60,626 bases of DNA, taken from Thiovulum sp. ES (lineage in GTDB: Bacteria > Campylobacterota > Campylobacteria > Campylobacterales > Thiovulaceae). The position numbers and the translations under genes were made by a program. Shown here piece after piece: positions 1 to 60,626 of the stretch. Below the pieces are notes generated by a model, which was not told the DNA's origin, made no database searches, and saw only the letters and a program-made list of their open reading frames with translations. The stretch is taken from NCBI GenBank assembly GCA_000276965.1, contig AKKQ01000005.1, positions 1 through 60,626 on the forward strand, read 5' to 3'. Numbering within the stretch: the stretch's first letter is position 1; each line of letters starts with the position of its first letter.

Positions 1-272
1 TAGATTCGATCTCTTGTTGAGATTCTATTTTTTTGTTAAATTTAGGAAACTCAATAAAAACAAAATTCATTTTTTCAAAATAATCTTTACACTTTGCTTG
101 AGAAAAAGAAGTATTATTTAAGCTATTAATGATTAACTTAAAAATATATGTGATTTGGAACATTCTAGACATCGAAGTGAAATGAATTTTTCACCAAACA
201 GATTCTCTATATTGATAAGATATACTTATTTTTTGTCTATTCTGTTCTACTCCCTGTGAATCCTTTTGACAT

Positions 273-989
273 TTATATAAGCATTATGGCAAAATAGATA
301 GCAAAATCGGAAAAATCTTTTGCTTTTTCGGTCGGTTTATCTCCTGCTTTTGTGGAAACAAGTTTTTTAGACTCATCACTAAAGTTATCAGAATCCATAA
401 CTTTTTGGCAAAGTTCCGTAACAGTAAAGTATTTTTCAGGAGTTGGAATACCTTTAAGTTCAGCTAATTCTATAAAATCAACACCTGTCTCTTTTGCAAC
501 AGCACGATTTGAAGTAACGATTAACTCCTCTTCTCGTCTAATTCCAATTTCGTGAAAAGATTTTTTAAAAGCGATCAGCTGTTTTGTAGAAGTTTCGATC
601 TGCTCAGTTCTTTTTCGGAGATAATCAAGATCAGGTATTTCAGATTTAAACGGTTGGTTTTGAGAAAGAATCTCCTCTATTTGCTGATCACACCAAACAG
701 CAAATTCTGGTGATAGCCATCTTGCAAAAGCGATAATTAACTTTTTGTGAATCCAAGTTCCTTGAGCATTTTTATCATTACCACCTTTACGAACCGCCAC
801 TAAATCGCCGAAACGGGAATTCCCGTTTCGGGATAGTGCTTCAATATAAGCTTTAGTATCTTTTAACCTCAACCAATCATTTGATTGCTTATTGAACTGT
901 TTAGCTATTTGAGTAGCATTAATGTATATAGATTCAGAATTTCCAAAAACAACCTCTATATTGTTGTAGTTTCTTGTTATAATTTCCAT
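273..989 (-). CDS. KilA-N domain protein (phage antirepressor-like)
   Basis: N-terminal ~105 aa fit the KilA-N pattern (INATQIAKQF..., GTWIHKKLIIAFARWLSPEFAVWCDQ). The C-terminal half is helical. The 3' end carries a 37-bp repeat also present at 6669-6705. Recognised by eye only. Confidence 0.7.
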   Translation of the reverse strand: MEIITRNYNNIEVVFGNSESIYINATQIAKQFNKQSNDWLRLKDTKAYIEALSRNGNSRFGDLVAVRKGGNDKNAQGTWIHKKLIIAFARWLSPEFAVWCDQQIEEILSQNQPFKSEIPDLDYLRKRTEQIETSTKQLIAFKKSFHEIGIRREEELIVTSNRAVAKETGVDFIELAELKGIPTPEKYFTVTELCQKVMDSDNFSDESKKLVSTKAGDKPTEKAKDFSDFAIYFAIMLI

Positions 990-1102
990 TATAAAGCCTT
1001 TTAATTGGTTCTTATTTTATTCTGGATTGGTTTATTTTGAACGGTTAGCCAATTCAGAACTGAATTCTAACATAAAAATAATAGTAATAGTATTTATGTG
1101 TA

Positions 1103-1309
1103 TTAGTTTATTTTTAAGCTTACTTGATCGTAAAGTTTAGCTTTTTTATATGCTTCTATATATAGCTTTATGACTTCTGGAGTTTCTACTTCACCTTTTA
1201 CCCATCTATTAACTGTGTTAGTTGTTCTTTTTATATGTAGAGAAAAATCTTTCTGTGTCATTCCAATTGATTTTAGTTCTGCTTTTAAATTAAAGTTTTG
1301 TTCACTCAA
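1103..1309 (-). CDS. small XRE-family helix-turn-helix protein
   Basis: 68 aa with an HTH-like segment (GMTQKDFSLHIKRTTNTVNRWVKGE). Lies downstream of the ATPase/RM pair on the same strand. Confidence 0.55.
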   Translation of the reverse strand: MSEQNFNLKAELKSIGMTQKDFSLHIKRTTNTVNRWVKGEVETPEVIKLYIEAYKKAKLYDQVSLKIN

Positions 1310-1454
1310 TCATAACCTCCCCTTTTTGAAAAATTTTACCATAGTAGCAAAGTTGTAGAGATTTCAAGTTGATTATAAGTTATTTGAGTCCTTAATATCT
1401 CTAATTCTGCTTATCGCTTCCTCTAATTCGCTTTTATAAAGTGGTTTTGATGTA

Positions 1455-2786
1455 TCATCGTGAGAGTATGGATTTAAAATCGTATCTGTAATCAATTTTA
1501 ACTTTTGAAGAAGTTTCACTTTCGAAACCTTTTTTAAGTCCAATTAGCTTTCCAACAGTTCTTGAATGTTGTTCAGGATCTGTTAAATCTTCTTTGTCAA
1601 GAAGCTTTTTAAATTTTTTAAAAAGAACCTCCTCACTATTTTGACTATCTTCCTGCTTTTTCTTAATCTCCTTTAACCTTTCAACCTCTTTTCTTAGGTA
1701 ATTTGCACAAGCAGGATAATCGAATTCTGAAAAATGCTTTTCAGCTAATTCAAAATAGTTGAGATGTTTTTTTACAAATGGTTTTTCAAGGTTATCCTCA
1801 CTTTTAAGAGATATTTCATATTTTTTCTTAAAGCTACTTTTGTAAACTTCAAATAGTTCCCTATCGTGAGTTAGGAATATGACCTGAAAATCAGAGAAAT
1901 CTTCTTTTAAAACTTTTAAAAGTTTCATTCTATTGGACATATCAAGAGAGATAAGAAGATCATCTAAAACTAAAACTCTAATACTATCCCCAGTTTCAAG
2001 TTCTGCAAATTTTTTAATAATTGCAAAATATATTGAGATAGCTAAAGCTGATAATCTCGCTTCATTAAAAAATAGATGATGTTTTTCAATATTTTTATCT
2101 CGGTAACTTAACTCTATATTTACAATAAACTCTGTTCCATTCTGATTTTCTGAAAACTCTTTGTTAAAGAAGAAATCTTCTAAATTAAACTCATCAGAAA
2201 GTTTTTGAATGAAATATCTTATATTTTCTAATAGAGAATTAACAATCTCTTTAAGTTTTTCAAAATACTCATCTGGATTTGTTATTGAAGAGAGAGTTTT
2301 TCCACCCTCAATTTCATAGTTTTTAAATAGTTTTTTTAAAACAGGATAGATATTAACACTCTTTTTATGAAAATCAATATCTCGGTAGTTCAGTTTAAGG
2401 AGAGATTTATAATCTAAAATTGGCTTTAATATTGAGAATTGTGTAAGATAATCTTCTGTCATATTAAAATTATCATCATCTAAAATAGTAGTATCACCAT
2501 TAGAAAGTTCAAAACTCAATTCAGTAGAGCTATTTGTGAATATATTCTTGCTATCTAAGAACTCACTCTCTTCAATTACATCTTTAGCTAAAAACTCAAA
2601 AGCTTTAAAAATAGAGCTTTTTCCACTTCCATTTTCTCCAAAAATAATTGTATTTTCAGAATCAAAGTTAAAAGTGTTATGGTTCTCATCATCTCCAAAA
2701 AATCTAAAATTATGAAGTTGTAAAGATTTGATTTTTAAAAGATTTATTTCAATTTCAGGTTCTAAACTATGGTTACTATTTGCCAT
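1455..2786 (-). CDS. ABC/SMC-type AAA ATPase translationally coupled to the RM enzyme
   Basis: Walker A GENGSGKSS, Walker B/D-loop VLVLDDLLISLD, and LTHD. Its start overlaps the stop of the upstream RM gene by 11 nt. About 130 aa of helical C-terminal tail follow the ATPase core. Confidence 0.75.
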   Translation of the reverse strand: MANSNHSLEPEIEINLLKIKSLQLHNFRFFGDDENHNTFNFDSENTIIFGENGSGKSSIFKAFEFLAKDVIEESEFLDSKNIFTNSSTELSFELSNGDTTILDDDNFNMTEDYLTQFSILKPILDYKSLLKLNYRDIDFHKKSVNIYPVLKKLFKNYEIEGGKTLSSITNPDEYFEKLKEIVNSLLENIRYFIQKLSDEFNLEDFFFNKEFSENQNGTEFIVNIELSYRDKNIEKHHLFFNEARLSALAISIYFAIIKKFAELETGDSIRVLVLDDLLISLDMSNRMKLLKVLKEDFSDFQVIFLTHDRELFEVYKSSFKKKYEISLKSEDNLEKPFVKKHLNYFELAEKHFSEFDYPACANYLRKEVERLKEIKKKQEDSQNSEEVLFKKFKKLLDKEDLTDPEQHSRTVGKLIGLKKGFESETSSKVKIDYRYDFKSILSR

Positions 2787-5700
2787 TTATAATTTTTACC
2801 TCATCAACAAGTTTATAGGAGTGAATTAGGCTTCTCTGAATTTTACTATCTTTTGAGAAGAAGTTATAGAGAGCATTGATATACTCTGTTTTTGTCTCAA
2901 GATTTTCAAAGTTTTTAAGAGGTTGTAGTTTATCAGAAAGTCTATCCAAAATATAGCAGTTAGCATCTTTCATCTCTTTTTCAAAATAGAGACCAAAAAC
3001 AACAATATCGATTACAGCTTCGATGAGGTTTGCCTCTTTTTTTAGATTGTTGGATTTTGAGAAGAGAATATAATCTACAAGATTTGTGAGAACTTTTTCA
3101 GATTCTGGAGTTGGTTTTGGTAGTGGAAAAGGATTCATATATTTAGGATTAAATCTAAAGTATCCATTTGCTAAAACTGTTCCTGTGTTCTGTAAAAAGA
3201 ACCAAGTTAATTTTGAGTTTAAAATTCCAAGAAAAAATTTTAGTGATTTCTTAAAATCTTCTTTTATTGTTAAACCGTAAAGAGCACTTTTTAGACAAAA
3301 CTCATTTCCAAAAGTAAGATTTATCCCAAGTGTAATATCTGGTGTAACAAGTTTTGTAGAAGATTGACAGAATTCTAAATTTTTTGGATAAATGTATTTA
3401 AACCAGAAGCTGTCATTTTCAAGTCTTCCCCTTTCCCGTCCTCTAAACTCTTTTTCAAAAAACTTCAAATATTTATAAGATTCTGGAAATTTTTCAGAAA
3501 TCTCATTTTCGGAATATAGTTCAGCTTTTCCATCAACAAATTTATATGGAAAAATTACAAAGAACTTGTTCTTAAGCTTCTCATATCGATGAACATCATT
3601 CCCTTTCAGAATTGGTTTCAGAAACTCTTTCTCAAAAACAAAAGGTTTCTCAATCTCTCTTTTTCTCATCTCTTTTGAAAAACACTCTAAACAGTTCTCG
3701 TTTTCTGAAATTTCAGAACACTCTAAAAGATAAATATCATCTCCACTTGTTTGCAAACCCGTAAAAATTCTCTCAAAAATATCACTAACTCTTAAGGGCT
3801 GTTCTTCCAACTTTTTAAGAATATCCATAACTTTTTTCTCTTTGAAAATCCAAGGTTCAGAACCGAGTGTTTCAGTTTTGATATTTATAAAATCATCATC
3901 TTTTAGATTTTGAAGAAATTGAGAGACCTCATCGTGTTTTTCCTCTTTTGGAATATCTTTCCTCTCCTCTTTAGTTTTTGGCTTTTCAACAAAATCGATA
4001 TATTTTAGATTATCTTGTTTCTCTTTATGCATCATTAAGAGTGATGTGTAGGTCATAGCATTATCAAAGATGAGGTACTCCCCAAATGAGATAAATTGAG
4101 AAATATTCTGATTTACCAAACCTCTTAAACCTTTTCCAAAAGTTGAGTTAATCCACTTATGAGGCATTATAAAGTTTAGATTTCCACCATCTTTTAAAAG
4201 AGGTAGAAACTTCTCTACAAAAAGAACATAAATATCATAGCTTCCAACTGCTGAACTAAATATCTCTTTGTAATATTCTGATTTCTCTCTATCTAACCCT
4301 TGCACTCTAATATATGGTGGATTTGCTACGATGAGGTCAAACCCGAGAAAATCTCCGTTCTCATCTAAAACTTCTGGAAACTCAAATCTCCACTCAAAAG
4401 ATTCAGGCATCTTTTCTAAAAACTCAATTTTTTTGTGAAGTTCTAAAATCGGTTTCAGATCTTTTTTATAACCTTTAGTTTTTTCTCCAGTTACCATTAG
4501 TTTTTCAGTATATTTTTCCCAAAAACCTACTTCAATTTCACCAAAAGTATCAAGATACTTATCTAAAAGATTTCTTATCTTTTTAATATCAGAGTTTTCC
4601 CGACTTAGTTTTCCAATAAAACTCTCTTTTATTTTAAAAATATCTTTCTCAATCTGCTTTTTTTGGTTTTTCTCTTTAGTTGAAATATACTCTTTTACTA
4701 AATTTAGCAGTTCTCCCGTTTTCTTCTTCTCCAACTTTTGCTTAACTTCAAATCGTGACAAAAGAGAGTTTCCAACTTTGATATTTATATCGATATTTGG
4801 CAGAGTTGTGAATTTTCCATTTTCATCATAATAGCTCCATTTTAGAAGTTCAATCCACAATCTCAACCGTGCAATTTCAACAGATTTAGAGTTTATATCA
4901 ACTCCAAAAAGATTGTTTTCGATAATTTTCTCTTTTAGATGAAACATCTTTCTCTGAATTCGTATTGCTTCTTTTGGAAAATTTCCATTTTCATTTTTAA
5001 TATACTGCTCTTCATCAGCGATAAAAATCTCATCATTCTCAATATCCACAGATATTTTTTTGCTGTTTCCAAACTCATCTTCCAAATATGCTTGTCGAAC
5101 AACCAACTCATTTAAAAGAGAAACTAAAATATGCCCAGAACCAACAGCAGGATCAAGAACTTTGATATTTTGGAGGCTATTTTTTGGAAATCTATCGAGA
5201 CTATCTTTTGCCAGTTTTGTAGTTATAAAACTTGGAGTAAAGTGAGAACCGTCTTTATAGCCATTCACTTTTTCAAAAATAAGCCCCAAAACAGAAGATT
5301 TAATTAGAGTCTTATCAACTTTTGTAACTTCCTGATATTTGTTGCTTCCAAAATCGTAAGAATCTAAGAACTTGAAAAGATAATCTAAAGTTTTTAGTTT
5401 TCCACTTCCTAAAATTGACTTTTCAAAAAGTCCAATTTCAAGAGTGTTATTCAAATTCCTAATTTCACATAATCCCGTTCTTTTCTCTTCAAAATATTTT
5501 CTCTCAAAAAGTGAAGAGTTCATATATGGAATTTGTTTGAACTTTTCTAAATGGGGTTTTCGTTCCGATATTTCAACTGCCATAATTTCAAAAAAGAGAG
5601 TCTCCAACTGCTGAAAATCTGAAAGAGTTTCAATATTCATAAAAAATTTAAAATTTGGGTGCATGAAAACTAATCTTGCTTCCAAAAGTTTTAGAAATAG

Positions 5701-6585
5701 AATTCTGTTCAACCAGATAATATTTATCTCAAAAGCTTTCTCAAAATCTAAATCGCTATTCTCCAAAAAAGTAAGCTCTAAAAATGAGCCAGAATCTCTC
5801 TCTTTTTTCCGAACAATTTTCTGAATTCCATCTATTTTTCTCTCTTCAACTCCAAAAATATGTAAAAGCTCTTGATAGAAACTCTCATCAAGTGAGTTCA
5901 TATCTTTTTCGGCATCGATTTCAAGTAGATTTTTTGGTGAAAGAAGTTTGTAAATTGCTGTGAGTTCTCTTTTTAGCTCAAAAATCTTTAAATTTTCTAA
6001 ATCTTTTTCAAGCTCCTCAATTTTAGAAATTTCAAACTTTTCAAAATCTATTTTTGTATATTTCACATCTGAAAAATCAAAGTTTCTTAGAATATCTAAA
6101 TATATATCTCCTGTTTTTGCACTTTTTCGATACCTTGGAAACTCTTTTGATGAGACAATTTTCTCAATTTCAGAAGCTTTAAAAATATAGAGAGTTTTGT
6201 AATCTGTAATTATGAGATGTTTAATTGAAGAGCTTCTATATTCAGAATAGTAATAACAAATTTGGGCAAATGATTTTTTTGCAAAATTTTCATCACTTAT
6301 CATCTCCGAACTATCTGGCTTTTTTGTTTCAATAATAACTTCAATCTGCTTATCTTGAAAAATTGCTAAATCGATATTCTCAAAATTATTTATTTCAGAA
6401 TTTCCAAAATCAAAGGAGTTAAGAATATTTTGTAAATAAGTTTCACCTTTTCTTTCTCTTGAAATATCTTGAATTTTTCCTAAATATATTTTCAACTCTT
6501 TCAGAAATCGCAAAAAGTTCTCTTCTGAAATTGTTGAATTCGAGTATGAGTGTGTTAGAAAGTTTCTGTTTTTGATTTGGTTCAT
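2776..6585 (-). CDS. type IIG restriction-modification enzyme (fused PD-(D/E)xK endonuclease and gamma-class N6-adenine methyltransferase)
   Basis: 1269 aa. N-terminal nuclease-like motif DLAIF...EVIIETKK. Methyltransferase motif I VLDPAVGSGHIL and motif IV ANPPYIRVQ. A large C-terminal region is consistent with a target-recognition domain. Confidence 0.85.
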   Translation of the reverse strand: MNQIKNRNFLTHSYSNSTISEENFLRFLKELKIYLGKIQDISRERKGETYLQNILNSFDFGNSEINNFENIDLAIFQDKQIEVIIETKKPDSSEMISDENFAKKSFAQICYYYSEYRSSSIKHLIITDYKTLYIFKASEIEKIVSSKEFPRYRKSAKTGDIYLDILRNFDFSDVKYTKIDFEKFEISKIEELEKDLENLKIFELKRELTAIYKLLSPKNLLEIDAEKDMNSLDESFYQELLHIFGVEERKIDGIQKIVRKKERDSGSFLELTFLENSDLDFEKAFEINIIWLNRILFLKLLEARLVFMHPNFKFFMNIETLSDFQQLETLFFEIMAVEISERKPHLEKFKQIPYMNSSLFERKYFEEKRTGLCEIRNLNNTLEIGLFEKSILGSGKLKTLDYLFKFLDSYDFGSNKYQEVTKVDKTLIKSSVLGLIFEKVNGYKDGSHFTPSFITTKLAKDSLDRFPKNSLQNIKVLDPAVGSGHILVSLLNELVVRQAYLEDEFGNSKKISVDIENDEIFIADEEQYIKNENGNFPKEAIRIQRKMFHLKEKIIENNLFGVDINSKSVEIARLRLWIELLKWSYYDENGKFTTLPNIDINIKVGNSLLSRFEVKQKLEKKKTGELLNLVKEYISTKEKNQKKQIEKDIFKIKESFIGKLSRENSDIKKIRNLLDKYLDTFGEIEVGFWEKYTEKLMVTGEKTKGYKKDLKPILELHKKIEFLEKMPESFEWRFEFPEVLDENGDFLGFDLIVANPPYIRVQGLDREKSEYYKEIFSSAVGSYDIYVLFVEKFLPLLKDGGNLNFIMPHKWINSTFGKGLRGLVNQNISQFISFGEYLIFDNAMTYTSLLMMHKEKQDNLKYIDFVEKPKTKEERKDIPKEEKHDEVSQFLQNLKDDDFINIKTETLGSEPWIFKEKKVMDILKKLEEQPLRVSDIFERIFTGLQTSGDDIYLLECSEISENENCLECFSKEMRKREIEKPFVFEKEFLKPILKGNDVHRYEKLKNKFFVIFPYKFVDGKAELYSENEISEKFPESYKYLKFFEKEFRGRERGRLENDSFWFKYIYPKNLEFCQSSTKLVTPDITLGINLTFGNEFCLKSALYGLTIKEDFKKSLKFFLGILNSKLTWFFLQNTGTVLANGYFRFNPKYMNPFPLPKPTPESEKVLTNLVDYILFSKSNNLKKEANLIEAVIDIVVFGLYFEKEMKDANCYILDRLSDKLQPLKNFENLETKTEYINALYNFFSKDSKIQRSLIHSYKLVDEVKIINGK

Positions 6586-6639
6586 GGAGTCTTTTCTAAA
6601 AATTATACCTATTTTCAGAACTTTAAATTTTCAAGTTTA

Positions 6640-6813
6640 TTATGAAGAGTTCTTTGATTTGTTTTGAACAAAATCGGAAAACTCTTTTGCTTTTTCGGTC
6701 GGTTTCCAAACTCCATCAAGTTTAGTTTGAAAACCGTTTGATTCCAGAATTTTGTTTAGGTTTTGAGGTCTTGGTTTGTCAAATGCTTTATCTATTTCAT
6801 TTTCAACCAAATA
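6640..6813 (-). pseudogene. 3' remnant of an antirepressor/KilA-N-associated gene
   Basis: Short open frame ...KAFDKPRPQNLNKILESNGFQTKLDGVWKPTEKAKEFSDFVQNKSKNSS* with no credible N-terminus. It shares the KPTEKAK(D/E)FSDF-coding 37-mer with the 3' end of ORF 273-989. Confidence 0.5.
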
Positions 6814-6980
6814 GCAATCTTTTTAGAAAATTTTAGCAACTTGTAGCGGAAGCCCTCGCCATTTATGGCGGGGATAAAAGCGGACTTATGCTATAATTTA
6901 AACTCATAATTACTAATATATATTTATATTAATAACTAAAGCGAAAACCAAACTTATAGTTTTAAATATATTAATTATTG

Positions 6981-7072
6981 ATGCGGTAGGAAGTACCGTC
7001 AAAGCCTTTTTATATTCAAACAATGGTTTGGAGTTTTTAGGAAGCCTCACCCTTTAGGGCGGAGTTCTTCAC
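6981..7072 (+). repeat. solo TnpB right-end / omega-RNA-like repeat (no adjacent tnpB)
   Basis: About 80% identical to the reverse complement of 53768-53860, which directly follows a tnpB remnant. Shared blocks are atgcggtaggaagt... and ...ggagttt.taggaagc...ctttagggcggagttcttcac. A related hairpin, gaagccctcgccatttatggcgggg, sits at about 6849-6873. Confidence 0.55.
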
Positions 7073-7135
7073 TTTATTTATTGTATCAATTTAAAATTTT
7101 AAAAATCAAATTTTCTAATTGCTACAATTACAACC

Positions 7136-7972
7136 ATGGAAAAGATGAATAAAGAGCAACAAGTTATTGCTGAAACAGAAAAAAGACATCAGATTGTTGG
7201 GGATACAATTGAGAAAATTGCCCATCAATGGCGACAACCTCTCAACACAGTCTCTTTATTGATGCAAGAGTTGTATTTTAAGATTAATTTGGGAACTCTC
7301 TATTCTGGGCAGGAAAATGAAGAGCAGTTAAAAGAGGTTTTTGCTGAGCAATATAACGATTTATACGACAAAGTAAATTTGCATTTGCAATATTTATCTG
7401 AAACTGTTGATGATTTTCGGAAGGCTGTTGTTTTCAATGGAAACAAAGAGAGAAAATATTTCTCAATTAAAAATTTCATAGAGGAACTTTCTGGATTTGT
7501 TGAGACTTCTCTCGAGCATGAAAAAATCAAATTAACAACATTGACAGATATAAAAAGTATGAAAATTGTAGAGGTGAATGGAGTCGAAAACGATTTAAAA
7601 CAGGTCGTTTTAAATATTATTCATAATTCCCAAGATATTTTTAGAGAGAGAGAATTAAAAAATAGGAAAATTGAGATCAGCACTCGCCTTTCAAACTCAA
7701 ATAAAATAGTTTTAGCAATTCGAGATAATGCTGGGGGAATTCCTGAAGATATTCTTGATAAGGTTTTTGATCCATATTTCACAACAAGACATGAGACACG
7801 GGGAACAGGACTCGGTTTATATATGTCAAGAGAGATGATTTTAAAAAGTTTTGGTGGAAATATTAGGGCAGAAAATAGTAACAATTGCTCAAAATCTGAA
7901 AACAGTTGTGGAGATGGATTTGGAAAAGGTGCTTGTTTTATAATCGAGATTCCTGAATTTAGAGAGATTTAA
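7136..7972 (+). CDS. cytoplasmic sensor histidine kinase (HisKA + HATPase_c), orphan
   Basis: H-box IAHQWRQPLN, N-box VVLNIIHNS, G-boxes RDNAGGI and GTGLGLYMS. No TM segment and no adjacent response regulator. Confidence 0.8.
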   Translation: MEKMNKEQQVIAETEKRHQIVGDTIEKIAHQWRQPLNTVSLLMQELYFKINLGTLYSGQENEEQLKEVFAEQYNDLYDKVNLHLQYLSETVDDFRKAVVFNGNKERKYFSIKNFIEELSGFVETSLEHEKIKLTTLTDIKSMKIVEVNGVENDLKQVVLNIIHNSQDIFRERELKNRKIEISTRLSNSNKIVLAIRDNAGGIPEDILDKVFDPYFTTRHETRGTGLGLYMSREMILKSFGGNIRAENSNNCSKSENSCGDGFGKGACFIIEIPEFREI

Positions 7973-7974
7973 AT

Positions 7975-7988
7975 CCCGCAATTGCGGG
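7975..7988. terminator. short GC hairpin between convergent genes
   Basis: cccgc-aatt-gcggg palindrome between the histidine kinase stop and the thrB stop. The stem is short and there is no clear U-run. Confidence 0.3.
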
Positions 7989-7993
7989 GAAAA

Positions 7994-8896
7994 CTATTTA
8001 AAAATTTGAAGACCCTCATTATCAAAATCTAAAACTCTAATTGTGTAATTTGGAAAAAGCGACTCAAATCTGTTTTTTAAAGGCATAATATCCTCTTTAT
8101 ACATCAAATTGAAAAATGTCGAACCACTACCTGAAAGAGTACTCATTAAAGCTCCGTGTTCAAGTGCGATTTTTTGAACTGTAAAAAGCTCTGGAAGATT
8201 TTTCATTCTCTGTTTTTGATGAAACTTATCTTTTGATGCTAGTTTTAATAAATCCCAATCTTCATTAAAAAATGCTCCTGTTAAAAAAGAGGAGTGAGAT
8301 AAGTTAAAAATTGCCTTCTCCTTGCTATAAACTTTAGGAAGAGTCGTTCGCGATTGAGAAGTCGAAATTGTTTGATTTGGAATAACAACGAGTGCTTTTA
8401 AATATGGTGGCAACTTCTTTTTTTGTGTAAAAACTTTTTGTTGGTCAAGAATTGAAACAGTAAAACCGCCCATTGTCGCAGGTGCAATATTGTCTGGATG
8501 AGGTTCGTAAAGTAAAGCACTATTTAATAATTTATTTTTAATAACAGTTATTCCAGCAGCTTCACAAGCAGAGGCAAGAGCAGAAACAATAACAGCAGAA
8601 GAGCTACCAAGACCCCGCGACATTGGAATATTATTGTGAAAAGTGAATTTGAATTTTGTTTTACTATTTTTTCCTACAATATTTCTGTAATGTTCATTAA
8701 AAATATTTATAAAAAGGTTATTCCCTTTCATTTTTGGATTATCAGCACCCTCACCTTTTATTGAGACACTGAAGAATTTTGACGGTTTTATATCAACACA
8801 ATTTTTCATTTTTAGTGCTAATCCAAGGGTGTCAAAACCTGGCCCTAAATTTGCACTTGTTGCAGGAACACATATTTTCAACAATTCTGTTTCCAC
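7994..8896 (-). CDS. thrB: homoserine kinase
   Basis: GHMP kinase motifs [13 protein letters not shown] and [11 protein letters not shown]. Length is typical at 300 aa. Confidence 0.9.
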
Positions 8897-8958
8897 CTTG
8901 TAAATTTAATTAAAAATTCTACCAAAAAAGGGAAATATAGATTTTTTGAGTTTAGAAG

Positions 8959-9046
8959 TGGCGGACAGAGAGGGATTCGAACCCTCGATAGCTTTCACTA
9001 TACTCGCGTTCCAGGCGAGCGCCTTCAACCACTCGGCCATCTGTCC
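8959..9046 (-). tRNA. tRNA-Ser (anticodon GGA), long variable arm, CCA encoded
   Basis: The reverse complement reads GGACAGATGGCCGAGTGGTTGAAGGCGCTCGCCTGGAACGCGAGTATAGTGAAAGCTATCGAGGGTTCGAATCCCTCTCTGTCCGCCA. Acceptor stem is GGACAGA/TCTGTCC, the anticodon loop is CTGGAAC, and a T-arm GGTTCGAATCC is present. Confidence 0.9.
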
Positions 9047-9089
9047 AAAAGTAGAAACGAATTCTACTCGAAAAAAGTTTATCTTTTAC

Positions 9090-9758
9090 TTAACTCCTTT
9101 TCATATTTGAGAAATAGACGAGAAAAAGAACAAAAAAACTTAAAAAAAGCATTATTCCGCTGTAAATATGAGCCGAGTTATAATCCATAACTTCTACAAA
9201 CTCATAAATAGAGACACTTGCCACTTTTGTCTCATTTGGAATACTTCCGCCAATCATAAGAACAACCCCAAATTCGCCAACTGTATGTGCAAATGTAACA
9301 ACAATTGCAGTTAAAAGCGATGGACGAATATTCGGTAAGGCGATTCGGAAAAGAGTTTCTAATTTGCTTTTTCCACTAATATAACTCGCCTCAAGCATAC
9401 TCTTGTCAAGCGACTGGAAACCACTTTGAAGAGGCTGAACCATAAAAGGCAAACTGTAAAAAACACTAGCAATAACAAGTCCAGAAAAAGTAAAAAGAAG
9501 ATTTAAATCAAAAACATCTTTTAAAAATTGACCAATTCCAGAATTTGGTGAAAGAGTTATTAAGATATAAAAACCGAGAACAGAAGGTGGTAAAACAATT
9601 GGTAAAGCTGTTAATGCTTCTAAAAAAGGTTTGATTTTACTCTCTGTTTGAGAAAGAAACCATGAAAAAGGTATGGAAAAAATCAATAAAAAAAGTGTTG
9701 TTATTGTTGCTAACTTGAATGAAATCCAAAACGGATAAAGCTCTAAATTTTCTAACAT
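9090..9758 (-). CDS. modB: molybdate ABC transporter permease
   Basis: 222 aa polytopic membrane protein. Has a ModB-like EAA loop (EASYISGKSKLETLFRIALPNIRPSL) and C-terminal GEFGVVLMIGGSIP. Confidence 0.75.
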   Translation of the reverse strand: MLENLELYPFWISFKLATITTLFLLIFSIPFSWFLSQTESKIKPFLEALTALPIVLPPSVLGFYILITLSPNSGIGQFLKDVFDLNLLFTFSGLVIASVFYSLPFMVQPLQSGFQSLDKSMLEASYISGKSKLETLFRIALPNIRPSLLTAIVVTFAHTVGEFGVVLMIGGSIPNETKVASVSIYEFVEVMDYNSAHIYSGIMLFLSFFVLFLVYFSNMKRS

Positions 9759-10312
9759 ATCTAAATTATAACGAATTTTTAATAATAAAAAATAATAATA
9801 TATGAACCTGAATCTTAAACATAAAAATTAAAAAAATTGGAAGAAAATTTACATAAAAATCTATTTTCGCTTAAATATCGATTTGAACGATATTTTGAAA
9901 GGGTCTAATATAAAAAATCCCAAGTGAAACACTTTTTGATTTTTCATGTTTCTTAAATAGATAAACTAAATATTTTATTTAAGAAACTCTAAAAATTGCT
10001 TCTGAAACTTAAATTTCTAGCCTTTTTGAAATCTATTTAAGAAAACTAGATTGGTTTTTCCAAGAAATACAAAAAATTGTATTTCTACTAAAAAAATATA
10101 GGCTATAAACTGAAGTCGTATTTTCGGGAAAAAGTGTCCTAAAATATGGGGTTATACTTTTTTGATTTCGAGTTTTCTTAAAATATAATGGCAATTTTAA
10201 TATTTAAGTTTAAAAGTGATTTTTTTGAAAAATTTAAATTAGATGTTTTATAATAAAATATAAATATAAAAAAGATAGTTTGAAGATTTGAAAAAAATTC
10301 TTTGATAAGATT

Positions 10313-11095
10313 ATGTTAAAAAATACAGCAAGGGAAAAATTGAAAAAAATTTTTAATGCTTTAGGTAAATTTTATAAATGGACAACAACTTGGACAGGTG
10401 CAATTGTTGTTGTTCTTTTTATTATCTCATTCGTCGCACAATCTTTTGTAATTCCAAGTGGTTCAATGATTCGGACTCTACTTGTTGGAGATTATCTTTT
10501 TGTGAAAAAGTTTGAATACGGAATTCCAACACCTCATATACCTTGGCTAGAAATTCCAATGATTCCTGGAGTTGGACTCAAATTAGTTGATGGCGACCGA
10601 CCAAAAAGAGGAGATATTGTTGTTTTCCGAAAACCTGGACAAGAAAATGTCCATTTTGTAAAAAGATGTATTGCAACTTCAGGCGATTATGTTCAACTTA
10701 TAAATAAAAATCTTTTTGTTCGACCAGTCGAGGGAGATAAATTTATTCGAGATAATTACAGCAAAGATATGATTTTTGAAATTGATGGAAAACTTTGGGT
10801 TAGAAATCCGTATCAGAAATATTTTGGTGGAATTTGGAATGATCAAAGAGTTATTGATGATGGGACTCAACCACCGCAACTTTTTAATATAAAACCGACT
10901 CGAGTACCAGATAATAATTTTTACATGATGGGAGATAATCGAGACCACAGTAATGATAGTCGTTTTTGGGGCAGTGTTCCTTATGAAAATATTGAGGGAA
11001 CTCCATGGGCAATCTATTTTTCAATTGACGAAAACCTTACAGTTCGATGGGATAGGATGTTTAGAAGTGTAGATTCTCTGCAAAAAGAGTTTTAA
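10313..11095 (+). CDS. lepB: signal peptidase I
   Basis: N-terminal TM segment, catalytic Ser box IPSGSM, Lys box VKRCIA, and GDNRDHSNDSRFWG. Confidence 0.9.
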   Translation: MLKNTAREKLKKIFNALGKFYKWTTTWTGAIVVVLFIISFVAQSFVIPSGSMIRTLLVGDYLFVKKFEYGIPTPHIPWLEIPMIPGVGLKLVDGDRPKRGDIVVFRKPGQENVHFVKRCIATSGDYVQLINKNLFVRPVEGDKFIRDNYSKDMIFEIDGKLWVRNPYQKYFGGIWNDQRVIDDGTQPPQLFNIKPTRVPDNNFYMMGDNRDHSNDSRFWGSVPYENIEGTPWAIYFSIDENLTVRWDRMFRSVDSLQKEF

Positions 11096-11180
11096 CAATT
11101 GTTGTTCTTTTGCAACTAATTTGATTTTTATTCTAAATAAACTTATAATGCACATAAGAAAAAAGAATTAGGATATAACA

Positions 11181-11594
11181 TTGAATAAATTAGAAAACTT
11201 AGATTGTTTGAATTCACCTAAAAATATGAGTGAAAACATCAATGCAATGAACACGTTTCACAATGACAAAAACTCTTTTCCTGAATATATTCAACATATG
11301 GTTAGCCTTGCAAAATTAAAAGATCATGAAGATTTGCTTCAATTTATTGATAGCTCATTAAAGGGGAGTAAGTCGCTTGAAGATATTCACTTCATCTCCT
11401 CTTTTTTGTGGCACTGTAATTTGAAAGGAAAAGGGAAAAGCATTCCGATTACAGAGAGAAAAGCACTCAGTAATCGATTTGAAAAAATCATTATTAAAAT
11501 GGAAAACCATTCTTTAAGTAGTTCCGATGCACAAAAAGAACTTTCTGTTATGCGAGGAACTGTAAATTGTATGCTCTATTACTGCAGTAAGTGA
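11181..11594 (+). CDS. hypothetical protein
   Basis: 137-aa ORF with a non-ATG start in the track and no recognisable motif. Its 3' end overlaps the convergent ammonia-lyase gene by 16 nt. Confidence 0.35.
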   Translation: MNKLENLDCLNSPKNMSENINAMNTFHNDKNSFPEYIQHMVSLAKLKDHEDLLQFIDSSLKGSKSLEDIHFISSFLWHCNLKGKGKSIPITERKALSNRFEKIIIKMENHSLSSSDAQKELSVMRGTVNCMLYYCSK

Positions 11595-13045
11595 AGTCTG
11601 TTTTTTAAATTAAAAATGTCAGTATCAAGTGGGCGGTCTGCAAAAAGTGGTTTTGAGATTTCTCGGATTTTTGAATGGAGTTTTAAGAGAGATTTTGAAA
11701 ACCCACTTTTTCCACGAATATCAACAGCTTGAGCTAGAGAAAGCAGGGCGATTGAGATCAAATCTTCATAAAGTTCAAGTGAAGTTTTAAAATTCATTGC
11801 GGAAGTTGTTCCCATGCTTACTTTATCTTGATTTAAAGATTCTGTTGGTCGAGAAAGAGTTGAAGCGGGAGCAGAATTTCTGATAATTTCGCCACTAATT
11901 GCACTTGCTGTAATTTGCATCGCCTTGAATCCGTGGTGATGAGGTTCTTTCAACAGTTTTAAATTTTCACCCAAACCGTTATTAAATTTGTAGTCAATTA
12001 AAACAGCAAGTTCTTTATCGATGAGGTCGGCAAGATTTGCAATTGAAATTTTTAAATTATCCATGCCAATTGCGATATATCCGCCATAGAAATTACAACC
12101 ACTGTGAATTTCCTTTTTTTCTCCATCAATAATTGGATTATCATTTACGGAATTTACTTCGATTTCAATCCAATTTTTTACCATTTTGAGAGTGTCCCAA
12201 ACAGTTCCTAAAATTTGCGGAGAACATCGAAGCGAATAGCGATCTTGAATATTTTTTTCGCCATCTTTCCAACTTTCTGCTCGACAAGTTTCTAATTTTT
12301 CAGAATCCGAAAAGTAGCTTTCCATTCGTTTCGCACTCTCAATTTGTCCAAAAAACGGTTTAACTTCATGCACTTTTTCTGCAAAAGGCTCTTTTGTAGC
12401 TCCGAGAACTTCAAAAAGTCCAGATATAAATCTTTCAGTAATATTAAGAAGTTCCTCAAATTTATTAGCACTATTAAATGCAATTGCACTCATAACAGAA
12501 GTTCCATTCATAAGAGCTAAACCCTCTTTCGGTTTCAATTTATACTCTTCTAATCCGAATTTTTGCCAAAACCAAAGTCCCTGATCACTATCACCTGCAA
12601 CAAAAGAAGCCAAATAAGAGAGCGGAGTCAAATCTCCACTAGCACCAACTGAACCAATCGATGGAATTTTTGGAAATCCTCCATTTTGCAACATAAATTC
12701 GAGTCGCTCTAAAAGTTCAAAAGAGACTCCAGAAAAACCTTTTGAGAGTGAAATTAGTCGAAAAAGAACAATTAGTCGACTCTCTTCTTTTGAAAGAAGT
12801 TCACCAACTCCAACACGGTGAAATCTTGTAATATTTAATTGCAAATCCTCGAGTTGTTGAATTCCATTTTTTCCAGATTCACCAAAACCAGTATTTACAC
12901 CATAAATTGGGCGGTTTTGCATTTCCGTGTAAAGAAATTTTTGGGAACTCTCAATTCTTTTGATAAATTTATCTTCTTTGCAAAGAACAAAACTCTCTTT
13001 TTTTAAATCATCAAAAGATATTTTTTTGTCAGAAATCTCAATCAT
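11579..13045 (-). CDS. histidine/aromatic amino acid ammonia-lyase family protein (MIO enzyme)
   Basis: MIO-forming motif GSVGASGDLTPLSYLA. Family blocks NTGFG near the N-terminus and QDRYSLRC. 488 aa. Confidence 0.8.
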   Translation of the reverse strand: MIEISDKKISFDDLKKESFVLCKEDKFIKRIESSQKFLYTEMQNRPIYGVNTGFGESGKNGIQQLEDLQLNITRFHRVGVGELLSKEESRLIVLFRLISLSKGFSGVSFELLERLEFMLQNGGFPKIPSIGSVGASGDLTPLSYLASFVAGDSDQGLWFWQKFGLEEYKLKPKEGLALMNGTSVMSAIAFNSANKFEELLNITERFISGLFEVLGATKEPFAEKVHEVKPFFGQIESAKRMESYFSDSEKLETCRAESWKDGEKNIQDRYSLRCSPQILGTVWDTLKMVKNWIEIEVNSVNDNPIIDGEKKEIHSGCNFYGGYIAIGMDNLKISIANLADLIDKELAVLIDYKFNNGLGENLKLLKEPHHHGFKAMQITASAISGEIIRNSAPASTLSRPTESLNQDKVSMGTTSAMNFKTSLELYEDLISIALLSLAQAVDIRGKSGFSKSLLKLHSKIREISKPLFADRPLDTDIFNLKNRLHLLQ

Positions 13046-13347
13046 TCAAAAAGATTTACATTCCATTTTTCTACAAGTCCAGATTTATCTAAACACTGTT
13101 GCTGAAAAAATTGCACAATATATGGCATTTGACAATGAGTTTCAAAAATCTCTTTTGATTCCCAAATTTCATTAAACACAATTCCGTAGTGTTCGCCCTC
13201 AGCAAAAGGAGACTCAATTTTTCGCATAACTTTGTATTGGATACAGCCATTTTCTTCATGTGTCGAAGTTTCAAGAGCTTTTAAAATATTAAAAAGCTCG
13301 TCCTCTTTTCCCTTTTTCGCTTTAAATTCTGCGATGCAATAAACCAT
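13042..13347 (-). CDS. ABM-domain (antibiotic biosynthesis monooxygenase-like) protein
   Basis: 101-aa ferredoxin-like dimeric alpha-beta barrel pattern (IAEFKAKKGKEDEL...ENGCIQYKV...FNEIWESKEIFETH). Overlaps the ammonia-lyase start by 4 nt. Confidence 0.65.
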   Translation of the reverse strand: MVYCIAEFKAKKGKEDELFNILKALETSTHEENGCIQYKVMRKIESPFAEGEHYGIVFNEIWESKEIFETHCQMPYIVQFFQQQCLDKSGLVEKWNVNLFE

Positions 13348-13392
13348 TAATAAACCTTTTTCTATTTATCAAAAAAAAAATATCGCTGAAAA

Positions 13393-13449
13393 CCCCCACC
13401 TCAAAACGAAGTTTCTTTAGTAAAATCCGTAGAGAATTTAGGTAGTGGG
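13393..13449 (+). repeat. TnpB right-end-like structured repeat, copy 1
   Basis: cccccacctcaaaacgaagtttctttagtaaaatccgtagagaatttaggtagtggg closely matches 13910-13967. The ends can pair (cccacc / ggtagtggg). Confidence 0.5.
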
Positions 13450-13507
13450 ATGAAAACGAACTTTCTCTAAAGCGATACTTTAAATTTTTTGTATAATCGT
13501 ATCATGA

Positions 13508-13870
13508 AAAATAGTAGTTGAAGATTTGAAAACAAAAAATATGACTAAAAAAGGTGGTTCTCGGAAACGAGGATTAAATCGGTCAATTCTTCAAACTTCA
13601 TTTTATCAATTTGTCCAATTTCTGGACTACAAAATTTCAATGCTCAATGGCAAACATTTTTTGAAAGTTCCTCCACACTACACAAGCAAAACTTGTAATA
13701 AATGTGGATTTGTAAAAAGAGATTTGACATTAAAAGATCGTGTTTTTGATTGTCCAGAATGTGGATATTCCGAACATAGAGATATTAATGCTTCAAAAAA
13801 TATTTTGAAAAAAGGTCTCGAGTCTTTTGAGTTGGGAAACAGCTCTTCGACTAAAAAAAGAAAAGCTTAG
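13508..13870 (+). pseudogene. tnpB: 5'-truncated IS605-family tnpB (RuvC-II, zinc finger and RuvC-III retained)
   Basis: The frame opens just after a stop with KIVVEDLKTKNM. It continues PPHYTSKTCNKCGF...FDCPECGYSEHRDINASKNI. About 250 aa of the N-terminal TnpB body are missing. Confidence 0.75.
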
Positions 13871-13909
13871 CAAATTCCGTAAGCATTAGCGATAAGGTTA
13901 GCTAAGAAG

Positions 13910-13967
13910 CCCCCACTTCAAAACGAAGTTTCTCTAAAAAATCCGTAGAGGATTTTTAAGTGGTTGG
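13910..13967 (+). repeat. TnpB right-end / omega-RNA-like structured repeat, copy 2
   Basis: cccccacttcaaaacgaagtttctctaaaaaatccgtagaggatttttaagtggttgg lies about 40 nt downstream of the tnpB stop. That is where IS605-family guide-RNA scaffolds are encoded. Confidence 0.5.
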
Positions 13968-13971
13968 TATT

Positions 13972-15366
13972 TCACAAATTTAGTTTTATAGCTACATTAA
14001 GAAAATAGAATATTCCCAAAAGAGGAAAAAGTAGAAAGAGTAGTTTTGATTTTAGAATCTTTCTGAAACGATTCCAGCCAAACTCATGAACAGTAAAAAT
14101 AAAAAGAGCAAAACTGCTAATAGTTGTTGAAAAAGCGAGACCAGAAGCTCCAAAATCCTCTAAAAGAGCTAGAGCGACAACAATTTTTATAAAAAGTGAG
14201 TAGGTAGCAATTTTTGCACTCTTTCCAATTTTCTCTTTTGCATACAACCAGAGTGAAAAAAGTTTTGCGACTCCGAAAATTGCTAGACCAAAAAGATAAA
14301 AAGTGAGAACTTTAGCCGTTTCAATTCGATCAATTTCTGAAAATTCACCCCGTTCAAAAAGCAGAGAAACAATCTCTTCACTCCAAACAATTCCAACAAG
14401 TGTTGCACTTGAAAGCAAATAAGCTAGTAGCCAAAAAGCTTTTTTCAGAATCTCCTCCGCTTTACTTTCGCCAGAGACATCTTTTAAATATTTTGCGACT
14501 TTTGGAAAAATTGCCATTGTGATTGCAATTCCAAAAATTGCCAACGGAAATTGAAAAACACGATTTGCAAAATAGAGATATGAGATAGAACCAGTTATTA
14601 AAAAAGAGGCGAGAAGTGTGTCAAGAAAAGATGAGATTTGAGCAGTTGCACCGCCCCAAATTGCTAATGAAAATTTTGTAAAAAAGTTTTGTGAATCGTC
14701 GGCGACCTCATCGAATCTCTTCCATTTACTAAATCCACCAAAAGCTACACGATTTAATTTGAGAAAGAGTATTGCAAAAACATGTGAAATCACTTGTAAA
14801 ATTCCGCCGAGAACAACTGCAAATGAGAGTAGATAAACTATTTTTTCATCACTCATTCCGTTTCCAATCATCAGTGCTAAAATCATTGAAATATTTAAAA
14901 GTGCGGTCGAAAATGATGTTGTTGCAAAATGCTCTCTGTAATGTAAAATCGCTGATAAAAATGTTACCGTGAAAATAGCGATGAGGTACAGAAAGTTTAT
15001 CTTTACAAAGATTGTTGCTTTCTCTATATTTTCATCTGAAAAACCTGTCGCTATCATTTTTGTAACTTCGCTGTCAAAAATAAAAACGAGAACTGTCAAA
15101 AAACCTACTGCGGAAATCAACTTTAAAAATATGGATGCTGAAAAGAGTATTTTTTTTCGACTCCGCACAAACGATGGAATAAATGCTTGAGAAAATGCTC
15201 CCTCTCCAAAAATCCGCCTAAATAGATTTGGCAATTGAAAAGCGACAAAAAATATATCCGTATAAATACTAACTCCGAGTGTCGAAGCCATAAACATATC
15301 TCGAATTAGTCCAAAAATTCTGCTTACCAAAATTCCTGAACTGTTGCTAAAAATTGATTTAAACAA
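13972..15366 (-). CDS. murJ: lipid II flippase MurJ (MviN)
   Basis: N-terminus SGILVSRIFGLIRDMFMASTLG...FFVAFQLPNLFRRIFGEGAFSQAFIP. Polytopic, 464 aa. Confidence 0.9.
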   Translation of the reverse strand: MFKSIFSNSSGILVSRIFGLIRDMFMASTLGVSIYTDIFFVAFQLPNLFRRIFGEGAFSQAFIPSFVRSRKKILFSASIFLKLISAVGFLTVLVFIFDSEVTKMIATGFSDENIEKATIFVKINFLYLIAIFTVTFLSAILHYREHFATTSFSTALLNISMILALMIGNGMSDEKIVYLLSFAVVLGGILQVISHVFAILFLKLNRVAFGGFSKWKRFDEVADDSQNFFTKFSLAIWGGATAQISSFLDTLLASFLITGSISYLYFANRVFQFPLAIFGIAITMAIFPKVAKYLKDVSGESKAEEILKKAFWLLAYLLSSATLVGIVWSEEIVSLLFERGEFSEIDRIETAKVLTFYLFGLAIFGVAKLFSLWLYAKEKIGKSAKIATYSLFIKIVVALALLEDFGASGLAFSTTISSFALFIFTVHEFGWNRFRKILKSKLLFLLFPLLGIFYFLNVAIKLNL

Positions 15367-15460
15367 AAAATATCCTAAAATAAAATAAAATACAATTATT
15401 ATAGTTTTTTAATTTAAATCTTTTGGAGTTTTCCCGTAAAAGGGAAAATTTTAGACTGTT

Positions 15461-17368
15461 TTAACTAATTGGAGTTCCAATTTTTCGCGGTTTTTCTGGA
15501 CGAATTAGTGAAAGTCCATTTTCATCTTTTCCAGCAAGAACCATTCCTTCAGACATGTGTCCCATCAATTTAGCAGGTTTGAGATTTGCAACTACACAAA
15601 CTTGAGTGTTTAAAAGTTCCTCTTTTTTGTAGTATTTACGAATTCCTGCAAGAATTTGTCGTGGTCGCTCTTCACCTAAATCAACTCTCATTTTATAAAG
15701 CTTGTCGCTTTTTGGCAACTCTTCAACTTCAATGATTTCACCGATCTTGATTTTTGTCTCAAAGAATTTATCAATTGTGATAACACCCTCAATTTTCAAC
15801 TCTTTCGGTTTCTCCTCTTTTTTCTCTTCCTGTTTCATTTTAGGTTTATCAACTCTTGGGAAAAGTGCAGAAACTTTTTGGATTTTAAATTCTGTTCGCA
15901 CATCTTTTTCAGTGATGATTTTTTTATAACTTTCAGCAGAAATTTCAACATTTAGAGCTTTTGCCATCTCTTCACCACTTTTTGGCATGATTGGATAAAT
16001 CAGGAGAGAAACACGAGAAAGAAGATTTGAGATGAAAACAAGTAGCGACTCGACCTCATCGGGATTTGTTTTGATTTTTGCCCAAGGTTCACTTTTTTGA
16101 ATAGCACCATTTCCAATTGCAAGAATTTCCCAAATATCTTCTAAATATCGGTGAATTTGCATTTTAAAAATATGCTTTTCAAGTCCGCTGATGATTTCAT
16201 CAACTTTCGCTAATTGGCTTTCAAACTCCCCTAAACTTGCGGAAAATTTGAGTAAAAAATATTTGTCTCCCATTCCAATTAAACGGTTTAAAAGATTTCC
16301 AAGTGAATTTCCTAAATCTCCATTGATACGATTAATAAGAGCTTTTTCAGAAAAATCCCCATCTTGACCAAACGGAACTTCACGAAGTAAAAAATATCTG
16401 AAAGTATCAATTCCGTAAGCATCAACAACTTCTCGAGGTTTTACGATATTTCCGACAGATTTGCTCATTTTTTGTCCATCTCGAGTCCACCAACCGTGTG
16501 CCGAAATATGATGAGGTAGAGGTAAATCCAAACTCATTAAAAATGCGGGCCAATAAATTGCATGGAATCTTAAAATATCTTTTCCAACAATATGAGTTTT
16601 TGCCGACCAAAAATCCATATTTTTTTCATCGTCGCCATAACCAAGTGCTGTAATATAATTTAGAAGTGCATCCAGCCAAACATACATAACATGATGAGGT
16701 TCGTTCATCGATTCTGGCAATTTAACACCCCAATCAAAACTTGTTCGCGAAATTGATAAATCCTTTAAACCACCCTGAACAAAAGAGATAATTTCATTTC
16801 TTTTTGAAGTTGGCAAAATAAATTCTGGATTTTTTTCGTAAAGTTCCAAAAGCTTATCTTCATAATTTGAGAGTCTGAAAAAGTAGCTCTCTTCTTCAAT
16901 TACTTTTGTCTCTTTTCCGCAATCTGGACAAGAATTTTCCCCAATCAGTTGTGTGTTTGTAAAAAAGCTCTCACATGAAATACAGTAATTTCCGCTATAT
17001 GAACCTTTGTAAATATCACCTTTTTGAAACATTTTCTCAAAAGCGATTTGAACACCTTTTTTGTGATAGTCGTCTGTGGTTCTTATAAAATGGTCATATT
17101 TGATTCCAAAATCATCCCAAAGTTGCTTAAATTTTCCAGAAATTTCGTCTGCATACTCTTTAGGGGTTCGACCTCGTTTTTTTGCACTCTCTTCAATTTT
17201 CTGACCGTGTTCGTCTGTTCCAGTTAGCAAAAAAGTTTCGTATCCGAGAAGTTTTGAATACCGAGAAACGGCATCCGCAATTATTGTTGTGTAGGCATGT
17301 CCGATATGTGCTTCATCATTCACATAGTAAATCGGAGTAGTTATATAAATTTTATTACAAGATGACAA
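15461..17368 (-). CDS. metG: methionine--tRNA ligase with C-terminal tRNA-binding (Trbp111-like) domain
   Basis: HIGH motif (AHIGHAY), KMSKS, a zinc knuckle CISCE...CPDCG, and a C-terminal OB-fold block KIGEIIEVEELPKSDKLYKMRVDLG. Confidence 0.95.
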   Translation of the reverse strand: MSSCNKIYITTPIYYVNDEAHIGHAYTTIIADAVSRYSKLLGYETFLLTGTDEHGQKIEESAKKRGRTPKEYADEISGKFKQLWDDFGIKYDHFIRTTDDYHKKGVQIAFEKMFQKGDIYKGSYSGNYCISCESFFTNTQLIGENSCPDCGKETKVIEEESYFFRLSNYEDKLLELYEKNPEFILPTSKRNEIISFVQGGLKDLSISRTSFDWGVKLPESMNEPHHVMYVWLDALLNYITALGYGDDEKNMDFWSAKTHIVGKDILRFHAIYWPAFLMSLDLPLPHHISAHGWWTRDGQKMSKSVGNIVKPREVVDAYGIDTFRYFLLREVPFGQDGDFSEKALINRINGDLGNSLGNLLNRLIGMGDKYFLLKFSASLGEFESQLAKVDEIISGLEKHIFKMQIHRYLEDIWEILAIGNGAIQKSEPWAKIKTNPDEVESLLVFISNLLSRVSLLIYPIMPKSGEEMAKALNVEISAESYKKIITEKDVRTEFKIQKVSALFPRVDKPKMKQEEKKEEKPKELKIEGVITIDKFFETKIKIGEIIEVEELPKSDKLYKMRVDLGEERPRQILAGIRKYYKKEELLNTQVCVVANLKPAKLMGHMSEGMVLAGKDENGLSLIRPEKPRKIGTPIS

Positions 17369-17494
17369 ATTCTAACTCCAAAGTTTTAAATCTATCAAAT
17401 TTTAACACAAACTTAAATTAATTTTAAGTTAAATATCAATATTTAGAAATTAGATTTTTTTGAAAATCCGCCTTAAAAAAGCGGAGATAGGTTA

Positions 17495-19117
17495 CTATTT
17501 TATAGAGAATGTTGAGAATATTTTGTTTTCTTTTATTTGTTTAGAAGTCGAAAGAAGCTCTTTTCCGTCGTGGTGAATTTTGATAATTCTGTTTTCGTCA
17601 AATTCCCAATCAAGCTGAATCGACTCATCTTTGTTGTAAAATTTATCAAGAGTGATAAATGCACCATCAATTTCTCGTAATTTGTGCTGATCTTTTGCAT
17701 CAACTCCGTAATAGAGAAAAATATCTGCTCGTTTTGTAGTTTCACTAAATTTAAAATTGTAAGTTCCAGTTTCGGGAGCTTTGACATCATGCGGAATCAA
17801 TTTCTCAAATCTTCTACCATTTCGGATAAAAATCGAGTCGCTCATGACATCGGTAATTTTGATTTTTTTCAATTTGTGATTATTAAAATTGTAGCTATGA
17901 ATTGAAGCACCTTTTGAAACTGCTTCTCGTTCAGTAAAATCAACAATCTTAGTTGTATTGCCGAAAAATTTACGAAGAGTCTCTTCAACAAGATAGAATT
18001 TACCAGAACCACCAGTAAGAATCACCATATCAATATCATCTTTTTGCAACTTTGACTTTTTGAGAGTATTGATAAGTGGCTGAAGAAGTTTCCCATTATT
18101 CGCGATGAGGTCGGATAAAATTTCTCGTAAGTTTTGATCATTCAGAGTCAAATCACGAATTGAGAGACCATCGATAATTTCAAAATTTACTGTTTCTCTT
18201 TTTCTCTGTTTTAATTTTGGATTCTCTGTGCTTGAAATCTTTTTTGAGAGTGAAACTTTGTGTCTTTCTGCATGAGAAACAATTCTTGAAACAATCACAG
18301 CTTGTTCTTCTGGAGTTCTAGCAGAAATAGACGGATTTATTTTTTCAAACTCTTCTAAGAAATAAGAGGCAATTCTTTTATCAATATCATCTCCACCAAA
18401 ATCCATTCGTTCTGAACGACCAAGAATTGAAATATCAAAATCGTCATCATCTAACAAGATGTTTGCAATCGAAATATCTAGTGTTCCTCCGCCAATATCA
18501 TAAACAAGGACTTTTCGGTTTTTATCAAAAAATTCATCTCCAAACTCAAAAGAGTTTTCAGAATTCAAAAAATACAATAAAACAGCTGTCGGTTCATCAA
18601 GCAAATTTACATGCTGAAAACCTGCAAGATGTCCAGCTTCAATTGTAGCTCGTCTCTCATCACTATTAAATCCAGCAGGAATTGTAATCGTAACAGCTTC
18701 AAAGTCGTCTGAACCGAGTTGTTGTTTTACAGAATCTCTTATTTGTTTCAAAAGAATTGAAGAGAGTTCAGTCATATCAAAAGATATTTTGTCATTTTTA
18801 TCATTTTGAAGAGGAACATCAATTTCGGATTCTCCACCAATTCGAGTCTTTACAGAACGAATAGTTTGGAGGGGCTTATGCCCGTCGCTGTAAATCTTTT
18901 TTGCAAACTCACCAACATAAATTGTCTCTGTTTCTCGATTGATGTAAATGCTTGATTGCAAACCATTCATATTTGTTACAGAGTTATGGCTAGAGTCGTG
19001 CTGGAAAATATTGAGACTTCTTAGTTTTTCCATTGGATTATCTCTCCGTCCAGAAATCTCAACAACTGATACAGTGCTTTCCGTAGTTCCTAAATCAATC
19101 CCAATACTATTTCCCAT
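17495..19117 (-). CDS. Hsp70-family ATPase paralog 4 (NBD plus beta-rich C-terminus, no helical lid)
   Basis: Phosphate-1 GIDLGTTEST, connect LDEPTAVLLYF, phosphate-2 VYDIGGGTLDIS. The adenosine motif is degenerate (LTGGSGKFYLV). The start overlaps the upstream gene by 11 nt. Confidence 0.8.
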   Translation of the reverse strand: MGNSIGIDLGTTESTVSVVEISGRRDNPMEKLRSLNIFQHDSSHNSVTNMNGLQSSIYINRETETIYVGEFAKKIYSDGHKPLQTIRSVKTRIGGESEIDVPLQNDKNDKISFDMTELSSILLKQIRDSVKQQLGSDDFEAVTITIPAGFNSDERRATIEAGHLAGFQHVNLLDEPTAVLLYFLNSENSFEFGDEFFDKNRKVLVYDIGGGTLDISIANILLDDDDFDISILGRSERMDFGGDDIDKRIASYFLEEFEKINPSISARTPEEQAVIVSRIVSHAERHKVSLSKKISSTENPKLKQRKRETVNFEIIDGLSIRDLTLNDQNLREILSDLIANNGKLLQPLINTLKKSKLQKDDIDMVILTGGSGKFYLVEETLRKFFGNTTKIVDFTEREAVSKGASIHSYNFNNHKLKKIKITDVMSDSIFIRNGRRFEKLIPHDVKAPETGTYNFKFSETTKRADIFLYYGVDAKDQHKLREIDGAFITLDKFYNKDESIQLDWEFDENRIIKIHHDGKELLSTSKQIKENKIFSTFSIK

Positions 19118-20420
19118 TTCTACTCTCCTTTTTCTCTTCAGAAGTTTCTACTTTTGTTTCGGGTTTTTCTGAACTTGTTTCAGAATTTTCAACTTTTACG
19201 ATTTCATCAACTTCAGCTTTTTCAACGACCTCATCGCCAATTTTGATAGCATGTTTTAGAATTTTGTAAGTTTTACCAATTTCAACATTTCCAAGAACAA
19301 CGAGCAAATCATCACTGTTTGTTTTTGTAACTTCGATTTCTTGATCAACTTCAAATTCAGTTTGCACAACATCACCAAAAACAGAAGAGACCTCTAAAAA
19401 CTTAGATGGAAAACTTTCGTGAAGTTGTTTTGCAAGTTCTAAGTTCTTTTTTTCCATTCCAATTTTTTCAGCTTTTGCAATCTCACTTTCTAACTCTTTT
19501 TTGTGTTTCTGTTCAACTTTTTGGAGGTTTTCCAAATCACCCTTTTTTGAAATATAAAGCCGAGAAATTTTTGAAAGTTCAGCTAAACCATCTCTCATAT
19601 ACTCCTCAAGTTCATCAATCGCTTTTTCCTCTTTTGGCACAACTGAATCTTTTTTAGCATCACTGTTTCCAATTTTTTCAGGCAATTCAGAAAGAGTTTT
19701 TTCCAAACTTTGGAGATTTTGCAATTGTCTTGTTTGCCCCTGAATTGACTCAACATTAGTAGAAAGCTCTTTCAATTTCTCTTCTAGTTTTTCTTCAAGA
19801 ACAAATTCAAAATCTTTAGATTTTAAATAGTCATTTGGGATTTTCATTTTTTGAGATTCAGGAAATTTGATTTGAGAAATTCTGTTTTTAATATCTGCTG
19901 TTTCATCAAAAACAGTTTTCTCAATATCTTTTTTCATATTTTCAACTTCAACTTTCCAAAAATCAAATTTTGGCATTGCATTTTTGATTTTTTTCAAAAG
20001 AGAGTTTTTATCATCTTCTTTTAAAACATCAGTGCTGTTTGCAACTTCATCAAGCAATTTGCCTTTTTGATCCAAATCTTTTTGCATTGCAACAAATTCT
20101 TTTTTTAAATATTCTTTGATTTCTTCTTTTAGTGTTCGTAAGTCATCTGAGACTCTTGCAAGTTCTAAGTTTTCGTTTGGTTCTTTGTTGTTCAGGTAAG
20201 TTTGTTCATCTTTTTGTCCTTCTGGTTTTTTAAATTTGCTGTATTTCTCATCTTTTTTATTTTGACTAGCCATTTTTTTTCCTTTAGTTTGATTTGGTCT
20301 TTTTGTTTCTTGTTGTTTTTCTACTTTTGAAATTGTATTTTCCGTAGCAGACTCTTTTTGTCCAAAAACTACATCAACTCCGAATTTAATCGGAGCTGTA
20401 ATAATTTTAAAAGGATTCAT
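19107..20420 (-). CDS. K/E-rich coiled-coil protein with a small beta-rich C-terminal domain
   Basis: 437 aa. Residues ~90-330 are long heptad-like charged helices. The C-terminal ~90 aa are beta-like (VVQTEFEVDQEIEVTKTN...GNVEIGKTYKILKHAIKIGDEVV). Overlaps both neighbouring genes. Confidence 0.6.
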   Translation of the reverse strand: MNPFKIITAPIKFGVDVVFGQKESATENTISKVEKQQETKRPNQTKGKKMASQNKKDEKYSKFKKPEGQKDEQTYLNNKEPNENLELARVSDDLRTLKEEIKEYLKKEFVAMQKDLDQKGKLLDEVANSTDVLKEDDKNSLLKKIKNAMPKFDFWKVEVENMKKDIEKTVFDETADIKNRISQIKFPESQKMKIPNDYLKSKDFEFVLEEKLEEKLKELSTNVESIQGQTRQLQNLQSLEKTLSELPEKIGNSDAKKDSVVPKEEKAIDELEEYMRDGLAELSKISRLYISKKGDLENLQKVEQKHKKELESEIAKAEKIGMEKKNLELAKQLHESFPSKFLEVSSVFGDVVQTEFEVDQEIEVTKTNSDDLLVVLGNVEIGKTYKILKHAIKIGDEVVEKAEVDEIVKVENSETSSEKPETKVETSEEKKESRNGK

Positions 20421-21913
20421 TGTTCGATTTCTTCAAATTCACCCCGAAGAACCTCGTTTTTGTTTTCATCGTAAAAGATGTAGCCAATTTCACCAGAGTC
20501 ATCATCTCGATAGAGTGAAAGGAAAATTGTATTTGATGGAAAAACTGTGCCGTCAATTGTTGCTTTTCCAATTTTTTCACACTCATCAATTTGCCCACTT
20601 TCACCCTCGTAAAATGAGAGAATAAAATCCTCTTTGAGATTAGAGTTTCCAATTCGTAATTTATATTCTGGAGAAATTTCACCGTAAGGGCTGTTTTTTC
20701 GTAGGATTTTTTGAAAACGGTTTCCAATTGCGACACCAACAGATTTACTTGTTTTTCTGATAACTGTATATTTTAGAGAGTCATCAACAGAAAGACCTGC
20801 CAAAATACCTGCACCGTGTCCAACAAGTTCCCCTAAGTTTTTTCGAGCTTCAGGTTCAAATCCGAAAAAATCACGAACAATATCTTTGATAATTGGAATT
20901 GAACTTGAACCACCAGCTAAAATCACTCGGTCAATATCAGATGGATCTAAATCAGCATCAGCAATTGCAATGTCAAGAGCATCTTCGATTTCACCAACAA
21001 TATTTGCAGTTCGTAGCCAATCTTCAAACTCATCTCGAGAGAGTTCTCGGTCAATAACTTTTGACTCATTATTTATACTCAAACCACCTTTGTAAATCTC
21101 AACTTCATCTTCTTCACTAAGGAGTTCTTTGTTTTCTCTTGCCTCTTTTAAAAGTTCTCTTTTAAGTATCTTTTGCTCTTTTTCAACTTGAATATCTGAA
21201 AGACTTATTTTTAAATCTTGTTCTAAAAACTTATTGACGATTTTTGCATCAATATTTTTACCTCCAAGTTTTTCAACTCCACCAGTATTTAAAACTTCGA
21301 TTTTTGCATGTTGCTTGTCATCTTTTTCAAACTTAAAAATAGTGAGATCAAAAGTTCCTCCCCCGAAATCAAAAACAACGATGTTCTCTTTCTTTCCATT
21401 CTCAATTTCATCACCAAAAACACCAAAAGAGATAGCAGCAGCAACAGGCTCTTCTACAAGTTTTATAACAGGTATTCCAGCATTTTCTGCCGATTTTTTG
21501 ATTCGTTTTCGATACTTATCTCCATAAGCATAGGGAACAGTGATAACAGCACCATCAATTTTTTTTCCACCATGAGTAGCTTCAACTTTTTCACGAATTC
21601 CTGTAAAAATCATCTCAGCAATATCTGAAGCTGTAACTTGACGATCACCTAAGTTTGGAACTCTCCACTTTTGGTTATCTGAAGTGATGTGTCTTTTTAC
21701 ATCATCAAAAAAGTTTAGAGTGTCATCCATTCGGTTTCTTTTTCCGAGAATATATTTTCCATCTCCCTCGATGTAAATCACATTGTCGAAAATATCACTA
21801 CCTGCATAGCTTCCCATATTTGCAACAGCAACAGCATCTTTTCTGACAAAGTCATATTTTGTTACAAAGTTTGTCGAGTTCCCAAAATCAATTCCAATAT
21901 ACAATTTATCCAT
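20417..21913 (-). CDS. Hsp70-family ATPase paralog 3
   Basis: Divergent phosphate-1 GIDFGNSTNF. VEEPVAAAISFG, VFDFGGGTFDLT and LAGGSSSIPII are present. The beta-sandwich-like C-terminus has no lid. 4-nt and 8-nt overlaps with neighbours. Confidence 0.8.
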   Translation of the reverse strand: MDKLYIGIDFGNSTNFVTKYDFVRKDAVAVANMGSYAGSDIFDNVIYIEGDGKYILGKRNRMDDTLNFFDDVKRHITSDNQKWRVPNLGDRQVTASDIAEMIFTGIREKVEATHGGKKIDGAVITVPYAYGDKYRKRIKKSAENAGIPVIKLVEEPVAAAISFGVFGDEIENGKKENIVVFDFGGGTFDLTIFKFEKDDKQHAKIEVLNTGGVEKLGGKNIDAKIVNKFLEQDLKISLSDIQVEKEQKILKRELLKEARENKELLSEEDEVEIYKGGLSINNESKVIDRELSRDEFEDWLRTANIVGEIEDALDIAIADADLDPSDIDRVILAGGSSSIPIIKDIVRDFFGFEPEARKNLGELVGHGAGILAGLSVDDSLKYTVIRKTSKSVGVAIGNRFQKILRKNSPYGEISPEYKLRIGNSNLKEDFILSFYEGESGQIDECEKIGKATIDGTVFPSNTIFLSLYRDDDSGEIGYIFYDENKNEVLRGEFEEIEQ

Positions 21914-22661
21914 TTACAATTCTCCACATATTTACTTTTCCGTCTGCAATTGCTCTATTTTCTGCAACCATGTAAGGAAATGAGATTACATTTTTAATTA
22001 CATGAGCTAGGTTTCTGTCTGTTGTGTTGCATTTATCACACTCTTCTGGCTGAATAAAATCATATTTTTTATCATCAAGTTTTTCACCAGCTTTTAATTC
22101 CAGAGTGAAAATTCCAATGTTTTTCAAGAATGAGTTGAAGATTTGTAAAACTTGCTGGTAAAACGGTTTTTCATCAATTCCACTTTCGAGAACTCTCACA
22201 ACTTCAGAAATAAAGCTAGAAAAGTTTTTATCAATTGCGATGAGGTACTCATCTGAAAGTTTTTGCAAATTCCAATTCTCATCTATCTTGAATTTTTTCA
22301 CTGCTGAAATTAATTTTCGTGTTCTGTTGTCAATTGTTTTGCCTATAATTTCGAGAGACTCAATTTCACTTTCTGAAAGTTGTTTTTCAACTCTGTCCAA
22401 AAAATCATCGAATTTCTCTGCAAAAGAATCAACTTCATCTAAAAATTTCTTTTTTTGACTTTCAAAATCATCATGAGATGTCGGTTTTCCAAAAAGAGAT
22501 TTTTCACCCTTTTCAATCATAAAAAGAGTTAAGTAATTCACATCTTTATCACTTTCAGAATCTTTTTGAACAATTGCAATTGGGCGAAAATGCCCAAAGT
22601 CTTTTGTTAAAATCTCATCAAACTTTTTATTTAGACTTACGATTTTGTCAAAGTTATACAT
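21906..22661 (-). CDS. GrpE-like putative nucleotide-exchange factor (start re-set to the MYNFDK ATG)
   Basis: The track ORF runs to 22769, but that extension lies inside the upstream gene. The ATG at 22661 gives an ATGTATAA overlap with the upstream stop. A helical N-terminal part is followed by FLKNIGIFTLELKAGEKLDDKKYDFIQPE and ...VISFPYMVAENRAIADGKVNMWRI. This resembles the GrpE four-helix-bundle/beta-domain junction. Similarity was judged by eye only. Confidence 0.4.
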   Translation of the reverse strand: MYNFDKIVSLNKKFDEILTKDFGHFRPIAIVQKDSESDKDVNYLTLFMIEKGEKSLFGKPTSHDDFESQKKKFLDEVDSFAEKFDDFLDRVEKQLSESEIESLEIIGKTIDNRTRKLISAVKKFKIDENWNLQKLSDEYLIAIDKNFSSFISEVVRVLESGIDEKPFYQQVLQIFNSFLKNIGIFTLELKAGEKLDDKKYDFIQPEECDKCNTTDRNLAHVIKNVISFPYMVAENRAIADGKVNMWRIVNG

Positions 22662-24672
22662 CTGAATTTCCTTTGATTGAAATATCTCGGCTATCAACTT
22701 TTGTGCCATCTCGGTGAAAAACTTCAGCAGAAACAAGAAGTGTGTCATCTCGACCAAGCTCAAACTCAACTCTAATTGTCAATTCTCCAGCTTTTGCTTT
22801 TGGAATTCCGCTAAATTGAATTGTGTCGATAAAATCAACTCCCTTGTCAAAAACTCTTGAACTTTTTCCAAAAACTCTTGAATTTCTGTTATAAATCTCC
22901 ACATTGATATTCTCTTGGTCATCTCGTTCAGTTTGGAAATCTTTTGTAAAACTAACTGGTAAATCTGTTCCCTCTGAAATCAACTCAAAAAATTGATGTC
23001 CTCGAATTGCAACTCCAAAATCTTTAATTGCTTCATCACTTTCAAAACTTTTATCATCAATTCCATCTTCAGAACCCCAAGTTCGTACAGCTTCAATAAC
23101 TCCACCTTTTGAAATAACGGTAGAAGTGTCTTGAGTGAAAGATGGAGTTTTGCCAAGAGTATCAATGAGAGAATCTCGAATACTTGGAATATTTGAGCTA
23201 CCACCAGCAAGAACGACCTCATCGATGTCATCAGCCATAAAATTGAGACCAGACATTAAATCTTTAACAACATCAAGAGCCTCTTTCCGAATTTCAGTAA
23301 TTGCGCTCTCAAACTCTCTTCGAGTAATTGTGTAGCTTAAATTTATATTTCCGTTTTGAGTTTTAAAATCAGAAATCTGAATTTCCGTTTGTTCAAATTC
23401 AGAGAGTTCAATTTTTGTATTTTCGGCAGAACTTAAAACAAAAGCAACATTTGTGTTGTAATCTTTTTCAGATAATTCACTCTCATCTTTGTCAAACATA
23501 TCAATATCATGTTCATCTAAAATTTTCTCAAAAATAAGTTCAGTCAATTTCTTTGTTACATCTTTTCCACCGAGTGAATTGTTTCCATTAGCACCAACAA
23601 CTTTAATATCAATATCTTTGCCGTTTTTCTCAGTTTCCAAAATTGAACAATCTAGTGTCCCGCCACCAAAATCAAAAACTAAAATTCGTTTGTCTGCTTC
23701 CGACTCAATTGCATAGGATAAACCAGCTGAAACAGGCTCTTTTTGGATACGAACTTCACCAAATCCTGCCTCTTCTCCAGCCTCTTTAATTATCGTGATT
23801 TGACTTGGATTGAAATTTGCAGGAACAGTAATTACAGCTTTTTCAATGTAATCTTTTAGATATTTCTCACTCTCCTCTTTTAAATGTTGCAAGAAAATTC
23901 TTGAAGCATCTTTTGGAGTAATTGTTAAATCACTGCTATTTTTTACTTGCTCTTTTCCTTTTAAAGCACGAAAATCAATAAGCGAAACTGTTTTAATTCC
24001 ACCAACAACATCTTCTGCTTTTACCTTTAAACCTTTGTCATTTGTAATCAAATATGTTTCTGGATTTAAATCTGTAAAAGTTTTAGCAATTGACAAAACA
24101 CGATTATCATTTTCACTGTTTTTCGTATCTTTTTCCAAGTCATCTGGCAAAATATCTAAATTGCTATCTTCAAAAAATATGTTTCCAGAATCTTTTAAGT
24201 CGTCAATACTTTTCATTGCCTCTTTTGCACTAACTTCGATATCTGGATTGTTTGCTAAATTGTGGAGTTCATCAACAACTTTATTTGGCAATCTCACAAA
24301 ATCCGACTTTCCAAACTCTTTTAAAATTTCAGGTGCATCAATAAAGATATTTGTATCAATTACAAAATTTATTTTAGTTTCGACCTCATCGCTATTAAAA
24401 GCAAAAGTATATTTTGTAGAACTTCCAATATCACTTTTAAACTCTTTTAGTAGGAGTTCTGGTTTTACTGCACCTTTTGCAATTGCTCTTGAACCAAAAA
24501 CGATCTTTTTTGAATCTTCAAAAAATAGTGCTGTTGGAATAATCTTTTTTTTCTTGAAAAGAACCTGCTCGATTTGTCCCTTGTCAAAATATGAGACGAC
24601 TGAATTTGTTGTTCCAAAATCTATTGAGATTGTTTTTCCATTTGCTTCTGTGAATTCTAACTCTTCTGCCAT
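22654..24672 (-). CDS. Hsp70-family ATPase paralog 2 with a PIN nuclease domain inserted in the NBD
   Basis: Hsp70 motifs SIDFGTTNS, AVITVPANF, QKEPVSAGLSY, VFDFGGGTLDCS and LAGGSSNIPSI. Residues ~101-236 form an insert with PIN-type acidic motifs: VIDTNIF, VVDELHNL, ENDNRVLSIA and ITNDKGLKVKA. Confidence 0.8.
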   Translation of the reverse strand: MAEELEFTEANGKTISIDFGTTNSVVSYFDKGQIEQVLFKKKKIIPTALFFEDSKKIVFGSRAIAKGAVKPELLLKEFKSDIGSSTKYTFAFNSDEVETKINFVIDTNIFIDAPEILKEFGKSDFVRLPNKVVDELHNLANNPDIEVSAKEAMKSIDDLKDSGNIFFEDSNLDILPDDLEKDTKNSENDNRVLSIAKTFTDLNPETYLITNDKGLKVKAEDVVGGIKTVSLIDFRALKGKEQVKNSSDLTITPKDASRIFLQHLKEESEKYLKDYIEKAVITVPANFNPSQITIIKEAGEEAGFGEVRIQKEPVSAGLSYAIESEADKRILVFDFGGGTLDCSILETEKNGKDIDIKVVGANGNNSLGGKDVTKKLTELIFEKILDEHDIDMFDKDESELSEKDYNTNVAFVLSSAENTKIELSEFEQTEIQISDFKTQNGNINLSYTITRREFESAITEIRKEALDVVKDLMSGLNFMADDIDEVVLAGGSSNIPSIRDSLIDTLGKTPSFTQDTSTVISKGGVIEAVRTWGSEDGIDDKSFESDEAIKDFGVAIRGHQFFELISEGTDLPVSFTKDFQTERDDQENINVEIYNRNSRVFGKSSRVFDKGVDFIDTIQFSGIPKAKAGELTIRVEFELGRDDTLLVSAEVFHRDGTKVDSRDISIKGNSDV

Positions 24673-24733
24673 TTTTTCCCTTTGCTTTGTTGTTTAAATT
24701 ATATTTTTTGGACAGGACAAAACCTGTCATTTA

Positions 24734-26716
24734 TTAAAAACTTTGTAGTGAGCTTGTGATTTTTTGGAAAATTGATGACAATTGACTAAAGTCCGAACCT
24801 GAATAGTAGTGTGCCGATGAGGTTGCAAGATTTCTCAAAAAGATTTCATCAACTCCATCACCAATTCCAATCGTGATTAGAGTTGTGTCAGATTTCATAT
24901 AATTCCCTTCACTCATTGCACTATCTTGCCAATCTGGATAGCCATCAGTAACAATAATTGCTAGTTTTTCATTTCTTGCTCCAGAAAGAACCTGTCTTGC
25001 CTGTTCAATTCCACTAGCCATATTTGTCGAGCCTCGACATTCAATATTTGAGATTCTGTATTGCAAATCACTTTGAGAATTTGAGAGATTTGAAACAACT
25101 GAAGCAGAGCTACCAAATTCAACAACACCAACATTGTGAGTATTCAAATCAATCATGTCAGAAACAAGAAGCTGACAAGCATTTTTTGCTTGTTGTATTG
25201 GAGTCCCACACATGCTTCCAGAAATATCAACAGTTAAAACAATGTCAAAAGATTTTTCGTATGTTTTTTTAACTCGTTTCACTGCACCTTTTTCAATATC
25301 AACAGCCTCTTTTCTGCTACTTCCAGTTCTCACATCTTGTGCCGTAACATGTAAAATTCTGTTTTCGTCAAACTCAAAAGTAACATCGATTTGTGGAACT
25401 CCAGCAGGTGCTTTTTCAATATTTGAGAGAGAGAAACCTCCGTAATAATCATTCATATTTACATCAGAATCTTCACCCTCGAAAATCTCAATCTGAATTT
25501 CTGGTTGGTAATTTGAGACAGTTGTGTATCTTTTTGTAAATGAGATTGGGTATTGCTGATTTTTTTTCAAAATTGCTGAAAATTCATCATTCACCATTTC
25601 AATACCGAGTGAGTGAGAAATGATGTCGATAATTTGAATGCTGTCTCCAGAGTTTGCAGTAAGAGAAGCACCCATTGCTACAAGTTTGTCAAGTGGTTTA
25701 TCCGAAAAAGGTTGTTTCCCAAAAAAGTTTGTAACAAATTTTTGAACGGCAGGAATTCGTGAGCTACCACCAACAAGAACAACTTTATCAATATCATTTA
25801 TAGAAAAACCTCCGTTTGAAAGAGTATTTTCAATTGTGTTTTCAATTTTTCGGAGTGTATTTTTTGCGATTTTTTCAAATTCAGCACGAGTCAAATTCAT
25901 AGAGAGGGAATAACCACCAAAAAGATTTGGGATTTCAATCTCACTGTTTTCAGCATCAGAAAGTGCAATTTTTGTCTCTTCAGCATATTTCAGAATTGTT
26001 TGCCGAGCTTTTCTATATTCATCCTGTGGAAGTCCCGATTTTTTCAATGAAGATAAATCTGTTCCGTGATCTTTTCGGATATGTTTAAAAACTGCTTCGA
26101 TAATGTGATTGTCAAAATCATCACCACCGAGTCGATTGTCTCCGTCAAGTGCCAGAGTTTGGAATTTTCCTGCTGAAACTTGTAGAATTGAAGTATCAAA
26201 AGTTCCTCCACCAATATCTACAATAAATAGCTTTTCGTTTGCTCCACTCTCAAAACCGTAAGCAATTGCTGCTGCAACTGGTTCGGTAATAATTTGCTTG
26301 ACTTTAAAACCAGCATTTTCACCTGCTCGTTTTGTCTCATCAATTTGTGAAGATTTAAAATAAGCAGGAACAGTAATAACTGCTTCGACCTCATCGTTAC
26401 CAGTATGTTTTTTAATTCCTTTTTTGATTTCACTCAAAATTTCTGTTGCCACATCAGTTGGTGAAAAAGTTCTATCTTCAATTTTCCAACTTTTTTTCAT
26501 GTCGCCCATAAATGTCTTGGACGAACTGATATAATTTTCTGGATTTGTTAAAGATCGTTTTTTTGCAGAATCACCAATTCTAACTTTTCCACTTTCGTAA
26601 TACAAAACAGATGACAAACTTTCCAATCTACCAAATTTGATTTGCTCAAAATTTCCTCTATCGAAAATTGTTGCCACACTGTTTGTTGTTCCTAAATCAA
26701 TACCTACTTTTATCAT
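24734..26716 (-). CDS. Hsp70-family ATPase paralog 1 fused to a C-terminal vWA (MIDAS) domain
   Basis: Canonical GIDLGTTNS, ITEPVAAAIAYG, IVDIGGGTFDTS and LVGGSSRIPAV, plus an SBD-beta-like segment. Residues ~490-657 carry DISGSM...GSTNM...IIVTDGYPD, a complete DxSxS-T-D MIDAS. Confidence 0.85.
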   Translation of the reverse strand: MIKVGIDLGTTNSVATIFDRGNFEQIKFGRLESLSSVLYYESGKVRIGDSAKKRSLTNPENYISSSKTFMGDMKKSWKIEDRTFSPTDVATEILSEIKKGIKKHTGNDEVEAVITVPAYFKSSQIDETKRAGENAGFKVKQIITEPVAAAIAYGFESGANEKLFIVDIGGGTFDTSILQVSAGKFQTLALDGDNRLGGDDFDNHIIEAVFKHIRKDHGTDLSSLKKSGLPQDEYRKARQTILKYAEETKIALSDAENSEIEIPNLFGGYSLSMNLTRAEFEKIAKNTLRKIENTIENTLSNGGFSINDIDKVVLVGGSSRIPAVQKFVTNFFGKQPFSDKPLDKLVAMGASLTANSGDSIQIIDIISHSLGIEMVNDEFSAILKKNQQYPISFTKRYTTVSNYQPEIQIEIFEGEDSDVNMNDYYGGFSLSNIEKAPAGVPQIDVTFEFDENRILHVTAQDVRTGSSRKEAVDIEKGAVKRVKKTYEKSFDIVLTVDISGSMCGTPIQQAKNACQLLVSDMIDLNTHNVGVVEFGSSASVVSNLSNSQSDLQYRISNIECRGSTNMASGIEQARQVLSGARNEKLAIIVTDGYPDWQDSAMSEGNYMKSDTTLITIGIGDGVDEIFLRNLATSSAHYYSGSDFSQLSSIFQKITSSLQSF

Positions 26717-26776
26717 TCATCTTCCCTTTAAATTTTCAGAATTGTAAAGTCCTTGACGGACTATGATTGTCTAAAA

Positions 26777-28126
26777 CTAGACTCTTCTTTGTAAAAACTC
26801 AATTAGTTTATAGTGTCTATATCTTTGTGAAAAAGTTTCTGTGTTTCTATGTCGCGAATGAAGTTCAACAAGGTTGTTTCCAATTTGATCGATGAGGTCT
26901 TTTGGCAAACCATTAATTTGTTGAAAAATTTTGTAGTTTCCAATATTCCGTGCAAAATGGTAAGCCAGAACTTTTTTAACTCTCCCATCTCCACCATGTG
27001 AATTTACAATCTGTTTAACAAGAGAAGTGTTTCTTTCCAAGTTTCGACTTAAATAATACAAACGAGCAATATTAAATTGTGGATTTCCATTCAACTTATT
27101 TAAAAATTCTTTCAATGAATTAAAGCCTGATGAATCACTCCAGTTTTCAATACTTTCAACAACTTTTTGTTCTTTATCTGAAAAAGAGACTCCTTGATTC
27201 TTTAATTCTGAAATAATGTTTTGTGCTTTTTCTTTACTTTTAAACCTCGGTGGTTCAAGCATTTGTATAAAAAGTCCTTTCATACTCAAAAAATCATAAT
27301 CTGTGTAAGCATCTACAATCTCATCTTCAAAAGAGTTCAGTTTATGGAATTTAGATAGAACTCCACGAACAAGAAAAGGAAGCATATTTTTATCATGTGA
27401 ATTGTTTGCAATAAACTCCATAAGTGCATCAAATCCATCTTCACCGAGATGTTCTAATGATTTAAACCAAATTGCATCTCTGTCTTTGTCATTTTTGTTT
27501 TCTAAAATCCAATTTGCAATATCTCTTTTATCTGAAAGAAGTGTAAAAATACTCTGAAAAAATTGAGAATCTTTTGTTTTGGTGTAATTAAAGATTTCGG
27601 GATTCTTCTTGAATTCACTTTCCAAAAATTGAGGTAAAAGATGCTCTTTTGTTTTCATGTAATCTTTGACAATTCTCTCAAAGCATTCAGTTCGAGATTC
27701 AACCATTTCTGATTTGTTGGCAAAAGTCTTTTTACAATCGTCGAGAGAAGCTTTTTCATTGTAAAGACTGTTGAGAAATTCACGAAAATTTGTATCTGCA
27801 TAAATATTGTTTTCAACAACATCTTTTGAAATTTCTGTGAAATATTGTGGGGGAAGAGATAGGAGTGTCTTTTTGAAAAAATCTTTCACATTTTTGTTTT
27901 GAAAGAAATTTTCTTTAATCAGCCAACTGTTTTTAAGTAAAACTTTGCTGAAGATCTTTGTCCCGTGTTTTTGGGAGAGTGTTTTTAAATCCTGTATTGA
28001 GCTATTTGAGATAGCTTTTCGTATCACTTCATTATCATTTTTACTGATATATAAAGTGTTATCCTTTTCAAAACGGAGGTCGAGAGCTTTTTCCACTTTT
28101 GAGAGTGTTTCCATGCAAGTCTCCAA
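26777..28126 (-). CDS. hypothetical all-helical protein heading the Hsp70 cluster
   Basis: 449-aa ORF, same strand, 60 nt upstream of the Hsp70-vWA gene. No motif I can recognise. The repetitive helical character suggests an ARM/HEAT-like scaffold. Confidence 0.5.
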   Translation of the reverse strand: METCMETLSKVEKALDLRFEKDNTLYISKNDNEVIRKAISNSSIQDLKTLSQKHGTKIFSKVLLKNSWLIKENFFQNKNVKDFFKKTLLSLPPQYFTEISKDVVENNIYADTNFREFLNSLYNEKASLDDCKKTFANKSEMVESRTECFERIVKDYMKTKEHLLPQFLESEFKKNPEIFNYTKTKDSQFFQSIFTLLSDKRDIANWILENKNDKDRDAIWFKSLEHLGEDGFDALMEFIANNSHDKNMLPFLVRGVLSKFHKLNSFEDEIVDAYTDYDFLSMKGLFIQMLEPPRFKSKEKAQNIISELKNQGVSFSDKEQKVVESIENWSDSSGFNSLKEFLNKLNGNPQFNIARLYYLSRNLERNTSLVKQIVNSHGGDGRVKKVLAYHFARNIGNYKIFQQINGLPKDLIDQIGNNLVELHSRHRNTETFSQRYRHYKLIEFLQRRV

Positions 28127-28242
28127 TTATTTTTGAGAATTGTAAAAAATCAGAAAGACAGAAATAGTCTATTTTAATTCTGTTTCTAAACATGGTCTTA
28201 AATTATAAAAAAAAACTATACTTTGTCAAGTTACGGAATTCT

Positions 28243-28416
28243 TTGTTACTTCGTAAAAAACTTTCAATTTTTGACACTCGTGGATACAACGAAAAAGAAC
28301 ATAACTCTTTGATTCAGCAAAAACGAGGTGAATATTTAAAAACTTTAACATCAATGGTAGAAGTTGGATTTGTCAAAGACTATGGTAATTTGAGAGAGGT
28401 TCTTTTTAAAATTTAA
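28243..28416 (+). pseudogene. inverted 3' fragment of the KilA-N-like paralog family
   Basis: Encodes LLRKKLSIFDTRGYNEKEHNSLIQQKRGEYLKTLTSMVEVGFVKDYGNLREVLFKI. This is near-identical to the C-termini of ORFs 54100-54852 and 55735-56655 but on the opposite strand, and the N-terminal body is absent. Confidence 0.7.
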
Positions 28417-28430
28417 ATTTTTTCTACATC

Positions 28431-28454
28431 TTTGTCGGAAAAAGTTCCGACAAA
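28431..28454. terminator. perfect 10-bp hairpin at the 3' end of fliH
   Basis: tttgtcggaa-aaag-ttccgacaaa lies immediately beyond the fliH stop and the fragment stop. The flanks are A/T-rich. Confidence 0.4.
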
Positions 28455-28456
28455 AA

Positions 28457-29284
28457 CTAATCGACTTTTGAGAGAATCGACTCTTTTACAACTTTAAATC
28501 TATCCATAATATTTCCCTCAACTGTTCCGACATCTGAAGAGAGAATTACTCCGCCTCGAGAAATTGCACTATCTAAAATAATTTTAACATTCTCCATTTT
28601 TGATAGTGAAGTTTTTAAATCATCAATATCTCCACTATTTGCATGAATTGTAATTTCTGTCGCTTCATTTAAACTTTTGATAAGAGATTTTGAGAGATTT
28701 ATCGCAACTTGACCGCTATTAAAACTAATTTCACCAGTTAAAACCTCTTTTGCAATTGCAATTGATGTATGAACAAGCTCTTTTTCAAAATTCTCTGAAA
28801 GACTCTCAAATTGAGTTGAAATTGTTTCCAATTTTTTCATTGAATTCCCAAGCCGTTCTAAATTTTGATGATACTTATTTTCATTATTTCTTTCAGCTTG
28901 TAAAATTCCATCATGAACACCTCTTTGGTAAGAATCGTGCTTGATACTTTTTAATTCTGCTTGAAAAAGCTGTTCTTGATTATCAAGTTTGCCTCTTAAA
29001 CTAGCAATTTCATTTGTTAGAATTTCGCTTTTTTGAATTAGAGTCTCAATTAGTTCATCTCGTTTTCTAACAGATTCATTTTCAGAGCTTTGCTTCTGTT
29101 TTACTGGTTCATTTTTTGTTGGAAGTCCAGCTTGAAAATCTTCACTCTCTTTTTTTTCTGGTTGTCTAATTTGAGTTTTTAAAAATGGCTGAAAATCTGT
29201 TCCGCCTTTTGATTCATCTAAATCTACAAATGAAAATTGGACAATTTCGTGTTTCTCTTTGTGGTTTTCTAAAACGACGCCCAT
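28457..29284 (-). CDS. fliH: flagellar export apparatus protein FliH
   Basis: Charged coiled N-terminal half. FliH-type C-terminus (AKEVLTGEISFNSGQVA...ISRGGVILSSDVGTVEGNIMDRF). Confidence 0.65.
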   Translation of the reverse strand: MGVVLENHKEKHEIVQFSFVDLDESKGGTDFQPFLKTQIRQPEKKESEDFQAGLPTKNEPVKQKQSSENESVRKRDELIETLIQKSEILTNEIASLRGKLDNQEQLFQAELKSIKHDSYQRGVHDGILQAERNNENKYHQNLERLGNSMKKLETISTQFESLSENFEKELVHTSIAIAKEVLTGEISFNSGQVAINLSKSLIKSLNEATEITIHANSGDIDDLKTSLSKMENVKIILDSAISRGGVILSSDVGTVEGNIMDRFKVVKESILSKVD

Positions 29285-29672
29285 ATATTTTCTCCGTTTT
29301 TTAAGTTTTCAGAATTAAATAATTTATTTAAATCAGATTTTTGTTTTTTAGTATCTGATTTTGCAGTTGTAAAATATCACTGTTAAAATTGTGATACACA
29401 TCTATGAATTATAACAAAAATCTTTCTCTTAAATTTCTTAGTTTTTACATATGAGTAAAAATGGTTCTGAAACTATTTTAAAATAATAAATCGCTAGTAA
29501 TCTTGTTTTATATCTTTAAACTATTAAAAATATAACCTAGCATTAACAAAACTTAAGATTTTTAGAGTAATTTCGGTAATTTAGTTTCATTTTATCATAG
29601 GTTAAATTTAGTTTCCGTAAAATAGCGAACCATTATAAATTTTGGGTCAAACTTTAAATTGAAAGGTAAGCT

Positions 29673-30173
29673 ATGGCTAACCAAAGCAGAAGAGCTTTTA
29701 TGGGTAAGGTTCTTGGTGCAACGGCTGGTGTTGGTGCGGTTGCATCTCTCTATGCCATGAAACGAACTTGGGATCCACTTCCTAGTGTTATTAGTGCAGG
29801 TTTCACAACTGTTGATTTATCTCCTCTTGAGGCCGGAAAACTTTCTATTATTAAATGGAGAGGAAAACCAGTTTTCTTGTTAAAACATACTCCAGATATT
29901 CAGACTGATACAGCAAGAGATATTGTAATCGGTGAAGATAGATACACTGTTGTTATCGGTCTTTGTACTCACCTTGGTTGTATTCCTGAATGGAAAGAGG
30001 GTGAAAAGATTTTCCACTGTGCTTGTCATGGAGGTCAATATGATCCACATGCACGACAAACTTTTGGACCTCCACCGAGACCACTTGATATTCCTCCGTT
30101 CTCTTTAAATGGAACTTCTCTTACTCTTGGCGATGAAGGCGAAGAGTATAAAAAAATGATGACAATGGCTTAA
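29673..30173 (+). CDS. petA: ubiquinol-cytochrome c reductase Rieske iron-sulfur subunit
   Basis: Tat-type signal SRRAFMGK. Rieske boxes CTHLGC and CACHGG. Confidence 0.95.
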   Translation: MANQSRRAFMGKVLGATAGVGAVASLYAMKRTWDPLPSVISAGFTTVDLSPLEAGKLSIIKWRGKPVFLLKHTPDIQTDTARDIVIGEDRYTVVIGLCTHLGCIPEWKEGEKIFHCACHGGQYDPHARQTFGPPPRPLDIPPFSLNGTSLTLGDEGEEYKKMMTMA

Positions 30174-30185
30174 AGGTAATTTTTT

Positions 30186-31442
30186 ATGGCACATTTTACA
30201 AAAGCAAATAGTGTTGGAGAGTGGTTAGACCAAAGACTAAACACAACAATGCTCACAAAAGTCATGATGACTGAGTATTGGATTCCAAAAGATATTAACT
30301 TCCTCTGGGCAATGGGAATGATCCTTGCCTTTACTTTCAAAATCCTCTTAATTTCTGGTATTTTCTTACTTATGTATTACAAGCCAGATGTTAATATGGC
30401 ATTTGACTCTGTAAATTACACAATTATGCAAGAAGTTGGCTACGGTTGGCTATTCCGACATATTCATGCCGTTGGTGCTTCTGTTGTATTCCTTGTAATC
30501 TATATTCATATGTTTACTGGTATTTACTACGGTTCATACAAAAAAGGTAGAGAGATGATCTGGTTAAGTGGTATGCTACTTCTAGTTCTTTTCTCTGCTG
30601 AAGCATTCTCTGGATATATGCTACCTTGGGGACAAATGAGTTACTGGGCTGCTTATGTAATTACAAACATTTTTGGTGGAATCCCATTTATTGGTGATGA
30701 GCTTGTTGTTTGGATTCGAGGTAACTTTTATGTAGCTGATGCAACTCTTACAAGATTCTTTATGCTTCATGTTCTTCTAGTTCCACTTGCAATTCTTGGT
30801 GGTATCGCATTCCACTTCTATACTTTAAGAATTCCGCATGTTAATAACCAAAAAGGTGAAGAGCTAGACTTTGAAAAAGAGGCTGAAATCTATAAAGAGG
30901 GACACAAAAAAAGAAGTAAAATCATTCCTTTCTGGCCTGTATTTATGGCAAAAGATGTTTTCGTTCTTTCTGTTTTCCTATTCTTCTTCTTCTACTTAGT
31001 TTTCTATAACTATAGTTTTGCAATGGATCCAGTGAATTTTGACCCAGCAAACGGTTTAAAAACTCCTGCACACATCTATCCAGAATGGTATTTCCTTTGG
31101 AGTTACGAAGTTCTTAGAGGATTCTTCTTCGATATTGGTCCTTTCAAAGCTGCGGATATTGGTCTTGCTGCATTTGGATTTGCTCAAATTATTCTTGCTC
31201 TTATTCCTTGGTTAGATAGAAGCCCAACAGTTGCACCTGCAAGTCAAAGACCTTATTTTAAAGTTTGGTTCTGGGTTATGATTATAATCATGATTATTCT
31301 TACAATTTATGGAAAACTTCCTCCAACAGGAACAAATGCATGGATCGGGTTCTACTCAAGTATCGCATTTATTCTACTTTTCCTACTTTTACCAGTGGTA
31401 ACAATTATGGAGAGAAAGAAAACAGCAGGAGGTAACAAATAA
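30186..31442 (+). CDS. petB: cytochrome b subunit of the bc1 complex
   Basis: Polytopic, 418 aa. Cytochrome b blocks WLFRHIHAVGAS, PWGQMSYWAA and IYPEWYFLW. Confidence 0.95.
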   Translation: MAHFTKANSVGEWLDQRLNTTMLTKVMMTEYWIPKDINFLWAMGMILAFTFKILLISGIFLLMYYKPDVNMAFDSVNYTIMQEVGYGWLFRHIHAVGASVVFLVIYIHMFTGIYYGSYKKGREMIWLSGMLLLVLFSAEAFSGYMLPWGQMSYWAAYVITNIFGGIPFIGDELVVWIRGNFYVADATLTRFFMLHVLLVPLAILGGIAFHFYTLRIPHVNNQKGEELDFEKEAEIYKEGHKKRSKIIPFWPVFMAKDVFVLSVFLFFFFYLVFYNYSFAMDPVNFDPANGLKTPAHIYPEWYFLWSYEVLRGFFFDIGPFKAADIGLAAFGFAQIILALIPWLDRSPTVAPASQRPYFKVWFWVMIIIMIILTIYGKLPPTGTNAWIGFYSSIAFILLFLLLPVVTIMERKKTAGGNK

Positions 31443-32305
31443 TGAAAGAATTAAAAATCTTTGGTGTAATTGTTTTCTTTACACTTTTTACATATTGGGG
31501 AGTTGAGCCGTATGCACACTCAATTTTCCACCCACATGTTGAACCTGCTGATTTTGAATTCACAGACCTACCAAAAGTAGAGGCTACTGGCGATGTTGCA
31601 AACGGTAAAGCTCAAGTTGAGATGAACTGTGTTGCTTGTCATGGAATCGAATCTGAAGGTATCAATGCTCCACTTGACAATCAAACTGCTAACATGAGTT
31701 ACGGTGTTGTTCCTCCAGATTTATCTCTTGCAGGGAAAATCTACAATGCAAATTTCCTAGCTAATTTCATCAAAAATCCTGAAGTTGCTACAAAAACTGC
31801 ACACAAATTTTCTGAAGCTGGAAAAGTTCACCCAATGCCTGGTTATGCTTGGATGTCTGATTCTGATATAGCTTCTATTGTTGCTTACCTTCAAGATGTT
31901 GCTAACAGAAAAGTTGAAAAAGATGGTTTAACTGATAAAGAAGTTTTTGAAAATGCTTGTGGTCGATGCCATAACATGAAATATGCGAAAATTGAAGCGA
32001 CAAGTGATGTTTCAAACTATATGGGTTCAACTCCTCCAGATTTATCAGTAATGATTATTTCACGAGGACACCATTATCTTGAAACTTTCATTAATGATCC
32101 TCAAAAACACCTTCACGGAACAGCAATGCCACGAGTTGGTTTAACTGAAGAGGCTCAGGCTCAAGTTATTGCTTACATGGAAGCTACTGGAGATTCTAAG
32201 AAAGAAGAGAGAGAAGCACTTGCTCCTTTAGTTCTTGGTTTCTTAGCAATCATGGCAGTTCTTTCATACTTCTGGAAAAAAGAAGTTTGGGACGAAGTTA
32301 AGTAA
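31442..32305 (+). CDS. petC: diheme cytochrome c subunit of the bc1 complex (epsilonproteobacterial type)
   Basis: Two CxxCH sites (CVACHG, CGRCHN), an N-terminal TM segment and a C-terminal anchor. The start overlaps the petB stop. Confidence 0.9.
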   Translation: MKELKIFGVIVFFTLFTYWGVEPYAHSIFHPHVEPADFEFTDLPKVEATGDVANGKAQVEMNCVACHGIESEGINAPLDNQTANMSYGVVPPDLSLAGKIYNANFLANFIKNPEVATKTAHKFSEAGKVHPMPGYAWMSDSDIASIVAYLQDVANRKVEKDGLTDKEVFENACGRCHNMKYAKIEATSDVSNYMGSTPPDLSVMIISRGHHYLETFINDPQKHLHGTAMPRVGLTEEAQAQVIAYMEATGDSKKEEREALAPLVLGFLAIMAVLSYFWKKEVWDEVK

Positions 32306-32320
32306 TTAACAAATTCCTCT

Positions 32321-32336
32321 TTCCCCTTTCGGGGAA
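32321..32336. terminator. hairpin between convergent petC and the FGE-domain gene
   Basis: ttcccc-tttc-ggggaa followed by an A-run. Plausible bidirectional terminator. Confidence 0.4.
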
Positions 32337-32339
32337 AAA

Positions 32340-34439
32340 TTAAATCTCTCTCAAAACCCTAAATCCAATTGAAGAACTTTTACTATTTTGGTGATATTTT
32401 GCACGATTTGACGGTCGCAAATAAAATCTTTTTGTTTTCCAATCTCCGCCCCGCATACTTTTATAAGAACTTGCTCGTTTTGTCAAATAGTTTCGATTGT
32501 AACTATCACTTGTAAATTCCCAAACATTTCCCGCAATATCATAAACACCAAATGGATTTTGCTCTTTTTGTCCAACTGTATGAATTCCACCACCACTATT
32601 TTCAAAGAACCAAGCATAGTCATCAATTTTTCCAGTTTGCGAAATTTGGTCAAAACTTAATCCACTTTTTGCGACATATTCCCACTCGACTTCAGTTGGC
32701 AAACGATATTTTTCACCACTCTCTTTTGAAAGCCATTCCGCATAAGCAACTGCATCATTCCACGAAATTCCGACAACTGGACAATTATCGTCAAAACAGA
32801 CTTCAGAAAATCTGTTTTCATTTCCAAACCATTCGGGAAAATGTGATTTTGTTGCTTTTGCAAATTCTAAATATTCTCCAACAGTAATTTCATATTTTCC
32901 GATGAAAAAATCATTTTCAATTTTCCAATTTCGTGCGGGTCGTTCATCACTTTCGCCAGAATTTGAACCAAACATAAATTCGCCTTTCTCAATTTTCACA
33001 AAACGATATTTTTGCAACTCTTTTCGCTTTGGTAAATTACGATCTCGAAACTCAATTGAGAGTGAAACCAAAGCACCAGTTCGGTCTGTTCCTGAAACAA
33101 AATAAGGCACAACTTTTGCATCAACATAAAATTTGTCATATTCGACTTCATTCACAATATCTTTTAAAATTGCTTCACCGTTAAAAACGGTCTCGATACT
33201 TTTTGATGTTTTTTGTAGCGATTTGTCAATATCAAGAAAAAGTTCTTTAGCAATTTCCTTGGTTTCACGAACAGCATTTGAGTGTTTTCGGTCATACATT
33301 TCCGCACGAGTAAATTTGATGCTTCGTTTCAACTCAATCAATTCACTTTGCAATAGAAAAAACTTGTCTTCCAAATTTCGCTTTTCACGATTTAAAAGGA
33401 GCAAATCAACTTTCAATTCTTCGACCTCATCGTTAAGTAGTTTTTCAGTATTTTGTAAAATTGCTAAAAGTTCTTTTCGTTTTGAGACTCGCTTAGATAT
33501 TTTTTCTTTGAATTGGAGACTGTTTTTCTCAATTTCCAAAACAACATCTCGACTTTTATTATTGTGTTCCTCGATTGATTTTAAAGCCTGTTCAACACGA
33601 TTCTGAATTGAAAAATCAATCGCAAATTTTGGATACTCTTTTTGGATTTCAGAAAAGACCCGCTCAATATCCCGCTGGTTTTGTATCAAAGTTACATATT
33701 TCACACCAAAATCGGAATGCCCATGTTTGGAAACCGCACTATTTTTTTCATCAAACGGATAAACATCAACAACTGTTCCGTAAATCAAAACTGAAGAGTG
33801 TCTATCTTTTGAAAAGAAAATTTTGTTTGTCGTCTCCGAGCTATCAGAAATCGCAGTTCCCGATGAGGTTGTCCGAATTCTTTGATACAATTTTTTGTCA
33901 AATCGCTTGATGCTTTCAACAAAAATCCCGTTCAACTGATTTATCGCTTCCCGATTTATTTCGCCAACAGCTCTTTCAATAAATTGGTCTCGACTCACCG
34001 AGCGACGATCCTCCACAAATGCAAAAAGATAACCCCGAGTTGAAATATTTGAATTAAATGAAGTCTCTTTTTTTACCAAATTTTCCAATTCTGAGATATG
34101 TTTTTTCTCATTTTGCAAATCTTTTTGAATCTGTTCTAATTTTGCTTCCTTGCTTTTTAAAAGAGTTTTTATCCCTGAAATCTCCTCTTTTTTCTCTTTT
34201 AAAGTTCTGTCCAAATATGAAGCATCAATTGAGAGTCGTAAAGTTTTGCTTTTAAATTTGCTCCGTTCTTCTTCAAGTTGCAAATTTATGTGTTCCAAAA
34301 GCTCTTTTGCCTCATTTTCTCGTAACGACTCATTGTCGATTTTTTGAGCGGTGATTTCGGAAATTGTCTTTGATGTTAGAGATTTAAAATCTTCAGCAAA
34401 AACAAAAATCGGAAATATCAGAAAGAGTAATTTTTTCAT
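32340..34439 (-). CDS. secreted coiled-coil protein with C-terminal FGE-sulfatase (SUMF1/formylglycine-generating enzyme-like) domain
   Basis: Signal peptide MKKLLFLIFPIFVFA. About 450 aa are largely coiled/charged. The C-terminus has FGE-family blocks GISWNDAVAYAEWLS, RLPTEVEWEYVAK, GNVWEFTSD, RGGDW and IGFRV. Confidence 0.8.
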   Translation of the reverse strand: MKKLLFLIFPIFVFAEDFKSLTSKTISEITAQKIDNESLRENEAKELLEHINLQLEEERSKFKSKTLRLSIDASYLDRTLKEKKEEISGIKTLLKSKEAKLEQIQKDLQNEKKHISELENLVKKETSFNSNISTRGYLFAFVEDRRSVSRDQFIERAVGEINREAINQLNGIFVESIKRFDKKLYQRIRTTSSGTAISDSSETTNKIFFSKDRHSSVLIYGTVVDVYPFDEKNSAVSKHGHSDFGVKYVTLIQNQRDIERVFSEIQKEYPKFAIDFSIQNRVEQALKSIEEHNNKSRDVVLEIEKNSLQFKEKISKRVSKRKELLAILQNTEKLLNDEVEELKVDLLLLNREKRNLEDKFFLLQSELIELKRSIKFTRAEMYDRKHSNAVRETKEIAKELFLDIDKSLQKTSKSIETVFNGEAILKDIVNEVEYDKFYVDAKVVPYFVSGTDRTGALVSLSIEFRDRNLPKRKELQKYRFVKIEKGEFMFGSNSGESDERPARNWKIENDFFIGKYEITVGEYLEFAKATKSHFPEWFGNENRFSEVCFDDNCPVVGISWNDAVAYAEWLSKESGEKYRLPTEVEWEYVAKSGLSFDQISQTGKIDDYAWFFENSGGGIHTVGQKEQNPFGVYDIAGNVWEFTSDSYNRNYLTKRASSYKSMRGGDWKTKRFYLRPSNRAKYHQNSKSSSIGFRVLREI

Positions 34440-34551
34440 AAAAAAATCCTTTTGTTTTTCAAATCGTAATTCAGTGAGTCATTTTAAACTATTTGCATTT
34501 TTCATTTTATCTGGTAAAATTTGTTCCCAAAATATCTCTAAAGGATTTAAT

Positions 34552-35076
34552 TTGAATTTGAGTATTGTTGGACGGCATGTCGATTTAAGTGATTCAATCA
34601 AGGAAACTGTTGAATCTGGGGTTGCAATTCTCCAAAAATTTGAGTTAAACATCATCTCGATTAGAGTGATTTTATCGGACGGCGATAAAAAAAGTTTTTC
34701 TGCTGAATTTGCAATTAACATTGCACAAAAAAATTCCATTGTTGTTAAAAGCACTGGAAAAGATTTATATTCGGCTATCGATTCGGCTATTAAAAAAGCG
34801 GAAAAGACTTTGAGACGAGAGCATGACAAGATCAAAGATCATCGCAAAGATTCCATTTCTGAATCTACTTTTAAGCTGATCAGCGAAAAAGAGGAAGATG
34901 AGGTTGTTGAAGATGCAATTATTCCGCAAGAACCACAAATTGACAAACCAATGGAAATCGCTCAAGCTCTTGAACATCTAAAAGATAGCAAAGATAAATT
35001 CTTTGTTTTCTATGACTTTGATGAAAGATTGCGAACAATCTATAAAATTGAAGAGAATAAATACGGTCTCTATTAA
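34552..35076 (+). CDS. hpf: ribosome hibernation promoting factor, long form (start re-set to TTG at 34552)
   Basis: [21 protein letters not shown]... matches the HPF/RaiA N-domain. The C-terminal [25 protein letters not shown] matches the long-HPF dimerisation domain. AAAGGA lies 6 nt upstream. The track ORF start at 34351 would overlap the divergent gene. Confidence 0.85.
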
Positions 35077-35144
35077 AAATTTCACTTTCTTTAAAGTTTA
35101 AGATACAATTCGTTTTAAATTTTTATAGAAAGTGGGTAATTAAT

Positions 35145-35357
35145 TTGCCTGGAATCACTCTTCGACAAGATGACAACTTCGATATTGCATATAGAAGATT
35201 CAAAAAACAAGTTGATAGAAATCTAATCGTTACAGAAGCTAGAGCTAGACGGTTCTACGAAACAGCTACTGAAAAACGAAAGAAACAAAAGATTTCTGCT
35301 CGAAAGAAAATTTTGAAAAGACTTTATATGATGAGAAGATACGAGTCAAGACTGTAA
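35145..35357 (+). CDS. rpsU: 30S ribosomal protein S21
   Basis: 70 aa, basic. Typical S21 sequence ([28 protein letters not shown]). Confidence 0.95.
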
Positions 35358-35554
35358 ATAGTTCTACCTTCGATGGTAGTTATTTAAAAATAGAAGCCTT
35401 TTTATTAAATCGGTTTCTATTTCAAATCCAAAAAAACATTCAATTTTTCCAATAATTTTCAAATTTTAATTTTGTATAATCTTTTTACCATTCATTTAAA
35501 AATTAAAAATCGGTTTTCAAAATTTTGCGAAACTGAATTTGTAGAGGAGAAAAA

Positions 35555-36235
35555 GTGAGAATATATTTAGTTTTACCAGCTTTACCACTCTTTTTTGGTT
35601 GTGCTGAAAAGATGAAGCCGAGAATTGATTTTGCACCACCTGCTTATGTGGAGGAGCTACCTGCACAGGAAGAGGATTTAGGTGAGCCTAGCCAAGGTTC
35701 TCTCTATGGTCGTGGCAAAGTTCCGCTATTTAGCGACAGAAAAGCGATGAGTGTGAATGATATTATTACAGTAAGAATTTCTGAAACAGCAAGTTCATCT
35801 TCAACAACTCAAAAAAATCTTGCTAAAAGTAATGTTGGAGCTTTAGGTGGCGGACTTTTTGCAGGAAATGGTGTTTCAAGTTTTAATAATTTAACAAACA
35901 TTTCAATGGAAACTTCTACGGATTCTGCTTTTACAGGAAGTGGAAGTGCGGTGAGAAATGAGCAATTCCAAACAACAATTACTGCGAGAGTAATTAAAAT
36001 TCTCAACAACGGAAACTATTTTATAAACGGTTCTCGAGAAATTTTAGTAAATGGTGAAAAGCAAATTGTGAAACTTAGCGGAGTTATCAGTCCTTACAAT
36101 ATTTCGGCGGCGAATGAGATTGAATCGATTTATATTTCTGATGCTAAAATTGAGTATTTTACACAAGGCGAACTTGACCAAGGAACACAGCAAGGTTGGT
36201 TAGCTAGATTTTTTGGAGCGATTTGGCCTTTCTAA
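35555..36235 (+). CDS. flgH: flagellar L-ring lipoprotein
   Basis: Lipobox LPLFFGC. FlgH blocks GSLYGRG...LFSDRKAMSVNDIITVRISE, ITARVIKILNNGNY and VKLSGVISP. Confidence 0.9.
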   Translation: MRIYLVLPALPLFFGCAEKMKPRIDFAPPAYVEELPAQEEDLGEPSQGSLYGRGKVPLFSDRKAMSVNDIITVRISETASSSSTTQKNLAKSNVGALGGGLFAGNGVSSFNNLTNISMETSTDSAFTGSGSAVRNEQFQTTITARVIKILNNGNYFINGSREILVNGEKQIVKLSGVISPYNISAANEIESIYISDAKIEYFTQGELDQGTQQGWLARFFGAIWPF

Positions 36236-36292
36236 AAATAATAGAATTTCAGAATTAAATTTTAAAGGAGCGGTTTTATACCGACTAAAAAA

Positions 36293-37429
36293 ATGGAAAT
36301 TTCTGAAATTCCAACTCCCTCTTATGTTTTAGAGGAGAAAAAGCTACGACAAAATTTAGAAATTTTAAAAAGAGTTTCGGACGAGTCTGGTTTAAATATT
36401 TTGATGGCACTTAAAGGTTTTGCATTTTGGAACTCTTTTCCGCTTGTAAAACAGTATTTGAGTGGAACTTCTGCCAGTGGTTTGCACGAAGCACTTCTTG
36501 GCTTTGAAGAATTTGGCGATGAGGTTCATACCTATTCCCCCGCATTCAATCCAAATGAAATCGAGAAAATTGCTGAAATCAGCACAAAAATAATTTTCAA
36601 TTCATTTTCCCAACTCCAAAAACATTACGATTTTGTAAAGTCAAAAAATCCAAATATCTCAATCGGTTTGCGATTAAATCCAGAGTTTTCAACAACAAAA
36701 GTTGATTTGTATAATCCATGTTCTCCATTCAGTCGGCTCGGTGTGGTGAAATCTGAATTTGAAAAAAATATCGGAAATTGGATTGAGCGAATTGATGGTT
36801 TTCATTTTCATGCTCTTTGCGAACAGGGAATTGAAGATTTAGTTCCTCTTTACCGTGAGTTTGAAAGTAAATTTGGAAATTGGTTTGACAAAATTGAGTG
36901 GATAAATATGGGTGGCGGTCATCTCATTACACGAAAAAATTACGATGTTGAAAACTTGATTTCTTTTGTAAAAGAGATAAAAAACGAGCGACCTCATCTC
37001 CAATTTTACATTGAACCGTCTGAAGCAATTGGTTGGGAAACTGGATTTTTGATTTCTGAAGTTCTTGATATTGTGGAAAATGGTATAAAAATTGCAATTC
37101 TTGATGCCTCGGCGGAAGCTCATATGCCTGATGTTCTTGCAATGCCTTATCGTCCAAATGTTGAAAACGACATAAAAAATGGTGAATTTCATTACCGTTT
37201 TGCTGGAAATAGTTGTCTTGCTGGAGACATTATTGGCGACTATTACTTTAAAAATGAGTTGCAAATTGGTGATAAAATTTTCTTTAAAGATATGATTCAC
37301 TACACTATCGTGAAAAATACGACTTTCAATGGTCTTCCATTGCCTTCACTTTACAAGATTAAAGAGAGTGGAGAAATCGCGAAGATCAAGCAGTTTTCTT
37401 ATCAAAACTATAAAGAGAGACTCTCTTAA
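36293..37429 (+). CDS. nspC: carboxynorspermidine/carboxyspermidine decarboxylase
   Basis: 378 aa with the N-terminus TPSYVLEEKKLRQNLEILK... typical of this family. PLP-fold decarboxylase layout with GGGH and a C-terminal beta-domain. Confidence 0.8.
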   Translation: MEISEIPTPSYVLEEKKLRQNLEILKRVSDESGLNILMALKGFAFWNSFPLVKQYLSGTSASGLHEALLGFEEFGDEVHTYSPAFNPNEIEKIAEISTKIIFNSFSQLQKHYDFVKSKNPNISIGLRLNPEFSTTKVDLYNPCSPFSRLGVVKSEFEKNIGNWIERIDGFHFHALCEQGIEDLVPLYREFESKFGNWFDKIEWINMGGGHLITRKNYDVENLISFVKEIKNERPHLQFYIEPSEAIGWETGFLISEVLDIVENGIKIAILDASAEAHMPDVLAMPYRPNVENDIKNGEFHYRFAGNSCLAGDIIGDYYFKNELQIGDKIFFKDMIHYTIVKNTTFNGLPLPSLYKIKESGEIAKIKQFSYQNYKERLS

Positions 37430-37487
37430 AAAGTCCTAATGTAGTTTCAAATTTGATAGAATCATAGGAAAGTCTTTGGAGTAATAG

Positions 37488-37937
37488 ATGAAGGTTATTT
37501 TAATAAGAGCCATAAGAAATATGTTTGTTGGTCAAATTGAATTGACTCCCCAACCATTCAAAGCGGAATTAGTAGATGGCAATTACTTTGTATCTTCTAT
37601 TCAACTCCGTTCAAATACAAAAGGTGAAACTCACTATTTTAAACTCGTTTTTAGCGAATCATTGTTAAAAGAAGTATGTTCTGTTCTTCTATTTGAAGAT
37701 GAACCAGATGATGTAACAATGAAAGATATGAGTACGGAAGTCTCTAACCAAATTGTCGGTAATACGAAAGCTCTCATGGAATCAGTAAAACATGAAGATT
37801 TGAAACTTTCCATTCCAAAATTTGAAGAAGAACTCTCTTTTGAAGATGTTCGAAAAGAGCCAAATCCAATTCTCTTTAAATTTAATAATACTAATAGTAT
37901 TTGGTTTATGATGACTAGAGATACTAAAAAGGATTAG
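37488..37937 (+). CDS. hypothetical protein, possibly CheX/CheC-like
   Basis: 149 aa immediately upstream of fliN. The segment MSTEVSNQIVGNTKALME resembles the CheX-family helix. Weak call. Confidence 0.35.
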   Translation: MKVILIRAIRNMFVGQIELTPQPFKAELVDGNYFVSSIQLRSNTKGETHYFKLVFSESLLKEVCSVLLFEDEPDDVTMKDMSTEVSNQIVGNTKALMESVKHEDLKLSIPKFEEELSFEDVRKEPNPILFKFNNTNSIWFMMTRDTKKD

Positions 37938-37940
37938 AGA

Positions 37941-38333
37941 ATGGATGAGCTTTTAACAGACAAACGGAAAAGAGAGGAAGAACAAGCACAAGCACAGGAA
38001 TTAGAAAAAAGCATTACAAGAAAAAGAATTGAAGCAATTATTAAAGAACGAGCAACATGGATGGATTATGACAATTTTCTTGATATGCAAATCTGTTTTT
38101 CCGCTGATCTTGGGGAGACAAAGCTCTCTTTAAGAGAAATTCTAAAACTAAATAAAGGTTCAATCATAAATCTGCAAAAACCTGCTGGTGAGTCTGTTGA
38201 AGTTTATGTTAATAAAAGAATAATCGGTCGAGGCGAGGTTATGGTTTATGAGAAAAACCTTGCTATTCGTATGAATGAAGTTCTTGATGCAAATGGAGTT
38301 GTTTATAACATCTCTAAAGAACAAGCAAGATAA
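37941..38333 (+). CDS. fliN: flagellar motor switch protein FliN
   Basis: SpoA/FliN C-terminal domain: LGETKLSLREILKLNKGSIINLQKPAGESVEVYVNKRIIGRGEVMVYEKNLAIRMNEVL. Confidence 0.9.
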   Translation: MDELLTDKRKREEEQAQAQELEKSITRKRIEAIIKERATWMDYDNFLDMQICFSADLGETKLSLREILKLNKGSIINLQKPAGESVEVYVNKRIIGRGEVMVYEKNLAIRMNEVLDANGVVYNISKEQAR

Positions 38334-38335
38334 AA

Positions 38336-39364
38336 ATGAGAATAACCTTTATTTTCTTCTTTCTCATTACAGTCGTTCTTTCGGCAAATAACAACATAAG
38401 AATTGTTGGTTTTAATGTTAAGGAGAGAGATAGTCGGGTTGATTTGGCAATTGCATTTTCAGATCAATACAACGGTCGTGTAACAAGACAAGTTGGGGAC
38501 ACTCTTACCAAACTTATAATTGATAATGCCCGTTTAGATCGTAGTGATACTCGTGTGCTAAATAGTAATACTGTTATTAGTAAAATAGACCTTTTACCTT
38601 ACGATGATAGAGTTGAACTTGTTCTTTCTGTCATGGGAAAAGCAAAAATAATTTATAGAAAAGTTGATGGCGGATACGGTATTATTATTGAGATACACGA
38701 TACAACTTTTTCAAATGATAATGAGGTGATTGCTGAAGGTCAATCTGCTTTTGATTCACTTTCAGCGGAATATTTTTTCACACTTATTATTTTGCTAATC
38801 ATTGTTATTTTGCTATTTTTTATAAAGAAAAATGTTGAAAGAAAGAACGAAGAGAGGCTTCAACGAAAATCTCATAAGACAAAAACACCGTTAGATAATA
38901 TGGATATGTTGCTTGATAGCACTCCACCAATAAATAATGGAAATCTTCTTGATAGGGTTCAACCTCCACCAATGGATTTTCCTAGAAAGAAAAATACAAA
39001 TTCACAAAGAAATAGTAATTCTATTGGAAATGGAATAGGTGGAGATAGTTTTGAACTTGGAAATCCCCCAGTTAAAAAAAGCGAGGGTGGATTAAGAAAG
39101 TATTCACAAAGTGCTGGACGAATCTCTATTCTTTCTGAAGAGACAACAGAAATTGGAAGAATTGCTGTTTTACAAATTGATGATGTTAAATACACAATTA
39201 TGGAAGCAGTGAATGGAACAATTACTTTATTAAATAAAGAGGGTCTTTCTCAAAAAAGTAGAAACAGTATAAAAAGAGAAGAGGAGAGAGATTATAGAAG
39301 AGAAGAGAGAGATAAGGAAGATTTGAGAAACTTCTTTAGAGACTCAAAAAACCTCAATATATAG
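38336..39364 (+). CDS. hypothetical single-pass membrane protein (flagellar-cluster associated)
   Basis: Signal/anchor at the N-terminus and a central TM segment YFFTLIILLIIVILLFFI. The cytoplasmic tail is low-complexity and R/E-rich. Starts 3 nt after the fliN stop. Confidence 0.5.
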   Translation: MRITFIFFFLITVVLSANNNIRIVGFNVKERDSRVDLAIAFSDQYNGRVTRQVGDTLTKLIIDNARLDRSDTRVLNSNTVISKIDLLPYDDRVELVLSVMGKAKIIYRKVDGGYGIIIEIHDTTFSNDNEVIAEGQSAFDSLSAEYFFTLIILLIIVILLFFIKKNVERKNEERLQRKSHKTKTPLDNMDMLLDSTPPINNGNLLDRVQPPPMDFPRKKNTNSQRNSNSIGNGIGGDSFELGNPPVKKSEGGLRKYSQSAGRISILSEETTEIGRIAVLQIDDVKYTIMEAVNGTITLLNKEGLSQKSRNSIKREEERDYRREERDKEDLRNFFRDSKNLNI

Positions 39365-39395
39365 AAATATAAAAGGAGGAAGTCTCCTCCAAAAA

Positions 39396-40211
39396 TCAAC
39401 TAACTTTTCGATTTTTCCAAACAGTTATCAAAGCTAAAAATAGAGAAATAACAATTGAGATTGTGAAAAGTTTTGTTGTATCTTCAAAAAATTCAAAAAT
39501 ATCAACTTCAATTGAGATCATTGAAAATAGTTCATGCAACCAGCCATTTACATCAAGGGTAATAAAAGTTGCAACAACAAGAATTGAAGAGACAAGAGCA
39601 TCAACAATTGCAACTTTAAAAAGAACAGCACTTCTCATCCAAATTGGAGCACCAAAAAGTGCCATAATATTCATTCGTTCTGTGTGTTCAAATTGCCAAA
39701 TTCTCATCTCTTTAATAACAAGAAGTCCAGAAACAAGAAAAATTGCTACAAGCAAAACATTACTAATATCTTTAAAAAGAATTAGAAGTTTGTAAGTTTG
39801 GTCATGAGCTTTACTATAAGTTTCAACTCTTGAAACTTCAGCAACTCGTAACATATCTTCACGGATATTTGAGAGTTCTGCGGGACTCGGATATTTTTTA
39901 AGAAAAACTCTGTAAAAACTAGGAAGATTCTCTTTTAAAGCTCCCAAATCAGCTTTATTTAATTCATCTCTCAATCGGTCTATAACTTTTTTGGGATCAA
40001 TCATTTCGACTTTTCCAACTTGAAAAACACTCTGCTTAATAATATCTGGATTTATTTGAGACTTTGCAACCGCAATAATGGAGTAATTGCTTTTTAAAGT
40101 ATCCTCATAAATTTCAATTGTTCTATCAATAACAAAAAAGACTTGCAGAGTAAAAAGAATTGTAAAAAGTGCAATAATAAGAGAGATATGTTCTCTAACA
40201 ATTAGTGTCAT
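39396..40211 (-). CDS. ftsX: FtsX-like ABC permease
   Basis: 271 aa with four TM segments and a large first periplasmic loop. Overlaps the ftsE stop by 4 nt. Confidence 0.65.
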   Translation of the reverse strand: MTLIVREHISLIIALFTILFTLQVFFVIDRTIEIYEDTLKSNYSIIAVAKSQINPDIIKQSVFQVGKVEMIDPKKVIDRLRDELNKADLGALKENLPSFYRVFLKKYPSPAELSNIREDMLRVAEVSRVETYSKAHDQTYKLLILFKDISNVLLVAIFLVSGLLVIKEMRIWQFEHTERMNIMALFGAPIWMRSAVLFKVAIVDALVSSILVVATFITLDVNGWLHELFSMISIEVDIFEFFEDTTKLFTISIVISLFLALITVWKNRKVS

Positions 40212-40915
40212 CGTCTAGCTCCCATACCGTAATCATCCTCACGAATTAAACGACCGTCATGCAGAGTATAATGTGTGTAATCAACATTTAATTGTGGCGG
40301 AATATCATGAGTAACAACAACGATTGTTGTCTCAAGCTGAGTATTTGCACCTGCAAGAAGTTTCCAAATAACTGAGCTTGAATAGACATCAAGGTTTCCA
40401 GTTGGCTCATCAGCAAGAATAATTGCTGGATTGTGAGATAAAGCCCTAGCCATCGCAACTCGCTGTTGTTCTCCACCTGAAAGTTCCATTGGAAAACGAC
40501 CTTTTCGATTATACAAATCAACATGTGAAAGGAGCTTTTCAACTTGTGCTTCTGAAACCCGCTTAGAGTATCCTGCAACAATAAGAGGCAACATCACATT
40601 TTTATCAATTGTCCACTCTTTAATCAATTTGTAGTCTTGAAAAACTATACCGATATGTTTTCGCAAATTCATCAAATTTTTTTCGGAGATTCCTGTTATT
40701 GGAGTGTCAGTAACAACCAATTCACCACTTGTTGGTTTTATATCTCCATAAAAAGATTTTAGGAGTGTCGATTTTCCACTACCACTTGGACCAGTAATAA
40801 AAACAAACTCCCCTTTTCGGACCTGAAAAGAGGCATCAATTATAATTGGTTCTTCTTCATTGTAAGCAAGGGAAAGGTTTCTTGCGGAAATAAAAATCTG
40901 TTCGTCTGAATACAT
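40208..40915 (-). CDS. ftsE: FtsE-like ABC ATPase
   Basis: Walker A GPSGSGKST, signature LSGGEQQR, Walker B ILADEPTGNLD. Confidence 0.85.
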   Translation of the reverse strand: MYSDEQIFISARNLSLAYNEEEPIIIDASFQVRKGEFVFITGPSGSGKSTLLKSFYGDIKPTSGELVVTDTPITGISEKNLMNLRKHIGIVFQDYKLIKEWTIDKNVMLPLIVAGYSKRVSEAQVEKLLSHVDLYNRKGRFPMELSGGEQQRVAMARALSHNPAIILADEPTGNLDVYSSSVIWKLLAGANTQLETTIVVVTHDIPPQLNVDYTHYTLHDGRLIREDDYGMGARR

Positions 40916-40917
40916 CT

Positions 40918-42102
40918 CTATAATAACTCTCTTAGGTGTTTATCAATCTCTCGATTCACCTCAATTTCCAGAGGCTTTCTTATTAAGTATTCTATCTTAT
41001 TTGAGTCTGTAAAGAGAAAACGAGTTTCAGGATAGTTGTAACTACCACCTACAATTTGAAATACAAACTCAGTTTCAGAGATTTCAAAAATATCAACAAA
41101 ACTGATAAACCAATTTTCACGGAGAATTTTTGTGCCGATGAGGTTTTTAATTTCAGAAAAATCTTCTCGTTTTCGATGGTAAAAAAGTGGGAGTTCCTCA
41201 ACAAGTCGCAAAGAATCGCTTTTATCCAGATTTGTGATTCGGAAATTGTAGATATTTTTCTCAAGTTTTATCCAGCGGTCTTCATATTTACTGGTGATGT
41301 CAATTTGTTGATTTTTGAGAAGTTCCATTTTTAGCTTCTCCTCTTTTAAAAAGAGATCAAGAGACCACTGAAAATAGTTTTCGCTATCAGTTCGCAATTC
41401 CAAAATTCCAAGGTGTTTTAACACCCGTTTTGACTCAACAATAAATTGCGGATTTATCACCCGCCGATGAGGTCGCTTGTCCCACGGAACAGGAAAATGA
41501 ACATAAATAGTATCAATTGAATTTGACGGCAAAGTTTCCAAAAAAAGCCGTGCATCAAAATCAAGTAAATAGATATTTTTCAGACCCTGAATTTCAATTT
41601 GTTTTAAAACTTGTTCAATTGATGGTTTGTGAATTTCAACACCGATAAAAAAGGAATCAGGCTCATTTTTTGCACGATGTAAAATGTGGCGACCACTACC
41701 AAAACCAATTTCAATTTGCACCCTGTTTTTCTTGACTTTCCAAAAATCCTCTTCAAAAAATTGTGGAGTTTTTAATTTAGAATTTTGCGGAATATGTTGG
41801 GACTCTTTCAAATTCAGATTTGAAAAAAGAATTTCACTTTTTGTGAATTTTCCAAAAGTTTCAATCGCTTTATGAAGTGGAAAATTTGGAGATGGTCTTG
41901 TATTTTTATCGCCTTTTACAAGCCATTTTTCATCTCGTTTTTGAATCGAGAGAAACATATCAATATTTCGGAATGAAGTTAGAACAGAATAATTTTCACC
42001 CCATCGCAAACTTTTTCCAATAAAATGGAAACTGACCTCATCGCTATCGATTTTATCTTTGAATTTTTTTTTGTCAAAATCTTTTATAAAAATGTGTGGC
42101 AA
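40918..42102 (-). CDS. trmB: tRNA (guanine46-N7)-methyltransferase with N- and C-terminal extensions
   Basis: Core block IEIGFGSGRHIL...FIGVEIH...VHFPVPWDKRPHRRV. 394 aa. Confidence 0.85.
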   Translation of the reverse strand: MPHIFIKDFDKKKFKDKIDSDEVSFHFIGKSLRWGENYSVLTSFRNIDMFLSIQKRDEKWLVKGDKNTRPSPNFPLHKAIETFGKFTKSEILFSNLNLKESQHIPQNSKLKTPQFFEEDFWKVKKNRVQIEIGFGSGRHILHRAKNEPDSFFIGVEIHKPSIEQVLKQIEIQGLKNIYLLDFDARLFLETLPSNSIDTIYVHFPVPWDKRPHRRVINPQFIVESKRVLKHLGILELRTDSENYFQWSLDLFLKEEKLKMELLKNQQIDITSKYEDRWIKLEKNIYNFRITNLDKSDSLRLVEELPLFYHRKREDFSEIKNLIGTKILRENWFISFVDIFEISETEFVFQIVGGSYNYPETRFLFTDSNKIEYLIRKPLEIEVNREIDKHLRELL

Positions 42103-42103
42103 T

Positions 42104-43123
42104 CTATTTTCTCAAATCTTTCTCAATGTAATTTATAATTTTTTCAACCCCTTTTGGTGAAATAATATCTAGCAATTTTCTACTTTTCTCAGAAATATCT
42201 TCATTTAAAATTTCTAGGAGATTTTCAGGCTGAACACTTTTTTGCGGAAACAACCAACCCAACTCCTTATCAATTATAAATTTTGCATTGTAAAATTGAT
42301 GATTATTTGCATGTGGATACGGAATAAAAAGTGTTGGCAAACCATTCGCAGAAAGTTCCCAAAGTGTTGAAGCTCCCGAACGAGAAACCGCCAAATCAGA
42401 TTTTTCAATAAATTGAGAAAGTTTCGGATGAAAATCTATCAACTCAACCTCAATATTCAAATTTGAGTATGCCCGTTTCATTCTCTCAAAATCTAATTTT
42501 CCTGTTTGATGAATAATTTTGATTCCTCTATCGCTCAATTCTGGTGCAACTTTTATCGCAAAATCATTTATAAATCTAGCACCTTGAGAACCGCCAAGAA
42601 AAATTACAGTCTCAATTTTCTCCCGAACTCGTCTTTTCTCAAAAAATATATTTCCAATTGGATAATCTTTGATTTTAGAACTCTCTTCATAAGATGAAAA
42701 AAATGCTTTTGAAAATGGCTTTATAAATTTATTTAATTTTCCAATCATCGCATTTTGTTCGTGAATATAAAGCGGGGTGAATGACAAAATAGAATAAATT
42801 GAGGCAGGAGCAGAAGAGTATCCGCCGACACTTATCACGGCATCAACTCCGTTTCTTTTGAAAATTGTTCTTAACTGAAGTGAAAGTGTCCAAATATTGA
42901 AAAGTGATTTTAGTTTTCCAAAACCCTTTTGATTTGTTACTCCATAACTTTGTAGAAAAATCTTTTCTGTAAAATCGCTATCGTCTTCAAACCAGCTTTG
43001 ATCTTGACCATTTGACGAACCGATAAAAATTGCCTTATGTCCCCGCTTGACAAGCTCCTCTTTTAGTGCTTTCGCAATTGTGAGATGTCCGCCAGTTCCA
43101 CCTCCAGTAACAACAAAAGTCAT
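42104..43123 (-). CDS. murG: UDP-N-acetylglucosamine--LPS/lipid I N-acetylglucosamine transferase MurG
   Basis: N-terminal TGGGTGGHLTIAKAL. The C-terminal half is GT28-like (SRSGASTLWELSANGLPTLFIPYPHA). I re-set the start to the internal Met (MTFVVTGGG); the coordinate is derived from the ORF-track frame. Confidence 0.9.
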   Translation of the reverse strand: MTFVVTGGGTGGHLTIAKALKEELVKRGHKAIFIGSSNGQDQSWFEDDSDFTEKIFLQSYGVTNQKGFGKLKSLFNIWTLSLQLRTIFKRNGVDAVISVGGYSSAPASIYSILSFTPLYIHEQNAMIGKLNKFIKPFSKAFFSSYEESSKIKDYPIGNIFFEKRRVREKIETVIFLGGSQGARFINDFAIKVAPELSDRGIKIIHQTGKLDFERMKRAYSNLNIEVELIDFHPKLSQFIEKSDLAVSRSGASTLWELSANGLPTLFIPYPHANNHQFYNAKFIIDKELGWLFPQKSVQPENLLEILNEDISEKSRKLLDIISPKGVEKIINYIEKDLRK

Positions 43124-43189
43124 GCTTAAAATTCCTGCCCCATTTTTAAAATTACAAAATTTTAACAAAAAAGAGTTTTTCTGAAATTT

Positions 43190-43702
43190 TTAAAGTGTTG
43201 AGCCTCTTTGTGCAAGTTTTGGAACAAGCATATCAATCGCTTTTAGTGCTGAAAACTTTATCGCATCAAACCTAATCGCCATTGAAATTGATACATTTGG
43301 ACGAACTGGAAATTCATAAAAACCTCGCAAAGTATAAATATGGCTTAAAGTCTCTTCTTCTCTTTTGTATGTGTGTTTTGCTTGTAACTCTATTTCAGTT
43401 CGATAGAGAATTACATATCCATTTTCATTATATTGCAGTGGTTTAAATTCCAAATTTTTTAAGGAGAGTCTGATTTCGGAATCTGAATTTTGTCGATTTG
43501 AAAAATTAACATTTAATCGAGTTTTGAGTGCCTCTTTTAAGGCATCTTCAATAAGAAATGAGTTTTGCGGTTCTTCCGCAATTGTCTCAACTGTTGCATA
43601 AATATTTTTACCTACAACCTTGTCAATATAGTAGGCAGACGGGCGATAGCCCGAACATGAAAATAGAAAAAAAGTTAGAAGTAGAAAAATACTCTTTTTC
43701 AA
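43190..43702 (-). CDS. outer-membrane lipoprotein, possibly LptE-like
   Basis: Lipobox LFSCSG. 170 aa, located between ftsZ and murG. The functional call is tentative. Confidence 0.35.
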   Translation of the reverse strand: MKKSIFLLLTFFLFSCSGYRPSAYYIDKVVGKNIYATVETIAEEPQNSFLIEDALKEALKTRLNVNFSNRQNSDSEIRLSLKNLEFKPLQYNENGYVILYRTEIELQAKHTYKREEETLSHIYTLRGFYEFPVRPNVSISMAIRFDAIKFSALKAIDMLVPKLAQRGSTL

Positions 43703-43704
43703 AA

Positions 43705-45105
43705 CTACCTATTGTTTCCCTTGTTTCTCATCCATGTTGGTGTGTCTAAATGATCGCTATCAATTGAAGCACCTCTTCTTCCAAACCCACTATCTGGTGC
43801 AGATGGTTTTCTTGTTGGAAAAGTTGATCCTCTGTTTCCAATGCCATTACCTAAACCGCTTCTTGGAGGAAATCCGTTTGACGAATGTGAAGTTGGAAAA
43901 GCTCTCTCTGCAGAAGATGAAGAGTATCCTGAAGAATTACTTGTTCCACCACCAAGAGAACCAGTTTTTTGTTCAACTGATTCAAATGCCTCAGAATCTT
44001 CAACTTGTTGTGGTTTTGGTTTAGAAACAGGTTTTGGTTGCTGTTTTGGTGTTCTATTTGTTCTTGAGATAAATGGATCAGTTTTAGGAGAATCTTTTTT
44101 TGTAATTGTTTGAGTTTTTACATCTCCTTGTTTATCAAAACCTGTCGCAATTAGTGTAATTCTTACAAAATCTTTTGGTAAATCTGGGTCTGTTGTTGTT
44201 CCAAAAATAATTGAAGCATCAGGATCAGCAGATTCGTGAATAATTCCCATCGCATCGTGAATTTCAATAAGTGAGTAATCTGGATGACTAGAGAAATGGA
44301 CAAGAACTCCCATTGCTCCATCAATTGAACTATTATCAAGAAGCGGAGATTCAATCGCATTTTTGATAGCTTCATAAGCAGATTTTTCACCTTCAGCTTC
44401 ACCAATACCCATAAGTGCAAGACCTTTGTGGCTCATAACTGTATTTAAGTCGGCAAAGTCAAGATTAATATCGTTTTCACCGCTTTTAAGAATAATTCCA
44501 CTAGCACCTGAAACTGCACGAGAGAGAACATCATCAACAATTCGGAAAGCATCTTTCATTCCAACACTTTTATCAACTGTTTCTAAAAGTTTGTCATTTG
44601 GAATTACAACTATTGAATCACTCTCTTTTTTAAGTTCTTCAAGACCCTCTTCAGCTAGTTTTCGTCTTCTTCCGCCCTCGAATGAGAAAGGTTTTGTTAC
44701 AACTGAAATAGTTAGTGCATTTAATTCTTTAGCAATTCTTGCAATAACAGGAGAAGCTCCAGTTCCAGTTCCACCTCCAAGACCCGCTGCGATAAAAACG
44801 ATGTCAGCACCCTCTAGGTGTTCTCGAATTTCATCTTTGCTCTCTTCAGCTGATTGAGCTCCAACTTCTGGTTGCATTCCCGCACCAAGACCTCGAGTAA
44901 TTTTTTCTCCGAGCTGGATTCTATTTTCACAAAGACTTTTTTCAAGAACTTGTGCATCTGTGTTTGCTAAAATAAGTTCGATGCCTGTAATACCAGTACG
45001 AATCATGTGATCGACCATGTTTCCACCGCCACCACCGACACCGATAACTTTTATTTTTGCTCCATTTGGCTCTTCGCTAAGAACCTCTGTTAAATTATAA
45101 GACAA
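43705..45105 (-). CDS. ftsZ: cell division GTPase FtsZ
   Basis: GVGGGGGNMVDHM, the tubulin signature GGGTGTGASPV, and a long disordered linker followed by a basic C-terminal peptide. Confidence 0.97.
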   Translation of the reverse strand: MSYNLTEVLSEEPNGAKIKVIGVGGGGGNMVDHMIRTGITGIELILANTDAQVLEKSLCENRIQLGEKITRGLGAGMQPEVGAQSAEESKDEIREHLEGADIVFIAAGLGGGTGTGASPVIARIAKELNALTISVVTKPFSFEGGRRRKLAEEGLEELKKESDSIVVIPNDKLLETVDKSVGMKDAFRIVDDVLSRAVSGASGIILKSGENDINLDFADLNTVMSHKGLALMGIGEAEGEKSAYEAIKNAIESPLLDNSSIDGAMGVLVHFSSHPDYSLIEIHDAMGIIHESADPDASIIFGTTTDPDLPKDFVRITLIATGFDKQGDVKTQTITKKDSPKTDPFISRTNRTPKQQPKPVSKPKPQQVEDSEAFESVEQKTGSLGGGTSNSSGYSSSSAERAFPTSHSSNGFPPRSGLGNGIGNRGSTFPTRKPSAPDSGFGRRGASIDSDHLDTPTWMRNKGNNR

Positions 45106-45122
45106 CTTTTAACTCCTTAAAA

Positions 45123-46673
45123 TTAAAATATTTGATTTATCCATTGCCAAATTTTAGACATTTGATTATTTTGAGTATTAGGTTTTCCAAAACTACCTGT
45201 ATTTGTTTTCATGTTATTTATTTTTGATAAGTCCCCATAATTACCGGGTAAATCATTTTCAACTGGATGTCTCATTACCTGTTGATTTCCGCCCAAATCT
45301 GTTTTAGGAATTCTTGGGCTTGGTCGCCCTCCTTGAGGTATAGTATTTCTTGCTTCTTTAGAAAAATCTTGTTTTTTCCGTGGTGTTGGATTCTCAATAA
45401 CTTGTTCTTTTGGGACTCCATAAGAGCCTGGACCAATATCTTCGAGATCAACACGAGAAGATCCTCTCTGTTCATCAACACTATCATTATTATACAGCAT
45501 ATTCCAATTTGAATCGAACTCGTAAAGAGTATGTTCTCCTGTTGAATGAAGAATGAGACCAATTGCTGTTGAAAAAGATGGATCTCTCAAATCATTAAAG
45601 AGTCCGTCAATGTTGTCTCTTGGTTGTGCAAGTCGAATCGGTGCTTTAAAAATTTCACCTGCTAGTTCTCGAACACCTTCAAGTTTTGTAAGACCGCCAG
45701 TAAGAACGAAACCAGCACCAATTTCTCTTCTTAAACCAGTATTATAGATCTGCTCTTCCAAAATAGAGAGAGTTTCTTGAACACGGGCATAAACAACTTT
45801 TCCAACAAGATTTAGAGCGACTTCGTGGCTAGAAGTTTCATCACCAATTGCTGGAATTTCGATGAGGTCATCTTCATAAGGAAACATGAGACTGCCGTAA
45901 GTTATCTTCACACTTTCTGCAATATGAACAGGAGTGTGAAGTGCCATAGATAAGTCATTTGTAACATTATCTGAACCAACTCCAAGAAATCCTGTGCTAC
46001 GAATTGCATTTCCTGCAGCATGAATTACAAAACTACTTGTATCTCCGCCCAAGTCAATAACTCCACAACCGAGACTTCTCTCATCGGAATTTATTGTTGC
46101 AATATATGAGGCATAGCTATCAAGAATAACTTTAGATACTTCTAAACCTGCCAACTCAACAGCTCTTTTAAGATTACTTACATTTGATTTTGGAGCAGTA
46201 ATAATATGAACAAAAACCTCTAGCCGAGAAGCATTCATTCCAAGAGGGTCTTCAACATAGTCTTGCTCATCAACTTTAAAATTGTAAGGTAGAATGTGAA
46301 GCACTTCATAATCTGGTGGAATTGTCAAATTATATTGAGAAGTTTTCATAACTTTTTCAATATCTTGAATTGTGATTTCACCGCTCTGAATATTAAAAAT
46401 TGCATGACTATCAATACCAATAACAGCACCACCAGAGATAGAGACAACAGCATCTCGGGCCGAAATTCCTGCTACTCGTTTAGCATACTCAAAAGCCTGT
46501 TTAATTGATTTAGAAGCTTGTTCAATATTTGTAATAGAACCTTTTTTTAAACCACTTGATTTTTCAACACCTGCACCAATTAGTCTAGGTTTTCCATCTC
46601 GAACTTCAGCAATAATTGCACAGACTTTTTTTGAGCCTATATCAATGGCTAGAAGTTTTTTGCCACTATCCAA
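45123..46673 (-). CDS. ftsA: cell division protein FtsA (long C-terminal extension)
   Basis: Actin-fold blocks LAIDIGSKKVCA, VIDLGGDTSSF and VLTGGLTKLEG. 516 aa. Confidence 0.9.
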   Translation of the reverse strand: MDSGKKLLAIDIGSKKVCAIIAEVRDGKPRLIGAGVEKSSGLKKGSITNIEQASKSIKQAFEYAKRVAGISARDAVVSISGGAVIGIDSHAIFNIQSGEITIQDIEKVMKTSQYNLTIPPDYEVLHILPYNFKVDEQDYVEDPLGMNASRLEVFVHIITAPKSNVSNLKRAVELAGLEVSKVILDSYASYIATINSDERSLGCGVIDLGGDTSSFVIHAAGNAIRSTGFLGVGSDNVTNDLSMALHTPVHIAESVKITYGSLMFPYEDDLIEIPAIGDETSSHEVALNLVGKVVYARVQETLSILEEQIYNTGLRREIGAGFVLTGGLTKLEGVRELAGEIFKAPIRLAQPRDNIDGLFNDLRDPSFSTAIGLILHSTGEHTLYEFDSNWNMLYNNDSVDEQRGSSRVDLEDIGPGSYGVPKEQVIENPTPRKKQDFSKEARNTIPQGGRPSPRIPKTDLGGNQQVMRHPVENDLPGNYGDLSKINNMKTNTGSFGKPNTQNNQMSKIWQWINQIF

Positions 46674-46676
46674 AAT

Positions 46677-48116
46677 CTATCCTTTAAAGTAAGTCTCTAC
46701 TGGGTAGTAATACTCTAACCTCTTAATAAGATTTTCATTTAAAAGTTGTTCTTTAAGTTGTAATACAACATCAGAATCTAAAGTATCACCAGCATCACCG
46801 ATTCTCTGTTCAAGGATTTGGTAAAGAACAACTTTGCTACCAATTTTCAAAAAACCTGAATTTGAAGACTGCATAAAAATATCATTTATAAGTTGGCTTT
46901 GCTCTTCAAGATTTAGACCACTAAAAATATCTTGTCCAATGCTAGAAAGAGAGATAAAGTCGGTCTCTTCTCCATCAAAATCAGTGTATGAAGTCTTAGC
47001 AATTTCCATAAGTTGGGAGTCTCTTTTTTGAAATTCTAATTCTGTTTGAACTGCCATCGCAACATTTTCAAAACTTTCAACTTCAGAAGGAATTACCTTT
47101 TCCAATTTAACAGAAACAAATTTGCCGTTTGAGAAAATTGGTTTCATAACTTCACCCTCGTTTAAAGCAGTTAAGTTTGGCATCTGTTCAAAAGGAATAA
47201 TCATATTTAAACCACTGATTTCAGAACTCTCAATTTTTCCATCAAACTCGCCTTTTTTAAAAGCTAAATACTCTTTAAGTGCTGTTTTTTTACTCTCATT
47301 TTGGAGAATATCCGCATGAATTTGGTCTTTGACCTCATCGAAAATTTCATCATAATCAAGTGCATGAAGATTAAAATACTCGTTTAATTCGCTTTCATTT
47401 ACATCTCTTTCAGCAATAGGAGTTTCGATGTAAGAAATTGAGTATCTCTCCTCAGTCATATAGTTATTTTTTGTCAATTCCCAATGAGCTTTAATCTCCT
47501 CTTCAGTAACAGAAACTTCAATATTAGAAGTGTTTAAAACTTTATATTCCAACTTATCTTCTAATTTTGTCAGTGAATTTATAACTTCCTCTTCAAAAGG
47601 TGTAATTTCAATATTTAAAAGCTCCTGTAATTTTGAAATTAAAATAACTTTTCTTAAACGATCCTCATACTCTTTTGGTGTCATCCCTCCATTTTTAAGA
47701 ATAAATTCATACTGTTCTCTTGAAAAATTCCCATCTTTTTGAAAATCTTGGCTGTTAAAAATATGTTCTGCTACTTCTTTATCAAGAACTGTTAATCCAA
47801 AATCTATCGCTAAATTTTGCAATAATGCATCTCTTTTTAAAATATTAAATGCTGTCTCTTGTAATCTCATATTTTTAGCAGTCTCTTCATCAAATTTACC
47901 ACCAAACATTCTTGAATAATAACTATAAATATTACTGTAAGTAGATTGCAACTCAGAAAGCTTAATCTCTACATTTCCAATTTTTGCGATAGCAGAAGCT
48001 TTGCTACCATAATTATAAGAACCCCAACCAACGAAACCAGCACCAATAAATGCAATGGCACTAATCCAAAGTGTAACAACAAGGTATTTTTTATTATGTT
48101 GCATCCATGTAATCAT
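46677..48116 (-). CDS. PpiD/SurA-N-like periplasmic chaperone
   Basis: N-terminal anchor MITWMQHNKKYLVVTLWISAIAFIGAGF typical of PpiD, followed by a long chaperone-like body. 479 aa. Confidence 0.65.
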   Translation of the reverse strand: MITWMQHNKKYLVVTLWISAIAFIGAGFVGWGSYNYGSKASAIAKIGNVEIKLSELQSTYSNIYSYYSRMFGGKFDEETAKNMRLQETAFNILKRDALLQNLAIDFGLTVLDKEVAEHIFNSQDFQKDGNFSREQYEFILKNGGMTPKEYEDRLRKVILISKLQELLNIEITPFEEEVINSLTKLEDKLEYKVLNTSNIEVSVTEEEIKAHWELTKNNYMTEERYSISYIETPIAERDVNESELNEYFNLHALDYDEIFDEVKDQIHADILQNESKKTALKEYLAFKKGEFDGKIESSEISGLNMIIPFEQMPNLTALNEGEVMKPIFSNGKFVSVKLEKVIPSEVESFENVAMAVQTELEFQKRDSQLMEIAKTSYTDFDGEETDFISLSSIGQDIFSGLNLEEQSQLINDIFMQSSNSGFLKIGSKVVLYQILEQRIGDAGDTLDSDVVLQLKEQLLNENLIKRLEYYYPVETYFKG

Positions 48117-48240
48117 TTTTTAACTTTCCTTTATTTTGTTTGAAATATTACTAGAATTTTATCTAAAACTAGTCGTAAATTGTGTTCAAAAATTTATTTG
48201 AGAATAAAATTAGGTATTAGGAAAAAAAATTAAGTTTTAT

Positions 48241-48729
48241 CTAATATGGTATTCCTAGATTAAGAAGTGGGATAATTACAGATTCTCTTTCTCTCCAAAA
48301 CCGATGTGGAATCACAAGGTCTCTTGACTTGATTCTGAAGTTGTCGAAAAAGATAATGTCGATATCCAATGTTCGAGGTGCATTTTTAAAAGTTCTGACT
48401 CTACCAAAAACTTTTTCCAAATATAATATTTTTCTCAAAAATGTTTTTGGTCTAATTGTTGTCTCAAGAAGAATTAGTGAATTATAAAAATCTTCTTGGT
48501 CGAGAAAACCAAAAGGCGGATTTTTTAACACAGGGGCTGTTTGCAAAATTCTAATGTTTCTGTCTCGTTGCATTCGTGCAAAAAGTTTTTCAAACCTATT
48601 TTTTGTATCACCAATATTTCCGCCAATACTCAAAAGGACTTTAAAAGCCTTTTTATCCCGTTGCGGGATAGAGTAAGGAAAATGCGGAGTATAGTGCAAA
48701 GAGAGAGTTGGAGAAAGAGTAATTTCCAA
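48241..48729 (-). CDS. folK: 2-amino-4-hydroxy-6-hydroxymethyldihydropteridine diphosphokinase
   Basis: Blocks LLSIGGNIGD, RTLDIDIIFFD and VIPHRFWRERESVIIPL. Confidence 0.85.
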   Translation of the reverse strand: MEITLSPTLSLHYTPHFPYSIPQRDKKAFKVLLSIGGNIGDTKNRFEKLFARMQRDRNIRILQTAPVLKNPPFGFLDQEDFYNSLILLETTIRPKTFLRKILYLEKVFGRVRTFKNAPRTLDIDIIFFDNFRIKSRDLVIPHRFWRERESVIIPLLNLGIPY

Positions 48730-48731
48730 AA

Positions 48732-49745
48732 TTATAAAACCTTTGCTCCATCATTTTTCATAACAACCATATTTTCAATTCGTGTTCCCATAAAATTAGG
48801 AATGTAAATTGCAGGTTCAATTGTAAAAACCATATTCTCCTCAATAACAACATCACTTCTTTCTGAAATATTTGGAAACTCATGAATATCAAGACCAACA
48901 CCGTGACCAGTAGAATGCATGAAATTTTTTCCATAACCAGCTTCTGTAATTATGTCTCGAGCAATTTTGTCAATTTCTGAAGCTTTCATTCCAATTTTTG
49001 CTTTTGCAACTGTTTCGTCATGAGCTTTTTGAACAATGTCATAAATTTTTTGAACTTTTGGTGTCATTTTTGCATAAGAGAATTTTGTCTGTTGGAACAT
49101 AAAAGTTTCAGTTCTGTCAGAACAATATCTTTTGTATTTTACTCCTGCATCAACAAGAATTAAATCTCCGTTTGAGAGTCTTTTGTCCGATGAGGTCGCA
49201 TGTGGTTTTGAAGTATTTTCGTTAAAAGCAACAATTGGGTGAAAAGAGAGTTCTAAACTACCTTTTTGCTGGATAATATTTCGCAACTTATAATTTAATT
49301 CACTCTCTTTTTTCCCAATACCTTTAACTGAAAGATAATCTTTAAATCTCTGGAAAGATGCTTTTCCGTACCTTGCAGCTGTTGAAATAAATTCAACTTC
49401 CTTATCTGTTTTAACCATTCGTTTCTCTTTTGAGAAATTTGGTTTTGAGACAAAAGATATTTCAATCTTATTTTTTAAACTGTCAAAATCAGCAACAGTC
49501 CATTCATTTGGATCGAAAATAACTTCTTTAACTTTTTCACTTTTTAGAATTTCCACAAGAGTATCAACAAGACTTCTTTCAGCTTCAACAACATCGCAGT
49601 TGATAGCTTCATTTTTTGCCTCTTCGATATATCTAGCATCTGTAAAAAGAACTTTTGTGGAATCTAAAGAGAGAAGAAGAGAATTATCATTGCTGTAAGA
49701 AACTTCATAATAGATAGAATTTTCATCTTTATATAGATAATTCAT
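48732..49745 (-). CDS. M24-family Xaa-Pro aminopeptidase/dipeptidase
   Basis: Metal ligand blocks LVDAGVKYKRYCSDRT, HSTGHGVGLDIHEFP and FTIEPAIY. Confidence 0.85.
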   Translation of the reverse strand: MNYLYKDENSIYYEVSYSNDNSLLLSLDSTKVLFTDARYIEEAKNEAINCDVVEAERSLVDTLVEILKSEKVKEVIFDPNEWTVADFDSLKNKIEISFVSKPNFSKEKRMVKTDKEVEFISTAARYGKASFQRFKDYLSVKGIGKKESELNYKLRNIIQQKGSLELSFHPIVAFNENTSKPHATSSDKRLSNGDLILVDAGVKYKRYCSDRTETFMFQQTKFSYAKMTPKVQKIYDIVQKAHDETVAKAKIGMKASEIDKIARDIITEAGYGKNFMHSTGHGVGLDIHEFPNISERSDVVIEENMVFTIEPAIYIPNFMGTRIENMVVMKNDGAKVL

Positions 49746-49754
49746 ATTATTTCC

Positions 49755-50237
49755 TTATTGTTGAGGAATTTTTTGTTGTTGTTGTTGCTGTTTAATAGCT
49801 TTTATCTCATTTAAAATTTGCATCATTGAAATAATTGCTAGGTGATAACTAAATGGACCAAAACCAGAAATTTGACCTGCAACAACTGGAGCGATCATCG
49901 ATTTGTGTCGGAACTCTTCTCTTTTATAAATATTACTGATATGAACTTCAACAGTCGGGATATTAACAGCAGTAAGTGCATCTCTGATTGCAATTGAAGT
50001 GTGTGTAAAACCTGCTGGATTAATAATAATTCCATCGCTTTCACCATAACACTCTTGAATTTTATCTACGATTTCACCCTCAAGATTTGATTGAAAAAAT
50101 TCGATTTCAAAACCATTTTTGTCTGCGACATCTCTCATTTGACCATGAATTTGCTCTAACTTCATTCCACCATAAATATTTTGCTCTCTAATTCCAAGCA
50201 TATTTAAATTTGGACCTTGAATAACTGTAATTTTCAT
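49755..50237 (-). CDS. aroQ: type II 3-dehydroquinate dehydratase
   Basis: [21 protein letters not shown] and [17 protein letters not shown]. Has an unusual glutamine-rich C-terminal tail ([12 protein letters not shown]). Confidence 0.92.
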
Positions 50238-50309
50238 TTTATCTCCTTGAATTCACTCAATTTTAGCACAATTTAAAATTAAGTTTGTTTCCAAAATTGA
50301 ATCTATCGC

Positions 50310-50903
50310 CTAAGTTTTGATTGCAAATGGCAAAAGAACCATTAAGAAAATTCGATGAGGTCGGGAGTGAAGATTTAAAAGCTTAATACCTATTGAAAAT
50401 CGGTCTAAATCTTCAGGGGAAAAGTGGAAATCCCTATTTTTTAAAAGTGTATTTTCCAAAAGAAGAGTTGCTTCTTCAACAGAAATATCTTTTACAGAAT
50501 TCAAGAAATTGTCTAAAATTTTCAAATCTAAACTTGATATTTTTGGAGTCTGATAATTTAGAGGCTCTTTTTTGCTTTCAATAGTTTTAACGGGCAGACG
50601 AGAACGAACAGTTGGCAAAAGCATAGATTTTGATGGAACAATTAAAATGAAGAAAGTATTTCGCGGAGGCTCTTCTAAAACTTTTAAAAGTCCGTTTTGA
50701 GAAACTTGAGAAAGCTTTTTTGTTTCAATAGCAATTACTTTACCATTTTCACTACTCTCGTATGATTCCTTGATAATATTTCTGACCTCATCGATAGAGA
50801 GAGCTTTTGAGTGAAACCAAACAATCTCTAAATTTTGACTCATTTCAGTAACAAATTTTTTAGTATCTTCAGAATATTGAGTTACTAAGATTTGGCTTTT
50901 CAT
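50310..50903 (-). CDS. holB: DNA polymerase III delta-prime-like subunit (short form)
   Basis: Clamp-loader sensor block LLKVLEEPPRNTFFILIV...LLPTVRSR. Only 197 aa. Confidence 0.7.
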   Translation of the reverse strand: MKSQILVTQYSEDTKKFVTEMSQNLEIVWFHSKALSIDEVRNIIKESYESSENGKVIAIETKKLSQVSQNGLLKVLEEPPRNTFFILIVPSKSMLLPTVRSRLPVKTIESKKEPLNYQTPKISSLDLKILDNFLNSVKDISVEEATLLLENTLLKNRDFHFSPEDLDRFSIGIKLLNLHSRPHRIFLMVLLPFAIKT

Positions 50904-51661
50904 ATTTTTATTTTTTCTTGACCTATTCTATAAAGGGCAAAATCATATTTAACAGGATCGTTTTTGTCAAATTCTTGCAATTTCTCTGTTAAAAGAACAG
51001 CTGATTTTAAATCATAAGTTTTTCTTTCTAAAAGTCCTAAATTTTGAGAAATTTTAAAAGTGTGAGTATCAAGAGGAATTATCAAATCTTTTTTTGATAC
51101 ATTTTTCCACAAGCCTAAATCAAGATTATCTTTGCGAACAACCCAACGGAGAAATAGATTCCATCTTTTCATTGCTGAAAAACCTGCCAACTTTCTTTTA
51201 TTTGGAATTTTTCCCAACAAAAATTGATAACCTTTTGAATCATGTTTTTCAACTTTCCGCATTTCAGAAATCAAGTTTTTTAAACCATCAATCACATTTT
51301 CCTCTTTCTTGTAACCCGCAACAAAAATCTCTTCTAAATTTCCAACTCTCTTTAAAGCTTTAAAAATTGCGATGAGGTCCTCGCCTTTTTGAAAACGATA
51401 ATAGAATTTTTGCAACTCCTTTCCCATAACCTCATCAGAACTCTCTAAAATTTCAAAAGGCAAACTCTCCAAAAATTTTAAGATTAAAGATGCTTTCCCA
51501 TATGCAAAAAGTGCCGAGATTAAGGCTACCTTATCATTTTTCCATTTTGTCGCAACAATTAAAGGATCAGGCTTTTCATGAGAAAGTTCTCCAATCTGAT
51601 TTCTAAATTGACTCTCTTTTTCAAGAAGCTCTCTCAAATTATTTTTCAAAACACTCCTCAA
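50900..51661 (-). CDS. TIGR02757/DUF2400-family protein
   Basis: 253 aa with IPLDTHTFKISQNLGLLERK and a C-terminal DPVKYDFALYRIGQ pattern. Overlaps the holB-like start by 4 nt. Confidence 0.55.
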   Translation of the reverse strand: MRSVLKNNLRELLEKESQFRNQIGELSHEKPDPLIVATKWKNDKVALISALFAYGKASLILKFLESLPFEILESSDEVMGKELQKFYYRFQKGEDLIAIFKALKRVGNLEEIFVAGYKKEENVIDGLKNLISEMRKVEKHDSKGYQFLLGKIPNKRKLAGFSAMKRWNLFLRWVVRKDNLDLGLWKNVSKKDLIIPLDTHTFKISQNLGLLERKTYDLKSAVLLTEKLQEFDKNDPVKYDFALYRIGQEKIKI

Positions 51662-51968
51662 CTGAAATAATTACCCCGCCAAACTTCCCTTTTTTTGCAA
51701 CAAAACTGTTTGATGCTAAATTAAAATCTTTTTGATTTACAGTGTATTCTCCGCAGGATATGTTTTTATCACTGTTGTAATCTAAAACAAGTCTTTTCAT
51801 ATTTTCTGAATATCTATCGTTTTCAGTCTCTAAATATATTGAGCCACCAATTGCTAGAATGACAAATAGCAAAATTGAAATCAATCCACCTTTTCCAACT
51901 TTGTCAGCTTTTGACAAAATTAAAGTTAAAAAGAGAGCAATCCCTAAAATAATTACAATTTGAACCAT
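51639..51968 (-). CDS. small membrane protein
   Basis: Two N-terminal hydrophobic helices (VIILGIALFLTLIL, LISILLFVILAIGG). 109 aa. Overlaps the downstream gene start. Confidence 0.45.
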   Translation of the reverse strand: MVQIVIILGIALFLTLILSKADKVGKGGLISILLFVILAIGGSIYLETENDRYSENMKRLVLDYNSDKNISCGEYTVNQKDFNLASNSFVAKKGKFGGVIISVEECFEK

Positions 51969-52124
51969 TTTTCACCTCTGAAAATATTTTTTGAGATGTT
52001 AGCATTAATTGTAGATTCAGAAAAAAACAACTAAACTTAAGTCGAGATATTAATTAAGCAAATTATGTTTTAATTAAAGTTCAAATTATGATCTTGATAA
52101 AAACATCTAATGAAGGTAGTCTAA

Positions 52125-53564
52125 ATGGCAAAAGTTGTTATTTTAGGTTCGGGATTTGCTGGGCAAACTGCTGCTCTCAATCTCCGAAAAGATTTAGGTA
52201 AAAAACACGAAGTCGTTGTTGTTACTCCTAACAAAAAGTTTGGATATGTTCCATCTTGGGTTTGGGTTGGTGTTGCAAGAATGGATGTTAGTGAAACTCA
52301 ATTCGATTTAGCCCCAGTCTATAAAAAGAAAAAAATCGGCTATGTTAATGGTCTTGCAAAGTCAATTCATGTTGATGAGCAATTCGTTATGGTTGATCTT
52401 CTTTCTGGTGGTCAAGAAAAAGTTGAATATGACTATCTTATTAATGCGACTGGTCCTAGACTCGCATATGATATGACAGAGGGACTTGGTCCAGATCAAG
52501 GTGGATATTCTGTTTCAATCTGTACTCCAAATCATGCTCAAGAGGCTGGTGAAGAGTATCTTAAAATGGTTGAGCGAATGGAAAAAGGCGAAACTGTTAA
52601 ATTCCTTATCGGAACAGGACACGGAATGGCAACTTGTCAAGGTGCTGCTTTTGAGTATATTCACAATATCGCTTTTGACCTTGAAGAGAGAGGACTATTA
52701 GACCGAGCAAGAATCAAGTGGCTTTCTAACGAAGCGGCTCTTGGTGATTTCGGTGTTGGTGGAATGGTTATTGGTAAAGCTGGACACATTGTTTCTGGAA
52801 AAATCTTTGCTGAAGCCTCTTTCATGGATAGAGGAATGGAGTGGATTACTGGAGCTCATGTTAAAAAAGTTGAAGAAGGAAAAGCTACTTACATCACTAT
52901 TGATTCTGCGGAAGAGAGAGTTGAAGAGTTTGACTTTGCGATGTTAATTCCTGCTTTTGCTGGTGTTCCTCTTAAATACATCAACAAAAATGGTGACGAT
53001 ATTACTGGTGATCTTTGTGCTCCTAACGGAATGCTTAAAGTTGATGCTGACTATACTTCTGCTCCAAAAGGTTTCGACAATTGGAAAAAAGAGGATTGGC
53101 CTTTAACTTACCAAAACCAAACTTACAAAAATATCTATGGTGCAGGAATTGCATTTGCTCCTCCACATCCAATCTCAAAACCAAATAAAGCTCCAGACGG
53201 AACTCCAATTACTGCTTCACCTCCACGAACTGGTATGGCTGCGGGAATTATCGGACATGTTGTTGCAATGTCTATTGCTGATATTGTTAATGGAAAATCG
53301 ACTGAACCAGAACATACAGGTTCTATGGGAGATTTTGGTGCTGCTTGTGTTGCTTCTATGGGTAAATCATTCTCAAAAGGTGGTGCTGCTGTAATCGCAA
53401 TGTATCCAGTTGTTCCTGACTATGACAAATTTGAGTATGGTCGAGATATGGATGCCACTTTTGGAGATGAGGGTCTTGCGGGACACTGGTTAAAAGCTCT
53501 TCTACACCACCTGTTTATCTACAAAATGAAAGGTAAATTAGGCTGGTGGTTAATTCCAGATTAA
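52125..53564 (+). CDS. sqr: sulfide:quinone oxidoreductase-type FAD-dependent disulfide oxidoreductase
   Basis: Rossmann motif KVVILGSGFAGQTAA. Conserved Cys positions are in SQR-like contexts (SICTPNH, MATCQGAAFEY, GAACVASMG). 479 aa with an amphipathic C-terminus. Confidence 0.75.
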   Translation: MAKVVILGSGFAGQTAALNLRKDLGKKHEVVVVTPNKKFGYVPSWVWVGVARMDVSETQFDLAPVYKKKKIGYVNGLAKSIHVDEQFVMVDLLSGGQEKVEYDYLINATGPRLAYDMTEGLGPDQGGYSVSICTPNHAQEAGEEYLKMVERMEKGETVKFLIGTGHGMATCQGAAFEYIHNIAFDLEERGLLDRARIKWLSNEAALGDFGVGGMVIGKAGHIVSGKIFAEASFMDRGMEWITGAHVKKVEEGKATYITIDSAEERVEEFDFAMLIPAFAGVPLKYINKNGDDITGDLCAPNGMLKVDADYTSAPKGFDNWKKEDWPLTYQNQTYKNIYGAGIAFAPPHPISKPNKAPDGTPITASPPRTGMAAGIIGHVVAMSIADIVNGKSTEPEHTGSMGDFGAACVASMGKSFSKGGAAVIAMYPVVPDYDKFEYGRDMDATFGDEGLAGHWLKALLHHLFIYKMKGKLGWWLIPD

Positions 53565-53584
53565 AATTTAAGAAAGGATTTTAG

Positions 53585-53740
53585 ATGAAAGTTAAATATG
53601 TTCCATATTCTCAATTAGGTGATGCTTGGATGAAACCGGGAAGCTTTGCAAGATTTCTTAAAACTTGTGTTATTTGGCAAGGTTTCAAATTCGCTTACTA
53701 CAATCTTAAAATTGTAAAAGTTCTTGCAAAAGGACACTAA
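53585..53740 (+). CDS. unannotated 51-aa ORF downstream of sqr
   Basis: ATG is preceded by AGAAAGGA. Encodes MKVKYVPYSQLGDAWMKPGSFARFLKTCVIWQGFKFAYYNLKIVKVLAKGH. It starts 21 nt after the sqr stop and is too short for the ORF track. Confidence 0.4.
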   Translation: MKVKYVPYSQLGDAWMKPGSFARFLKTCVIWQGFKFAYYNLKIVKVLAKGH

Positions 53741-53767
53741 TCTCTTTGTGCAGTTTTTCTCTGCTGT

Positions 53768-53860
53768 GAAGAACTCCGCCCTAAAGGACGGAGCTTCCTA
53801 GAAACTCCATACTATTGTCCAGATATTATGTAGGCTTAAACGGCACTTCCTACCGCATTG
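53768..53860 (-). repeat. TnpB right-end / omega-RNA-like element attached to a tnpB remnant
   Basis: Lies directly 3' of, and partly overlapping, the minus-strand tnpB remnant. It contains a cuccgucc-uuua-gggcggag hairpin inside a gaag...cttc outer stem. Homologous to 6981-7072. Confidence 0.55.
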
Positions 53861-54050
53861 CGAATATTTTTTCGATGCATTGGAATCAGCATTTTCAGAA
53901 TGTCCGCATTTCAAACATTCAAATTCACTTTTAGTTTTTCTATTTTCTTTGTCAACGTATCTACATTTGCTACATTTTTAAGATATAAATTTTGGATTTA
54001 CTTTTACAAGTTTTCCACCATTTCTCTCTAGTTTGCATTCCAATCTTTTG
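53836..54050 (-). pseudogene. tnpB: decayed tnpB 3' fragment (zinc finger plus RuvC-III) with an in-frame stop
   Basis: The reverse-strand frame reads LECKLERNGGKLVKVNPKFIS*KCSKCRYVDKENRKTKSEFECLKCGHSENADSNASKNIRNAVGSAV*. This is the TnpB C-terminal signature interrupted by a stop. Confidence 0.7.
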
Positions 54051-54091
54051 ATTTTTTCACAAAACTAAATTATAACTGAAAGGCACTTTTC

Positions 54092-54429
54092 AAAAAAAAT
54101 CAAATTTTTATGAGAACCTCTTTTAAATTATCGTAATCTTTGATAAATCCGACTTCTACCATTGATGTTAAAGTTTTTAAATACTCACCTCGTTTTTGTT
54201 GAATCAAAGAATCATGTTCTTTTTGGTTGTATCCACGAGTGTCGAAAATTGAAAGTTTTTCACGAAGCAACAAAGAAAGATGGGAAGAAATTCCTGTGTT
54301 GTTTTTTCCAATTCGGTCGGGCAGAGTATCAACAATTTTGTTGAATTCTTTGAAATTATCTCCACCAACATCTCGATAAAGCAAAATGTTCTGATTGATG
54401 AAAACCTCATACATTTCATATTTCAAATC
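54092..54429 (-). repeat. ~335-bp near-identical direct repeat, copy 1 (3' part of KilA-N-like gene)
   Basis: Nearly base-for-base identical to 55761-56088, with a handful of substitutions seen by eye. Confidence 0.85.
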
Positions 54430-54852
54430 AACATCAAGAAAACTTGCCAAATCTAAAAGTAAAAATAAGTTTGCCCAATAACCTCTATTTTCAGGTTTTC
54501 CACCTCTTTGAGATTTAATTACAAGATTGAAATCTTTCTTTTTTAGAATTTCACCAAAAGAAATTCTATTACTTAAGTCTCGTGGAAGTTTCGTAACTGT
54601 CGCACCTATATCCAAACTGGCAAATTGCCAGTTTGACTTTTTGCTTTCTTCATTGAAAACTTTAATGATGAATTCCCAAGTTGATTCTTTCCTCAACCAT
54701 TCAGCCATTTCAATTTCACGAAGACCTTTTTTCTTTCGATATTCGTTTCCGATTGCCAAAACATCATTCAGTTTTCCGATTTGTGTGAGGTGTCCAATTT
54801 GCACGGTGTAATTTCTACCAATTTTGACTTCCATCATTTGATTTGTTTTCAT
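54100..54852 (-). CDS. KilA-N-like domain protein, paralog A
   Basis: 250 aa. NDVLAIGNEYRKKKGLREIEMAEWLRKESTWEFI... then RGYWANLFLLLDLASFLDVDLKYEMYEVF. The pattern is aromatic/hydrophobic and KilA-N-like. Shares its C-terminal ~110 aa with 55735-56655. Confidence 0.6.
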   Translation of the reverse strand: MKTNQMMEVKIGRNYTVQIGHLTQIGKLNDVLAIGNEYRKKKGLREIEMAEWLRKESTWEFIIKVFNEESKKSNWQFASLDIGATVTKLPRDLSNRISFGEILKKKDFNLVIKSQRGGKPENRGYWANLFLLLDLASFLDVDLKYEMYEVFINQNILLYRDVGGDNFKEFNKIVDTLPDRIGKNNTGISSHLSLLLREKLSIFDTRGYNQKEHDSLIQQKRGEYLKTLTSMVEVGFIKDYDNLKEVLIKI

Positions 54853-54937
54853 GCTAAAATTTCAAAGCCCTTTCATTTAATTTATTTTGCAAAACTAATT
54901 ATAACTGAAAGGCACTTTTCCAAAAAAATTTAAAATA

Positions 54938-55600
54938 TCACAAATCTTTTTTTAAATTTTGTTCATGTAAAATTTTCAGAGTCTCAAAATGAAATTCAAT
55001 TCTTTCTTTTAACCAATCAGAAACTTTTTGACGACTTTTTGGTTTTAAGCCTCTTTCAATATCTGTGATTATGTGAGAGTAGATGTATTCCCTTGAGTTG
55101 TATTCAAACTTATTCTGTTTATTCCAACCTTTTTCTTTGTCCAAAACTCGATTAATATTTAAGTTCATATTAATCACGATCCATTTTGGACTATTTCCAT
55201 TATAAATTTTTGGCAAATAGTCCATTCTGAAATCATTGTATCTATCACCACCTAGTTCTCGGATTACGGGATAATATTCCATGAAAAATTTATACACGAG
55301 AAGCTCAAATTCTTTTGAAACCCAAGTCGCATATTTAAAAGCCAAAAAGTGATTAATTCGCTTTGTCTTACCTCTTCCAAAAATAATATCTTCATCTTTA
55401 AGGTCATCTTCTTTTTTTAGAACTTCAATAAAATCCTTTGTATCTTTTCTTGTCATAAAGATATTAAAAGATTTATCTATGTTTCCAGCTATCCTTAACA
55501 TTGATGCTTCAAGCTCTTTAACATAAAGCATTTTAGAATGCATATCCTGAGCAAAAAGCAAATCTTTAAAGTTTATTTCTAATTTTTGTGATGTTTTCAA
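54938..55600 (-). CDS. KilA-N-like domain protein, paralog B (divergent)
   Basis: 220 aa. FMTRKDTKDFIEVL...RINHFLAFKYATWVSKEFELLVYKFF resembles the KilA-N core. Confidence 0.5.
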   Translation of the reverse strand: MKTSQKLEINFKDLLFAQDMHSKMLYVKELEASMLRIAGNIDKSFNIFMTRKDTKDFIEVLKKEDDLKDEDIIFGRGKTKRINHFLAFKYATWVSKEFELLVYKFFMEYYPVIRELGGDRYNDFRMDYLPKIYNGNSPKWIVINMNLNINRVLDKEKGWNKQNKFEYNSREYIYSHIITDIERGLKPKSRQKVSDWLKERIEFHFETLKILHEQNLKKDL

Positions 55601-55734
55601 AATATCCCCAATATGTTTATTGCATTTTATCTGCTAAAAACATATTGTATTAAAATTATATGAATTTTGCAACTATATTTACAAATAGATAAAATTTATT
55701 TTATTTACTTAGTGTAAAAAATATAAAATTTATT

Positions 55735-56655
55735 TTATTTGATAGTTATCAAACAATTCAAAAAAAATAAAATTTTTATGAGAACCTCTTTTAAATTATC
55801 GTAATCTTTTACAAATCCGACTTCTACCATTGATGTTAAAGTTTTTAAATACTCACCTCGTTTTTGTTGAATCAAAGAATCATGTTCTTTTTGGTTGTAT
55901 CCACGAGTGTCGAAAATTGAAAGTTTTTCACGAAGCAACAAAGAAAGATGGGAATAAATTCCTGTGTTGTTTTTTCCAATTCGGTCAGGCAGAGTATCAA
56001 CAATTTTATTGAATTCTTTGAAATTGTCTCCACCAACATCTCGGTAAAGCAAAATGTTCTGATTGATGAAAACCTCATACATTTCATCTTTTAAAACTGG
56101 ATCAAGGTAGTTTGCCAAGTCAAGCATAATTCTCAAATCTGCCCAAGTTCCACCATATTTTCCTCGTTTTGAAAAAATTACATTTTTATATTTTTTCATC
56201 ATTGCAGAATAATCAATTTTGTTATAAATGTCCTTGATTACGACAAAATCTAATTCAGGTGTCACGGCTGATTTAAAAAAGTTTGGATTTTCCTTTGTTT
56301 TAGAACGAACGATAATATATTCCCAAACATATTCTAATCGCAACCATTCTTGTAGCTCGATTTTTCTTAAATCTCTTTTTTCTCGATACTCGTTTCCGAT
56401 TGCCAAAACATCATTAAGAGAGTCTTTTAAATTTTTATCCAATTCTTGTGCTTTATGAAAACTTTCTATTGCTTCTTCAAATCTATCAGCATGTTGATAA
56501 GTTTCTCCTAAAAGAGCATGAGATTTTGCAAAGTTTGGATTTAACTCAATTGATTCTAAAAGTAACTCTAAAATACCATCAGTATCTTCTCCGTCATCAA
56601 AATTATCTTTTGCATATTCAAACAATTCTAAATATTCGTATTGTTCTAAATTCAT
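55735..56655 (-). CDS. TPR plus KilA-N-like mosaic protein, paralog C
   Basis: The N-terminal ~80 aa are TPR-like (NPNFAKSHALLGETYQHADRFEEAIESFHKAQELD). Then the shared NDVLAIGNEYR block and the C-terminus identical to paralog A. The reading frame stays open upstream to 56826. Confidence 0.6.
   Translation of the reverse strand: MNLEQYEYLELFEYAKDNFDDGEDTDGILELLLESIELNPNFAKSHALLGETYQHADRFEEAIESFHKAQELDKNLKDSLNDVLAIGNEYREKRDLRKIELQEWLRLEYVWEYIIVRSKTKENPNFFKSAVTPELDFVVIKDIYNKIDYSAMMKKYKNVIFSKRGKYGGTWADLRIMLDLANYLDPVLKDEMYEVFINQNILLYRDVGGDNFKEFNKIVDTLPDRIGKNNTGIYSHLSLLLREKLSIFDTRGYNQKEHDSLIQQKRGEYLKTLTSMVEVGFVKDYDNLKEVLIKILFFLNCLITIK
55761..56088 (-). repeat. ~335-bp near-identical direct repeat, copy 2
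   Basis: See 54092-54429. Confidence 0.85.
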
Positions 56656-56826
56656 TGCTTTTCGTAGAATTTTTACAACATTAAAATTCTCTTCTGCTTT
56701 TGCAATATCTAAAGCTGTTTTATTGTCTTGATTTTTTAAATTTGGATTTGCACCATAATCTAAAAGAAGATTTACAATCTCAATATCATCAAAATAAGCT
56801 GTTTCAATTAAAGCTGTATTTCCTAA
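56656..56826 (-). other. in-frame ankyrin-repeat-coding segment lacking a start codon
   Basis: The frame upstream of the annotated Met reads KINDLGNTALIETAYFDDIEIVNLLLDYGANPNLKNQDNKTALDIAKAEENFNVVKILRKA, about two ankyrin repeats. It opens directly after a stop that abuts the mcrC stop. No ATG/GTG/TTG occurs in this stretch. Confidence 0.6.
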
Positions 56827-56830
56827 GTCA

Positions 56831-58000
56831 TTAATCTTTTACGACCTCATCGATACCAAAACCAATATTTACAAAAATCACTTCAATTTCTGTTCCACCA
56901 ATTTTTGGTTCAAAAACTAAATTTTCCCGACTTTCAAAACTCGGAGCAATAAAATAGCCCTTTCTCTTTTTGAGAGTCGAAACATAAGTTATCAACTGAT
57001 AAATATCTTCTCGGTTTGGTCTCTCTTTGTAAATTTTGTATTTCGTATCAATAACAAAATCATCTAAAATAATGTCGGGAATTATCTTGATTTTGTCGTA
57101 AATTGAGTGTGATTTTTGTGAGACAAACGGAATTTTAGATTTTTTTAAAAGAGTTTCAACAAATTTTTCAAAAAGATAATTCATGTCAAAAAGAATACTC
57201 CAGAAAGGAGTTGAGTCAATTTTTGCCGTGTATGGCATGTAGTTGTAAAAAATGGTTCGTGCCTGATTGAAAAGAGTCTCAAATCTGCTATTCAATCTTG
57301 AAAATTGGACTCGCTCAAAATCACTTTCACGAAGTTGGATATTTTCGACATTTTCCAAAAGATTACGGACTTCAAAAAAATTCTGCTTCGTTCGGTAGGA
57401 AAAAGTTTGGTCTTCCAAAAGAAGAATTGAAATAGACTTAAAAACTTTCATGAGATTCGTGTTTTTCGTTCGTTTTCGATATTCGACAACAACTCTACTT
57501 CTATCAAACGGATGTCGATTTAGAGTTTTTTGAATATCAATTTTTCCACGAATTGTGTTATTGCTTTCAATAACTTTTGTGTAGCCTTTGTCACTTCCTT
57601 TTCTGATTTCTGCCAAAAGGTTTTCCGAAAAAAGTTCCACAACATACGAAATCAGAGGCAACTCTTTAATCGAAACTTTCGATGAGGTCGAGCTACTCAC
57701 AAATGAATTTCTCTTGTCGGTAAAACGGATCAATTTTACAAACTCTTTTCGATAGCTCTCTATGTTTTTCTCTTTTGCAATTTTTGGCAAAATCTCAATA
57801 ATCACACCATCTTTCAAAGCAATTGAGCCAACAATAGAATCTGTTTTTACAGTTTGTGAATTGTGAAATTTAAAAACTGACTTTTTATCAAGTTTGATTG
57901 AAAGCAAATCAGCTAAATCATTTTTTGAGAAAACAGCATTTTCCAAATCTCGTTTTTCAGCAATTTTCACTTTTGAGTGTTCAAAAATTGTAACAATCAT
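56831..58000 (-). CDS. mcrC: McrC-like endonuclease subunit
   Basis: 389 aa located downstream of the McrB-like GTPase. C-terminal PD-(D/E)xK-like motif IPDIILDDFVIDTKYK. Confidence 0.75.
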   Translation of the reverse strand: MIVTIFEHSKVKIAEKRDLENAVFSKNDLADLLSIKLDKKSVFKFHNSQTVKTDSIVGSIALKDGVIIEILPKIAKEKNIESYRKEFVKLIRFTDKRNSFVSSSTSSKVSIKELPLISYVVELFSENLLAEIRKGSDKGYTKVIESNNTIRGKIDIQKTLNRHPFDRSRVVVEYRKRTKNTNLMKVFKSISILLLEDQTFSYRTKQNFFEVRNLLENVENIQLRESDFERVQFSRLNSRFETLFNQARTIFYNYMPYTAKIDSTPFWSILFDMNYLFEKFVETLLKKSKIPFVSQKSHSIYDKIKIIPDIILDDFVIDTKYKIYKERPNREDIYQLITYVSTLKKRKGYFIAPSFESRENLVFEPKIGGTEIEVIFVNIGFGIDEVVKD

Positions 58001-58009
58001 TCTAAAACT

Positions 58010-58981
58010 CTAATTATAAATTTTGACTACGGCACTTTCTGAAAAACCCTCATTCACCTTAAAAACTTTTCGATTTGAATTCTCTACAAAATCTTCAAAT
58101 TCAGGCAAAAATAGATTATTATCAATTTCAACAAGCTCTAAAATTCCCCCTCCATTTTCGTAACTTTGGTTTAAAACTGCACAAATTGATTTCCAATCTT
58201 CATAAAAATACTCTTGTAAAAGTGGAATGATTTTTGTGATTATCACTTTTTGCAATTCAGTAAAATTTTTTAAATTTAAAAAATATGAGTGTCCAAGTTG
58301 ATAATGTTCATTTTTTAAAAGAACAATTCTTTTATTCAACTTTTCTAAAAGTTTTGACAAATCAATTTTTCCAATTTTGCCTAAAATTGTGTAATCTGGT
58401 TTCAGCTCAACAAACTCAAATCGCCGACGAAGAGCAATATCAATCAAAGAAATAGACTTATCCACATTGTTCATCGTTGCAATAATGTGTAGGTTTTTTG
58501 GAACTTCCAATTTTTGATTTGTTGAATACGGAAGTGAAATATTGATTTCTCCTTTTTCACCAACTCTCCGATTCTCTTCAAGAAGAGTAAAAAATTCTCC
58601 AAAAATTGATGCAATATCTCCACGATTGATTTCGTCAATTATCAAAACATAATCATAATCTTGATTATTTAAAGCTCGTTCAGAAATCTTTTTAAAAATC
58701 CCATCGACAACATCAAAACTACCATTTTTGTTTGCACGAATTCCCTCGATAAATTCTTGATAGGAGTAGTTTGGGTGAAAAGTGATGAACTCGATTAGTG
58801 GATAAATTTCTTGTTTTTGATCAAAATCTTTTTTTGATAAGTTTTCAAATTCATTGTGATTGTCATATTTTGTAGAAAGCTCTTTGAAATCTCCACTGTT
58901 ACCAACAATTTTTACAGCTTCTTCAATTGCCTTTGTTGTTTTTCCTGTTCCTGCTGAACCAAAATAAATTATATTTTTCAA
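58010..58981 (-). CDS. mcrB: McrB-like AAA+ GTPase, core only (no N-terminal DNA-binding domain)
   Basis: Walker A GSAGTGKTT. McrB signature LIIDEINRGDIASIFGEFFTLLE, IIATMNNVDKS and ALRRRFEF. The Walker A lies within the first 15 residues. Confidence 0.85.
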   Translation of the reverse strand: MKNIIYFGSAGTGKTTKAIEEAVKIVGNSGDFKELSTKYDNHNEFENLSKKDFDQKQEIYPLIEFITFHPNYSYQEFIEGIRANKNGSFDVVDGIFKKISERALNNQDYDYVLIIDEINRGDIASIFGEFFTLLEENRRVGEKGEINISLPYSTNQKLEVPKNLHIIATMNNVDKSISLIDIALRRRFEFVELKPDYTILGKIGKIDLSKLLEKLNKRIVLLKNEHYQLGHSYFLNLKNFTELQKVIITKIIPLLQEYFYEDWKSICAVLNQSYENGGGILELVEIDNNLFLPEFEDFVENSNRKVFKVNEGFSESAVVKIYN

Positions 58982-58999
58982 ACCAAACTCCTCTGAAAA

Positions 59000-59836
59000 T
59001 TAAAAGCTTTTTAAAAGTTCAATTTCATCTTTCCAAATCGTATCGTCAATTGTTTCCAAAACAAGCGGAATTTCATCAATCCGAGAATCATTCATTATAA
59101 ATTTAAAAGTGTCTAAGCCAATTTCACCTTTTCCAAGAGAATGATGTCTATCAACTCGACTACCAAACTTTGCTTTTGAGTCGTTGATGTGCATTCCTTT
59201 TAAATATTTAAATCCGACCTCATCGCCAAAAAGCTTCATTGTTTTTTCGTAATTTTCACGATCCCGAATATCATAGCCTGAAGAGAAAAGATGACAAGTA
59301 TCAATACAAACACCAACTCGACTTTTATCTTCAACTCCATCAATAATTGCGGAAAGATGTTCCAATTTATATCCTAAATTTGTTCCTTGCCCTGCAGTGT
59401 TTTCAATTACAAGTGTTACATCTTCTGTTTTATCAAGAGTCCGATTCATCGCCTCAACTACTTTTGCGATTCCTTCGTCTTCACTAATCTGTTTTAAATG
59501 ACTTCCTGGATGAAAATTCAAACGATCCAAACCTAAAATTCCGCATCGCTCAACTTCATCAATAAATGCATTTAGTGATTTTTCCCATTTTTCCTGTTCT
59601 GGACTTGCCAAATTTATTAAATAGCTGTCGTGTGGTAAAACCTGTTTTGCTGAAAATCCAAATTTTTCCATGTTTTCCCGAAATTTATCAATTGTCGCTG
59701 TATCTAAATCTTTAGCTTTCCATTGCCTTTGATTTTTCGTGAATAGTGCGAAACCACTTGCACCTATCTTGTTTGCATTTATCGGAGCATTCCAAACCCC
59801 GCCACTGCTACTAACATGTGCACCAATATATTTCAT
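59000..59836 (-). CDS. nfo: endonuclease IV
   Basis: [13 protein letters not shown]..., [33 protein letters not shown] and HINDS metal-ligand blocks. I re-set the start to the Met preceding KYIGAH. Confidence 0.9.
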
Positions 59837-59944
59837 TTTTTTTCTTTTATTTAAACTTAAAGAATATAGTAACATGTCGCTTTCTATAAAAATTTTAAAG
59901 CAAATAACTTATACTTTTGCTAATATTTTTCAAAGGAGCTAGAA

Positions 59945-60626
59945 ATGGCAAAAGCAGACCTTTTTGGAGAAGCTCTTTGGGACCAATACTCAAATAAAGT
60001 TTCTGATCGAATGAACAACCCTAGAAATCAGGGTGAAATTACTGAAGAAGAGGCAAAAGAACGAGGTGGAAAACTTGTTGTTGCTGATTTTGGAGCTGAA
60101 AGTTGCGGTGATGCTGTTCGACTTTTCTGGTTAGTTGATGAAAGCAATGACAAAATTATTGATACTAAATTTAAAAGTTTTGGTTGCGGAACAGCAATTG
60201 CTAGTTCAGATATGATGGCAGAACTCTGTCTTGGAAAAACTGTTGATGAAGCTGTAAAGATCACAAACATTGATGTTGAAATGGCTTTACGAGATGATCC
60301 AAATGAACCAGCAGTTCCAGGACAAAAGATGCACTGCTCAGTTATGGCTTATGATGTAATTAAGGAAGCTGCTGCAATTTACAAAGGTGTTGATGCTGAC
60401 TCTTTTGAGCGAGAAAATATCGTTTGTGAGTGTGCAAGAATTTCTCTTTCAACTCTTAAAGAAGTTATCAAATTAAATGATTTGAAAACTGTTGAGCAAA
60501 TCACGGATTATACAAAAGCTGGTGCTTTCTGTAAATCTTGTATCAGACCTGGAGGACACGAAAAGAAAGATATTTATCTTGTTGATATTTTAAAAGATGT
60601 TCGAGCTGAAATGGATGAGGAAAAAC
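59945..60626 (+). CDS. nifU: NifU-type Fe-S cluster scaffold protein (3' end outside window)
   Basis: ATG at 59945. Encodes MAKADLFGEALWDQYSNKV...ADFGAESCGDAVRLFW...SFGCGTAIASS...KMHCSVMA (IscU-like Cys triad). This is followed by CECARIS...FCKSC (central ferredoxin-like domain). The ORF runs off the window end. Confidence 0.9.
   Translation, partial: MAKADLFGEALWDQYSNKVSDRMNNPRNQGEITEEEAKERGGKLVVADFGAESCGDAVRLFWLVDESNDKIIDTKFKSFGCGTAIASSDMMAELCLGKTVDEAVKITNIDVEMALRDDPNEPAVPGQKMHCSVMAYDVIKEAAAIYKGVDADSFERENIVCECARISLSTLKEVIKLNDLKTVEQITDYTKAGAFCKSCIRPGGHEKKDIYLVDILKDVRAEMDEEK

Follow-up and report, generated by a model that had tools for sequence, protein, structure and literature searches.

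A strictly specified, hyperabundant octamer in the Thiovulum clade is a candidate DNA uptake sequence

The 60,626-nucleotide contig analysed here (the window), assigned to the Thiovulum clade (Campylobacterota), carries one short DNA word in such numbers that the question arises what maintains it. An earlier note had counted 23 exact copies of the 10-mer CGATGAGGTC, and we recovered every one of them at its position (10 on the forward strand, 13 on the reverse); 0.01 copies are expected in shuffled sequences and 0.05 under an order-3 Markov model, far less than one, as the note had supposed. For the 8-mer GATGAGGT/ACCTCATC its figure of 38 (22 forward, 16 reverse) was nearly right: we found 39 copies, 23 on the forward and 16 on the reverse strand (Table 1), where 1.1 would be expected in shuffled sequences and 2.1 under the order-3 model. 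The first 8-mer copy (2798–2805) falls just outside the note's start coordinate. The density is 0.64 per kb, i.e. about one copy per 1.5 kb, and the enrichment about 20–40 times. At every length tested (k = 6, 7, 8 and 10) this word ranks first in over-representation, and it remains exceptional when the Markov order is raised to 5. The longer form CGATGAGGTCG occurs in fifteen copies, and those at about 26384 and 33420 share an identical 17-mer, as described before. One-mismatch variants of the 8-mer are not enriched (37 versus 28 expected; 83 versus 86 expected); its specificity is strict, all-or-none. The word is asymmetric and all 39 copies are intragenic. Their spacing is Poisson-like rather than periodic (CV 1.05) and thus offers no positive support for a role in DNA uptake.

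Table 1. Copies of the word in the window, with strand, peptide context and host gene
Position	Strand	Word	Peptide context	Gene	Remark
2798..2805	-	8-mer	sense V-D-E-V	type IIG RM	
3022..3029	+	8-mer (CGATGAGGT)	antisense N-L-I	type IIG RM	
3925..3934	-	exact 10-mer	sense D-E-V	type IIG RM	
4069..4076	+	8-mer	antisense Y-L-I	type IIG RM	
4329..4338	+	exact 10-mer	antisense D-L-I	type IIG RM	
8497..8504	+	8-mer	antisense E-P-H	GHMP kinase	
11938..11945	+	8-mer	antisense E-P-H	aromatic amino-acid ammonia-lyase	
12019..12028	+	exact 10-mer	antisense D-L-I	ammonia-lyase	
14704..14713	-	exact 10-mer	sense D-E-V	murJ	
14980..14987	+	8-mer	antisense Y-L-I	murJ	
16052..16061	-	exact 10-mer	sense P-D-E-V	metG	retained in 7/9 clade lineages
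16510..16517	+	8-mer	antisense L-P-H	metG	retained in 7/9 lineages
16693..16700	+	8-mer	antisense E-P-H	metG	patchy, 3/9 lineages
18103..18112	+	exact 10-mer	antisense D-L-I	Hsp70-like	
19227..19236	-	exact 10-mer	sense D-E-V	19107-20420 (no named function)	
22239..22246	+	8-mer	antisense Y-L-I	21906-22769 (no named function)	
23215..23224	-	exact 10-mer	sense D-E-V	Hsp70-like, 22654-24672	
24382..24391	-	exact 10-mer	sense D-E-V	Hsp70-like, 22654-24672	
24816..24823	+	8-mer	antisense T-S-S	Hsp70-like, 24734-26716	
26387..26396	-	exact 10-mer	sense N-D-E-V-E	Hsp70-like	17-mer common with 33423 copy
26890..26899	+	exact 10-mer	antisense D-L-I	26777-28126 (no named function)	
33423..33432	-	exact 10-mer	sense N-D-E-V-E	FGE-sulfatase-domain	
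33862..33869	+	8-mer	antisense T-S-S	FGE-sulfatase-domain	
34897..34904	+	8-mer	sense D-E-V	ribosome hibernation factor	
36518..36525	+	8-mer	sense D-E-V	nspC	
36991..36998	-	8-mer	antisense R-P-H	nspC	
41137..41144	+	8-mer	antisense N-L-I	trmB	
41465..41474	+	exact 10-mer	antisense R-P-H-R	trmB	
42034..42043	-	exact 10-mer	sense D-E-V	trmB	
45860..45869	+	exact 10-mer	antisense D-L-I	ftsA	
47331..47340	-	exact 10-mer	sense D-E-V	peptidylprolyl isomerase	
49188..49197	+	exact 10-mer	antisense T-S-S	M24 peptidase	ACC TCA TCG, rarest codons
50353..50362	+	exact 10-mer	antisense R-P-H-R	holB-like	
50784..50793	-	exact 10-mer	sense D-E-V	holB-like	
51370..51379	+	exact 10-mer	antisense D-L-I	DUF2400	
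51429..51436	-	8-mer	sense D-E-V	DUF2400	
56843..56852	-	exact 10-mer	sense D-E-V	McrC	
57680..57689	+	exact 10-mer	antisense T-S-S	McrC	
59216..59225	-	exact 10-mer	sense D-E-V	AP_endonuc_2 (TIM-barrel)	

Such an excess might arise only secondarily, from protein motifs, from codon usage or from a dispersed repeat, the DNA word itself being functionless. Indeed, all 17 sense copies in the window lie in the D-E-V frame, and even in outgroups D-E-V is 1.7 times as frequent as expected. The note's statement that the word is translated in all reading frames therefore holds for the antisense copies, which use all three, but not for the sense copies; a second sense frame is unused because the word would create a TGA stop there. 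The peptide contexts it had read were right (PDEV in metG, RPHR in trmB and the holB-like gene, TSS in the M24 peptidase and McrC genes, NLIE in the RM gene). Against a by-product, more than half of the window copies are antisense and spell unrelated peptides; the 176 copies in the clade loci divide into 88 sense, 82 antisense and 6 intergenic ones and occupy four of six frames, with TGA in the empty sense frame. In addition, the word is written with the rarest codons (ACC 3%, TCG 5%, GTC 10%, CTC 10%): GAT GAG GTC spells 13 of the 22 D-E-V tripeptides, where codon usage predicts 0.6, ACC TCA TCG spells 4 of 9 T-S-S (0.06 expected), and L-I is written CTCATC in 11 of 110 cases (2.2 expected). 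Relative to expectation, D-E-V reaches 4.2–4.3 in the clade (1.7 in outgroups) and L-P-H 3.5–4.4 (0.95 in outgroups). The flanks contain no repeat element and no longer conserved sequence, just T-N2-C-GATGAGGT-C-G (about 20 bits in the window's lineage); the preferences for T at -4, C at -1, C at +1 and G at +2 appear in sense and antisense subsets alike, and outside -4 to +2 the flanks hold no information. Copies moreover lie in conserved housekeeping genes, in independent assemblies from four sources. On frame use, codon choice, the sense/antisense split in the clade and the flank analysis we reject the by-product reading, which is scarcely credible; selection acts on the DNA, not on the protein, as the note had argued.

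Comparison with related genomes, one of the checks proposed earlier, delimits the word sharply. Nine relatives with 67–96% MetRS identity contain the same 8-mer at 0.55–0.96 per kb, and every relative at 67% MetRS identity or more has the core, including Ca. T. imperiosus (JAMJTW) and Ca. T. stygium (CP091137). A relative at 65% yields a single copy in 20.5 kb, and at or below 64% each of 64 loci contains 0–5 copies, as composition predicts, so that GATGAGGT is enriched in none of the 65 loci beyond the clade. The word is a signature of the Thiovulum clade, enriched nowhere outside it among the loci compared. Within the clade the core is invariant, while positions -1 and +1 vary by lineage ("dialects"). 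Two of three metG sites are identical in five of seven lineages at 70–85% nucleotide identity, which places them at the 94th percentile among 8-mers of that gene.

A core invariant over a deep clade and maintained at orthologous sites would also suit a densely spaced target of a protein that organises the chromosome, or of an orphan DNA methyltransferase, under selection for nucleoid structure or for epigenetic marks. The clade loci often contain type IIG methyltransferase-endonuclease genes, which are themselves rich in copies (14 in 11.7 kb). We consider a binding or methylation site improbable: the word occurs about 1,300 times per genome, compared to tens for the nucleoid sites parS, matS, NBS and SBS, and its spacing is random. 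Restriction-modification targets are usually avoided rather than enriched, and their specificities differ among strains, whereas the core never does. Finally, the word is asymmetric and nearly missing from intergenic DNA, the place where one would look for regulatory binding.

Orientation is near 50:50 on every contig examined (23:16 in the window). Over eight contigs, the window and seven relatives, the majority strand holds 85 of 148 copies; 87 are expected for p=0.5, and all 5000 simulations with 75% polarity gave more than 85. This agrees with the note's view that the word is unlike Chi (RecBCD/AddAB) and KOPS/SRS (FtsK/SpoIIIE), which are also short over-represented words, read on DNA by a translocating enzyme, but are strongly co-oriented with replication and only few-fold enriched.

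The main rival is a non-polar signal that acts inside the cell, in recombination, in repair or in telling self from foreign DNA. Recognised by a nuclease, helicase or repair complex of the host, the word would bias gene conversion among polyploid chromosome copies, or it would mark 'self' DNA like a Chi site minus polarity; biased conversion, not uptake, would drive the copy number up. The uncultured Thiovulum are giant, polyploid sulfur bacteria with tens to hundreds of chromosomes per cell, and gene conversion is considered important in polyploid bacteria, which makes intracellular drives plausible. The all-or-none specificity resembles nuclease recognition, and cyanobacterial HIP1 (GCGATCGC) is another hyperabundant, intragenic octamer conserved over a large clade in often polyploid hosts; HIP1 is, however, a palindrome, methylated by known methylases and quasi-periodic, and its function, long a puzzle, is now proposed to be an aid to transformation, to which the recent evidence on it points. 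GATGAGGT is also the top 8-mer (8 copies, 4+/4-) of a siphovirus-like contig, L198, that encodes recombination functions of its own (exonuclease VIII-like, VRR-NUC, helicase), as would suit a signal for any intracellular DNA; a pure drive by uptake plus recombination does not obviously predict the word on a phage. Temperate phages can, however, carry uptake sequences of their hosts. Against this rival, the 45% GC of L198 does not match the 29–38% of the clade, and its host need not be a Thiovulum. To our knowledge every Chi or KOPS signal characterised so far has a polarity, which this word lacks, and we know of no non-polar conversion signal; we regard the rival as possible but rather unlikely.

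The reading that we favour, with about even confidence, is that GATGAGGT serves the Thiovulum clade as a DNA uptake sequence not described before, one of the two readings that the note had offered. Each computational check proposed there came out in favour of an uptake-sequence-like signature, while a role in uptake itself is the leading hypothesis. KilA-N and transposase genes hold no copies in about 6.7 kb (about 4.7 expected), which also speaks for this reading. Competence genes are widespread in Campylobacterota without any such word, and their presence in Thiovulum is thus weak evidence. The window holds none. All six Thiovulum genomes published so far are reported to have genes for type IV pili, and their supplementary annotation lists ctsD/pilQ secretin, comEA, comEC, comFC and dprA.

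Among known systems, the Haemophilus USS and Neisseria DUS have densities near 0.8–0.9 per kb. The Pasteurellaceae USS (core AAGTGCGGT/ACAAGCGGT), an unrelated word of similar density, is likewise mostly intragenic in protein-tolerated frames, affects peptide composition measurably, has at least two clade-specific variants and lacks replication polarity; it differs in that its positions matter to graded degrees, its flanking segments are AT-rich and imperfect copies are numerous, whereas the Thiovulum word is all-or-none and has only short flank preferences. From HIP1 the Thiovulum word differs in its asymmetry and its random spacing. Campylobacter jejuni, of the same phylum and with the same Cts/type-IV-pilus-like uptake apparatus, favours self DNA at uptake through methylation of a frequent, degenerate AT-rich hexamer that is not known to be enriched in the genome, while in Thiovulum a rare GC-rich octamer is itself enriched 20–35 times; in 2017 Beauchamp et al. 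reportedly found that C. jejuni transformation discriminates DNA by methylation (CtsM, RAATTY).

Closest is the Neisseriaceae DUS (AT-DUS ATGCCGTCTGAA). Both words are short, asymmetric, present at about 1 per kb in both orientations and family-wide, with an invariant core and dialects tracking phylogeny (DUS dialects are flank differences by lineage; PMC3630211), and both hosts have type IV pili. Perfect copies far exceed one-mismatch copies in both, allowing one mismatch in kingDUS adding only 21%, and TGA blocks one reading frame in either (PMC3630211). The sequences are unrelated and the phyla different; the invariant core is 8 bases in Thiovulum and the functional core 3 bases in DUS. Unlike in Neisseria, 170 of the 176 Thiovulum copies are intragenic and no terminator-type inverted pairs occur among them. 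DUS has the minor pilin ComP as receptor.

If GATGAGGT acts in uptake, an exposed part of the type IV pilus or Cts-type machine would bind double-stranded DNA bearing the word, whichever way it points; on the model of Neisseria ComP, this receptor may be a minor pilin or else a protein associated with the secretin. Word recognition would favour conspecific DNA, and uptake bias followed by homologous recombination would act as a molecular drive, fixing new copies and keeping old ones. Copies would persist where the protein tolerates them (sense D-E-V; antisense x-L-I, x-P-H and T-S-S), the drive overriding codon preference and shifting tripeptide frequencies, and the dialects may tilt exchange to close relatives. 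A word that marks a whole clade, runs either way and goes against codon preference is what one would expect to see if it served in DNA uptake; we know of no uptake sequence described in this bacterial group.

The 8-mer GATGAGGT (reverse complement ACCTCATC) occurs 39 times in the 60.6 kb window (23 copies on the forward and 16 on the reverse strand), and its extended core, the 10-mer CGATGAGGTC/GACCTCATCG, is found in 23 exact copies (10 forward, 13 reverse); 15 copies extend to CGATGAGGTCG. Dinucleotide shuffles of the window give an expectation of 1.1 for the 8-mer and 0.01 for the 10-mer, and Markov models of order 0–3 predict 1.0–2.1 and 0.02–0.05 copies, respectively. Even an order-5 model, which already takes up most of the word, still only yields 13.9 and 0.9 copies. 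At k = 6, 7, 8 and 10 alike, the top rank in the window goes to this word or one of its sub-words. Its density falls within the range of about 0.5–2.5 copies per kb, far above Markov expectation, that marks the DNA uptake sequences (DUS) of Neisseriaceae and the uptake signal sequences (USS) of Pasteurellaceae. All 23 exact 10-mers of the earlier note lie precisely where it listed them, and the 17-mer that it described as shared is real. The abundance that it claimed for the 8-mer holds as well, with 39 copies in place of its 38; the first of them (2798-2805) falls just ahead of the start that it had given.

The gene content of the window (GC 32%) is typical of Campylobacterales (PRK14121-type long TrmB, petABC, nspC, flagellar genes, ftsAZ, murG and murJ), and the nearest named MetRS sequences (Arcobacter, Halarcobacter, Sulfurimonadaceae) are only 63–64% identical. 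Closer relatives were obtained by protein search, which returned metagenomic MetRS at 96, 89, 80, 79, 76, 74, 69 and 67% identity, and their contigs were examined. Among the relative contigs are two from the assemblies JAMJTW (Ca. Thiovulum imperiosus) and GCA_021582295.1 (CP091137, the closed 1.72 Mb genome of Ca. Thiovulum stygium) (Bizic et al. 2022, PMC9938260). The Thiovulum clade, to which the window is assigned on this basis, consists of giant, fast-swimming, veil-forming, polyploid sulfur oxidisers. In nine relatives with MetRS identities of 67–96% the 8-mer occurs at 0.55–0.96 copies per kb, and it is the top or near-top 8-mer in every relative with at least 67% MetRS identity, at GC contents from 28% to 38%. 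A relative at 65% has one copy in 20.5 kb. No enrichment was seen in 64 loci at 64% identity or below, which came from a MetRS scan of genome contigs (Arcobacteraceae, Sulfurimonadaceae, Sulfurospirillum, Sulfurovum, Campylobacter and Veillonella) and hold 0–5 copies each, matching their composition.

The eight core bases are invariant across lineages, and the flanking positions −1 and +1 vary by lineage. The window lineage and its 89–96% relatives use a C-core-C-G form, the relatives at about 80% (the T. imperiosus group) a T-core form with a 10-mer count of zero, and the most distant lineage a TT-core form. Such lineage-specific flanks are the pattern called dialects for the DUS of Neisseriaceae. 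Like DUS and USS, the word is conserved within a clade, is not enriched in the 65 loci at 65% identity or below, and exists in lineage-specific variants.

Other iterated words were observed in the same comparison. In two loci of the Ca. T. imperiosus group (L067 and L070), each of 22 kb, CTCTTCAG is present in 10 copies, some 24 times as many as composition predicts; this word includes the complement of the Eco57I site CTGAAG. Sulfurospirillum loci show a hyperabundant palindromic word of their own, (T)TACATGTA(A) (TTACATGTAA), whose copies are dispersed and mostly intragenic: TACATGTA is present 11 times in 21.9 kb of Sulfurospirillum sp. SCADC (L037; 0.28 expected), 6–8 times each in L014, L008 (S. 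arcachonense) and L035, and only 1–2 times in the Sulfurospirillum-labelled loci L011 and L036. It may represent a second, independent iterated-word system in Campylobacterota.

Alignment of all window copies shows preferences for T at −4 (26/39), C at −1 (30/39), C at +1 (24/39) and G at +2 (20/39), a motif of about 20 bits in total, with no information outside −4 to +2. Sense and antisense subsets show these preferences separately, which makes them a property of the DNA motif and not of its codon context. A dispersed repeat element (REP/MITE-like) was rejected: beyond these positions no flanks are conserved, and the copies lie in frame within conserved genes. One-mismatch variants as a class are not enriched, neither in the window (37 vs 28 expected) nor in eight relatives (83 vs 86 expected), while the same DNA holds 39 and 123 perfect copies, respectively. 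With no one-mismatch halo, recognition is thus essentially all-or-none across the eight bases.

All 39 window copies are intragenic (0/39 intergenic). Over ten clade loci we counted 88 sense and 82 antisense copies, and only 6 of the 176 are intergenic, whereas Neisseria-type DUS show intergenic enrichment and form inverted terminator pairs; the closest convergent pair of the word lies inside a gene. PMC2346458 reports an intragenic bias for DUS and USS. All 17 sense copies in the window share one frame (GAT GAG GTn, D-E-V). Of the other two sense frames, one would contain TGA, and the other (x-M-R-x) is unused in the window and seldom seen in relatives. In antisense orientation, the 22 copies are distributed over all three frames (x-L-I 11, x-P-H 7, T-S-S 4). 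The earlier statement that all frames are used is therefore correct for the antisense orientation and comes down to four of six overall, one sense frame being blocked by the stop codon; the same constraint was noted for DUS by Frye et al.

GAT GAG GTC spells 13 of the 22 D-E-V tripeptides in the window, where codon usage predicts 0.6. ACC TCA TCG spells 4 of 9 T-S-S (expectation 0.06), using codons taken for 3–5% of their amino acids, and CTC ATC spells 11 of 110 L-I (2.2 expected). The tripeptides themselves are affected: D-E-V is found at 4.2–4.3 times its expectation in the window and relatives vs 1.7 times in outgroup Campylobacterota, and L-P-H at 3.5–4.4 times vs 0.95. The codon tests are decisive: selection acts on the DNA, overriding codon usage and shaping peptides. 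The earlier note was thus right to place selection on the DNA word, as judged by codon, tripeptide and frame-usage tests alike, and a protein-level or codon artefact is refuted. Internal Shine-Dalgarno mimicry (GAGGT resembles such a site) was rejected because more than half of the window copies are antisense. A sequencing or assembly artefact was likewise discarded, the copies being in frame in conserved genes and recurring in JGI, ENA, NCBI and Logan assemblies. Across the clade loci the first fifth of genes is poor in copies (17 vs 30–46 in each other fifth), which may in part be an artefact of mechanically extended ORF starts.

Comparison of metG shows both maintenance and turnover. Two sites are each retained unchanged, as exact 8-mers, by 7 of 9 lineages in spite of 70–85% nucleotide identity, a conservation at the 94th percentile for 8-mers in the gene. 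The distribution of three other sites in the metG comparison is patchy, and lineages that lack the word there have different amino acids. A 7.4 kb alignment of the window with a 93%-identical relative contains five sites, all of them common to both. Gene classes also differ in their load. The four KilA-N genes of the window, their homologues in a relative and transposase genes contain no copies in about 6.7 kb (about 4.7 expected). Type IIG restriction-modification (RM) genes carry 14 copies in 11.7 kb over four loci, and copy numbers are normal in the McrBC genes and the Hsp70-like cluster. This pattern fits loading of the word onto DNA long exchanged in the Thiovulum gene pool, and not onto selfish mobile genes.

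The table lists further features of the window. In the relatives L065 and L067, KilA-N homologues adjoin RM genes. Type IIG genes similar to that of the window occur in relatives and are richer than average in the word. The Hsp70 cluster looks like an accessory or defence-type system rather than a housekeeping dnaK, and the short TnpB-like ORF is probably a remnant of an IS200/605-type element.

Table. Further features of the window
Feature	Position	Strand	Description
KilA-N genes	273-989; 54100-56655		four genes, three in tandem, one fused to TPR repeats
Defence genes	1455-6585		RecF/AAA_21-like ATPase beside 1269-aa type IIG (Eco57I/MmeI-like) enzyme with DUF7149 and DUF7814 N-terminal domains
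114-aa ORF	13526-13870	+	matches only the C-terminal TNB domain of TnpB/Cas12f-like proteins
Co-oriented run of seven genes	17495-28126	-	four Hsp70-like, three other proteins among them
Hsp70/DnaK-like paralogue	17495-19117	-	one of four divergent paralogues
Hsp70/DnaK-like paralogue	20417-21913	-	one of four divergent paralogues
Hsp70/DnaK-like paralogue	22654-24672	-	one of four divergent paralogues
Hsp70/DnaK-like paralogue	24734-26716	-	one of four divergent paralogues; vWA/chelatase-like C-terminal region
McrBC pair	56831-58981		defence genes

Per-contig strand counts are near even. Summed over eight contigs, the majority strand holds 85 of 148 copies, where a fair coin expects 87, and none of 5000 simulations at 75% polarity reached a value as low. 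This even split, without strong co-orientation, leads us to reject a Chi- or KOPS-type polar signal as far as contig-scale data allow, in agreement with the earlier note; at the same scale the word shares with DUS and USS its occurrence in both orientations without replication-strand polarity. Spacing is not regular (with a gap CV of 1.05 it cannot be told from random placement), and hence there is no periodicity like that of HIP1, the cyanobacterial octamer. HIP1 is palindromic, quasi-periodic and methylated by cognate methyltransferases, whereas the present word is asymmetric and randomly spaced. The copy number, the random spacing and the asymmetry are hard to reconcile with a chromosome-organising or methylation site, and we regard such a role as quite improbable. 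A restriction target was rejected, as genomes normally avoid such sites and the core does not vary between species.

In the main rival explanation, which we consider possible but rather unlikely, the word acts inside the cell as a signal for recombination, gene conversion or self-recognition. The polyploidy of Thiovulum makes this explanation attractive, and it is favoured by an unexpected result. Scanning viral contigs with a 14-mer containing the word returned 120 loci, two of them motif-dense. One (L198, identical to L187; IMGVR_UViG_3300011258_000710) is a siphovirus-like contig of 19.4 kb and 45% GC with genes for a major head protein, tape measure, amidase, exonuclease VIII-like protein, helicase, methylase and VRR-NUC nuclease. 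Here GATGAGGT is the top 8-mer, with 8 copies vs 0.4–0.8 expected, four sense and four antisense (4+/4−, all genes being on +), several of them with the CGATGAGGTCG flanks of the window dialect. When its capsid and helicase were compared with other proteins to find a host, all matches were distant and uninformative. The simplest uptake-drive model does not predict a phage that carries the word, though such a phage does not refute it. That the word is no uptake tag but a non-polar signal in giant polyploid cells, directing or biasing gene conversion between chromosome copies or marking resident DNA as self, and that phages copy it for this same reason, seems improbable to us. The other motif-dense locus (L147, IMGVR_UViG_3300042868_008355; 12.4 kb of a 91 kb contig, 33% GC) is labelled viral and holds 7 copies in the TGATGAGGTT dialect. 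Its genes (ClpB-like ATPase, dTDP-sugar epimerase, HAD protein) are not clearly phage, and it may be a Thiovulum chromosomal fragment or large element. Were the word an intracellular signal, it would represent a class of genome-wide recombination signal not described before, possibly of the same kind as HIP1 in polyploid cyanobacteria, and would hint at the means by which polyploid bacteria maintain uniform chromosome copies.

Judged from sequence, the best-supported explanation is that the word serves as a DNA uptake sequence. A pilus-based uptake machine would bind and take up word-bearing DNA preferentially, and recombination would then drive the word to saturation within coding constraints. 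Such machinery is plausible in Thiovulum: Bizic et al. (PMC9938260) found that all six Thiovulum genomes have type IV pilus genes and suggested that many of the surface filaments are pili, and their supplementary annotation includes the ctsD/pilQ secretin, comEA, comEC, comFC and dprA. No pilus or competence genes were found in the window; the loci of relatives contain a prepilin peptidase and a ComEA-like HHH protein (weak). A pilin gene, which might encode a ComP-type receptor, was not among the genes of these loci. Competence genes are frequent across the phylum, and machinery does not amount to uptake, so we give the uptake reading about an even chance.

A literature search for the word as a genomic motif was negative, full-text matches being primers only, and no paper on an uptake sequence in Thiovulum or Campylobacterota was found. 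In Campylobacterota no self-discrimination during uptake is known other than by methylation. A 2025 preprint still restricts uptake-enhancing sequences to two proteobacterial families, with the Neisseriaceae DUS and the Pasteurellaceae USS, and in a 2026 preprint cyanobacterial HIP1 is proposed as a further case. Taken together, the complete computational signature of an uptake sequence is present here in a new phylum, in a giant, polyploid and uncultured bacterium, and the word is unrelated, unusually strict and almost wholly intragenic.

In practical terms, the word offers an easy marker when Thiovulum contigs are binned. If the uptake reading is true, it would be a third or fourth independent origin, making sequence-tagged DNA exchange a recurrent solution and not a curiosity. 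Natural transformation would then be predicted in an uncultured, ecologically important giant sulfur bacterium, its abundant type IV pili could be credited with a second role, and donor DNA supplied with the word might open Thiovulum to genetic work.

Follow-up and report, generated by a model that had tools for sequence, protein, structure and literature searches.

Four lidless Hsp70 paralogs in a seven-gene island of Thiovulum sp. ES: a probable chaperone-based conflict system

What does a bacterium do with four divergent Hsp70 paralogs encoded side by side with a nuclease domain, a vWA domain and a set of small partner proteins? Such a cluster occupies positions 17495-28126 of a 60,626-nucleotide stretch of contig AKKQ01000005.1 from Thiovulum sp. 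ES, which we refer to as the window. The original prediction, made from the DNA alone, held that this is not the dnaK-grpE-dnaJ operon but a candidate conflict system.

All seven open reading frames are intact, lie on the minus strand in the same direction, and were recovered at the coordinates predicted for them. In order they are G1 (26777-28126; 449 aa), which has no confident family match; G2 (24734-26716; 660 aa), a lidless Hsp70 with a C-terminal vWA/MIDAS domain; G3 (22654-24672; 672 aa), a lidless Hsp70 with a PIN nuclease domain inserted in ATPase subdomain IB; G4 (21906-22661; 251 aa, counted from the ATG used by homologues, with the longest open reading frame extending to 22769), predicted to be a weakly GrpE-like four-helix bundle with a small C-terminal beta domain; G5 (20417-21913; 498 aa), a lidless Hsp70; G6 (19107-20420; 437 aa), a K/E-rich coiled-coil protein with a putatively GrpE-like C-terminal domain; and G7 (17495-19117; 540 aa), the most divergent of the lidless Hsp70 paralogs. 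The reported overlaps are present, with 8 nt shared by G3/G4 (22654-22661), 8 nt by G4/G5 (21906-21913), 4 nt by G5/G6 (20417-20420) and 11 nt by G6/G7 (19107-19117), and both 8-nt overlaps are found again in homologous loci. A putative sigma-70 promoter on the minus strand (28202..28229), assigned by consensus match, lies 76 bp upstream of G1 and has the perfect TTGACA-16-TATAAT arrangement; it is the sole 12/12 match in a region where the total of promoter-like sites equals the shuffle expectation. A minus-strand hairpin (17465..17486) lies just 3′ of the G7 stop codon. The terminator scan made no call there, and the hairpin was found by comparison with a related contig that lacks the cluster (L088), where it is also present in what is the original fliH terminator region.

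The Hsp70 assignments hold up well in profile searches, with Pfam HSP70 matches at E=1.7e-110 for G2, 3.8e-65 for G3, 3.9e-58 for G5 and 6e-50 for G7. These matches end at model positions 438-501 of 599, and alignment with DnaK places the end of all four Hsp70s right after the beta-sandwich substrate-binding domain, so that, as predicted, neither the helical lid nor the EEVD tail is found in any of them by either comparison. Also as predicted, profile searches of the seven proteins returned no J-domain match. All four paralogs retain D8, K70, E171, D194, GGG, T199 and D201 (DnaK numbering), and these residues are kept in every orthologue that is not truncated at the position (17-28 per paralog, with 25 orthologues compared for G2 and 17 for G7). 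At the position of DnaK T11 the window copy of G5 has N, whereas 20/20 orthologues have T, and this copy might consequently be impaired. The four paralogs are 23-33% identical among themselves and to DnaK (33% for G2), compared with about 55-68% between Hsp70 orthologues (54-59% for G7). None reaches the cut-off of any curated chaperone equivalog in NCBIfam, and scores against the DnaK and HscA models fall far short of it (390 versus 648 bits at best). Together, the missing lids, the missing J-domain and these scores set the cluster apart from the dnaK-grpE-dnaJ operon.

The two additional domains predicted in the Hsp70s are equally clear in Pfam. In G3 the HSP70 match is split into two stretches, and a PIN_4 domain (PF13638; residues 103-220; 24013..24366, minus strand; E=1.2e-16, 61.7 bits versus a cut-off of 21.9) lies between them, in place of the hairpin formed by DnaK residues 77-108. 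The PIN residues D106, E135, D189 and D212 are invariant among 24 homologues, G3 has about 70 full-length homologues, and in NCBIfam the insert comes closest to the PhoH2 PIN domain (E=2e-7). G2 carries a vWA domain (PF00092; residues 491-651; 24764..25246, minus strand; E=5e-23, 82.5 bits versus a cut-off of 23.8), and its translation contains the complete MIDAS motif, D-I-S-G-S followed by T and D. The HSP70/PIN_4/VWA domain pattern cannot be due to chance. As a module of the system, the vWA domain is present in the window but optional in the family, being absent from the G2 orthologues of L004, L006, L007 and other loci.

The remaining proteins are harder to place. G1 matches no Pfam family at cut-off, the closest being a weak match to the ARM-like GUN4_N (E=1e-4), and it has a conserved N-terminal motif, ALDLRFExDxTLYISK. 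Its positional orthologues in six loci are 27-36% identical and adjoin G2 every time. G4 had been labelled GrpE-like. Alignment of G4 with GrpE by hhalign gives P=1.1e-4 and a probability of 56% over 96 collinear columns corresponding to GrpE residues 88-194, compared with P=0.45 for G1 as a control, but the Pfam GrpE match has E=0.32, and the AF2 model (pLDDT 82) gives no significant Foldseek match and none to GrpE. Clustered at 50% identity, the G4 family falls into 170 groups in a set of 1.84 billion proteins. The label also fits G6, which was described previously as a coiled-coil protein; it does have a hydrophobic N-terminal peptide, a long coiled coil and 40% charged residues. The AF2 model of its residues 255-425 (pLDDT 80) combines a long helix of 74 residues and a short one with a beta domain, and each of its top eight Foldseek matches in the PDB is to GrpE or GrpEL1 (best E=0.046); hhalign against GrpE gives P=0.008 over 121 columns. 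These signals fall under normal significance (Foldseek E of at least 0.046, hhalign probability 5-56%, Pfam E=0.32), and we regard G4 and the C terminus of G6 as weakly GrpE-like.

Comparison with related metagenome contigs indicates that the cluster is an insertion. In at least seven of these contigs fliH directly abuts metG, with flanks 92-94% identical in nucleotide sequence to the window, and blastn homology to two such empty sites (L087 and L088) stops at 17500 and restarts at 28432. The resulting 10.9-kb island (17501..28431, minus strand) has taken the place of roughly 16 bp from the fliH-metG spacer seen in the relatives and contains the seven genes, their own putative promoter and a remnant of a KilA-N-family gene. 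No integrase, target-site duplication or GC deviation was found for the island, which has a GC content of 0.328, with 0.325 for the whole window. The first intact gene upstream of the cluster is fliH (28457-29284). The predicted KilA-N fragment is real: the 3′ remnant (28192..28416, plus strand), at the fliH-proximal edge of the island, is 88-90% identical in amino acid sequence to the last 58 residues of two KilA-N-family genes in the window (54100-54852 and 55735-56655). The proposed neighbourhood of a KilA-N gene with McrBC proved wrong, as the gene at 273-989 adjoins a Type IIG Eco57I/MmeI-like enzyme and an SMC/AAA_21 ATPase.

Counterparts of all seven genes recur as a set in about 25 loci of other taxa, among them a gammaproteobacterial MAG, Colwellia hornerae and Lachnospiraceae, and about 25 loci contain a positional orthologue of each gene. 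Flanking genes differ and gene order is cyclically permuted, with the G1-G2 and G3-G7 blocks remaining intact; the seven genes are conserved together and behave as one unit. The gene-neighbourhood search that had been proposed finds the module again in unrelated bacteria, within defence islands and on mobile elements. One locus adjoins a DDE transposase between trpC fragments, another lies beside a Mutator transposase, ArdC, TraD and a MobA/MobL relaxase, and loci in Firmicutes have ICE-like contexts with genes such as sortase, DUF6674, AAA_25 and DUF6262. Defence-related neighbours include two DarT genes (flanks including DarTG), a NADAR antitoxin and a DRT-type reverse transcriptase (L116), RAMP/Csm4 and CARF-HEPN genes of the type III CRISPR accessory kind (L115), HsdR (L095), a C5 methyltransferase (L125), a UvrD-like helicase with an ADP-ribosyltransferase (L114) and pVip-like radical SAM genes (L004 and L005), while L002/L003 and the window have housekeeping flanks. 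This putative link to defence is guilt by association, drawn from the gene content of the neighbourhoods themselves. Add-on genes vary between loci and encode a dynamin-like GTPase, a HerA-like ATPase, an SNF2 helicase, a fifth Hsp70, an MBL hydrolase with an RMMBL domain (in Firmicutes) or an LRR protein with a G4-like domain. Variable partner genes are typical of conflict systems. The G4-family protein of the Lachnospiraceae variant by itself accounts for 191 blocks of the contig collection. No orthologs were found in plasmid (72,556 plasmids), phage or IMG/VR collections.

In agreement with the suggestion that no named defence system fits the cluster, PADLOC-DB gave no real match beyond weak partial ATPase-domain matches to the candidate PDC-M61B (best E=1e-8), the NCBIfam DnaK and HscA models scored far below cut-off, and full-text literature searches returned no description of the seven-gene module. 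Like DnaK-GrpE-DnaJ, the island has Hsp70 ATPase domains with all catalytic residues, the interdomain linker and the beta-sandwich substrate-binding domain, as well as two partner proteins with weak GrpE-like sequence or fold signals. Unlike it, the island has four paralogs, no helical lid and no J-domain protein, carries a PIN domain inside one ATPase domain and a vWA domain in place of the lid in another, and is strain-variable and mobile. In eukaryotes, Hsp70 paralogs that are divergent or truncated assemble into stable hetero-complexes and regulate each other's nucleotide cycle, as in Hsp110-Hsp70 and in RAC (Ssz1-Zuo1) with Ssb. These are precedents for Hsp70-paralog hetero-complexes, comparable at the level of the Hsp70 fold, but they are housekeeping proteostasis machines with no nuclease and no vWA domain. 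PhoH2, a PIN-PhoH RNA helicase/RNase, also joins a PIN_4-type nuclease physically to an NTPase, although there a P-loop PhoH ATPase is fused in tandem, whereas in G3 the PIN domain sits within an actin-fold Hsp70 ATPase domain. Among predicted conflict systems, the GAP1-N2 type DO-GTPase systems tie NTP-dependent regulation to GrpE and to HSP70, which in some cases is accompanied by another, HSP70-domain-only protein, and vWA domains recur in the same system family (Kaur, Burroughs, Iyer & Aravind 2020, PMC7159879). What defines them is a pair of DO-GTPases with GAP1 and FNIII or DnaJ proteins, and Hsp70 is an accessory in about 14% of neighbourhoods (PMC7159879); the island has Hsp70 paralogs as its core, lacks both a DO-GTPase and a J domain, and carries its proposed effector, the PIN domain, within G3. 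Predicted CoCoNuT type III systems include the Hsp70-like CnuD, with degenerate Walker A-like motifs, and derive from McrBC, having an NxD McrB GTPase and a DUF2357 McrC (Bell et al. 2024, PMC11090510), whereas neither McrB nor McrC occurs in the island, and the catalytic motifs of all four of its Hsp70s are intact. The MoxR-vWA ternary systems likewise pair a chaperone-type NTPase with a vWA/MIDAS co-chaperone that sets the threshold for effector release (Kaur et al. 2020), but the NTPase there is an AAA+ MoxR, and in the island the vWA domain is fused to Hsp70 and dispensable in many orthologous loci.

Could the module instead serve the ICEs and transposons that carry it as cargo, through addiction (post-segregational killing), entry exclusion, inter-element competition or anti-defence activity, with the Hsp70s restraining the PIN nuclease for as long as the element persists and no competitor has appeared? 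Several loci adjoin relaxase/ArdC/TraD, transposases or ICE-type genes, and the 191 blocks with the G4-family protein fit a successful element. Many defence systems are themselves ICE cargo, and ICE context therefore fails to separate a defence role from service to the element. We consider this combined explanation unlikely, given that the window island and L002/L003 have no recognisable element genes, that 7-11 genes is big for an addiction module, and that no ortholog occurs among the 72,556 plasmids.

It is similarly doubtful that the genes form a specialised, horizontally acquired protein or RNA quality-control or stress module with no immune role, such as a ribosome-associated Hsp70 set like the RAC/Ssb triad whose PIN RNase would break down the mRNAs of stalled ribosomes. 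In its favour, the Hsp70s are genuine, have substrate-binding domains and come with GrpE-like partners, eukaryotes are known to form stable complexes from atypical Hsp70 paralogs (RAC, Hsp110), and PIN domains occur in housekeeping RNA processing, those of the SMG6/PhoH2 kind functioning in RNA surveillance. A quality-control role sits poorly with the patchy, strain-specific distribution, the defence-island and mobile-element neighbourhoods, accessory genes (dynamin, HerA, SNF2, LRR, MBL) that differ by locus, the lack of a J-protein and the absence of any Hsp70 at a chaperone equivalog cut-off. Much the same fold underlies Hsp70, actin, MreB and ParM, and polymerising actin-fold ATPases could, with the coiled-coil protein and an optional dynamin, act on membranes or segregate DNA. 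Weak MreB and ParM matches, the dynamin-like GTPase linked in several loci, and the hydrophobic N-terminal peptide and long coiled coil of G6 are in keeping with such an apparatus, but for all four proteins the HSP70 match is far above those to MreB and ParM, the Hsp70 linker and beta-sandwich substrate domain are kept, the invariant PIN active site would have no role, and dynamin is missing from the window and many other loci. This makes a cytoskeletal or membrane-remodelling function very improbable.

The conflict-system proposal survived every refutation test that had been named for it, including that of a strictly syntenic core locus, which the island is not, being absent from related contigs; the conflict function itself we infer. 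If the proposal is right, the four Hsp70s would assemble into a candidate stoichiometric complex with the two divergent GrpE-like proteins, G4 partnering G5 and G6 partnering G7 (the genes of each pair overlap) and promoting nucleotide exchange, while G1 would join the complex paired with G2. Sensing may fall to the vWA/MIDAS domain and to the beta-sandwich domains, which lack a lid and are open, with invader-derived or non-native polypeptides as ligands. Their binding would cause the ATPase domains to hydrolyse ATP and exchange nucleotide, although the cluster encodes no J-domain partner to stimulate the hydrolysis. Movement of lobe I could then gate the PIN nuclease, which G3 carries within subdomain IB. 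The PIN_4/PhoH2-type PIN domain and the RNA-specificity domain RMMBL on the Firmicutes MBL hydrolase suggest RNA as its most likely substrate, and cleavage would either shut down the infected cell or destroy invader transcripts. Because unrelated bacteria carry the same gene set in their defence islands and mobile elements, the set probably represents an undescribed chaperone-based immune or conflict system. Known conflict systems use AAA+, STAND or ABC NTPases; the island, in the reading we favour, encodes a horizontally mobile, multi-subunit, ATP-driven anti-phage or anti-mobile-element system that would instead be built from four lidless Hsp70 paralogs.

The seven genes, which we call G1 to G7 in order of transcription, lie on the minus strand at 17495-28126, where the original prediction had placed them: G1 (26777-28126; 449 aa, with no family assigned), G2 (24734-26716; 660 aa, an Hsp70-vWA protein), G3 (22654-24672; 672 aa, an Hsp70 with a PIN insert), G4 (21906-22661; 251 aa), G5 (20417-21913; an Hsp70), G6 (19107-20420; a 437-aa coiled-coil protein), and G7 (17495-19117; an Hsp70). 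The open reading frames of G3 to G7 overlap by 8, 8, 4, and 11 nt, as predicted, and homologous loci repeat the G3/G4 and G4/G5 overlaps. Pfam and NCBIfam profile searches place none of G1, G4, and G6 in a family above threshold.

Profile searches bear out the Hsp70, PIN, and vWA domains that had been read from the sequence. Pfam HSP70 matches four of the proteins (E=1.7e-110, 3.8e-65, 3.9e-58, and 6e-50), and all four belong to the Hsp70 superfamily (PF00012), with scores of 170-370 bits against a cut-off of 20.6, where membership was defined by a score above the gathering cut-off together with the phosphate-1, phosphate-2, and adenosine motifs and K70/E171 (DnaK numbering). Residues D8, K70, E171, D194, GGG, T199, and D201 are kept in all four paralogs, and the same catalytic and phosphate residues are present in every orthologue that is not truncated there (17-28 orthologues per paralog). 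The HSP70 profile matches stop at model positions 438-501 of 599. In an alignment with a DnaK sequence that served as a ruler only, all four proteins consist of an ATPase domain, a linker, and a beta-sandwich substrate-binding domain and end there, with no helical lid and no EEVD tail in any of them. The same alignment places the PIN domain of G3 in the position of the subdomain IB hairpin, at DnaK residues ~77-108. This insert, PIN_4 (PF13638; 61.7 bits against a cut-off of 21.9), occupies residues 103-220, with HSP70 matches on either side; NCBIfam assigns it to the PIN_4/PhoH2 type, and its acidic residues D106, E135, D189, and D212 are invariant among 24 homologues. In G2, VWA (PF00092; 82.5 bits against a cut-off of 23.8) spans residues 491-651, and its translation contains a complete MIDAS motif (DISGS, GSTN, and TDG, following the pattern DxSxS...T...D). 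From their sequences, the active sites of the Hsp70s, the PIN domain, and the MIDAS look intact. The phosphate-1 loop of G5, DFGNSTN (residues 8-14; 21880-21900), has an asparagine at the position of DnaK T11, where 20 of 20 orthologues have a threonine, and the response of this copy of G5 to ATP may be altered or impaired.

A GrpE-like protein had also been proposed for the cluster. Signals of this kind were found in two proteins, G4 and G6, but all of them are weak (Pfam E=0.32 and Foldseek E≥0.046 at best). For G4, the Pfam value is that of the match to GrpE (PF01025), which 5 of 42 homologues also match at E≤1. Comparison of G4 with a GrpE alignment built from genes adjoining dnaK in the loci of our genome-contig profile search gave 96 collinear columns (hhalign P=1.1e-4, probability 56%), spanning the bundle helices and the whole beta domain of GrpE. 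AlphaFold2 models G4 (pLDDT 82) as a bundle of four helices followed by a small beta domain at the C terminus, for which Foldseek returned nothing significant from the PDB or BFVD, and no match to GrpE. For G6, the model of residues 255-425 (pLDDT 80) consists of a helix of 74 residues, a second, short one, and a beta domain, and its top eight Foldseek matches in the PDB are all GrpE or GrpEL1, from four organisms (E=0.046-1.1, TM ~0.25). G6 aligns with the GrpE alignment over 121 columns (hhalign P=0.008), while G1, used as a control, gave P=0.45. With moderate confidence, we regard both G4 and G6 as GrpE-like, though highly diverged; the gene for each lies directly upstream of an Hsp70 gene and overlaps it. 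Profile-profile comparison of G4 with G6 detected no significant relationship (P=0.045-0.17), and the two are not demonstrably paralogs, though both weakly resemble GrpE. Profile searches of the PDB with G4, G6, and G1 gave nothing significant. For G1, Pfam likewise offers no significant match, and none that is informative even at E≤1; the only matches seen, ARM-like and to McbB, are weak. The G4 family is specific to the system and is rare but diverse: a search of 1.84 billion representatives yields 170 clusters (50% identity), 102 of them at E≤1e-10. The G4 profile also matches the C termini of 400-565-aa coiled-coil proteins (P0320-P0355) that start with a conserved hydrophobic-acidic peptide, MG[LF]xW.F..DEDDF; by sequence, these appear to be a related family in which a G6-like coiled coil is fused to a G4-like domain.

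The chaperone genes could be thought to form a dnaK-grpE-dnaJ operon, which the original prediction argued against and which we likewise reject because the Hsp70s have no lid, there is no J-protein, scores fall below equivalog cut-offs, and the locus is not part of the core genome. The best score against the NCBIfam DnaK and HscA equivalogs is 390 bits, where the cut-off is 648, and none of the seven proteins matches DnaJ or a J-domain (HPD) at E≤0.01 in Pfam or NCBIfam. In at least seven related contigs, fliH adjoins metG with no cluster between them.

The genes are contained in an insertion of 10.9 kb at 17501-28431. A FliH >90% identical to that of the window is encoded by 24 metagenome contigs. 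Wherever both sides of the site can be seen (L087-L093), metG comes immediately after fliH, across a 174- or 556-bp spacer. Alignment by blastn places the breakpoints at 17500/17501 and 28431/28432, with flanks that are 92-94% identical, so that ~16 bp of the relatives' spacer is replaced by 10.9 kb. The insertion point lies between the fliH stop codon and the fliH terminator hairpin, which now follows G7. The two forms of the empty spacer differ by an extra segment of ~377 bp (L087 9785-10162, compared with L088), and the site is therefore variable even without the island. Near-identical island genes occur in other metagenome samples (P0126, ≥90% identical to G2; P0145, 88% identical to G4), and thus the island is polymorphic in a natural population. 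Its fliH-proximal end carries a predicted sigma-70 promoter with a perfect 12/12 match 76 bp upstream of G1, as well as the 3′ remnant of a KilA-N-family gene (28192-28416). The presence of this remnant had been predicted, and it is 88-90% identical to the C termini of two of three tandem KilA-N-family paralogs (54100-54852 and 55735-56655). We found no integrase and no target-site duplication for the island. A compositional signature of transfer is not supported (GC 0.328 compared with 0.325), and an origin of the island as a prophage or plasmid was rejected because it contains no phage, integrase, or plasmid genes.

The three tandem KilA-N-family paralogs lie on the minus strand at 54100-56655, with the third fused to TPR repeats. 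Another KilA-N gene (273-989, minus strand) had been described as the neighbor of McrBC, for which Pfam gives no support; its neighbors are an SMC-like ATPase (SMC_N/AAA_21 in Pfam; 1455-2786, minus strand) and a 1269-aa Type IIG Eco57I/MmeI restriction-modification enzyme (DUF7149-DUF7814-Eco57I/MmeI_Mtase-TaqI_C; 2776-6585, minus strand). The identity between the remnant at 28192-28416 and two of the tandem paralogs points to a family of KilA-N genes that exist in several copies, recombine, and flag the variable parts of this genome. In the window, a 699-aa FGE-sulfatase-domain protein is encoded downstream of petABC (32340-34439, minus strand); close relatives (L087-L094) have at this position a 1025-aa Type IIG enzyme resembling MmeI, along with a tandem array of as many as three or four KilA-N-like genes. 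Lying ~4 kb from the Hsp70 island, this site is a second hotspot of variation.

Full-length homologues of the Hsp70-PIN protein number ~70 (42-64% identity), and a further group is more distant (32-35%). In the contigs encoding these homologues, and in 28 more metagenome loci retrieved with the PIN insert, each of the seven genes has a positional orthologue. Hsp70 orthologues are 55-68% identical, accessory proteins 27-41%, and paralogs 23-33%. The genes occur in three cyclic orders, G1-G7, G2-G7 followed by G1, and G3-G7 followed by G1 and G2, all of which keep G1 beside G2 and the G3-G7 block. The vWA domain proposed as a component of the system is real in G2 but optional in the family, occurring in only a subset of loci. 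When genome contigs were searched with a profile from the Hsp70-PIN alignment, 79 of 80 loci were ordinary dnaK and one was a true match, in Colwellia hornerae ACAM 607, the only match in a named strain; the distribution among isolate genomes is thus poorly sampled because the search is swamped by generic DnaK motifs. Lachnospiraceae bacterium C1.1 carries an expanded module on a 4.08-Mb record, with an MBL-fold hydrolase (with a weak match to the RNA-specificity motif RMMBL), a 362-aa protein, a fifth Hsp70 of 941 aa, and an SNF2 helicase. At L125 (1-6007), G4-G7 do not follow the Hsp70-PIN homologue (704 aa; 35% identical in the PIN region). The next genes there encode a 216-aa protein, an AAA ATPase, and a C5 cytosine methyltransferase, and this locus may represent a distinct, smaller Hsp70-PIN architecture.

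The flanks of the module differ at every locus. They include trpC fragments and a DDE transposase in a gammaproteobacterial MAG (L001), housekeeping genes at L002 and L003, a Mutator transposase, ArdC, TraD, and a MobA/MobL relaxase at L004, and sortase, SpoVG, DUF6674, and SNF2 in Firmicutes. A scan of 89 non-redundant flanking proteins from 23 loci found two copies of DarT, a NADAR antitoxin, and a DRT UG17-type reverse transcriptase (L116), RAMP/Csm4 and CARF-HEPN (L115), a UvrD-like helicase and an ADP-ribosyltransferase (L114), an AAA ATPase and C5 methyltransferase (L125), HsdR (L095), and radical SAM proteins that match PADLOC pVip models and are putative viperins (L004 and L005). Variable genes beside G1 encode a dynamin-like GTPase (L001, L005, L104, and L115), a HerA-like ATPase (L100 and L106), an SNF2 helicase, or, in L120, a leucine-rich repeat (LRR) protein containing a G4-like region. 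Taken as the raw content of the flanks at 23 loci, this is the pattern expected of a conflict system. In L001, IGPS (trpC) fragments of 102 aa (7226-7534) and 270 aa (21281-22019) bracket the module and the dynamin gene, with the DDE transposase alongside, and it looks as if the module inserted into, or duplicated part of, trpC. The L120 open reading frame (1-2616, plus strand, upstream of G1) joins leucine-rich repeats to a region 29% identical to G4, and its S1-domain N terminus may be read-through from the neighboring rpsA at the contig edge; such a fusion, of a sensor-type LRR with a domain specific to the system, hints at a route by which variants gain specificity. A scan of IMG/VR viral contigs with the PIN insert found no viral relative, and tblastn detected only ordinary dnaK, with no ortholog of G4 among INPHARED phages and none of G4, the Firmicutes G4, or G3 among PLSDB plasmids.

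To our knowledge, the bacterial defence systems described so far run on P-loop NTPases (AAA+, STAND, ABC/SMC, helicases, and GTPases), with Hsp70 confined to two roles, that of an accessory in systems predicted computationally and that of a host factor exploited by phages. The island does not belong to any system in PADLOC-DB v2.0.0, which covers known and candidate defence systems as of 2023: three of the Hsp70 ATPase domains gave weak partial matches to candidate PDC-M61B (E=1e-8 to 3e-4), and nothing matched the PIN-Hsp70, G1, G4, or G6. The original prediction had likewise recognized no named system in this architecture. The closest ideas in print are computational predictions, which include HSP70 and GrpE as accessories of DO-GTPase/GAP1-N2 systems and describe MoxR-vWA thresholding systems (PMC7159879), as well as an Hsp70-like CnuD in type III CoCoNuTs (PMC11090510). 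However, DO-GTPase/GAP1 systems have paired TRAFAC DO-GTPases (Kaur 2020), whereas no GTPase domain is found in the seven proteins, and the dynamin-family GTPase of some orthologous loci belongs to a different family. Similarly, CoCoNuT and McrBC-derived systems have a McrB-type GTPase (NxD) and McrC DUF2357, neither of which has a Pfam match in the island, and MoxR-vWA ternary systems pair the vWA protein with a MoxR AAA+ ATPase, while the island has no AAA+ domain. A search of full texts, few of them from subscription journals, found no description of a multi-Hsp70/PIN system, and an earlier one may exist elsewhere.

The observed parts list, the intactness of the parts, their co-inheritance, and their distribution among mobile elements and defence islands are the basis from which we infer each step of the following mechanism, the best-supported reading of the module. 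The lidless Hsp70s would form an ATP-driven hetero-complex, with open substrate-binding domains, and the vWA domain where present, that would sense polypeptides. The private GrpE-like factors would tune the nucleotide cycle, which in turn would gate the PIN nuclease carried by lobe I of the G3 ATPase domain. The likelier target of this nuclease is RNA, given its PIN_4/PhoH2 type and the RMMBL-bearing MBL hydrolase in the Firmicutes variant.

The module's absence from relatives, its mobile and defence-related flanks, and the lack of a named match support and considerably strengthen the original reading of the locus as a conflict system, and the island is a candidate defence or conflict system of a new type. 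Less likely rival readings are a module of addiction or competition that serves the element carrying it, a non-immune quality-control module, and a cytoskeletal or membrane apparatus. We advance only tentatively, and at somewhat worse than even odds, the most specific form of the immune proposal: a new class of prokaryotic immune system in which a hetero-oligomer of four or five dedicated Hsp70s, equipped with private GrpE-like exchange factors, would sense infection by recognizing phage assembly intermediates or other non-native polypeptides, and their ATPase cycle would directly activate an embedded PIN RNase. A chaperone would thereby become a pattern-recognition receptor and effector within one complex.

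If this proposal is true, a conserved module, widely transferred and built around co-evolving Hsp70 paralogs with private GrpE-like partners and an embedded nuclease, would be a new engine in the immune repertoire. The system would also offer a tractable case in which an enzyme inserted in an Hsp70 ATPase domain is under allosteric control, and would reveal how Hsp70s that have no lid function when J-proteins are missing. Possible native hosts are Colwellia hornerae ACAM 607 and Lachnospiraceae bacterium C1.1. The contig collection indexes the Lachnospiraceae/Firmicutes G4-family protein by itself in 191 blocks, and the Firmicutes variant, being this abundant, may therefore matter for the dynamics of phages and mobile elements in those communities.

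Follow-up and report, generated by a model that had tools for sequence, protein, structure and literature searches.

A rare seven-gene cassette combining four lidless Hsp70 ATPases with vWA, PIN and GrpE-like modules: a candidate undescribed chaperone-based conflict system

The window considered here is a 60,626-nucleotide stretch of a contig of Thiovulum sp. ES (AKKQ01000005.1), and its numbering is used throughout. Its ORF listing contains seven co-oriented genes on the minus strand at 17495-28126, with the coordinates claimed by an earlier sequence-only reading, and we label them A to G. Gene A (26777-28126) encodes an α-helical, apparently HEAT/ARM-repeat-like protein of 449 residues; B (24734-26716) a fusion of a lidless Hsp70 (residues 1-477) with a vWA domain; C (22654-24672) a lidless Hsp70 whose ATPase domain carries a PIN_4 insertion; D (21906-22661) a 251-residue, putatively GrpE-like protein with a helical bundle and a small C-terminal β-domain; E (20417-21913) a 498-residue lidless Hsp70 with a short substrate-binding β-part; F (19107-20420) a 437-residue protein whose K/E-rich N-terminal half is variable and whose C-terminal module is conserved and also putatively GrpE-like; and G (17495-19117) a divergent lidless Hsp70 of 540 residues. 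The gaps between A and B and between B and C are about 60 nt each, and the last five genes overlap by 8 nt (C/D), 8 nt (D/E), 4 nt (E/F) and 11 nt (F/G), in keeping with the 4-11 nt described earlier. These four translationally overlapping junctions count towards the cassette being one co-evolving unit. We place the start of D at the ATG at 22661, inside the ATGTATAA overlap with the stop of C; the TTG at 22769 given in the ORF listing lies too far upstream, and the length obtained from the ATG fits the orthologues of 244-290 residues.

About 75 nt upstream of A, on the minus strand, lies a promoter-like site, TTGACA-16-TATAAT (28202-28229), which is the sole 12/12 consensus match in 17200-28600, a region that holds, in total, as many sites as shuffling would lead one to expect. 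The immediate neighbours of the cassette are housekeeping genes, with metG/murJ at one end and fliH/petABC at the other. The sequence-only reading had set the cluster between metG and a KilA-N gene fragment: the metG flank holds and the remnant is real, but fliH (NCBIfam 7.8e-56) is the adjoining upstream gene, and the remnant is only an inverted 185-bp piece bordering the cassette on its upstream side (28239-28423, plus strand). This piece shares 89% identity with 54093-54277 and 55761-55945, the 3' ends of two KilA-N genes (ORFs 54100-54852 and 55735-56655).

The Hsp70 assignment of four of the genes was borne out by Pfam, with HSP70 E-values of 1.7e-110 for B, 3.8e-65 for C, 3.9e-58 for E and 6e-50 for G. 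As had been read from the sequence, all four keep the actin-fold phosphate-1 and phosphate-2 motifs, together with the equivalents of K70 and E171 and the adenosine motif, and all four lack the helical lid, because they stop after the β-part of the substrate-binding domain. The phosphate-1 motif of E is a variant, DFGNSTN, with its remaining motifs intact, and in G none of D8, K73, E175, D207-GGGT and TGGSGK varies across 8 orthologues. B, which carries a DnaK-like linker and substrate-binding β-domain, is the paralogue closest to DnaK by score, and G forms the longest branch in the paralogue tree. In this tree, which covers 13-14 systems, B, C, E and G are each recovered as a 100/100 clade that shows an identical deep split; the four paralogues co-diverge. 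Neither an HPD motif nor a DnaJ match was found among the proteins of the cluster in a motif and Pfam check, in agreement with the reported absence of a J-domain protein. That the cluster is not the dnaK-grpE-dnaJ operon was likewise upheld: it falls far short of the NCBIfam equivalog cut-offs for DnaK and HscA (DnaK scores 160-390, cut-offs at least 648), and the same genome has a separate grpE-dnaK operon on contig C9.

Both domains fused to these ATPases were recovered by profile searches, as the sequence-only reading had anticipated. The vWA domain of B (residues 491-651; 24764-25246, minus strand) matches the Pfam VWA profile at 5.4e-23, and its MIDAS motif, DISGS...T...TDG, is intact and conserved in 11 vWA-type orthologues of B; in other loci the same position is occupied by TerD or by nothing. 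The PIN_4 domain of C (PF13638, 1.2e-16; residues 103-220; 24013-24366, minus strand) retains four acidic residues (DTN, E, NDN, T/S-ND) that are invariant in 14 orthologues. The HSP70 profile matches C in two stretches, with residues 13-75 aligning with DnaK 3-65 and residues 250-650 with DnaK 83-458, so that the PIN insert takes the place of roughly DnaK residues 66-82, in lobe IB. The PIN_4 family takes in the SMG6 and PhoH2 RNases (PMC5499597), and this membership suggests that the PIN domain of C is of the RNase type. In metagenomes, its closest relatives occur as fusions with AAA_11/AAA_12 helicases.

The three remaining proteins are A, D and F. A, of which orthologues were found in every complete system, has a single, weak Pfam match to the ARM-like GUN4_N (1e-4), and HEAT-repeat clusters are nearest to its ESM Atlas model (pLDDT 0.61; TM 0.45-0.48); it looks like a HEAT-repeat-like protein. 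D, which comes after C in all loci, had been called GrpE-like, and this stands as far as the nearest fold models and weak profile evidence go, but not by any Pfam or NCBIfam GrpE match. The best three Foldseek matches of its AF2 model (pLDDT 92) are GrpE (E 0.05-0.26), the nearest ESM Atlas clusters include no named family other than GrpE, and hhalign against GrpE gives P 0.004 with the C-terminus in register; GrpE did not come up in a profile search against PDB sequences. F, always immediately upstream of G and without a Pfam match, had been described as a coiled-coil protein, and proves not to be coiled coil alone. The length of its N-terminal half differs among orthologues and its C-terminal ~150 residues are conserved; the module within them (residues 257-410; 19191-19652, minus strand) is modelled by AF2 (pLDDT 86) as a 74-residue helix, a short helix and a β-domain. 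In Foldseek its best 9 matches are all GrpE chains (E 0.012-0.26), and in VIA-align GrpE scores Z 5.9-4.2, a single CorA helix Z 4.8-4.9 and the other next matches Z 3.0. Taken together, these models point, with weak to moderate strength, to divergent GrpE-like folds in D and in the C-terminal half of F. A predicted complex of C and D lends weak support to a contact between them: three runs gave ipSAE 0.60, 0.47 and 0.60 (best control 0.00), sharing at least 74% of contacts with partner pLDDT of at least 76. For comparison, 58 of 80 solved complexes reach the mark, as do 2 of 110 mismatched pairs; only 7 of these solved complexes, but both mismatched pairs, do so with an ipSAE of 0.60 or below.

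Comparative genomics shows the cassette to be rare, horizontally spread and accessory. Full-length Hsp70-PIN proteins account for 14 clusters in 5.8 billion. The cassette is present in four of the six genomes of the family that were searched (G000, G001, G003 and G005, but not G002 and G004) and absent from the 35 genomes that represent 25 other families of the order, and no gene of the D family was found in 400 further genomes of the phylum; carriers also occur in the Bacillota genera Peribacillus, Fictibacillus and Neobacillus, with only one of 67 genomes positive in the family of Peribacillus kribbensis. Gene order across loci is always a cyclic permutation of A-B-C-D-E-F-G, and the flanks differ in every genome. 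In trees the window's cassette clusters with a different genus, whereas metG clusters with the same genus, and in G003 stop codons interrupt B and C. With its patchy presence in the family, its differing contexts and its recurrence in Bacillota, the cassette is not the strictly syntenic core locus that the sequence-only reading had weighed against its own proposal.

A neighbourhood comparison across genomes, as suggested at the outset, places defence genes directly beside the cassette elsewhere, as individual examples and not as an enrichment statistic. McrB and McrC, with homologous McrB, adjoin it in Peribacillus kribbensis and in a metagenome locus (L015), and other neighbours include SIR2_2, a NERD/UvrD helicase, a 1960-residue DEAD/MZB helicase, DarT, RAMP, 2CompART and a Mutator-family transposase. 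HerA-like and dynamin-like genes recur at operon ends, the dynamin-like GTPase being adjacent in only 3 loci. Swapping of fusion domains, as seen on B with vWA, TerD or none, is typical of conflict systems.

On balance, we lean towards regarding the cassette as a self-contained, horizontally moving operon that constitutes an Hsp70-centred, ATP-driven conflict system, probably directed against phages or mobile elements and with an RNase-type effector. All of the proposed computational checks that were run came out favourably for this chaperone-based reading, within which complex formation and its stoichiometry, the sensed cue, RNase activity and its gating, and the defence phenotype are what we infer. 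A would provide a HEAT-repeat scaffold for the lidless Hsp70 ATPases B, C, E and G, four paralogues of ancient origin, with D, after C, and F, before G, as putative divergent GrpE-like nucleotide-exchange cofactors, the domain on B as a variable sensor or regulator (vWA here, TerD or none elsewhere), and the PIN_4 RNase-type domain in lobe IB of C as the single effector. An invader-derived or infection-induced protein may be bound by the open lidless clefts, the MIDAS site or both; ATP hydrolysis and GrpE-like-driven exchange would then act as a thresholding switch, nucleotide- and cofactor-dependent lobe movement of C would unmask the PIN domain, and cleavage of RNA would stop growth or infection.

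A different light is cast on the same parts by a specialised stress or proteostasis module, in which a multi-Hsp70 team with its own exchange factors would serve particular proteins or metal or envelope stress, and PIN would act in RNA quality control rather than immunity. TerD and vWA are both components of tellurite/stress-resistance (Ter) loci, and the alternation of the two on B recalls such Ter/TerY loci; moreover, each of the four Hsp70s appears competent for catalysis and retains its substrate-binding β-domain, the two GrpE-like cofactors suggest genuine chaperone cycling, and the flanks in this window are housekeeping genes. Nevertheless, we consider this unlikely: the cassette is extremely rare and patchy, has spread horizontally at odds with metG, is decayed in G003 and directly adjoins McrBC, SIR2, DarT and RAMP genes elsewhere, a canonical folding cycle is impossible because lid and J protein are missing, and the genome already possesses a housekeeping grpE-dnaK operon.

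More improbable is a non-autonomous accessory arm of type IV restriction, analogous to CoCoNuT CnuD and dependent on McrBC-type GTPase nucleases. The directly flanking, homologous McrB and McrC pairs of Peribacillus kribbensis and L015 speak for it, as do a McrBC pair in the window itself (56831-58981) and the make-up of type III CoCoNuTs, which combine Hsp70-like NBD/SBD, HEAT-like repeats and coiled coils, often with vWA (TerY) (PMC11090510). However, most loci lack an adjoining McrBC, the pair in the window lies 29 kb off with core genes between, CnuH helicase and CnuE HEPN genes are not present, the cassette carries its own nuclease, and its ATPase motifs are intact, whereas those of CnuD are degenerate (PMC11090510). 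We give still less credence to the idea that the cassette is a selfish module of a mobile element, serving addiction or anti-defence, with PIN as a toxin restrained by the Hsp70 and GrpE-like partners for self-maintenance and not host immunity. Such a module would suit the mobility and patchy distribution, the KilA-N remnant at the cassette edge, the transposase adjoining one copy and the occurrence of PIN_4 domains in toxin-antitoxin-type proteins (PMC5499597); yet ten kilobases and seven genes far exceed its needs, no integrase, plasmid or phage backbone genes adjoin the cassette in the window, and no relatives of the PIN region of C were found on viral contigs.

The Hsp70-centred conflict system is probably undescribed, in line with the earlier failure to recognise a named system. 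PADLOC returned only a weak generic Hsp70 match, to PDC-M61B, and a full-text literature search found no description of the architecture; the PADLOC result fits novelty and is not positive support for a role in conflict. Among characterised or predicted systems, type III CoCoNuTs (CnuD/CnuCD; Bell et al. 2024, PMC11090510) similarly recruit an Hsp70-like ATPase and substrate-binding domain to a predicted immunity operon, with HEAT-like repeats, coiled-coil partners, frequent vWA (TerY), a predicted RNA-targeting effector and McrBC, which adjoins the cassette in two loci. They differ in having one Hsp70-like unit with degenerate motifs in place of four intact paralogues, in using HEPN, Vsr or PLD instead of PIN, in lacking GrpE-like genes, and in requiring CnuH helicase and an NxD-type McrB, both absent from the cassette; the comparison of A and B with CnuD is one of domain make-up. 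The GAP1-N2 GTPase-centric and DO-GTPase/tubulin/HSP70 systems (Kaur et al. 2020, PMC7159879) are likewise predicted NTP-dependent conflict systems with HSP70, its exchange factor GrpE, vWA domains and variable effectors; some add a further HSP70 that lacks the peptide-binding domain. These are built on TRAFAC GTPases with FNIII/DnaJ or TPR proteins and have canonical GrpE, whereas the cassette has no TRAFAC GTPase, DnaJ or tubulin, and neither D nor F passes the GrpE model of Pfam. The MoxR-vWA ternary systems (Kaur et al. 2020) follow the same logic, combining a chaperone ATPase with a variable effector and with vWA as co-chaperone or sensor, but their ATPase is AAA+ MoxR, which the cassette lacks, and not an actin-fold Hsp70.

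A DnaK-like domain without lid helices also occupies the sensor position of an immune module in the EACC1-protease modules (PMC12642450); there it belongs to a single fused polypeptide that shares ~50% identity with DnaK, and the module uses a protease and a pore-forming effector, in contrast to a seven-gene operon with a nuclease. With housekeeping grpE-dnaK(-dnaJ) operons the cassette shares the actin-fold ATPase, the catalytic residues, the substrate-binding β-domain and GrpE-like partners, but neither lid nor J protein. Hsp110 acts on Hsp70, and by analogy the Hsp70 paralogues of the cassette may act on one another. Finally, PhoH2/SMG6-type PIN_4 RNases and SF1-helicase-PIN_4 fusions offer the same PIN_4 family, the four acidic residues and the coupling of an NTPase to PIN; in the cassette, the NTPase is an Hsp70, and the PIN domain lies inside the NTPase domain rather than being appended to it.

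The cassette is a minus-strand operon of seven genes (17495-28126), which the ORF listing recovered exactly where the sequence-only reading of this DNA had placed seven co-oriented ORFs. From the upstream end these encode a helical protein (A, 26777-28126, 449 aa), an Hsp70-vWA fusion (B, 24734-26716, 660 aa), an Hsp70 with a PIN domain (C, 22654-24672, 672 aa), a candidate GrpE-like protein (D, called as 21906-22769), an Hsp70 (E, 20417-21913, 498 aa), a second candidate GrpE-like protein (F, 19107-20420, 437 aa) and a further Hsp70 (G, 17495-19117, 540 aa), all on the minus strand. The sequence around 22661, ATGTATAA, together with orthologue lengths of 244-290 aa, makes 22661 the most likely start of D, giving a protein of 251 aa and, in line with what had been proposed for this junction, an 8-nt overlap with the stop of C. 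The remaining overlaps claimed from the sequence were also found (D/E 8, E/F 4 and F/G 11 nt), and gaps of about 60 nt separate A from B and B from C. A TTGACA-16-TATAAT element 75 nt upstream of A, a consensus match only, is the sole perfect match in the region, and with this promoter-like site the cassette spans about 10.7 kb. Its base composition does not differ from that of the flanks (about 33% GC).

The four Hsp70 assignments were borne out by the Pfam HSP70 model (PF00012), with 370 bits for B, 221 for C, 198 for E and 171 for G, the cut-off being 20.6 and the E-values running from 6e-50 (G) to 2e-110 (B). In an alignment with the DnaK encoded by the same genome, the phosphate-1, phosphate-2 and adenosine motifs and the equivalents of K70 and E171 are kept in all four, with phosphate-1 of E being the variant DFGNSTN; the Hsp70 motifs are invariant among the G orthologues and among the C orthologues. 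All four proteins stop after the substrate-binding beta subdomain, B then passing into its vWA domain, and the claimed lack of a helical lid thus held. The same was true of the separation from the housekeeping operon: the best scores against the NCBIfam DnaK/HscA equivalogs are 160-390 bits against cut-offs of 648-1019, and both a DnaJ Pfam match and the HPD motif are absent from all seven proteins. No J-domain gene was listed in the related loci examined either.

The actual grpE-dnaK operon of the genome lies on another contig (C9). There, the housekeeping dnaK (locus L101, 2938-5132, minus strand) is interrupted in its phosphate-2 motif (VFDLGG | GTFDV), and the same split was seen in a relative of another genus (G002). 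The interruption is a group I intron (L101 4274-4560, minus strand; Rfam RF00028, full model, 76.5 bits where the gathering score is 50, E 1.8e-19), an element rare in bacterial chromosomal protein genes. The idea that a broken dnaK is replaced by the cassette paralogues was rejected, since the split is an intron and not a frameshift. In two genomes of the order, an Hsp70 paralogue of about 551 aa has an additional, divergent GrpE as its neighbour (G017:C12:14388-16178 and G009:C65:945-2561), a pair distinct from the cassette.

The PIN and vWA modules were likewise recovered by profile searches. PIN_4 (PF13638) matches C residues 103-220 (1e-16, 61.7 bits against a cut-off of 21.9), and its four acidic residues (D106, E135, D189 and D212 of C) show no variation among 14 orthologues. 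The Hsp70 match of C falls into two stretches, DnaK 3-65 being covered by residues 13-75 and DnaK 83-458 by residues 250-650, which indicates that the PIN domain is inserted into the ATPase domain, in lobe IB, and is not a terminal fusion. VWA (PF00092) matches B residues 491-651 (5e-23, 82.5 bits against a cut-off of 23.8), and the MIDAS motif DxSxS...T...D is conserved across the vWA-type B orthologues. In other loci B ends in a TerD domain or has no domain at this position. One cassette (L018, 4731-9058) encodes two tandem B-type Hsp70s, one with TerD instead of vWA and the other with a C-terminal extension of 260 residues matching no family. The nearest PIN_4 relatives outside the cassette (L238-L291, e.g. 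L240 1880-5866 and L253 8042-10387) are fused C-terminally to Upf1-like SF1 helicases (AAA_11/AAA_12) or to OST-HTH, and such fusions are common in gut metagenomes.

D had been called GrpE-like. Fold comparisons point weakly to that family; a Pfam (PF01025) or NCBIfam match was not obtained, and F too is without any Pfam or NCBIfam match, GrpE PF01025 included. A profile from eight D orthologues, searched against 1.84 billion representatives, retrieved 228 relatives at E<=1e-3, 120 at 1e-10 and 42 at 1e-30, mostly of 245-290 aa; a weak GrpE match (E 0.006) occurs in only 2 of 83 family members. The AF2 model of D (83 sequences, pLDDT 92) consists of a bundle of helices and, after it, a small beta domain. 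Its best three Foldseek matches in the PDB are GrpE chains (weak, E 0.05-0.26), a comparison by hhalign with the GrpE proteins of relatives (30 sequences) pairs D 169-245 with GrpE 105-172, the C-termini being in register (P 0.004), and among its nearest ESM Atlas clusters GrpE is the sole named family. The D profile searched against PDB sequences returned only helical-bundle noise (e.g. apolipoprotein), with GrpE absent, and in a wide VIA-align search four-helix bundles over residues 58-184 filled the list, so that GrpE was unlisted and the beta domain barely tested.

The N-terminal half of F is K/E-rich and variable in length, and its C-terminal 150 residues are conserved. The model of this module (pLDDT 86) shows a 74-residue helix, a short helix and a beta domain; its top 9 Foldseek matches are all GrpE chains (weak, E 0.012-0.26), and VIA-align gives GrpE at Z 5.9-4.2 over nearly the whole model, alongside single-helix matches to CorA at 4.8-4.9 and the next unrelated matches at 3.0. 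A word-based search with the F module found the query alone, and the alignment as query found 11 proteins. The D and F families show no significant similarity to each other by hhalign, and some long D-family members bear F-like coiled-coil N-termini. The position of both genes is constant, D always following C and F always preceding G. As the several measures agree across methods, each below the usual significance level, they weakly suggest that D and F are GrpE-like proteins beyond the reach of the Pfam model.

The predicted complex of C (residues 1-540) with D gave ipSAE values of 0.60, 0.47 and 0.60, the best control reaching 0.00; the runs shared at least 74% of contacts, with a partner pLDDT of at least 76. 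Of 80 solved complexes, 58 attain the mark used for such predictions, as do 2 of 110 mismatched pairs, and only 7 of those 58, together with both mismatched pairs, have ipSAE values up to 0.60; at this level the models hint at a C-D contact. For A, a helical protein, Pfam gives a weak ARM-like match, and the low-confidence ESM Atlas model is nearest to HEAT-repeat proteins. In one complete cassette (L235), the gene immediately upstream of A (103-2616) encodes an 837-aa protein that joins an S1 RNA-binding domain and leucine-rich repeats to a D-like (GrpE-like) region at the C-terminus.

Full-length Hsp70-PIN proteins are rare, a search with C residues 1-260 yielding 14 clusters in 5.8 billion. 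The whole cassette occurs in the same order in three other genomes of the window's family (G001, G003 and G005), and is absent from two more (G002 and G004) and from 35 genomes representing 25 further families in the order; no D-family gene was found in 400 further genomes of the phylum. It is present in Peribacillus kribbensis (L012 from 10001 onward, with the rest of B in GCA_000430765.1), Fictibacillus halophilus and a Neobacillus, with P. kribbensis itself the only carrier among 67 genomes of its family, and a metagenome scan with the PIN region added 26 loci with the full gene set. The same scan of viral contigs found no relative, which is weak evidence against carriage by phages. Scans of genome and viral contigs with the G alignment were uninformative on distribution, as the pattern used, GIDLGTT, let ordinary DnaK (27-32% identity) dominate.

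The gene orders seen are A-B-C-D-E-F-G, B-C-D-E-F-G-A and C-D-E-(F)-G-A-B, always a cyclic permutation. In the maximum-likelihood tree B, C, E and G each form a 100/100 clade spanning 13-14 systems, and the same deep division recurs within every one of these clades, which implies that the four paralogues are old and were inherited together. The window's copy clusters with that of G005, a different genus, and the copy of G001, from the same genus, with a metagenome; metG identity to the window is 81% for G001 and 70% for G005. This conflict between the cassette tree and metG indicates that the cassette has spread by horizontal transfer. In G003 the B and C genes have in-frame stops. An empty-site test found metG and fliH next to each other in no relative examined, synteny being poor even within the genus, and so yielded no insertion boundaries. 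A distant multi-Hsp70 variant without PIN (L293, GCA_024698045.1, 4131-18994) lies downstream of a Phage_base_V (spike-like) gene, and encodes in order an Hsp70, a 261-aa protein, a coiled-coil D-like protein, an Hsp70, a 258-aa protein, an Hsp70-vWA and a 946-aa protein, with three Hsp70s in all.

In the window the cassette is flanked by metG/murJ on one side and fliH/petABC on the other, with an inverted 185-bp remnant of a KilA-N gene (28239-28423) at its upstream edge. Four KilA-N domain genes, one with TPR repeats, lie elsewhere in the window (273-989, 54100-54852, 54938-55600 and 55735-56655), three of them beside a type IV restriction pair of McrC (PF10117, 1e-49) and a short McrB-like AAA_5 protein (56831-58000 and 58010-58981). 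At 1455-2786 and 2776-6585 an SMC_N/AAA_21 ATPase gene overlaps the gene of a fused restriction-modification enzyme of the Eco57I/MmeI type (1269 aa, domains DUF7149 and DUF7814), a relative of which stands beside metG in G001. Directly adjoining the cassette in other genomes, given as examples and not as a statistic, are genes for a NERD/UvrD helicase and SIR2_2 (both in Fictibacillus), a 1960-aa DEAD/MZB helicase, DarT, a RAMP protein, a 2CompART ADP-ribosyltransferase, radical SAM genes and a Mutator-family transposase. Recurring right at the operon ends are HerA-like ATPases (L018, L213 and L218) and dynamin-like GTPases.

The operon is accessory and horizontally mobile, and its NTPase core, nuclease, swappable sensor-like domain and neighbouring defence genes together fit an NTP-dependent conflict system; the earlier proposal of a chaperone-based conflict system is supported as far as computation reaches. 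The underlying observation stood with small corrections, and is extended by a second GrpE-like protein, a HEAT-like protein and a cross-phylum, co-evolving, cyclically permuted cassette. In such a system the lidless clefts, the MIDAS site or both might bind an infection-derived protein, the two GrpE-like factors could tune ATP turnover and so set a threshold, and lobe movements of C may expose the embedded PIN_4 domain, which by family membership would be expected to cut single-stranded RNA (SMG6, PhoH2; PMC5499597). We tentatively propose, at somewhat under an even chance, that the cassette is the first example of an unrecognised class of prokaryotic immune machine: a hetero-oligomer of four dedicated Hsp70s, placed on a HEAT scaffold and cycled by two GrpE-like exchange factors of its own, would act as sensor and switch, and the nuclease within the ATPase domain would have its RNA cleavage gated by the nucleotide cycle. 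The 228 clusters of the wider D-family would then point to a larger multi-Hsp70 superfamily whose members use different effectors, the PIN-less L293 type among them.

Three other readings are less likely. One is a Ter-like stress or proteostasis module, in favour of which stand the TerD or vWA partners of B, and against it the missing lid and J-domain partner. The cassette might also be an accessory arm of McrBC: McrB and McrC adjoin it in 2 of the related loci examined (Peribacillus and L015), the two McrB proteins being homologous to each other, and in the window the pair stands well apart from it. A selfish addiction module, with which the horizontal spread would agree, is the least likely of the three.

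Hsp70 is the best-studied chaperone, and bacteria were thought to use it almost solely for proteostasis; a single Hsp70-like unit is part of a few immune systems predicted from comparative genomics. The cassette stands out by four co-evolving paralogues, two private exchange-factor-like proteins and a nuclease inside an ATPase domain. Were it to defend against phages, the chaperone cycle would be an immune switch and a tractable model for how nucleotide state gates an embedded enzyme, and lidless Hsp70s would join the few known protein-sensing modules of bacterial immunity. Its size of about 10.7 kb allows direct testing, and laboratory Bacillus hosts and phages are available for the P. kribbensis version.

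PADLOC recognised no system in the cassette; B, E and G gave weak partial matches to PDC-M61B (E 1e-8 to 3e-4), the components of PDC-M61 being otherwise unmatched. Full-text literature searches found no description of this architecture, and papers outside those covered may exist. A lidless DnaK-like domain has been described in fusion with EACC1-protease modules (PMC12642450). HSP70 with GrpE occurs within GAP1-N2 GTPase systems and HSP70 with tubulin within DO-GTPase systems (PMC7159879); both have a TRAFAC GTPase core, whereas the cassette has none, a dynamin-family GTPase being adjacent in L214, L217 and L230 only. The MoxR-vWA logic is described among NTP-dependent conflict systems (PMC7159879), but those ternary systems use a MoxR-type AAA+ ATPase and the cassette has no AAA+ match. 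CnuD of the CoCoNuT systems, an Hsp70-like protein with HEAT repeats and degenerate ATPase motifs, is tied to McrBC (PMC11090510). CoCoNuT type III needs McrB (NxD)/McrC in the same operon and has genes for the SF1 helicase CnuH and the effector CnuE, whereas the window's McrBC pair lies 29 kb from the cassette, in which no helicase or HEPN match was found. The cassette thus lacks defining features of each of these nearest precedents; we would place it among the chaperone or NTPase-based conflict systems.

Follow-up and report, generated by a model that had tools for sequence, protein, structure and literature searches.

A seven-gene operon of Thiovulum sp. ES with four lidless Hsp70 paralogs, one carrying a PIN domain: a candidate mobile conflict system

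We describe a group of seven co-oriented genes, W1 to W7, at positions 17495-28114 (minus strand) of a 60,626-nucleotide stretch of Thiovulum sp. ES (contig AKKQ01000005.1, positions 1 to 60,626), referred to below as the window. The operon measures about 10.6 kb and is bounded by metG and fliH, and the seven-gene layout proposed in the initial annotation was reproduced by our check of the open reading frames. The genes, their junctions and a candidate promoter are as follows.

W1, 26777-28114, minus strand: 445 aa, all-alpha HEAT/ARM-like repeat protein (solenoid), conserved system component
W2, 24734-26716, minus strand: lidless Hsp70 with a C-terminal vWA fusion (Pfam)
W3, 22654-24672, minus strand: lidless Hsp70 with an inserted PIN_4 (PhoH2-type) RNase domain (Pfam)
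W4, 21906-22661, minus strand: 251 aa, divergent GrpE-like nucleotide-exchange factor (putative), start M37 at 22661
W5, 20417-21913, minus strand: 498-aa lidless Hsp70 (Pfam)
W6, 19107-20420, minus strand: 437-aa coiled-coil protein whose C-terminal region is conserved
W7, 17495-19117, minus strand: 540-aa lidless Hsp70 (Pfam)
22654-22661, minus strand: overlap of W3 stop and W4 start, ATGTATAA (base-level check)
21906-21913, minus strand: overlap of W4 stop and W5 start, ATGGATAA (base-level check)
20417-20420, minus strand: overlap of W5 stop and W6 start, ATGA (base-level check)
19107-19117, minus strand: overlap of W6 stop and W7 start, ATGGGAAATAG (base-level check)
28229-28202, minus strand: candidate sigma-70 promoter upstream of W1, perfect match to TTGACA-16-TATAAT (consensus match only)

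At the level of individual bases, W1 starts with the ATG at 28114, which has a GGAGA ribosome-binding site, and the five genes W3 to W7 are joined by overlaps of 4-11 nt at ATGA-type junctions, exactly at the four places reported previously. The gaps between W1 and W2 and between W2 and W3 are about 60 nt, each with a ribosome-binding site of its own. The overlaps support translational coupling of W3 to W7; more speculatively, they might also reflect a stoichiometric complex. Promoter-like matches around the region upstream of W1, where the candidate promoter lies, are no more frequent than in shuffled sequences. The upstream flanking gene, previously taken for a broken KilA-N gene, encodes FliH (PF02108, E 5.6e-17, Pfam). 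A KilA-N protein is encoded at 273-989, and it lies near an Eco57I-like Type IIG restriction-modification enzyme instead of the McrBC genes with which it had been associated.

Pfam profile searches confirm the domain assignments of the initial annotation, namely four Hsp70s, a vWA fusion and a PIN insertion. W2 matches HSP70 (PF00012) at residues 4-477 with E 1.7e-110 and VWA (PF00092) at residues 491-651 with E 5.4e-23; its nucleotide-binding domain (NBD) and substrate-binding beta domain (SBDbeta) make up residues 1-477 and the vWA follows. The MIDAS motif of this vWA is intact (D497-x-S499-x-S501 with T590/D591) and invariant in 9 homologs. The HSP70 matches of W3, W5 and W7 have E-values of 3.8e-65, 3.9e-58 and 6e-50, respectively. 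W3 also matches PIN_4 (PF13638, residues 103-220, E 1.2e-16), and alignment with DnaK places the insertion in lobe IB of the NBD (residues ~103-220), where the candidate catalytic acidic residues D106, E135, D178, D189 and D212 are invariant in 4 homologs. PIN domains are the nuclease family of VapC toxins, the typical toxin RNase, and of many defence systems. In W5, the alignment assigns residues 1 to ~383 to the NBD and the remainder, up to the C-terminus, to SBDbeta. Comparison with canonical DnaK agrees with the earlier description of these Hsp70s as lidless proteins with actin-fold motifs: W2, W3, W5 and W7 all stop after the substrate-binding beta domain, without helical lid or C-terminal tail (the vWA of W2 occupying the position of the lid), and all four keep K70, the EPxAAA motif of the E171 region, DxGGGTxD and GGS(S/T)xIP. 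Intact catalytic motifs are as compatible with a functional chaperone as they are with a switch.

The label of W4 as GrpE-like is sustained in part. W4 has no Pfam match at threshold but gives weaker signals: its family gives weak Pfam GrpE matches (best E 6e-4 across homologs), it has a collinear weak BLAST match to the canonical GrpE of the same genome (E 0.12), and its ESM Atlas neighbour is a GrpE cluster (0.88). A predicted complex of W4 with the NBD of W5 reached 0.63 compared with 0.00 for the control and places W4 against lobes IB and IIB. Instead of real binding, this may mirror resemblance to the GrpE-DnaK complex already known; a fold search with W4 returned generic helix bundles only. 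These signals lend moderate support to W4 being a highly divergent GrpE-like nucleotide-exchange factor. W1 has no Pfam match; its AF2 model (pLDDT 82) is all-helical and resembles beta-catenin/HEAT solenoids in Foldseek (TM ~0.25-0.28) and HEAT-repeat clusters in the Atlas (TM ~0.45), and its homologs were seen only in operons of the W1-W7 type. W6 has no Pfam match even at E 10 with 7 homologs searched, and its Atlas search gave weak leads only; the gene is kept in related operons of other genomes.

The operon shares with DnaK-GrpE-DnaJ the Hsp70 NBDs with phosphate-1, phosphate-2 and adenosine motifs and the K70/E171 region, the substrate-binding beta domains, and the putatively GrpE-like W4, predicted to bind lobes IB and IIB. 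It differs in encoding four paralogs together, all of them free of lid and C-terminal tail, in having a vWA in place of the lid in W2 and a PIN RNase in lobe IB of W3, in containing no J-domain protein, and in its apparently mobile, patchy occurrence. The initial annotation had stated that the cluster lacks a J-domain protein and is not the dnaK-grpE-dnaJ operon, and both statements hold: no J-domain protein is encoded within W1-W7, and the genome has a canonical grpE-dnaK on C9 and four DnaJ genes elsewhere, which argues that W1-W7 is not the housekeeping operon. We reject identity with the latter on the absence of lid and tail in 4 of 4 paralogs and of a J-protein. Core synteny is also lacking, W1 being undetected in all 400 Campylobacterota genomes that were sampled from outside the family, and HrcA/CIRCE heat-shock regulation is not indicated, no CIRCE element being present in the window with up to 3 mismatches allowed.

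Thiovulum stygium and two further genomes of its family carry this operon in unchanged gene order, as do Photobacterium phosphoreum, P. carnosum and metagenomes of Gamma- and Alphaproteobacteria; a gammaproteobacterial MAG, a Robiginitomaculum-labelled metagenome contig and further metagenomes are among the carriers, and Intestinibacter (Firmicutes) has the operon in rearranged form. Within Campylobacterota it occurs in its own genus, in Thiovulum and in one further genus of that family. Gene order is conserved across at least 10 independent loci, which, together with the strong Pfam E-values, places the clustering of W1-W7 well beyond chance. The insertion sites vary even within one family (metG and fliH in the window, DnaB and an aminotransferase gene in Thiovulum, an MCP-GGDEF gene and a radical SAM gene in genome G403). 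The patchy distribution and the differing positions in distant phyla indicate horizontal transfer and support the view that the operon is mobile and has passed between bacteria.

Our search of gene neighbourhoods shows the operon recurring in changing sites, often beside mobile or defence genes. Core genes (metG, fliH, DnaB, aminotransferases) rather than known defence systems border it in the window and in Thiovulum, and transposases lie nearby in some other genomes. One metagenome contig has a phage integrase, Fic and a DUF87/HerA ATPase near the operon, and a DUF87 ATPase is also found near it in Intestinibacter. Upstream of the operon, the Robiginitomaculum-labelled contig encodes a Type I RM specificity subunit, IIGP-like GTPases and a Cas_NE0113 protein. 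Dynamin-like GTPases adjoin W1 in 3 of about 12 loci, and one dynamin, DynA, has an anti-phage function (PMC8844932). These locations in other genomes suggest immunity against viruses or other invaders rather than ordinary protein folding.

PADLOC (PADLOC-DB v2.0) reports no named defence system at the locus, and the only model to match any of the seven proteins is the candidate PDC-M61B, which weakly and partially matches the Hsp70 parts of W2, W5 and W7 (E 1e-7 to 3e-4). Several published systems share some of its features. Hsp70-like domains are found in CoCoNuT restriction systems, where Type III (CnuD/CnuCD with the McrBC-like CnuBC) joins Hsp70 NBD/SBD-like units and an RNase in a multi-gene defence operon with proposed RNA targeting (PMC11090510). 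W1-W7 is not of this type: searches with Pfam, NCBIfam and PHROGs detected no McrB-like GTPase (CnuB) or McrC/DUF2357 (CnuC) in the seven proteins, HEPN and the cold-shock or coiled-coil nuclease tandems are absent, the nuclease is a PIN inside an Hsp70 rather than HEPN, and the Hsp70 motifs are intact whereas those of CnuD are described as degenerate (PMC11090510). DO-GTPase/GAP1-N2 conflict systems have Hsp70-like domains with GrpE, and thus a likewise recruited Hsp70 and exchange factor, as well as a second Hsp70 protein with a truncated form (Kaur et al. 2020, PMC7159879). The corresponding HSP70 and GrpE module is present here as the Hsp70 paralogs and the putatively GrpE-like W4. The DO-GTPase, GAP1, tubulin and FNIII-DnaJ components are missing, no GTPase domain occurs among the seven proteins (dynamin is not a DO-GTPase), and W1-W7 instead has four Hsp70 paralogs, one with a PIN and another with a vWA. 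Lidless DnaK-like domains are also fused to EACC1-protease defence modules, where they are proposed to sense misfolded proteins (10.1101/2025.11.14.688446); in W1-W7 the effector would be a PIN RNase, the Hsp70s are separate paralogs with a putative exchange factor of their own, and Pfam finds no peptidase domains, neither EACC1 nor caspase-like. MoxR-vWA (VMAP) ternary systems are similar in linking an NTP-driven chaperone-like switch, a peptide-binding vWA/MIDAS co-factor and an effector (PMC7159879), but the switch here would be an Hsp70, to which the vWA is fused, and the cluster has neither a VMAP component nor an AAA+ domain of the MoxR kind.

We tentatively favour the reading that W1-W7 is a horizontally mobile, undescribed Hsp70-based conflict system, most likely anti-phage and of the abortive-infection type, in which lidless Hsp70s gate a PIN RNase. 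The conflict-system proposal of the initial annotation lost its support from KilA-N and McrBC in the window, and it now rests on indirect evidence: the patchy distribution, the shifting insertion sites, the defence-island and mobile neighbours, the analogy to published Hsp70-containing conflict systems, the PIN RNase with invariant candidate catalytic residues built into one Hsp70, the putative GrpE-like partner, the weak PDC-M61B matches, the separate canonical grpE-dnaK and DnaJ genes of the genome, and the lid-free paralogs without J-protein, which are unlike a folding chaperone. Points against it are the core-gene flanks in the window and in Thiovulum, the lack of a named PADLOC system and the low strength of the PDC-M61B matches. 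We infer that the four Hsp70s would use ATP to sense exposed hydrophobic stretches of polypeptide, such as those of phage proteins that are unfolded or abundant during infection, with nucleotide exchange driven by W4. The vWA of W2, at the lid position, would help, through a bound metal, to hold a partner or substrate, and the HEAT-repeat W1 and coiled-coil W6 would probably serve as a scaffold of the complex or in target sensing. Engagement might then shift lobe IB of W3, which holds the PIN site and is the lobe that the GrpE-like factor is predicted to bind, so that the PIN active site is released or assembled, and cleavage of tRNA or mRNA would arrest growth of the infected cell.

The intact Hsp70 ATPase and peptide-binding beta domains and the GrpE-like W4 could also belong to a specialised proteostasis network that folds or holds a particular client or works under a particular stress, with the PIN as a regulatory RNase (for instance in autoregulation of the operon mRNA) rather than an effector. 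Specialised Hsp70 systems of the HscA/HscB type exist, and the core-gene setting in the window and Thiovulum speaks for such a network. We nevertheless consider it unlikely, as every copy is without a lid, one chaperone contains a nuclease domain, J-domain protein and CIRCE element are missing, and distant phyla share the operon in changing positions with mobile-element and defence-island neighbours.

Mobility, the kinship of the PIN with VapC toxins and the tight translational coupling, which would suit proteins made in a set ratio like the partners of a toxin-antitoxin pair, would also be compatible with a selfish addiction module, where the PIN toxin of W3 is held inactive in an Hsp70 assembly and freed when the operon is lost or the complex disrupted. 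This is improbable, given that seven genes are very many for a toxin-antitoxin system, that the toxin sits inside a chaperone instead of being separately encoded, and that multi-domain ATPases would have to serve as antitoxin where a small antitoxin gene is lacking. Slightly less probable again is a counter-defence or superinfection-exclusion module encoded by a phage or other element, riding on integrative elements and shielding its carrier rather than the cell: 50,697 phage and 72,556 plasmid records contain no matches to W1 or W3 beyond generic Hsp70, and IMG/VR viral contigs no close relatives, whereas the phage integrase and transposases near the operon on some contigs speak in its favour.

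The seven operon genes W1 to W7 lie between metG and fliH, and their common direction on the minus strand, as proposed in the initial annotation, is borne out by the ORF listing, the translations and the Pfam matches.

15461–17368: metG, flank of the operon (tRNA-synt_1g match)
17495–19117, minus strand: W7, HSP70 (E 6e-50)
19107–20420, minus strand: W6, coiled-coil protein, no Pfam match
20417–21913, minus strand: W5, HSP70 (E 3.9e-58)
21906–22661, minus strand: W4, 251 aa counted from M37, no Pfam match at threshold
22654–24672, minus strand: W3, HSP70 (E 3.8e-65) with PIN_4 at residues 103–220 (E 1.2e-16)
24734–26716, minus strand: W2, HSP70 at residues 4–477 (E 1.7e-110) and VWA at residues 491–651 (E 5.4e-23)
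26777–28114, minus strand: W1, 445 aa, no Pfam match
28457–29284: fliH, flank upstream of W1 (FliH PF02108, E 5.6e-17)

Of the domains that had been put forward for profile searching, HSP70 (in W2, W3, W5 and W7), PIN (in W3) and VWA (in W2) were matched, and the NCBIfam and PHROGs calls for W1 to W7 are concordant with Pfam. The overlaps claimed among the last five genes (W3 to W7) also hold when the sequence is read at the level of bases: W3 and W4 share ATGTATAA, W4 and W5 share ATGGATAA, W5 and W6 share ATGA, and W6 and W7 share ATGGGAAATAG. The W1–W2 and W2–W3 gaps are each about 60 nt long and contain a ribosome-binding site. The ORF of W1 opens with TTG at 28126, and base-level reading places its real start at the ATG at 28114, which is served by a GGAGA ribosome-binding site. 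A perfect sigma-70 consensus is found 90 nt upstream of W1, promoter-like matches overall being no more abundant than in shuffles, and no CIRCE heat-shock element was detected in the window with up to 3 mismatches allowed. A search for sequencing runs that would bear on expression listed none. A Ser/Phe-rich ORF of 220 aa that runs antisense inside W3 (24035–24697, plus strand) is probably a spurious frame.

Alignment with canonical DnaK indicates that all four Hsp70 paralogs stop right after the substrate-binding beta domain, without lid or tail, and that in W2 the vWA domain occupies the place of the lid. The same alignment bears out the earlier statement that the actin-fold motifs are kept: the invariant columns include phosphate-1 GxDxGTT, K70, the EPxAAA glutamate region, DxGGGTxD and GGSSxIP. 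Because these motif columns are invariant, the four ATPases look catalytically competent from their sequences. The PIN domain of W3 is inserted in lobe IB of the nucleotide-binding domain (NBD), past the KRxIG helix, and the acidic residues that are candidates for catalysis (D106, E135, D178, D189 and D212) are invariant across four homologs; the MIDAS of W2 (D497-x-S/T-x-S501, T590, D591) is invariant across nine. An actin-like filament identity (MreB, ParM or FtsA) was considered for the Hsp70s and rejected, as HSP70 scores are far above those for MreB and FtsA and the proteins have a substrate-binding beta domain.

The operon is likewise not the housekeeping dnaK-grpE-dnaJ operon, as had been argued at the outset. 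The Thiovulum sp. ES genome (2.08 Mb in 206 contigs, 96.7% complete) carries a canonical dnaK with adjoining grpE on another contig (C9) and four DnaJ proteins elsewhere, and all operon paralogs are lidless. The canonical dnaK is itself broken by an insertion of ~270 nt (approximately 2743–3014 of locus L001) after 'DLGGKVA*', with in-frame resumption at '...GTFDVTVLEIG', which may reflect misassembly, an intron-like element or pseudogenisation.

There is moderate support, drawn from sequence comparison and structure prediction, for W4 as a divergent GrpE-like exchange factor. Seven homologs give weak matches to Pfam GrpE (best E 6e-4), residues 77–198 of W4 are collinear with residues 30–148 of the genome's own GrpE in a weak BLAST match (E 0.12) that includes a 'GxKLxD' stretch, and an ESM Atlas feature neighbour of W4 falls in a GrpE cluster (0.88). 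A predicted complex of two W4 copies with the W5 NBD scores 0.63, compared with 0.00 for the best control, and the predicted contacts fall where GrpE binds, on lobes IB and IIB. This prediction may partly mirror likeness to the GrpE-DnaK complex, and its indication of binding was counted toward GrpE-likeness rather than as proof of binding. AlphaFold modelled W4 on its own with low confidence, and fold searches with that model returned generic helix bundles only, without recovering GrpE. W1 is confidently predicted to be an all-alpha HEAT/ARM-like solenoid (pLDDT 82), and for the coiled-coil protein W6 no Pfam family was matched even at E 10.

Hsp70-like domains have been recruited in other prokaryotic systems, including CnuD of CoCoNuT (PMC11090510), DO-GTPase systems, where HSP70 occurs with GrpE (PMC7159879), and EACC1-protease defence modules, to which lidless DnaK-like domains are fused (10.1101/2025.11.14.688446). 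A reading of the operon as a conflict system takes its analogy from these three, in which Hsp70-like domains serve as switches or sensors, and from the MoxR-vWA ternary systems with their general switch-sensor-effector logic (PMC7159879). Identity with CoCoNuT, DO-GTPase, EACC1 or VMAP systems was rejected, the defining parts of each family being missing from the operon, and for this reason we regard its architecture as new and apparently undescribed, within a functional kind that is already known. The architecture is unnamed in the libraries and papers searched; a PADLOC scan of the operon gave only weak PDC-M61B candidate matches, and the literature searched mentions PDC-M61 only in passing.

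The same gene order recurs at other loci. It is found in Ca. Thiovulum stygium (loci L008 and L023; identities of 37, 68, 55, 46, 61, 29 and 58%); in a genome of the same genus (L021), where a PD-(D/E)XK (PDDEXK_2) transposase at 8689–9537 lies inside the cluster, between the Hsp70-vWA and Hsp70-PIN genes; and in another genus of the host family (L022), where the flanking genes encode MCP/GGDEF and radical SAM proteins. Further occurrences are in a Gammaproteobacteria MAG (L011), with a DDE transposase upstream and a dynamin GTPase downstream, in Photobacterium phosphoreum (L012) and P. carnosum (L024), and on three metagenome contigs. One of these (L025) bears a protein labelled Robiginitomaculum sp. 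and has upstream a dynamin, a Type I restriction-modification specificity subunit, IIGP-like GTPases and a Cas_NE0113 protein; of the other two (L031 and L032), the second has an ISL3 transposase on one flank and, on the opposite one, a DUF87/HerA ATPase, then Fic and a phage integrase (L032 11350–17926). In Intestinibacter bartlettii (Firmicutes; L026) the operon is rearranged and without vWA, with DUF87 upstream (L026 1–1755), and Cetobacterium and Selenomonadaceae carry incomplete versions. A DUF87/HerA-like ATPase adjoins the operon in two unrelated contexts (L032 and L026). Dynamin-like GTPases of ~806 aa adjoin it as well (L024 7572–9992, L025 7572–9992, L011 20668–21992) and may be a lineage-specific accessory component; the dynamin DynA is an anti-phage protein (PMC8844932). 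The W1 family is represented in the search database by ~44 strong homologs. W1 is present in four of six close relatives but was not found in any of the 400 Campylobacterota genomes that were sampled beyond the host family. Phage and plasmid records yielded no close homologs of W1 or W3 (for W1, no match), and among IMG/VR viral contigs neither had close homologs and no Hsp70-PIN relative was confirmed.

Intact Hsp70 ATPase motifs and a position among core genes in the window are compatible with two rivals, a specialised chaperone network, which we consider unlikely, and a toxin-antitoxin-like addiction module, which appears more improbable still. A conflict or immune system, in which Hsp70 substrate binding and the ATP/exchange-factor cycle would gate the PIN RNase, fits best because of the parts themselves, the patchy cross-phylum spread, the changing insertion sites and the recurrent mobile or defence neighbours (transposases, integrase, DUF87/HerA, DynA-like GTPase, Type I restriction-modification and Cas-associated genes). 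This reading has, in our judgment, somewhat less than an even chance of being correct.

A more specific and rather doubtful version of the conflict-system reading is a chaperone-based innate immunity of bacteria. The lidless assembly of four Hsp70s would detect a flood of unfolded or foreign polypeptide via the substrate-binding beta domains, and ATP turnover, which the dedicated GrpE-like exchange factor would drive, would reconfigure the assembly, whereupon the PIN RNase within the NBD would cleave RNA and abort the infection. The danger signal would be protein-folding stress itself, which can be likened to the use of Hsp70 in some eukaryotic immune pathways. If this is true, Hsp70 machinery rather than a STAND, AAA+ or GTPase switch would link sensing to effector in a conflict system, with a nuclease inserted in the Hsp70 ATPase domain and the allosteric cycle gating an enzyme instead of a folding reaction. 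It would become testable whether Hsp70 substrate binding, that is, misfolding or foreign-protein load, triggers a bacterial immune response, and one more member would join the eukaryote-like chaperone and switch modules, increasing in number, that prokaryotic immunity has recruited.

Two claims of the initial annotation about the surroundings were not sustained. The upstream flank was said to carry a KilA-N fragment; the gene there is fliH, and the KilA-N protein is located at the window start. Its neighbours, said to include McrBC, are instead an AAA ATPase and a Type IIG enzyme:

273–989: KilA-N domain protein
1455–2786: AAA_21/SMC_N ATPase
2776–6585: Eco57I/MmeI-like Type IIG restriction-modification enzyme, 1269 aa, with TaqI_C specificity domain

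These genes form a restriction island (273–6585), which is probably the source of the McrBC link. Elsewhere in the window, 29673–34439 encodes a qcrABC-like bc complex (Rieske, cytochrome b and cytochrome c proteins) and, after it, a protein of 699 aa with an FGE-sulfatase domain.
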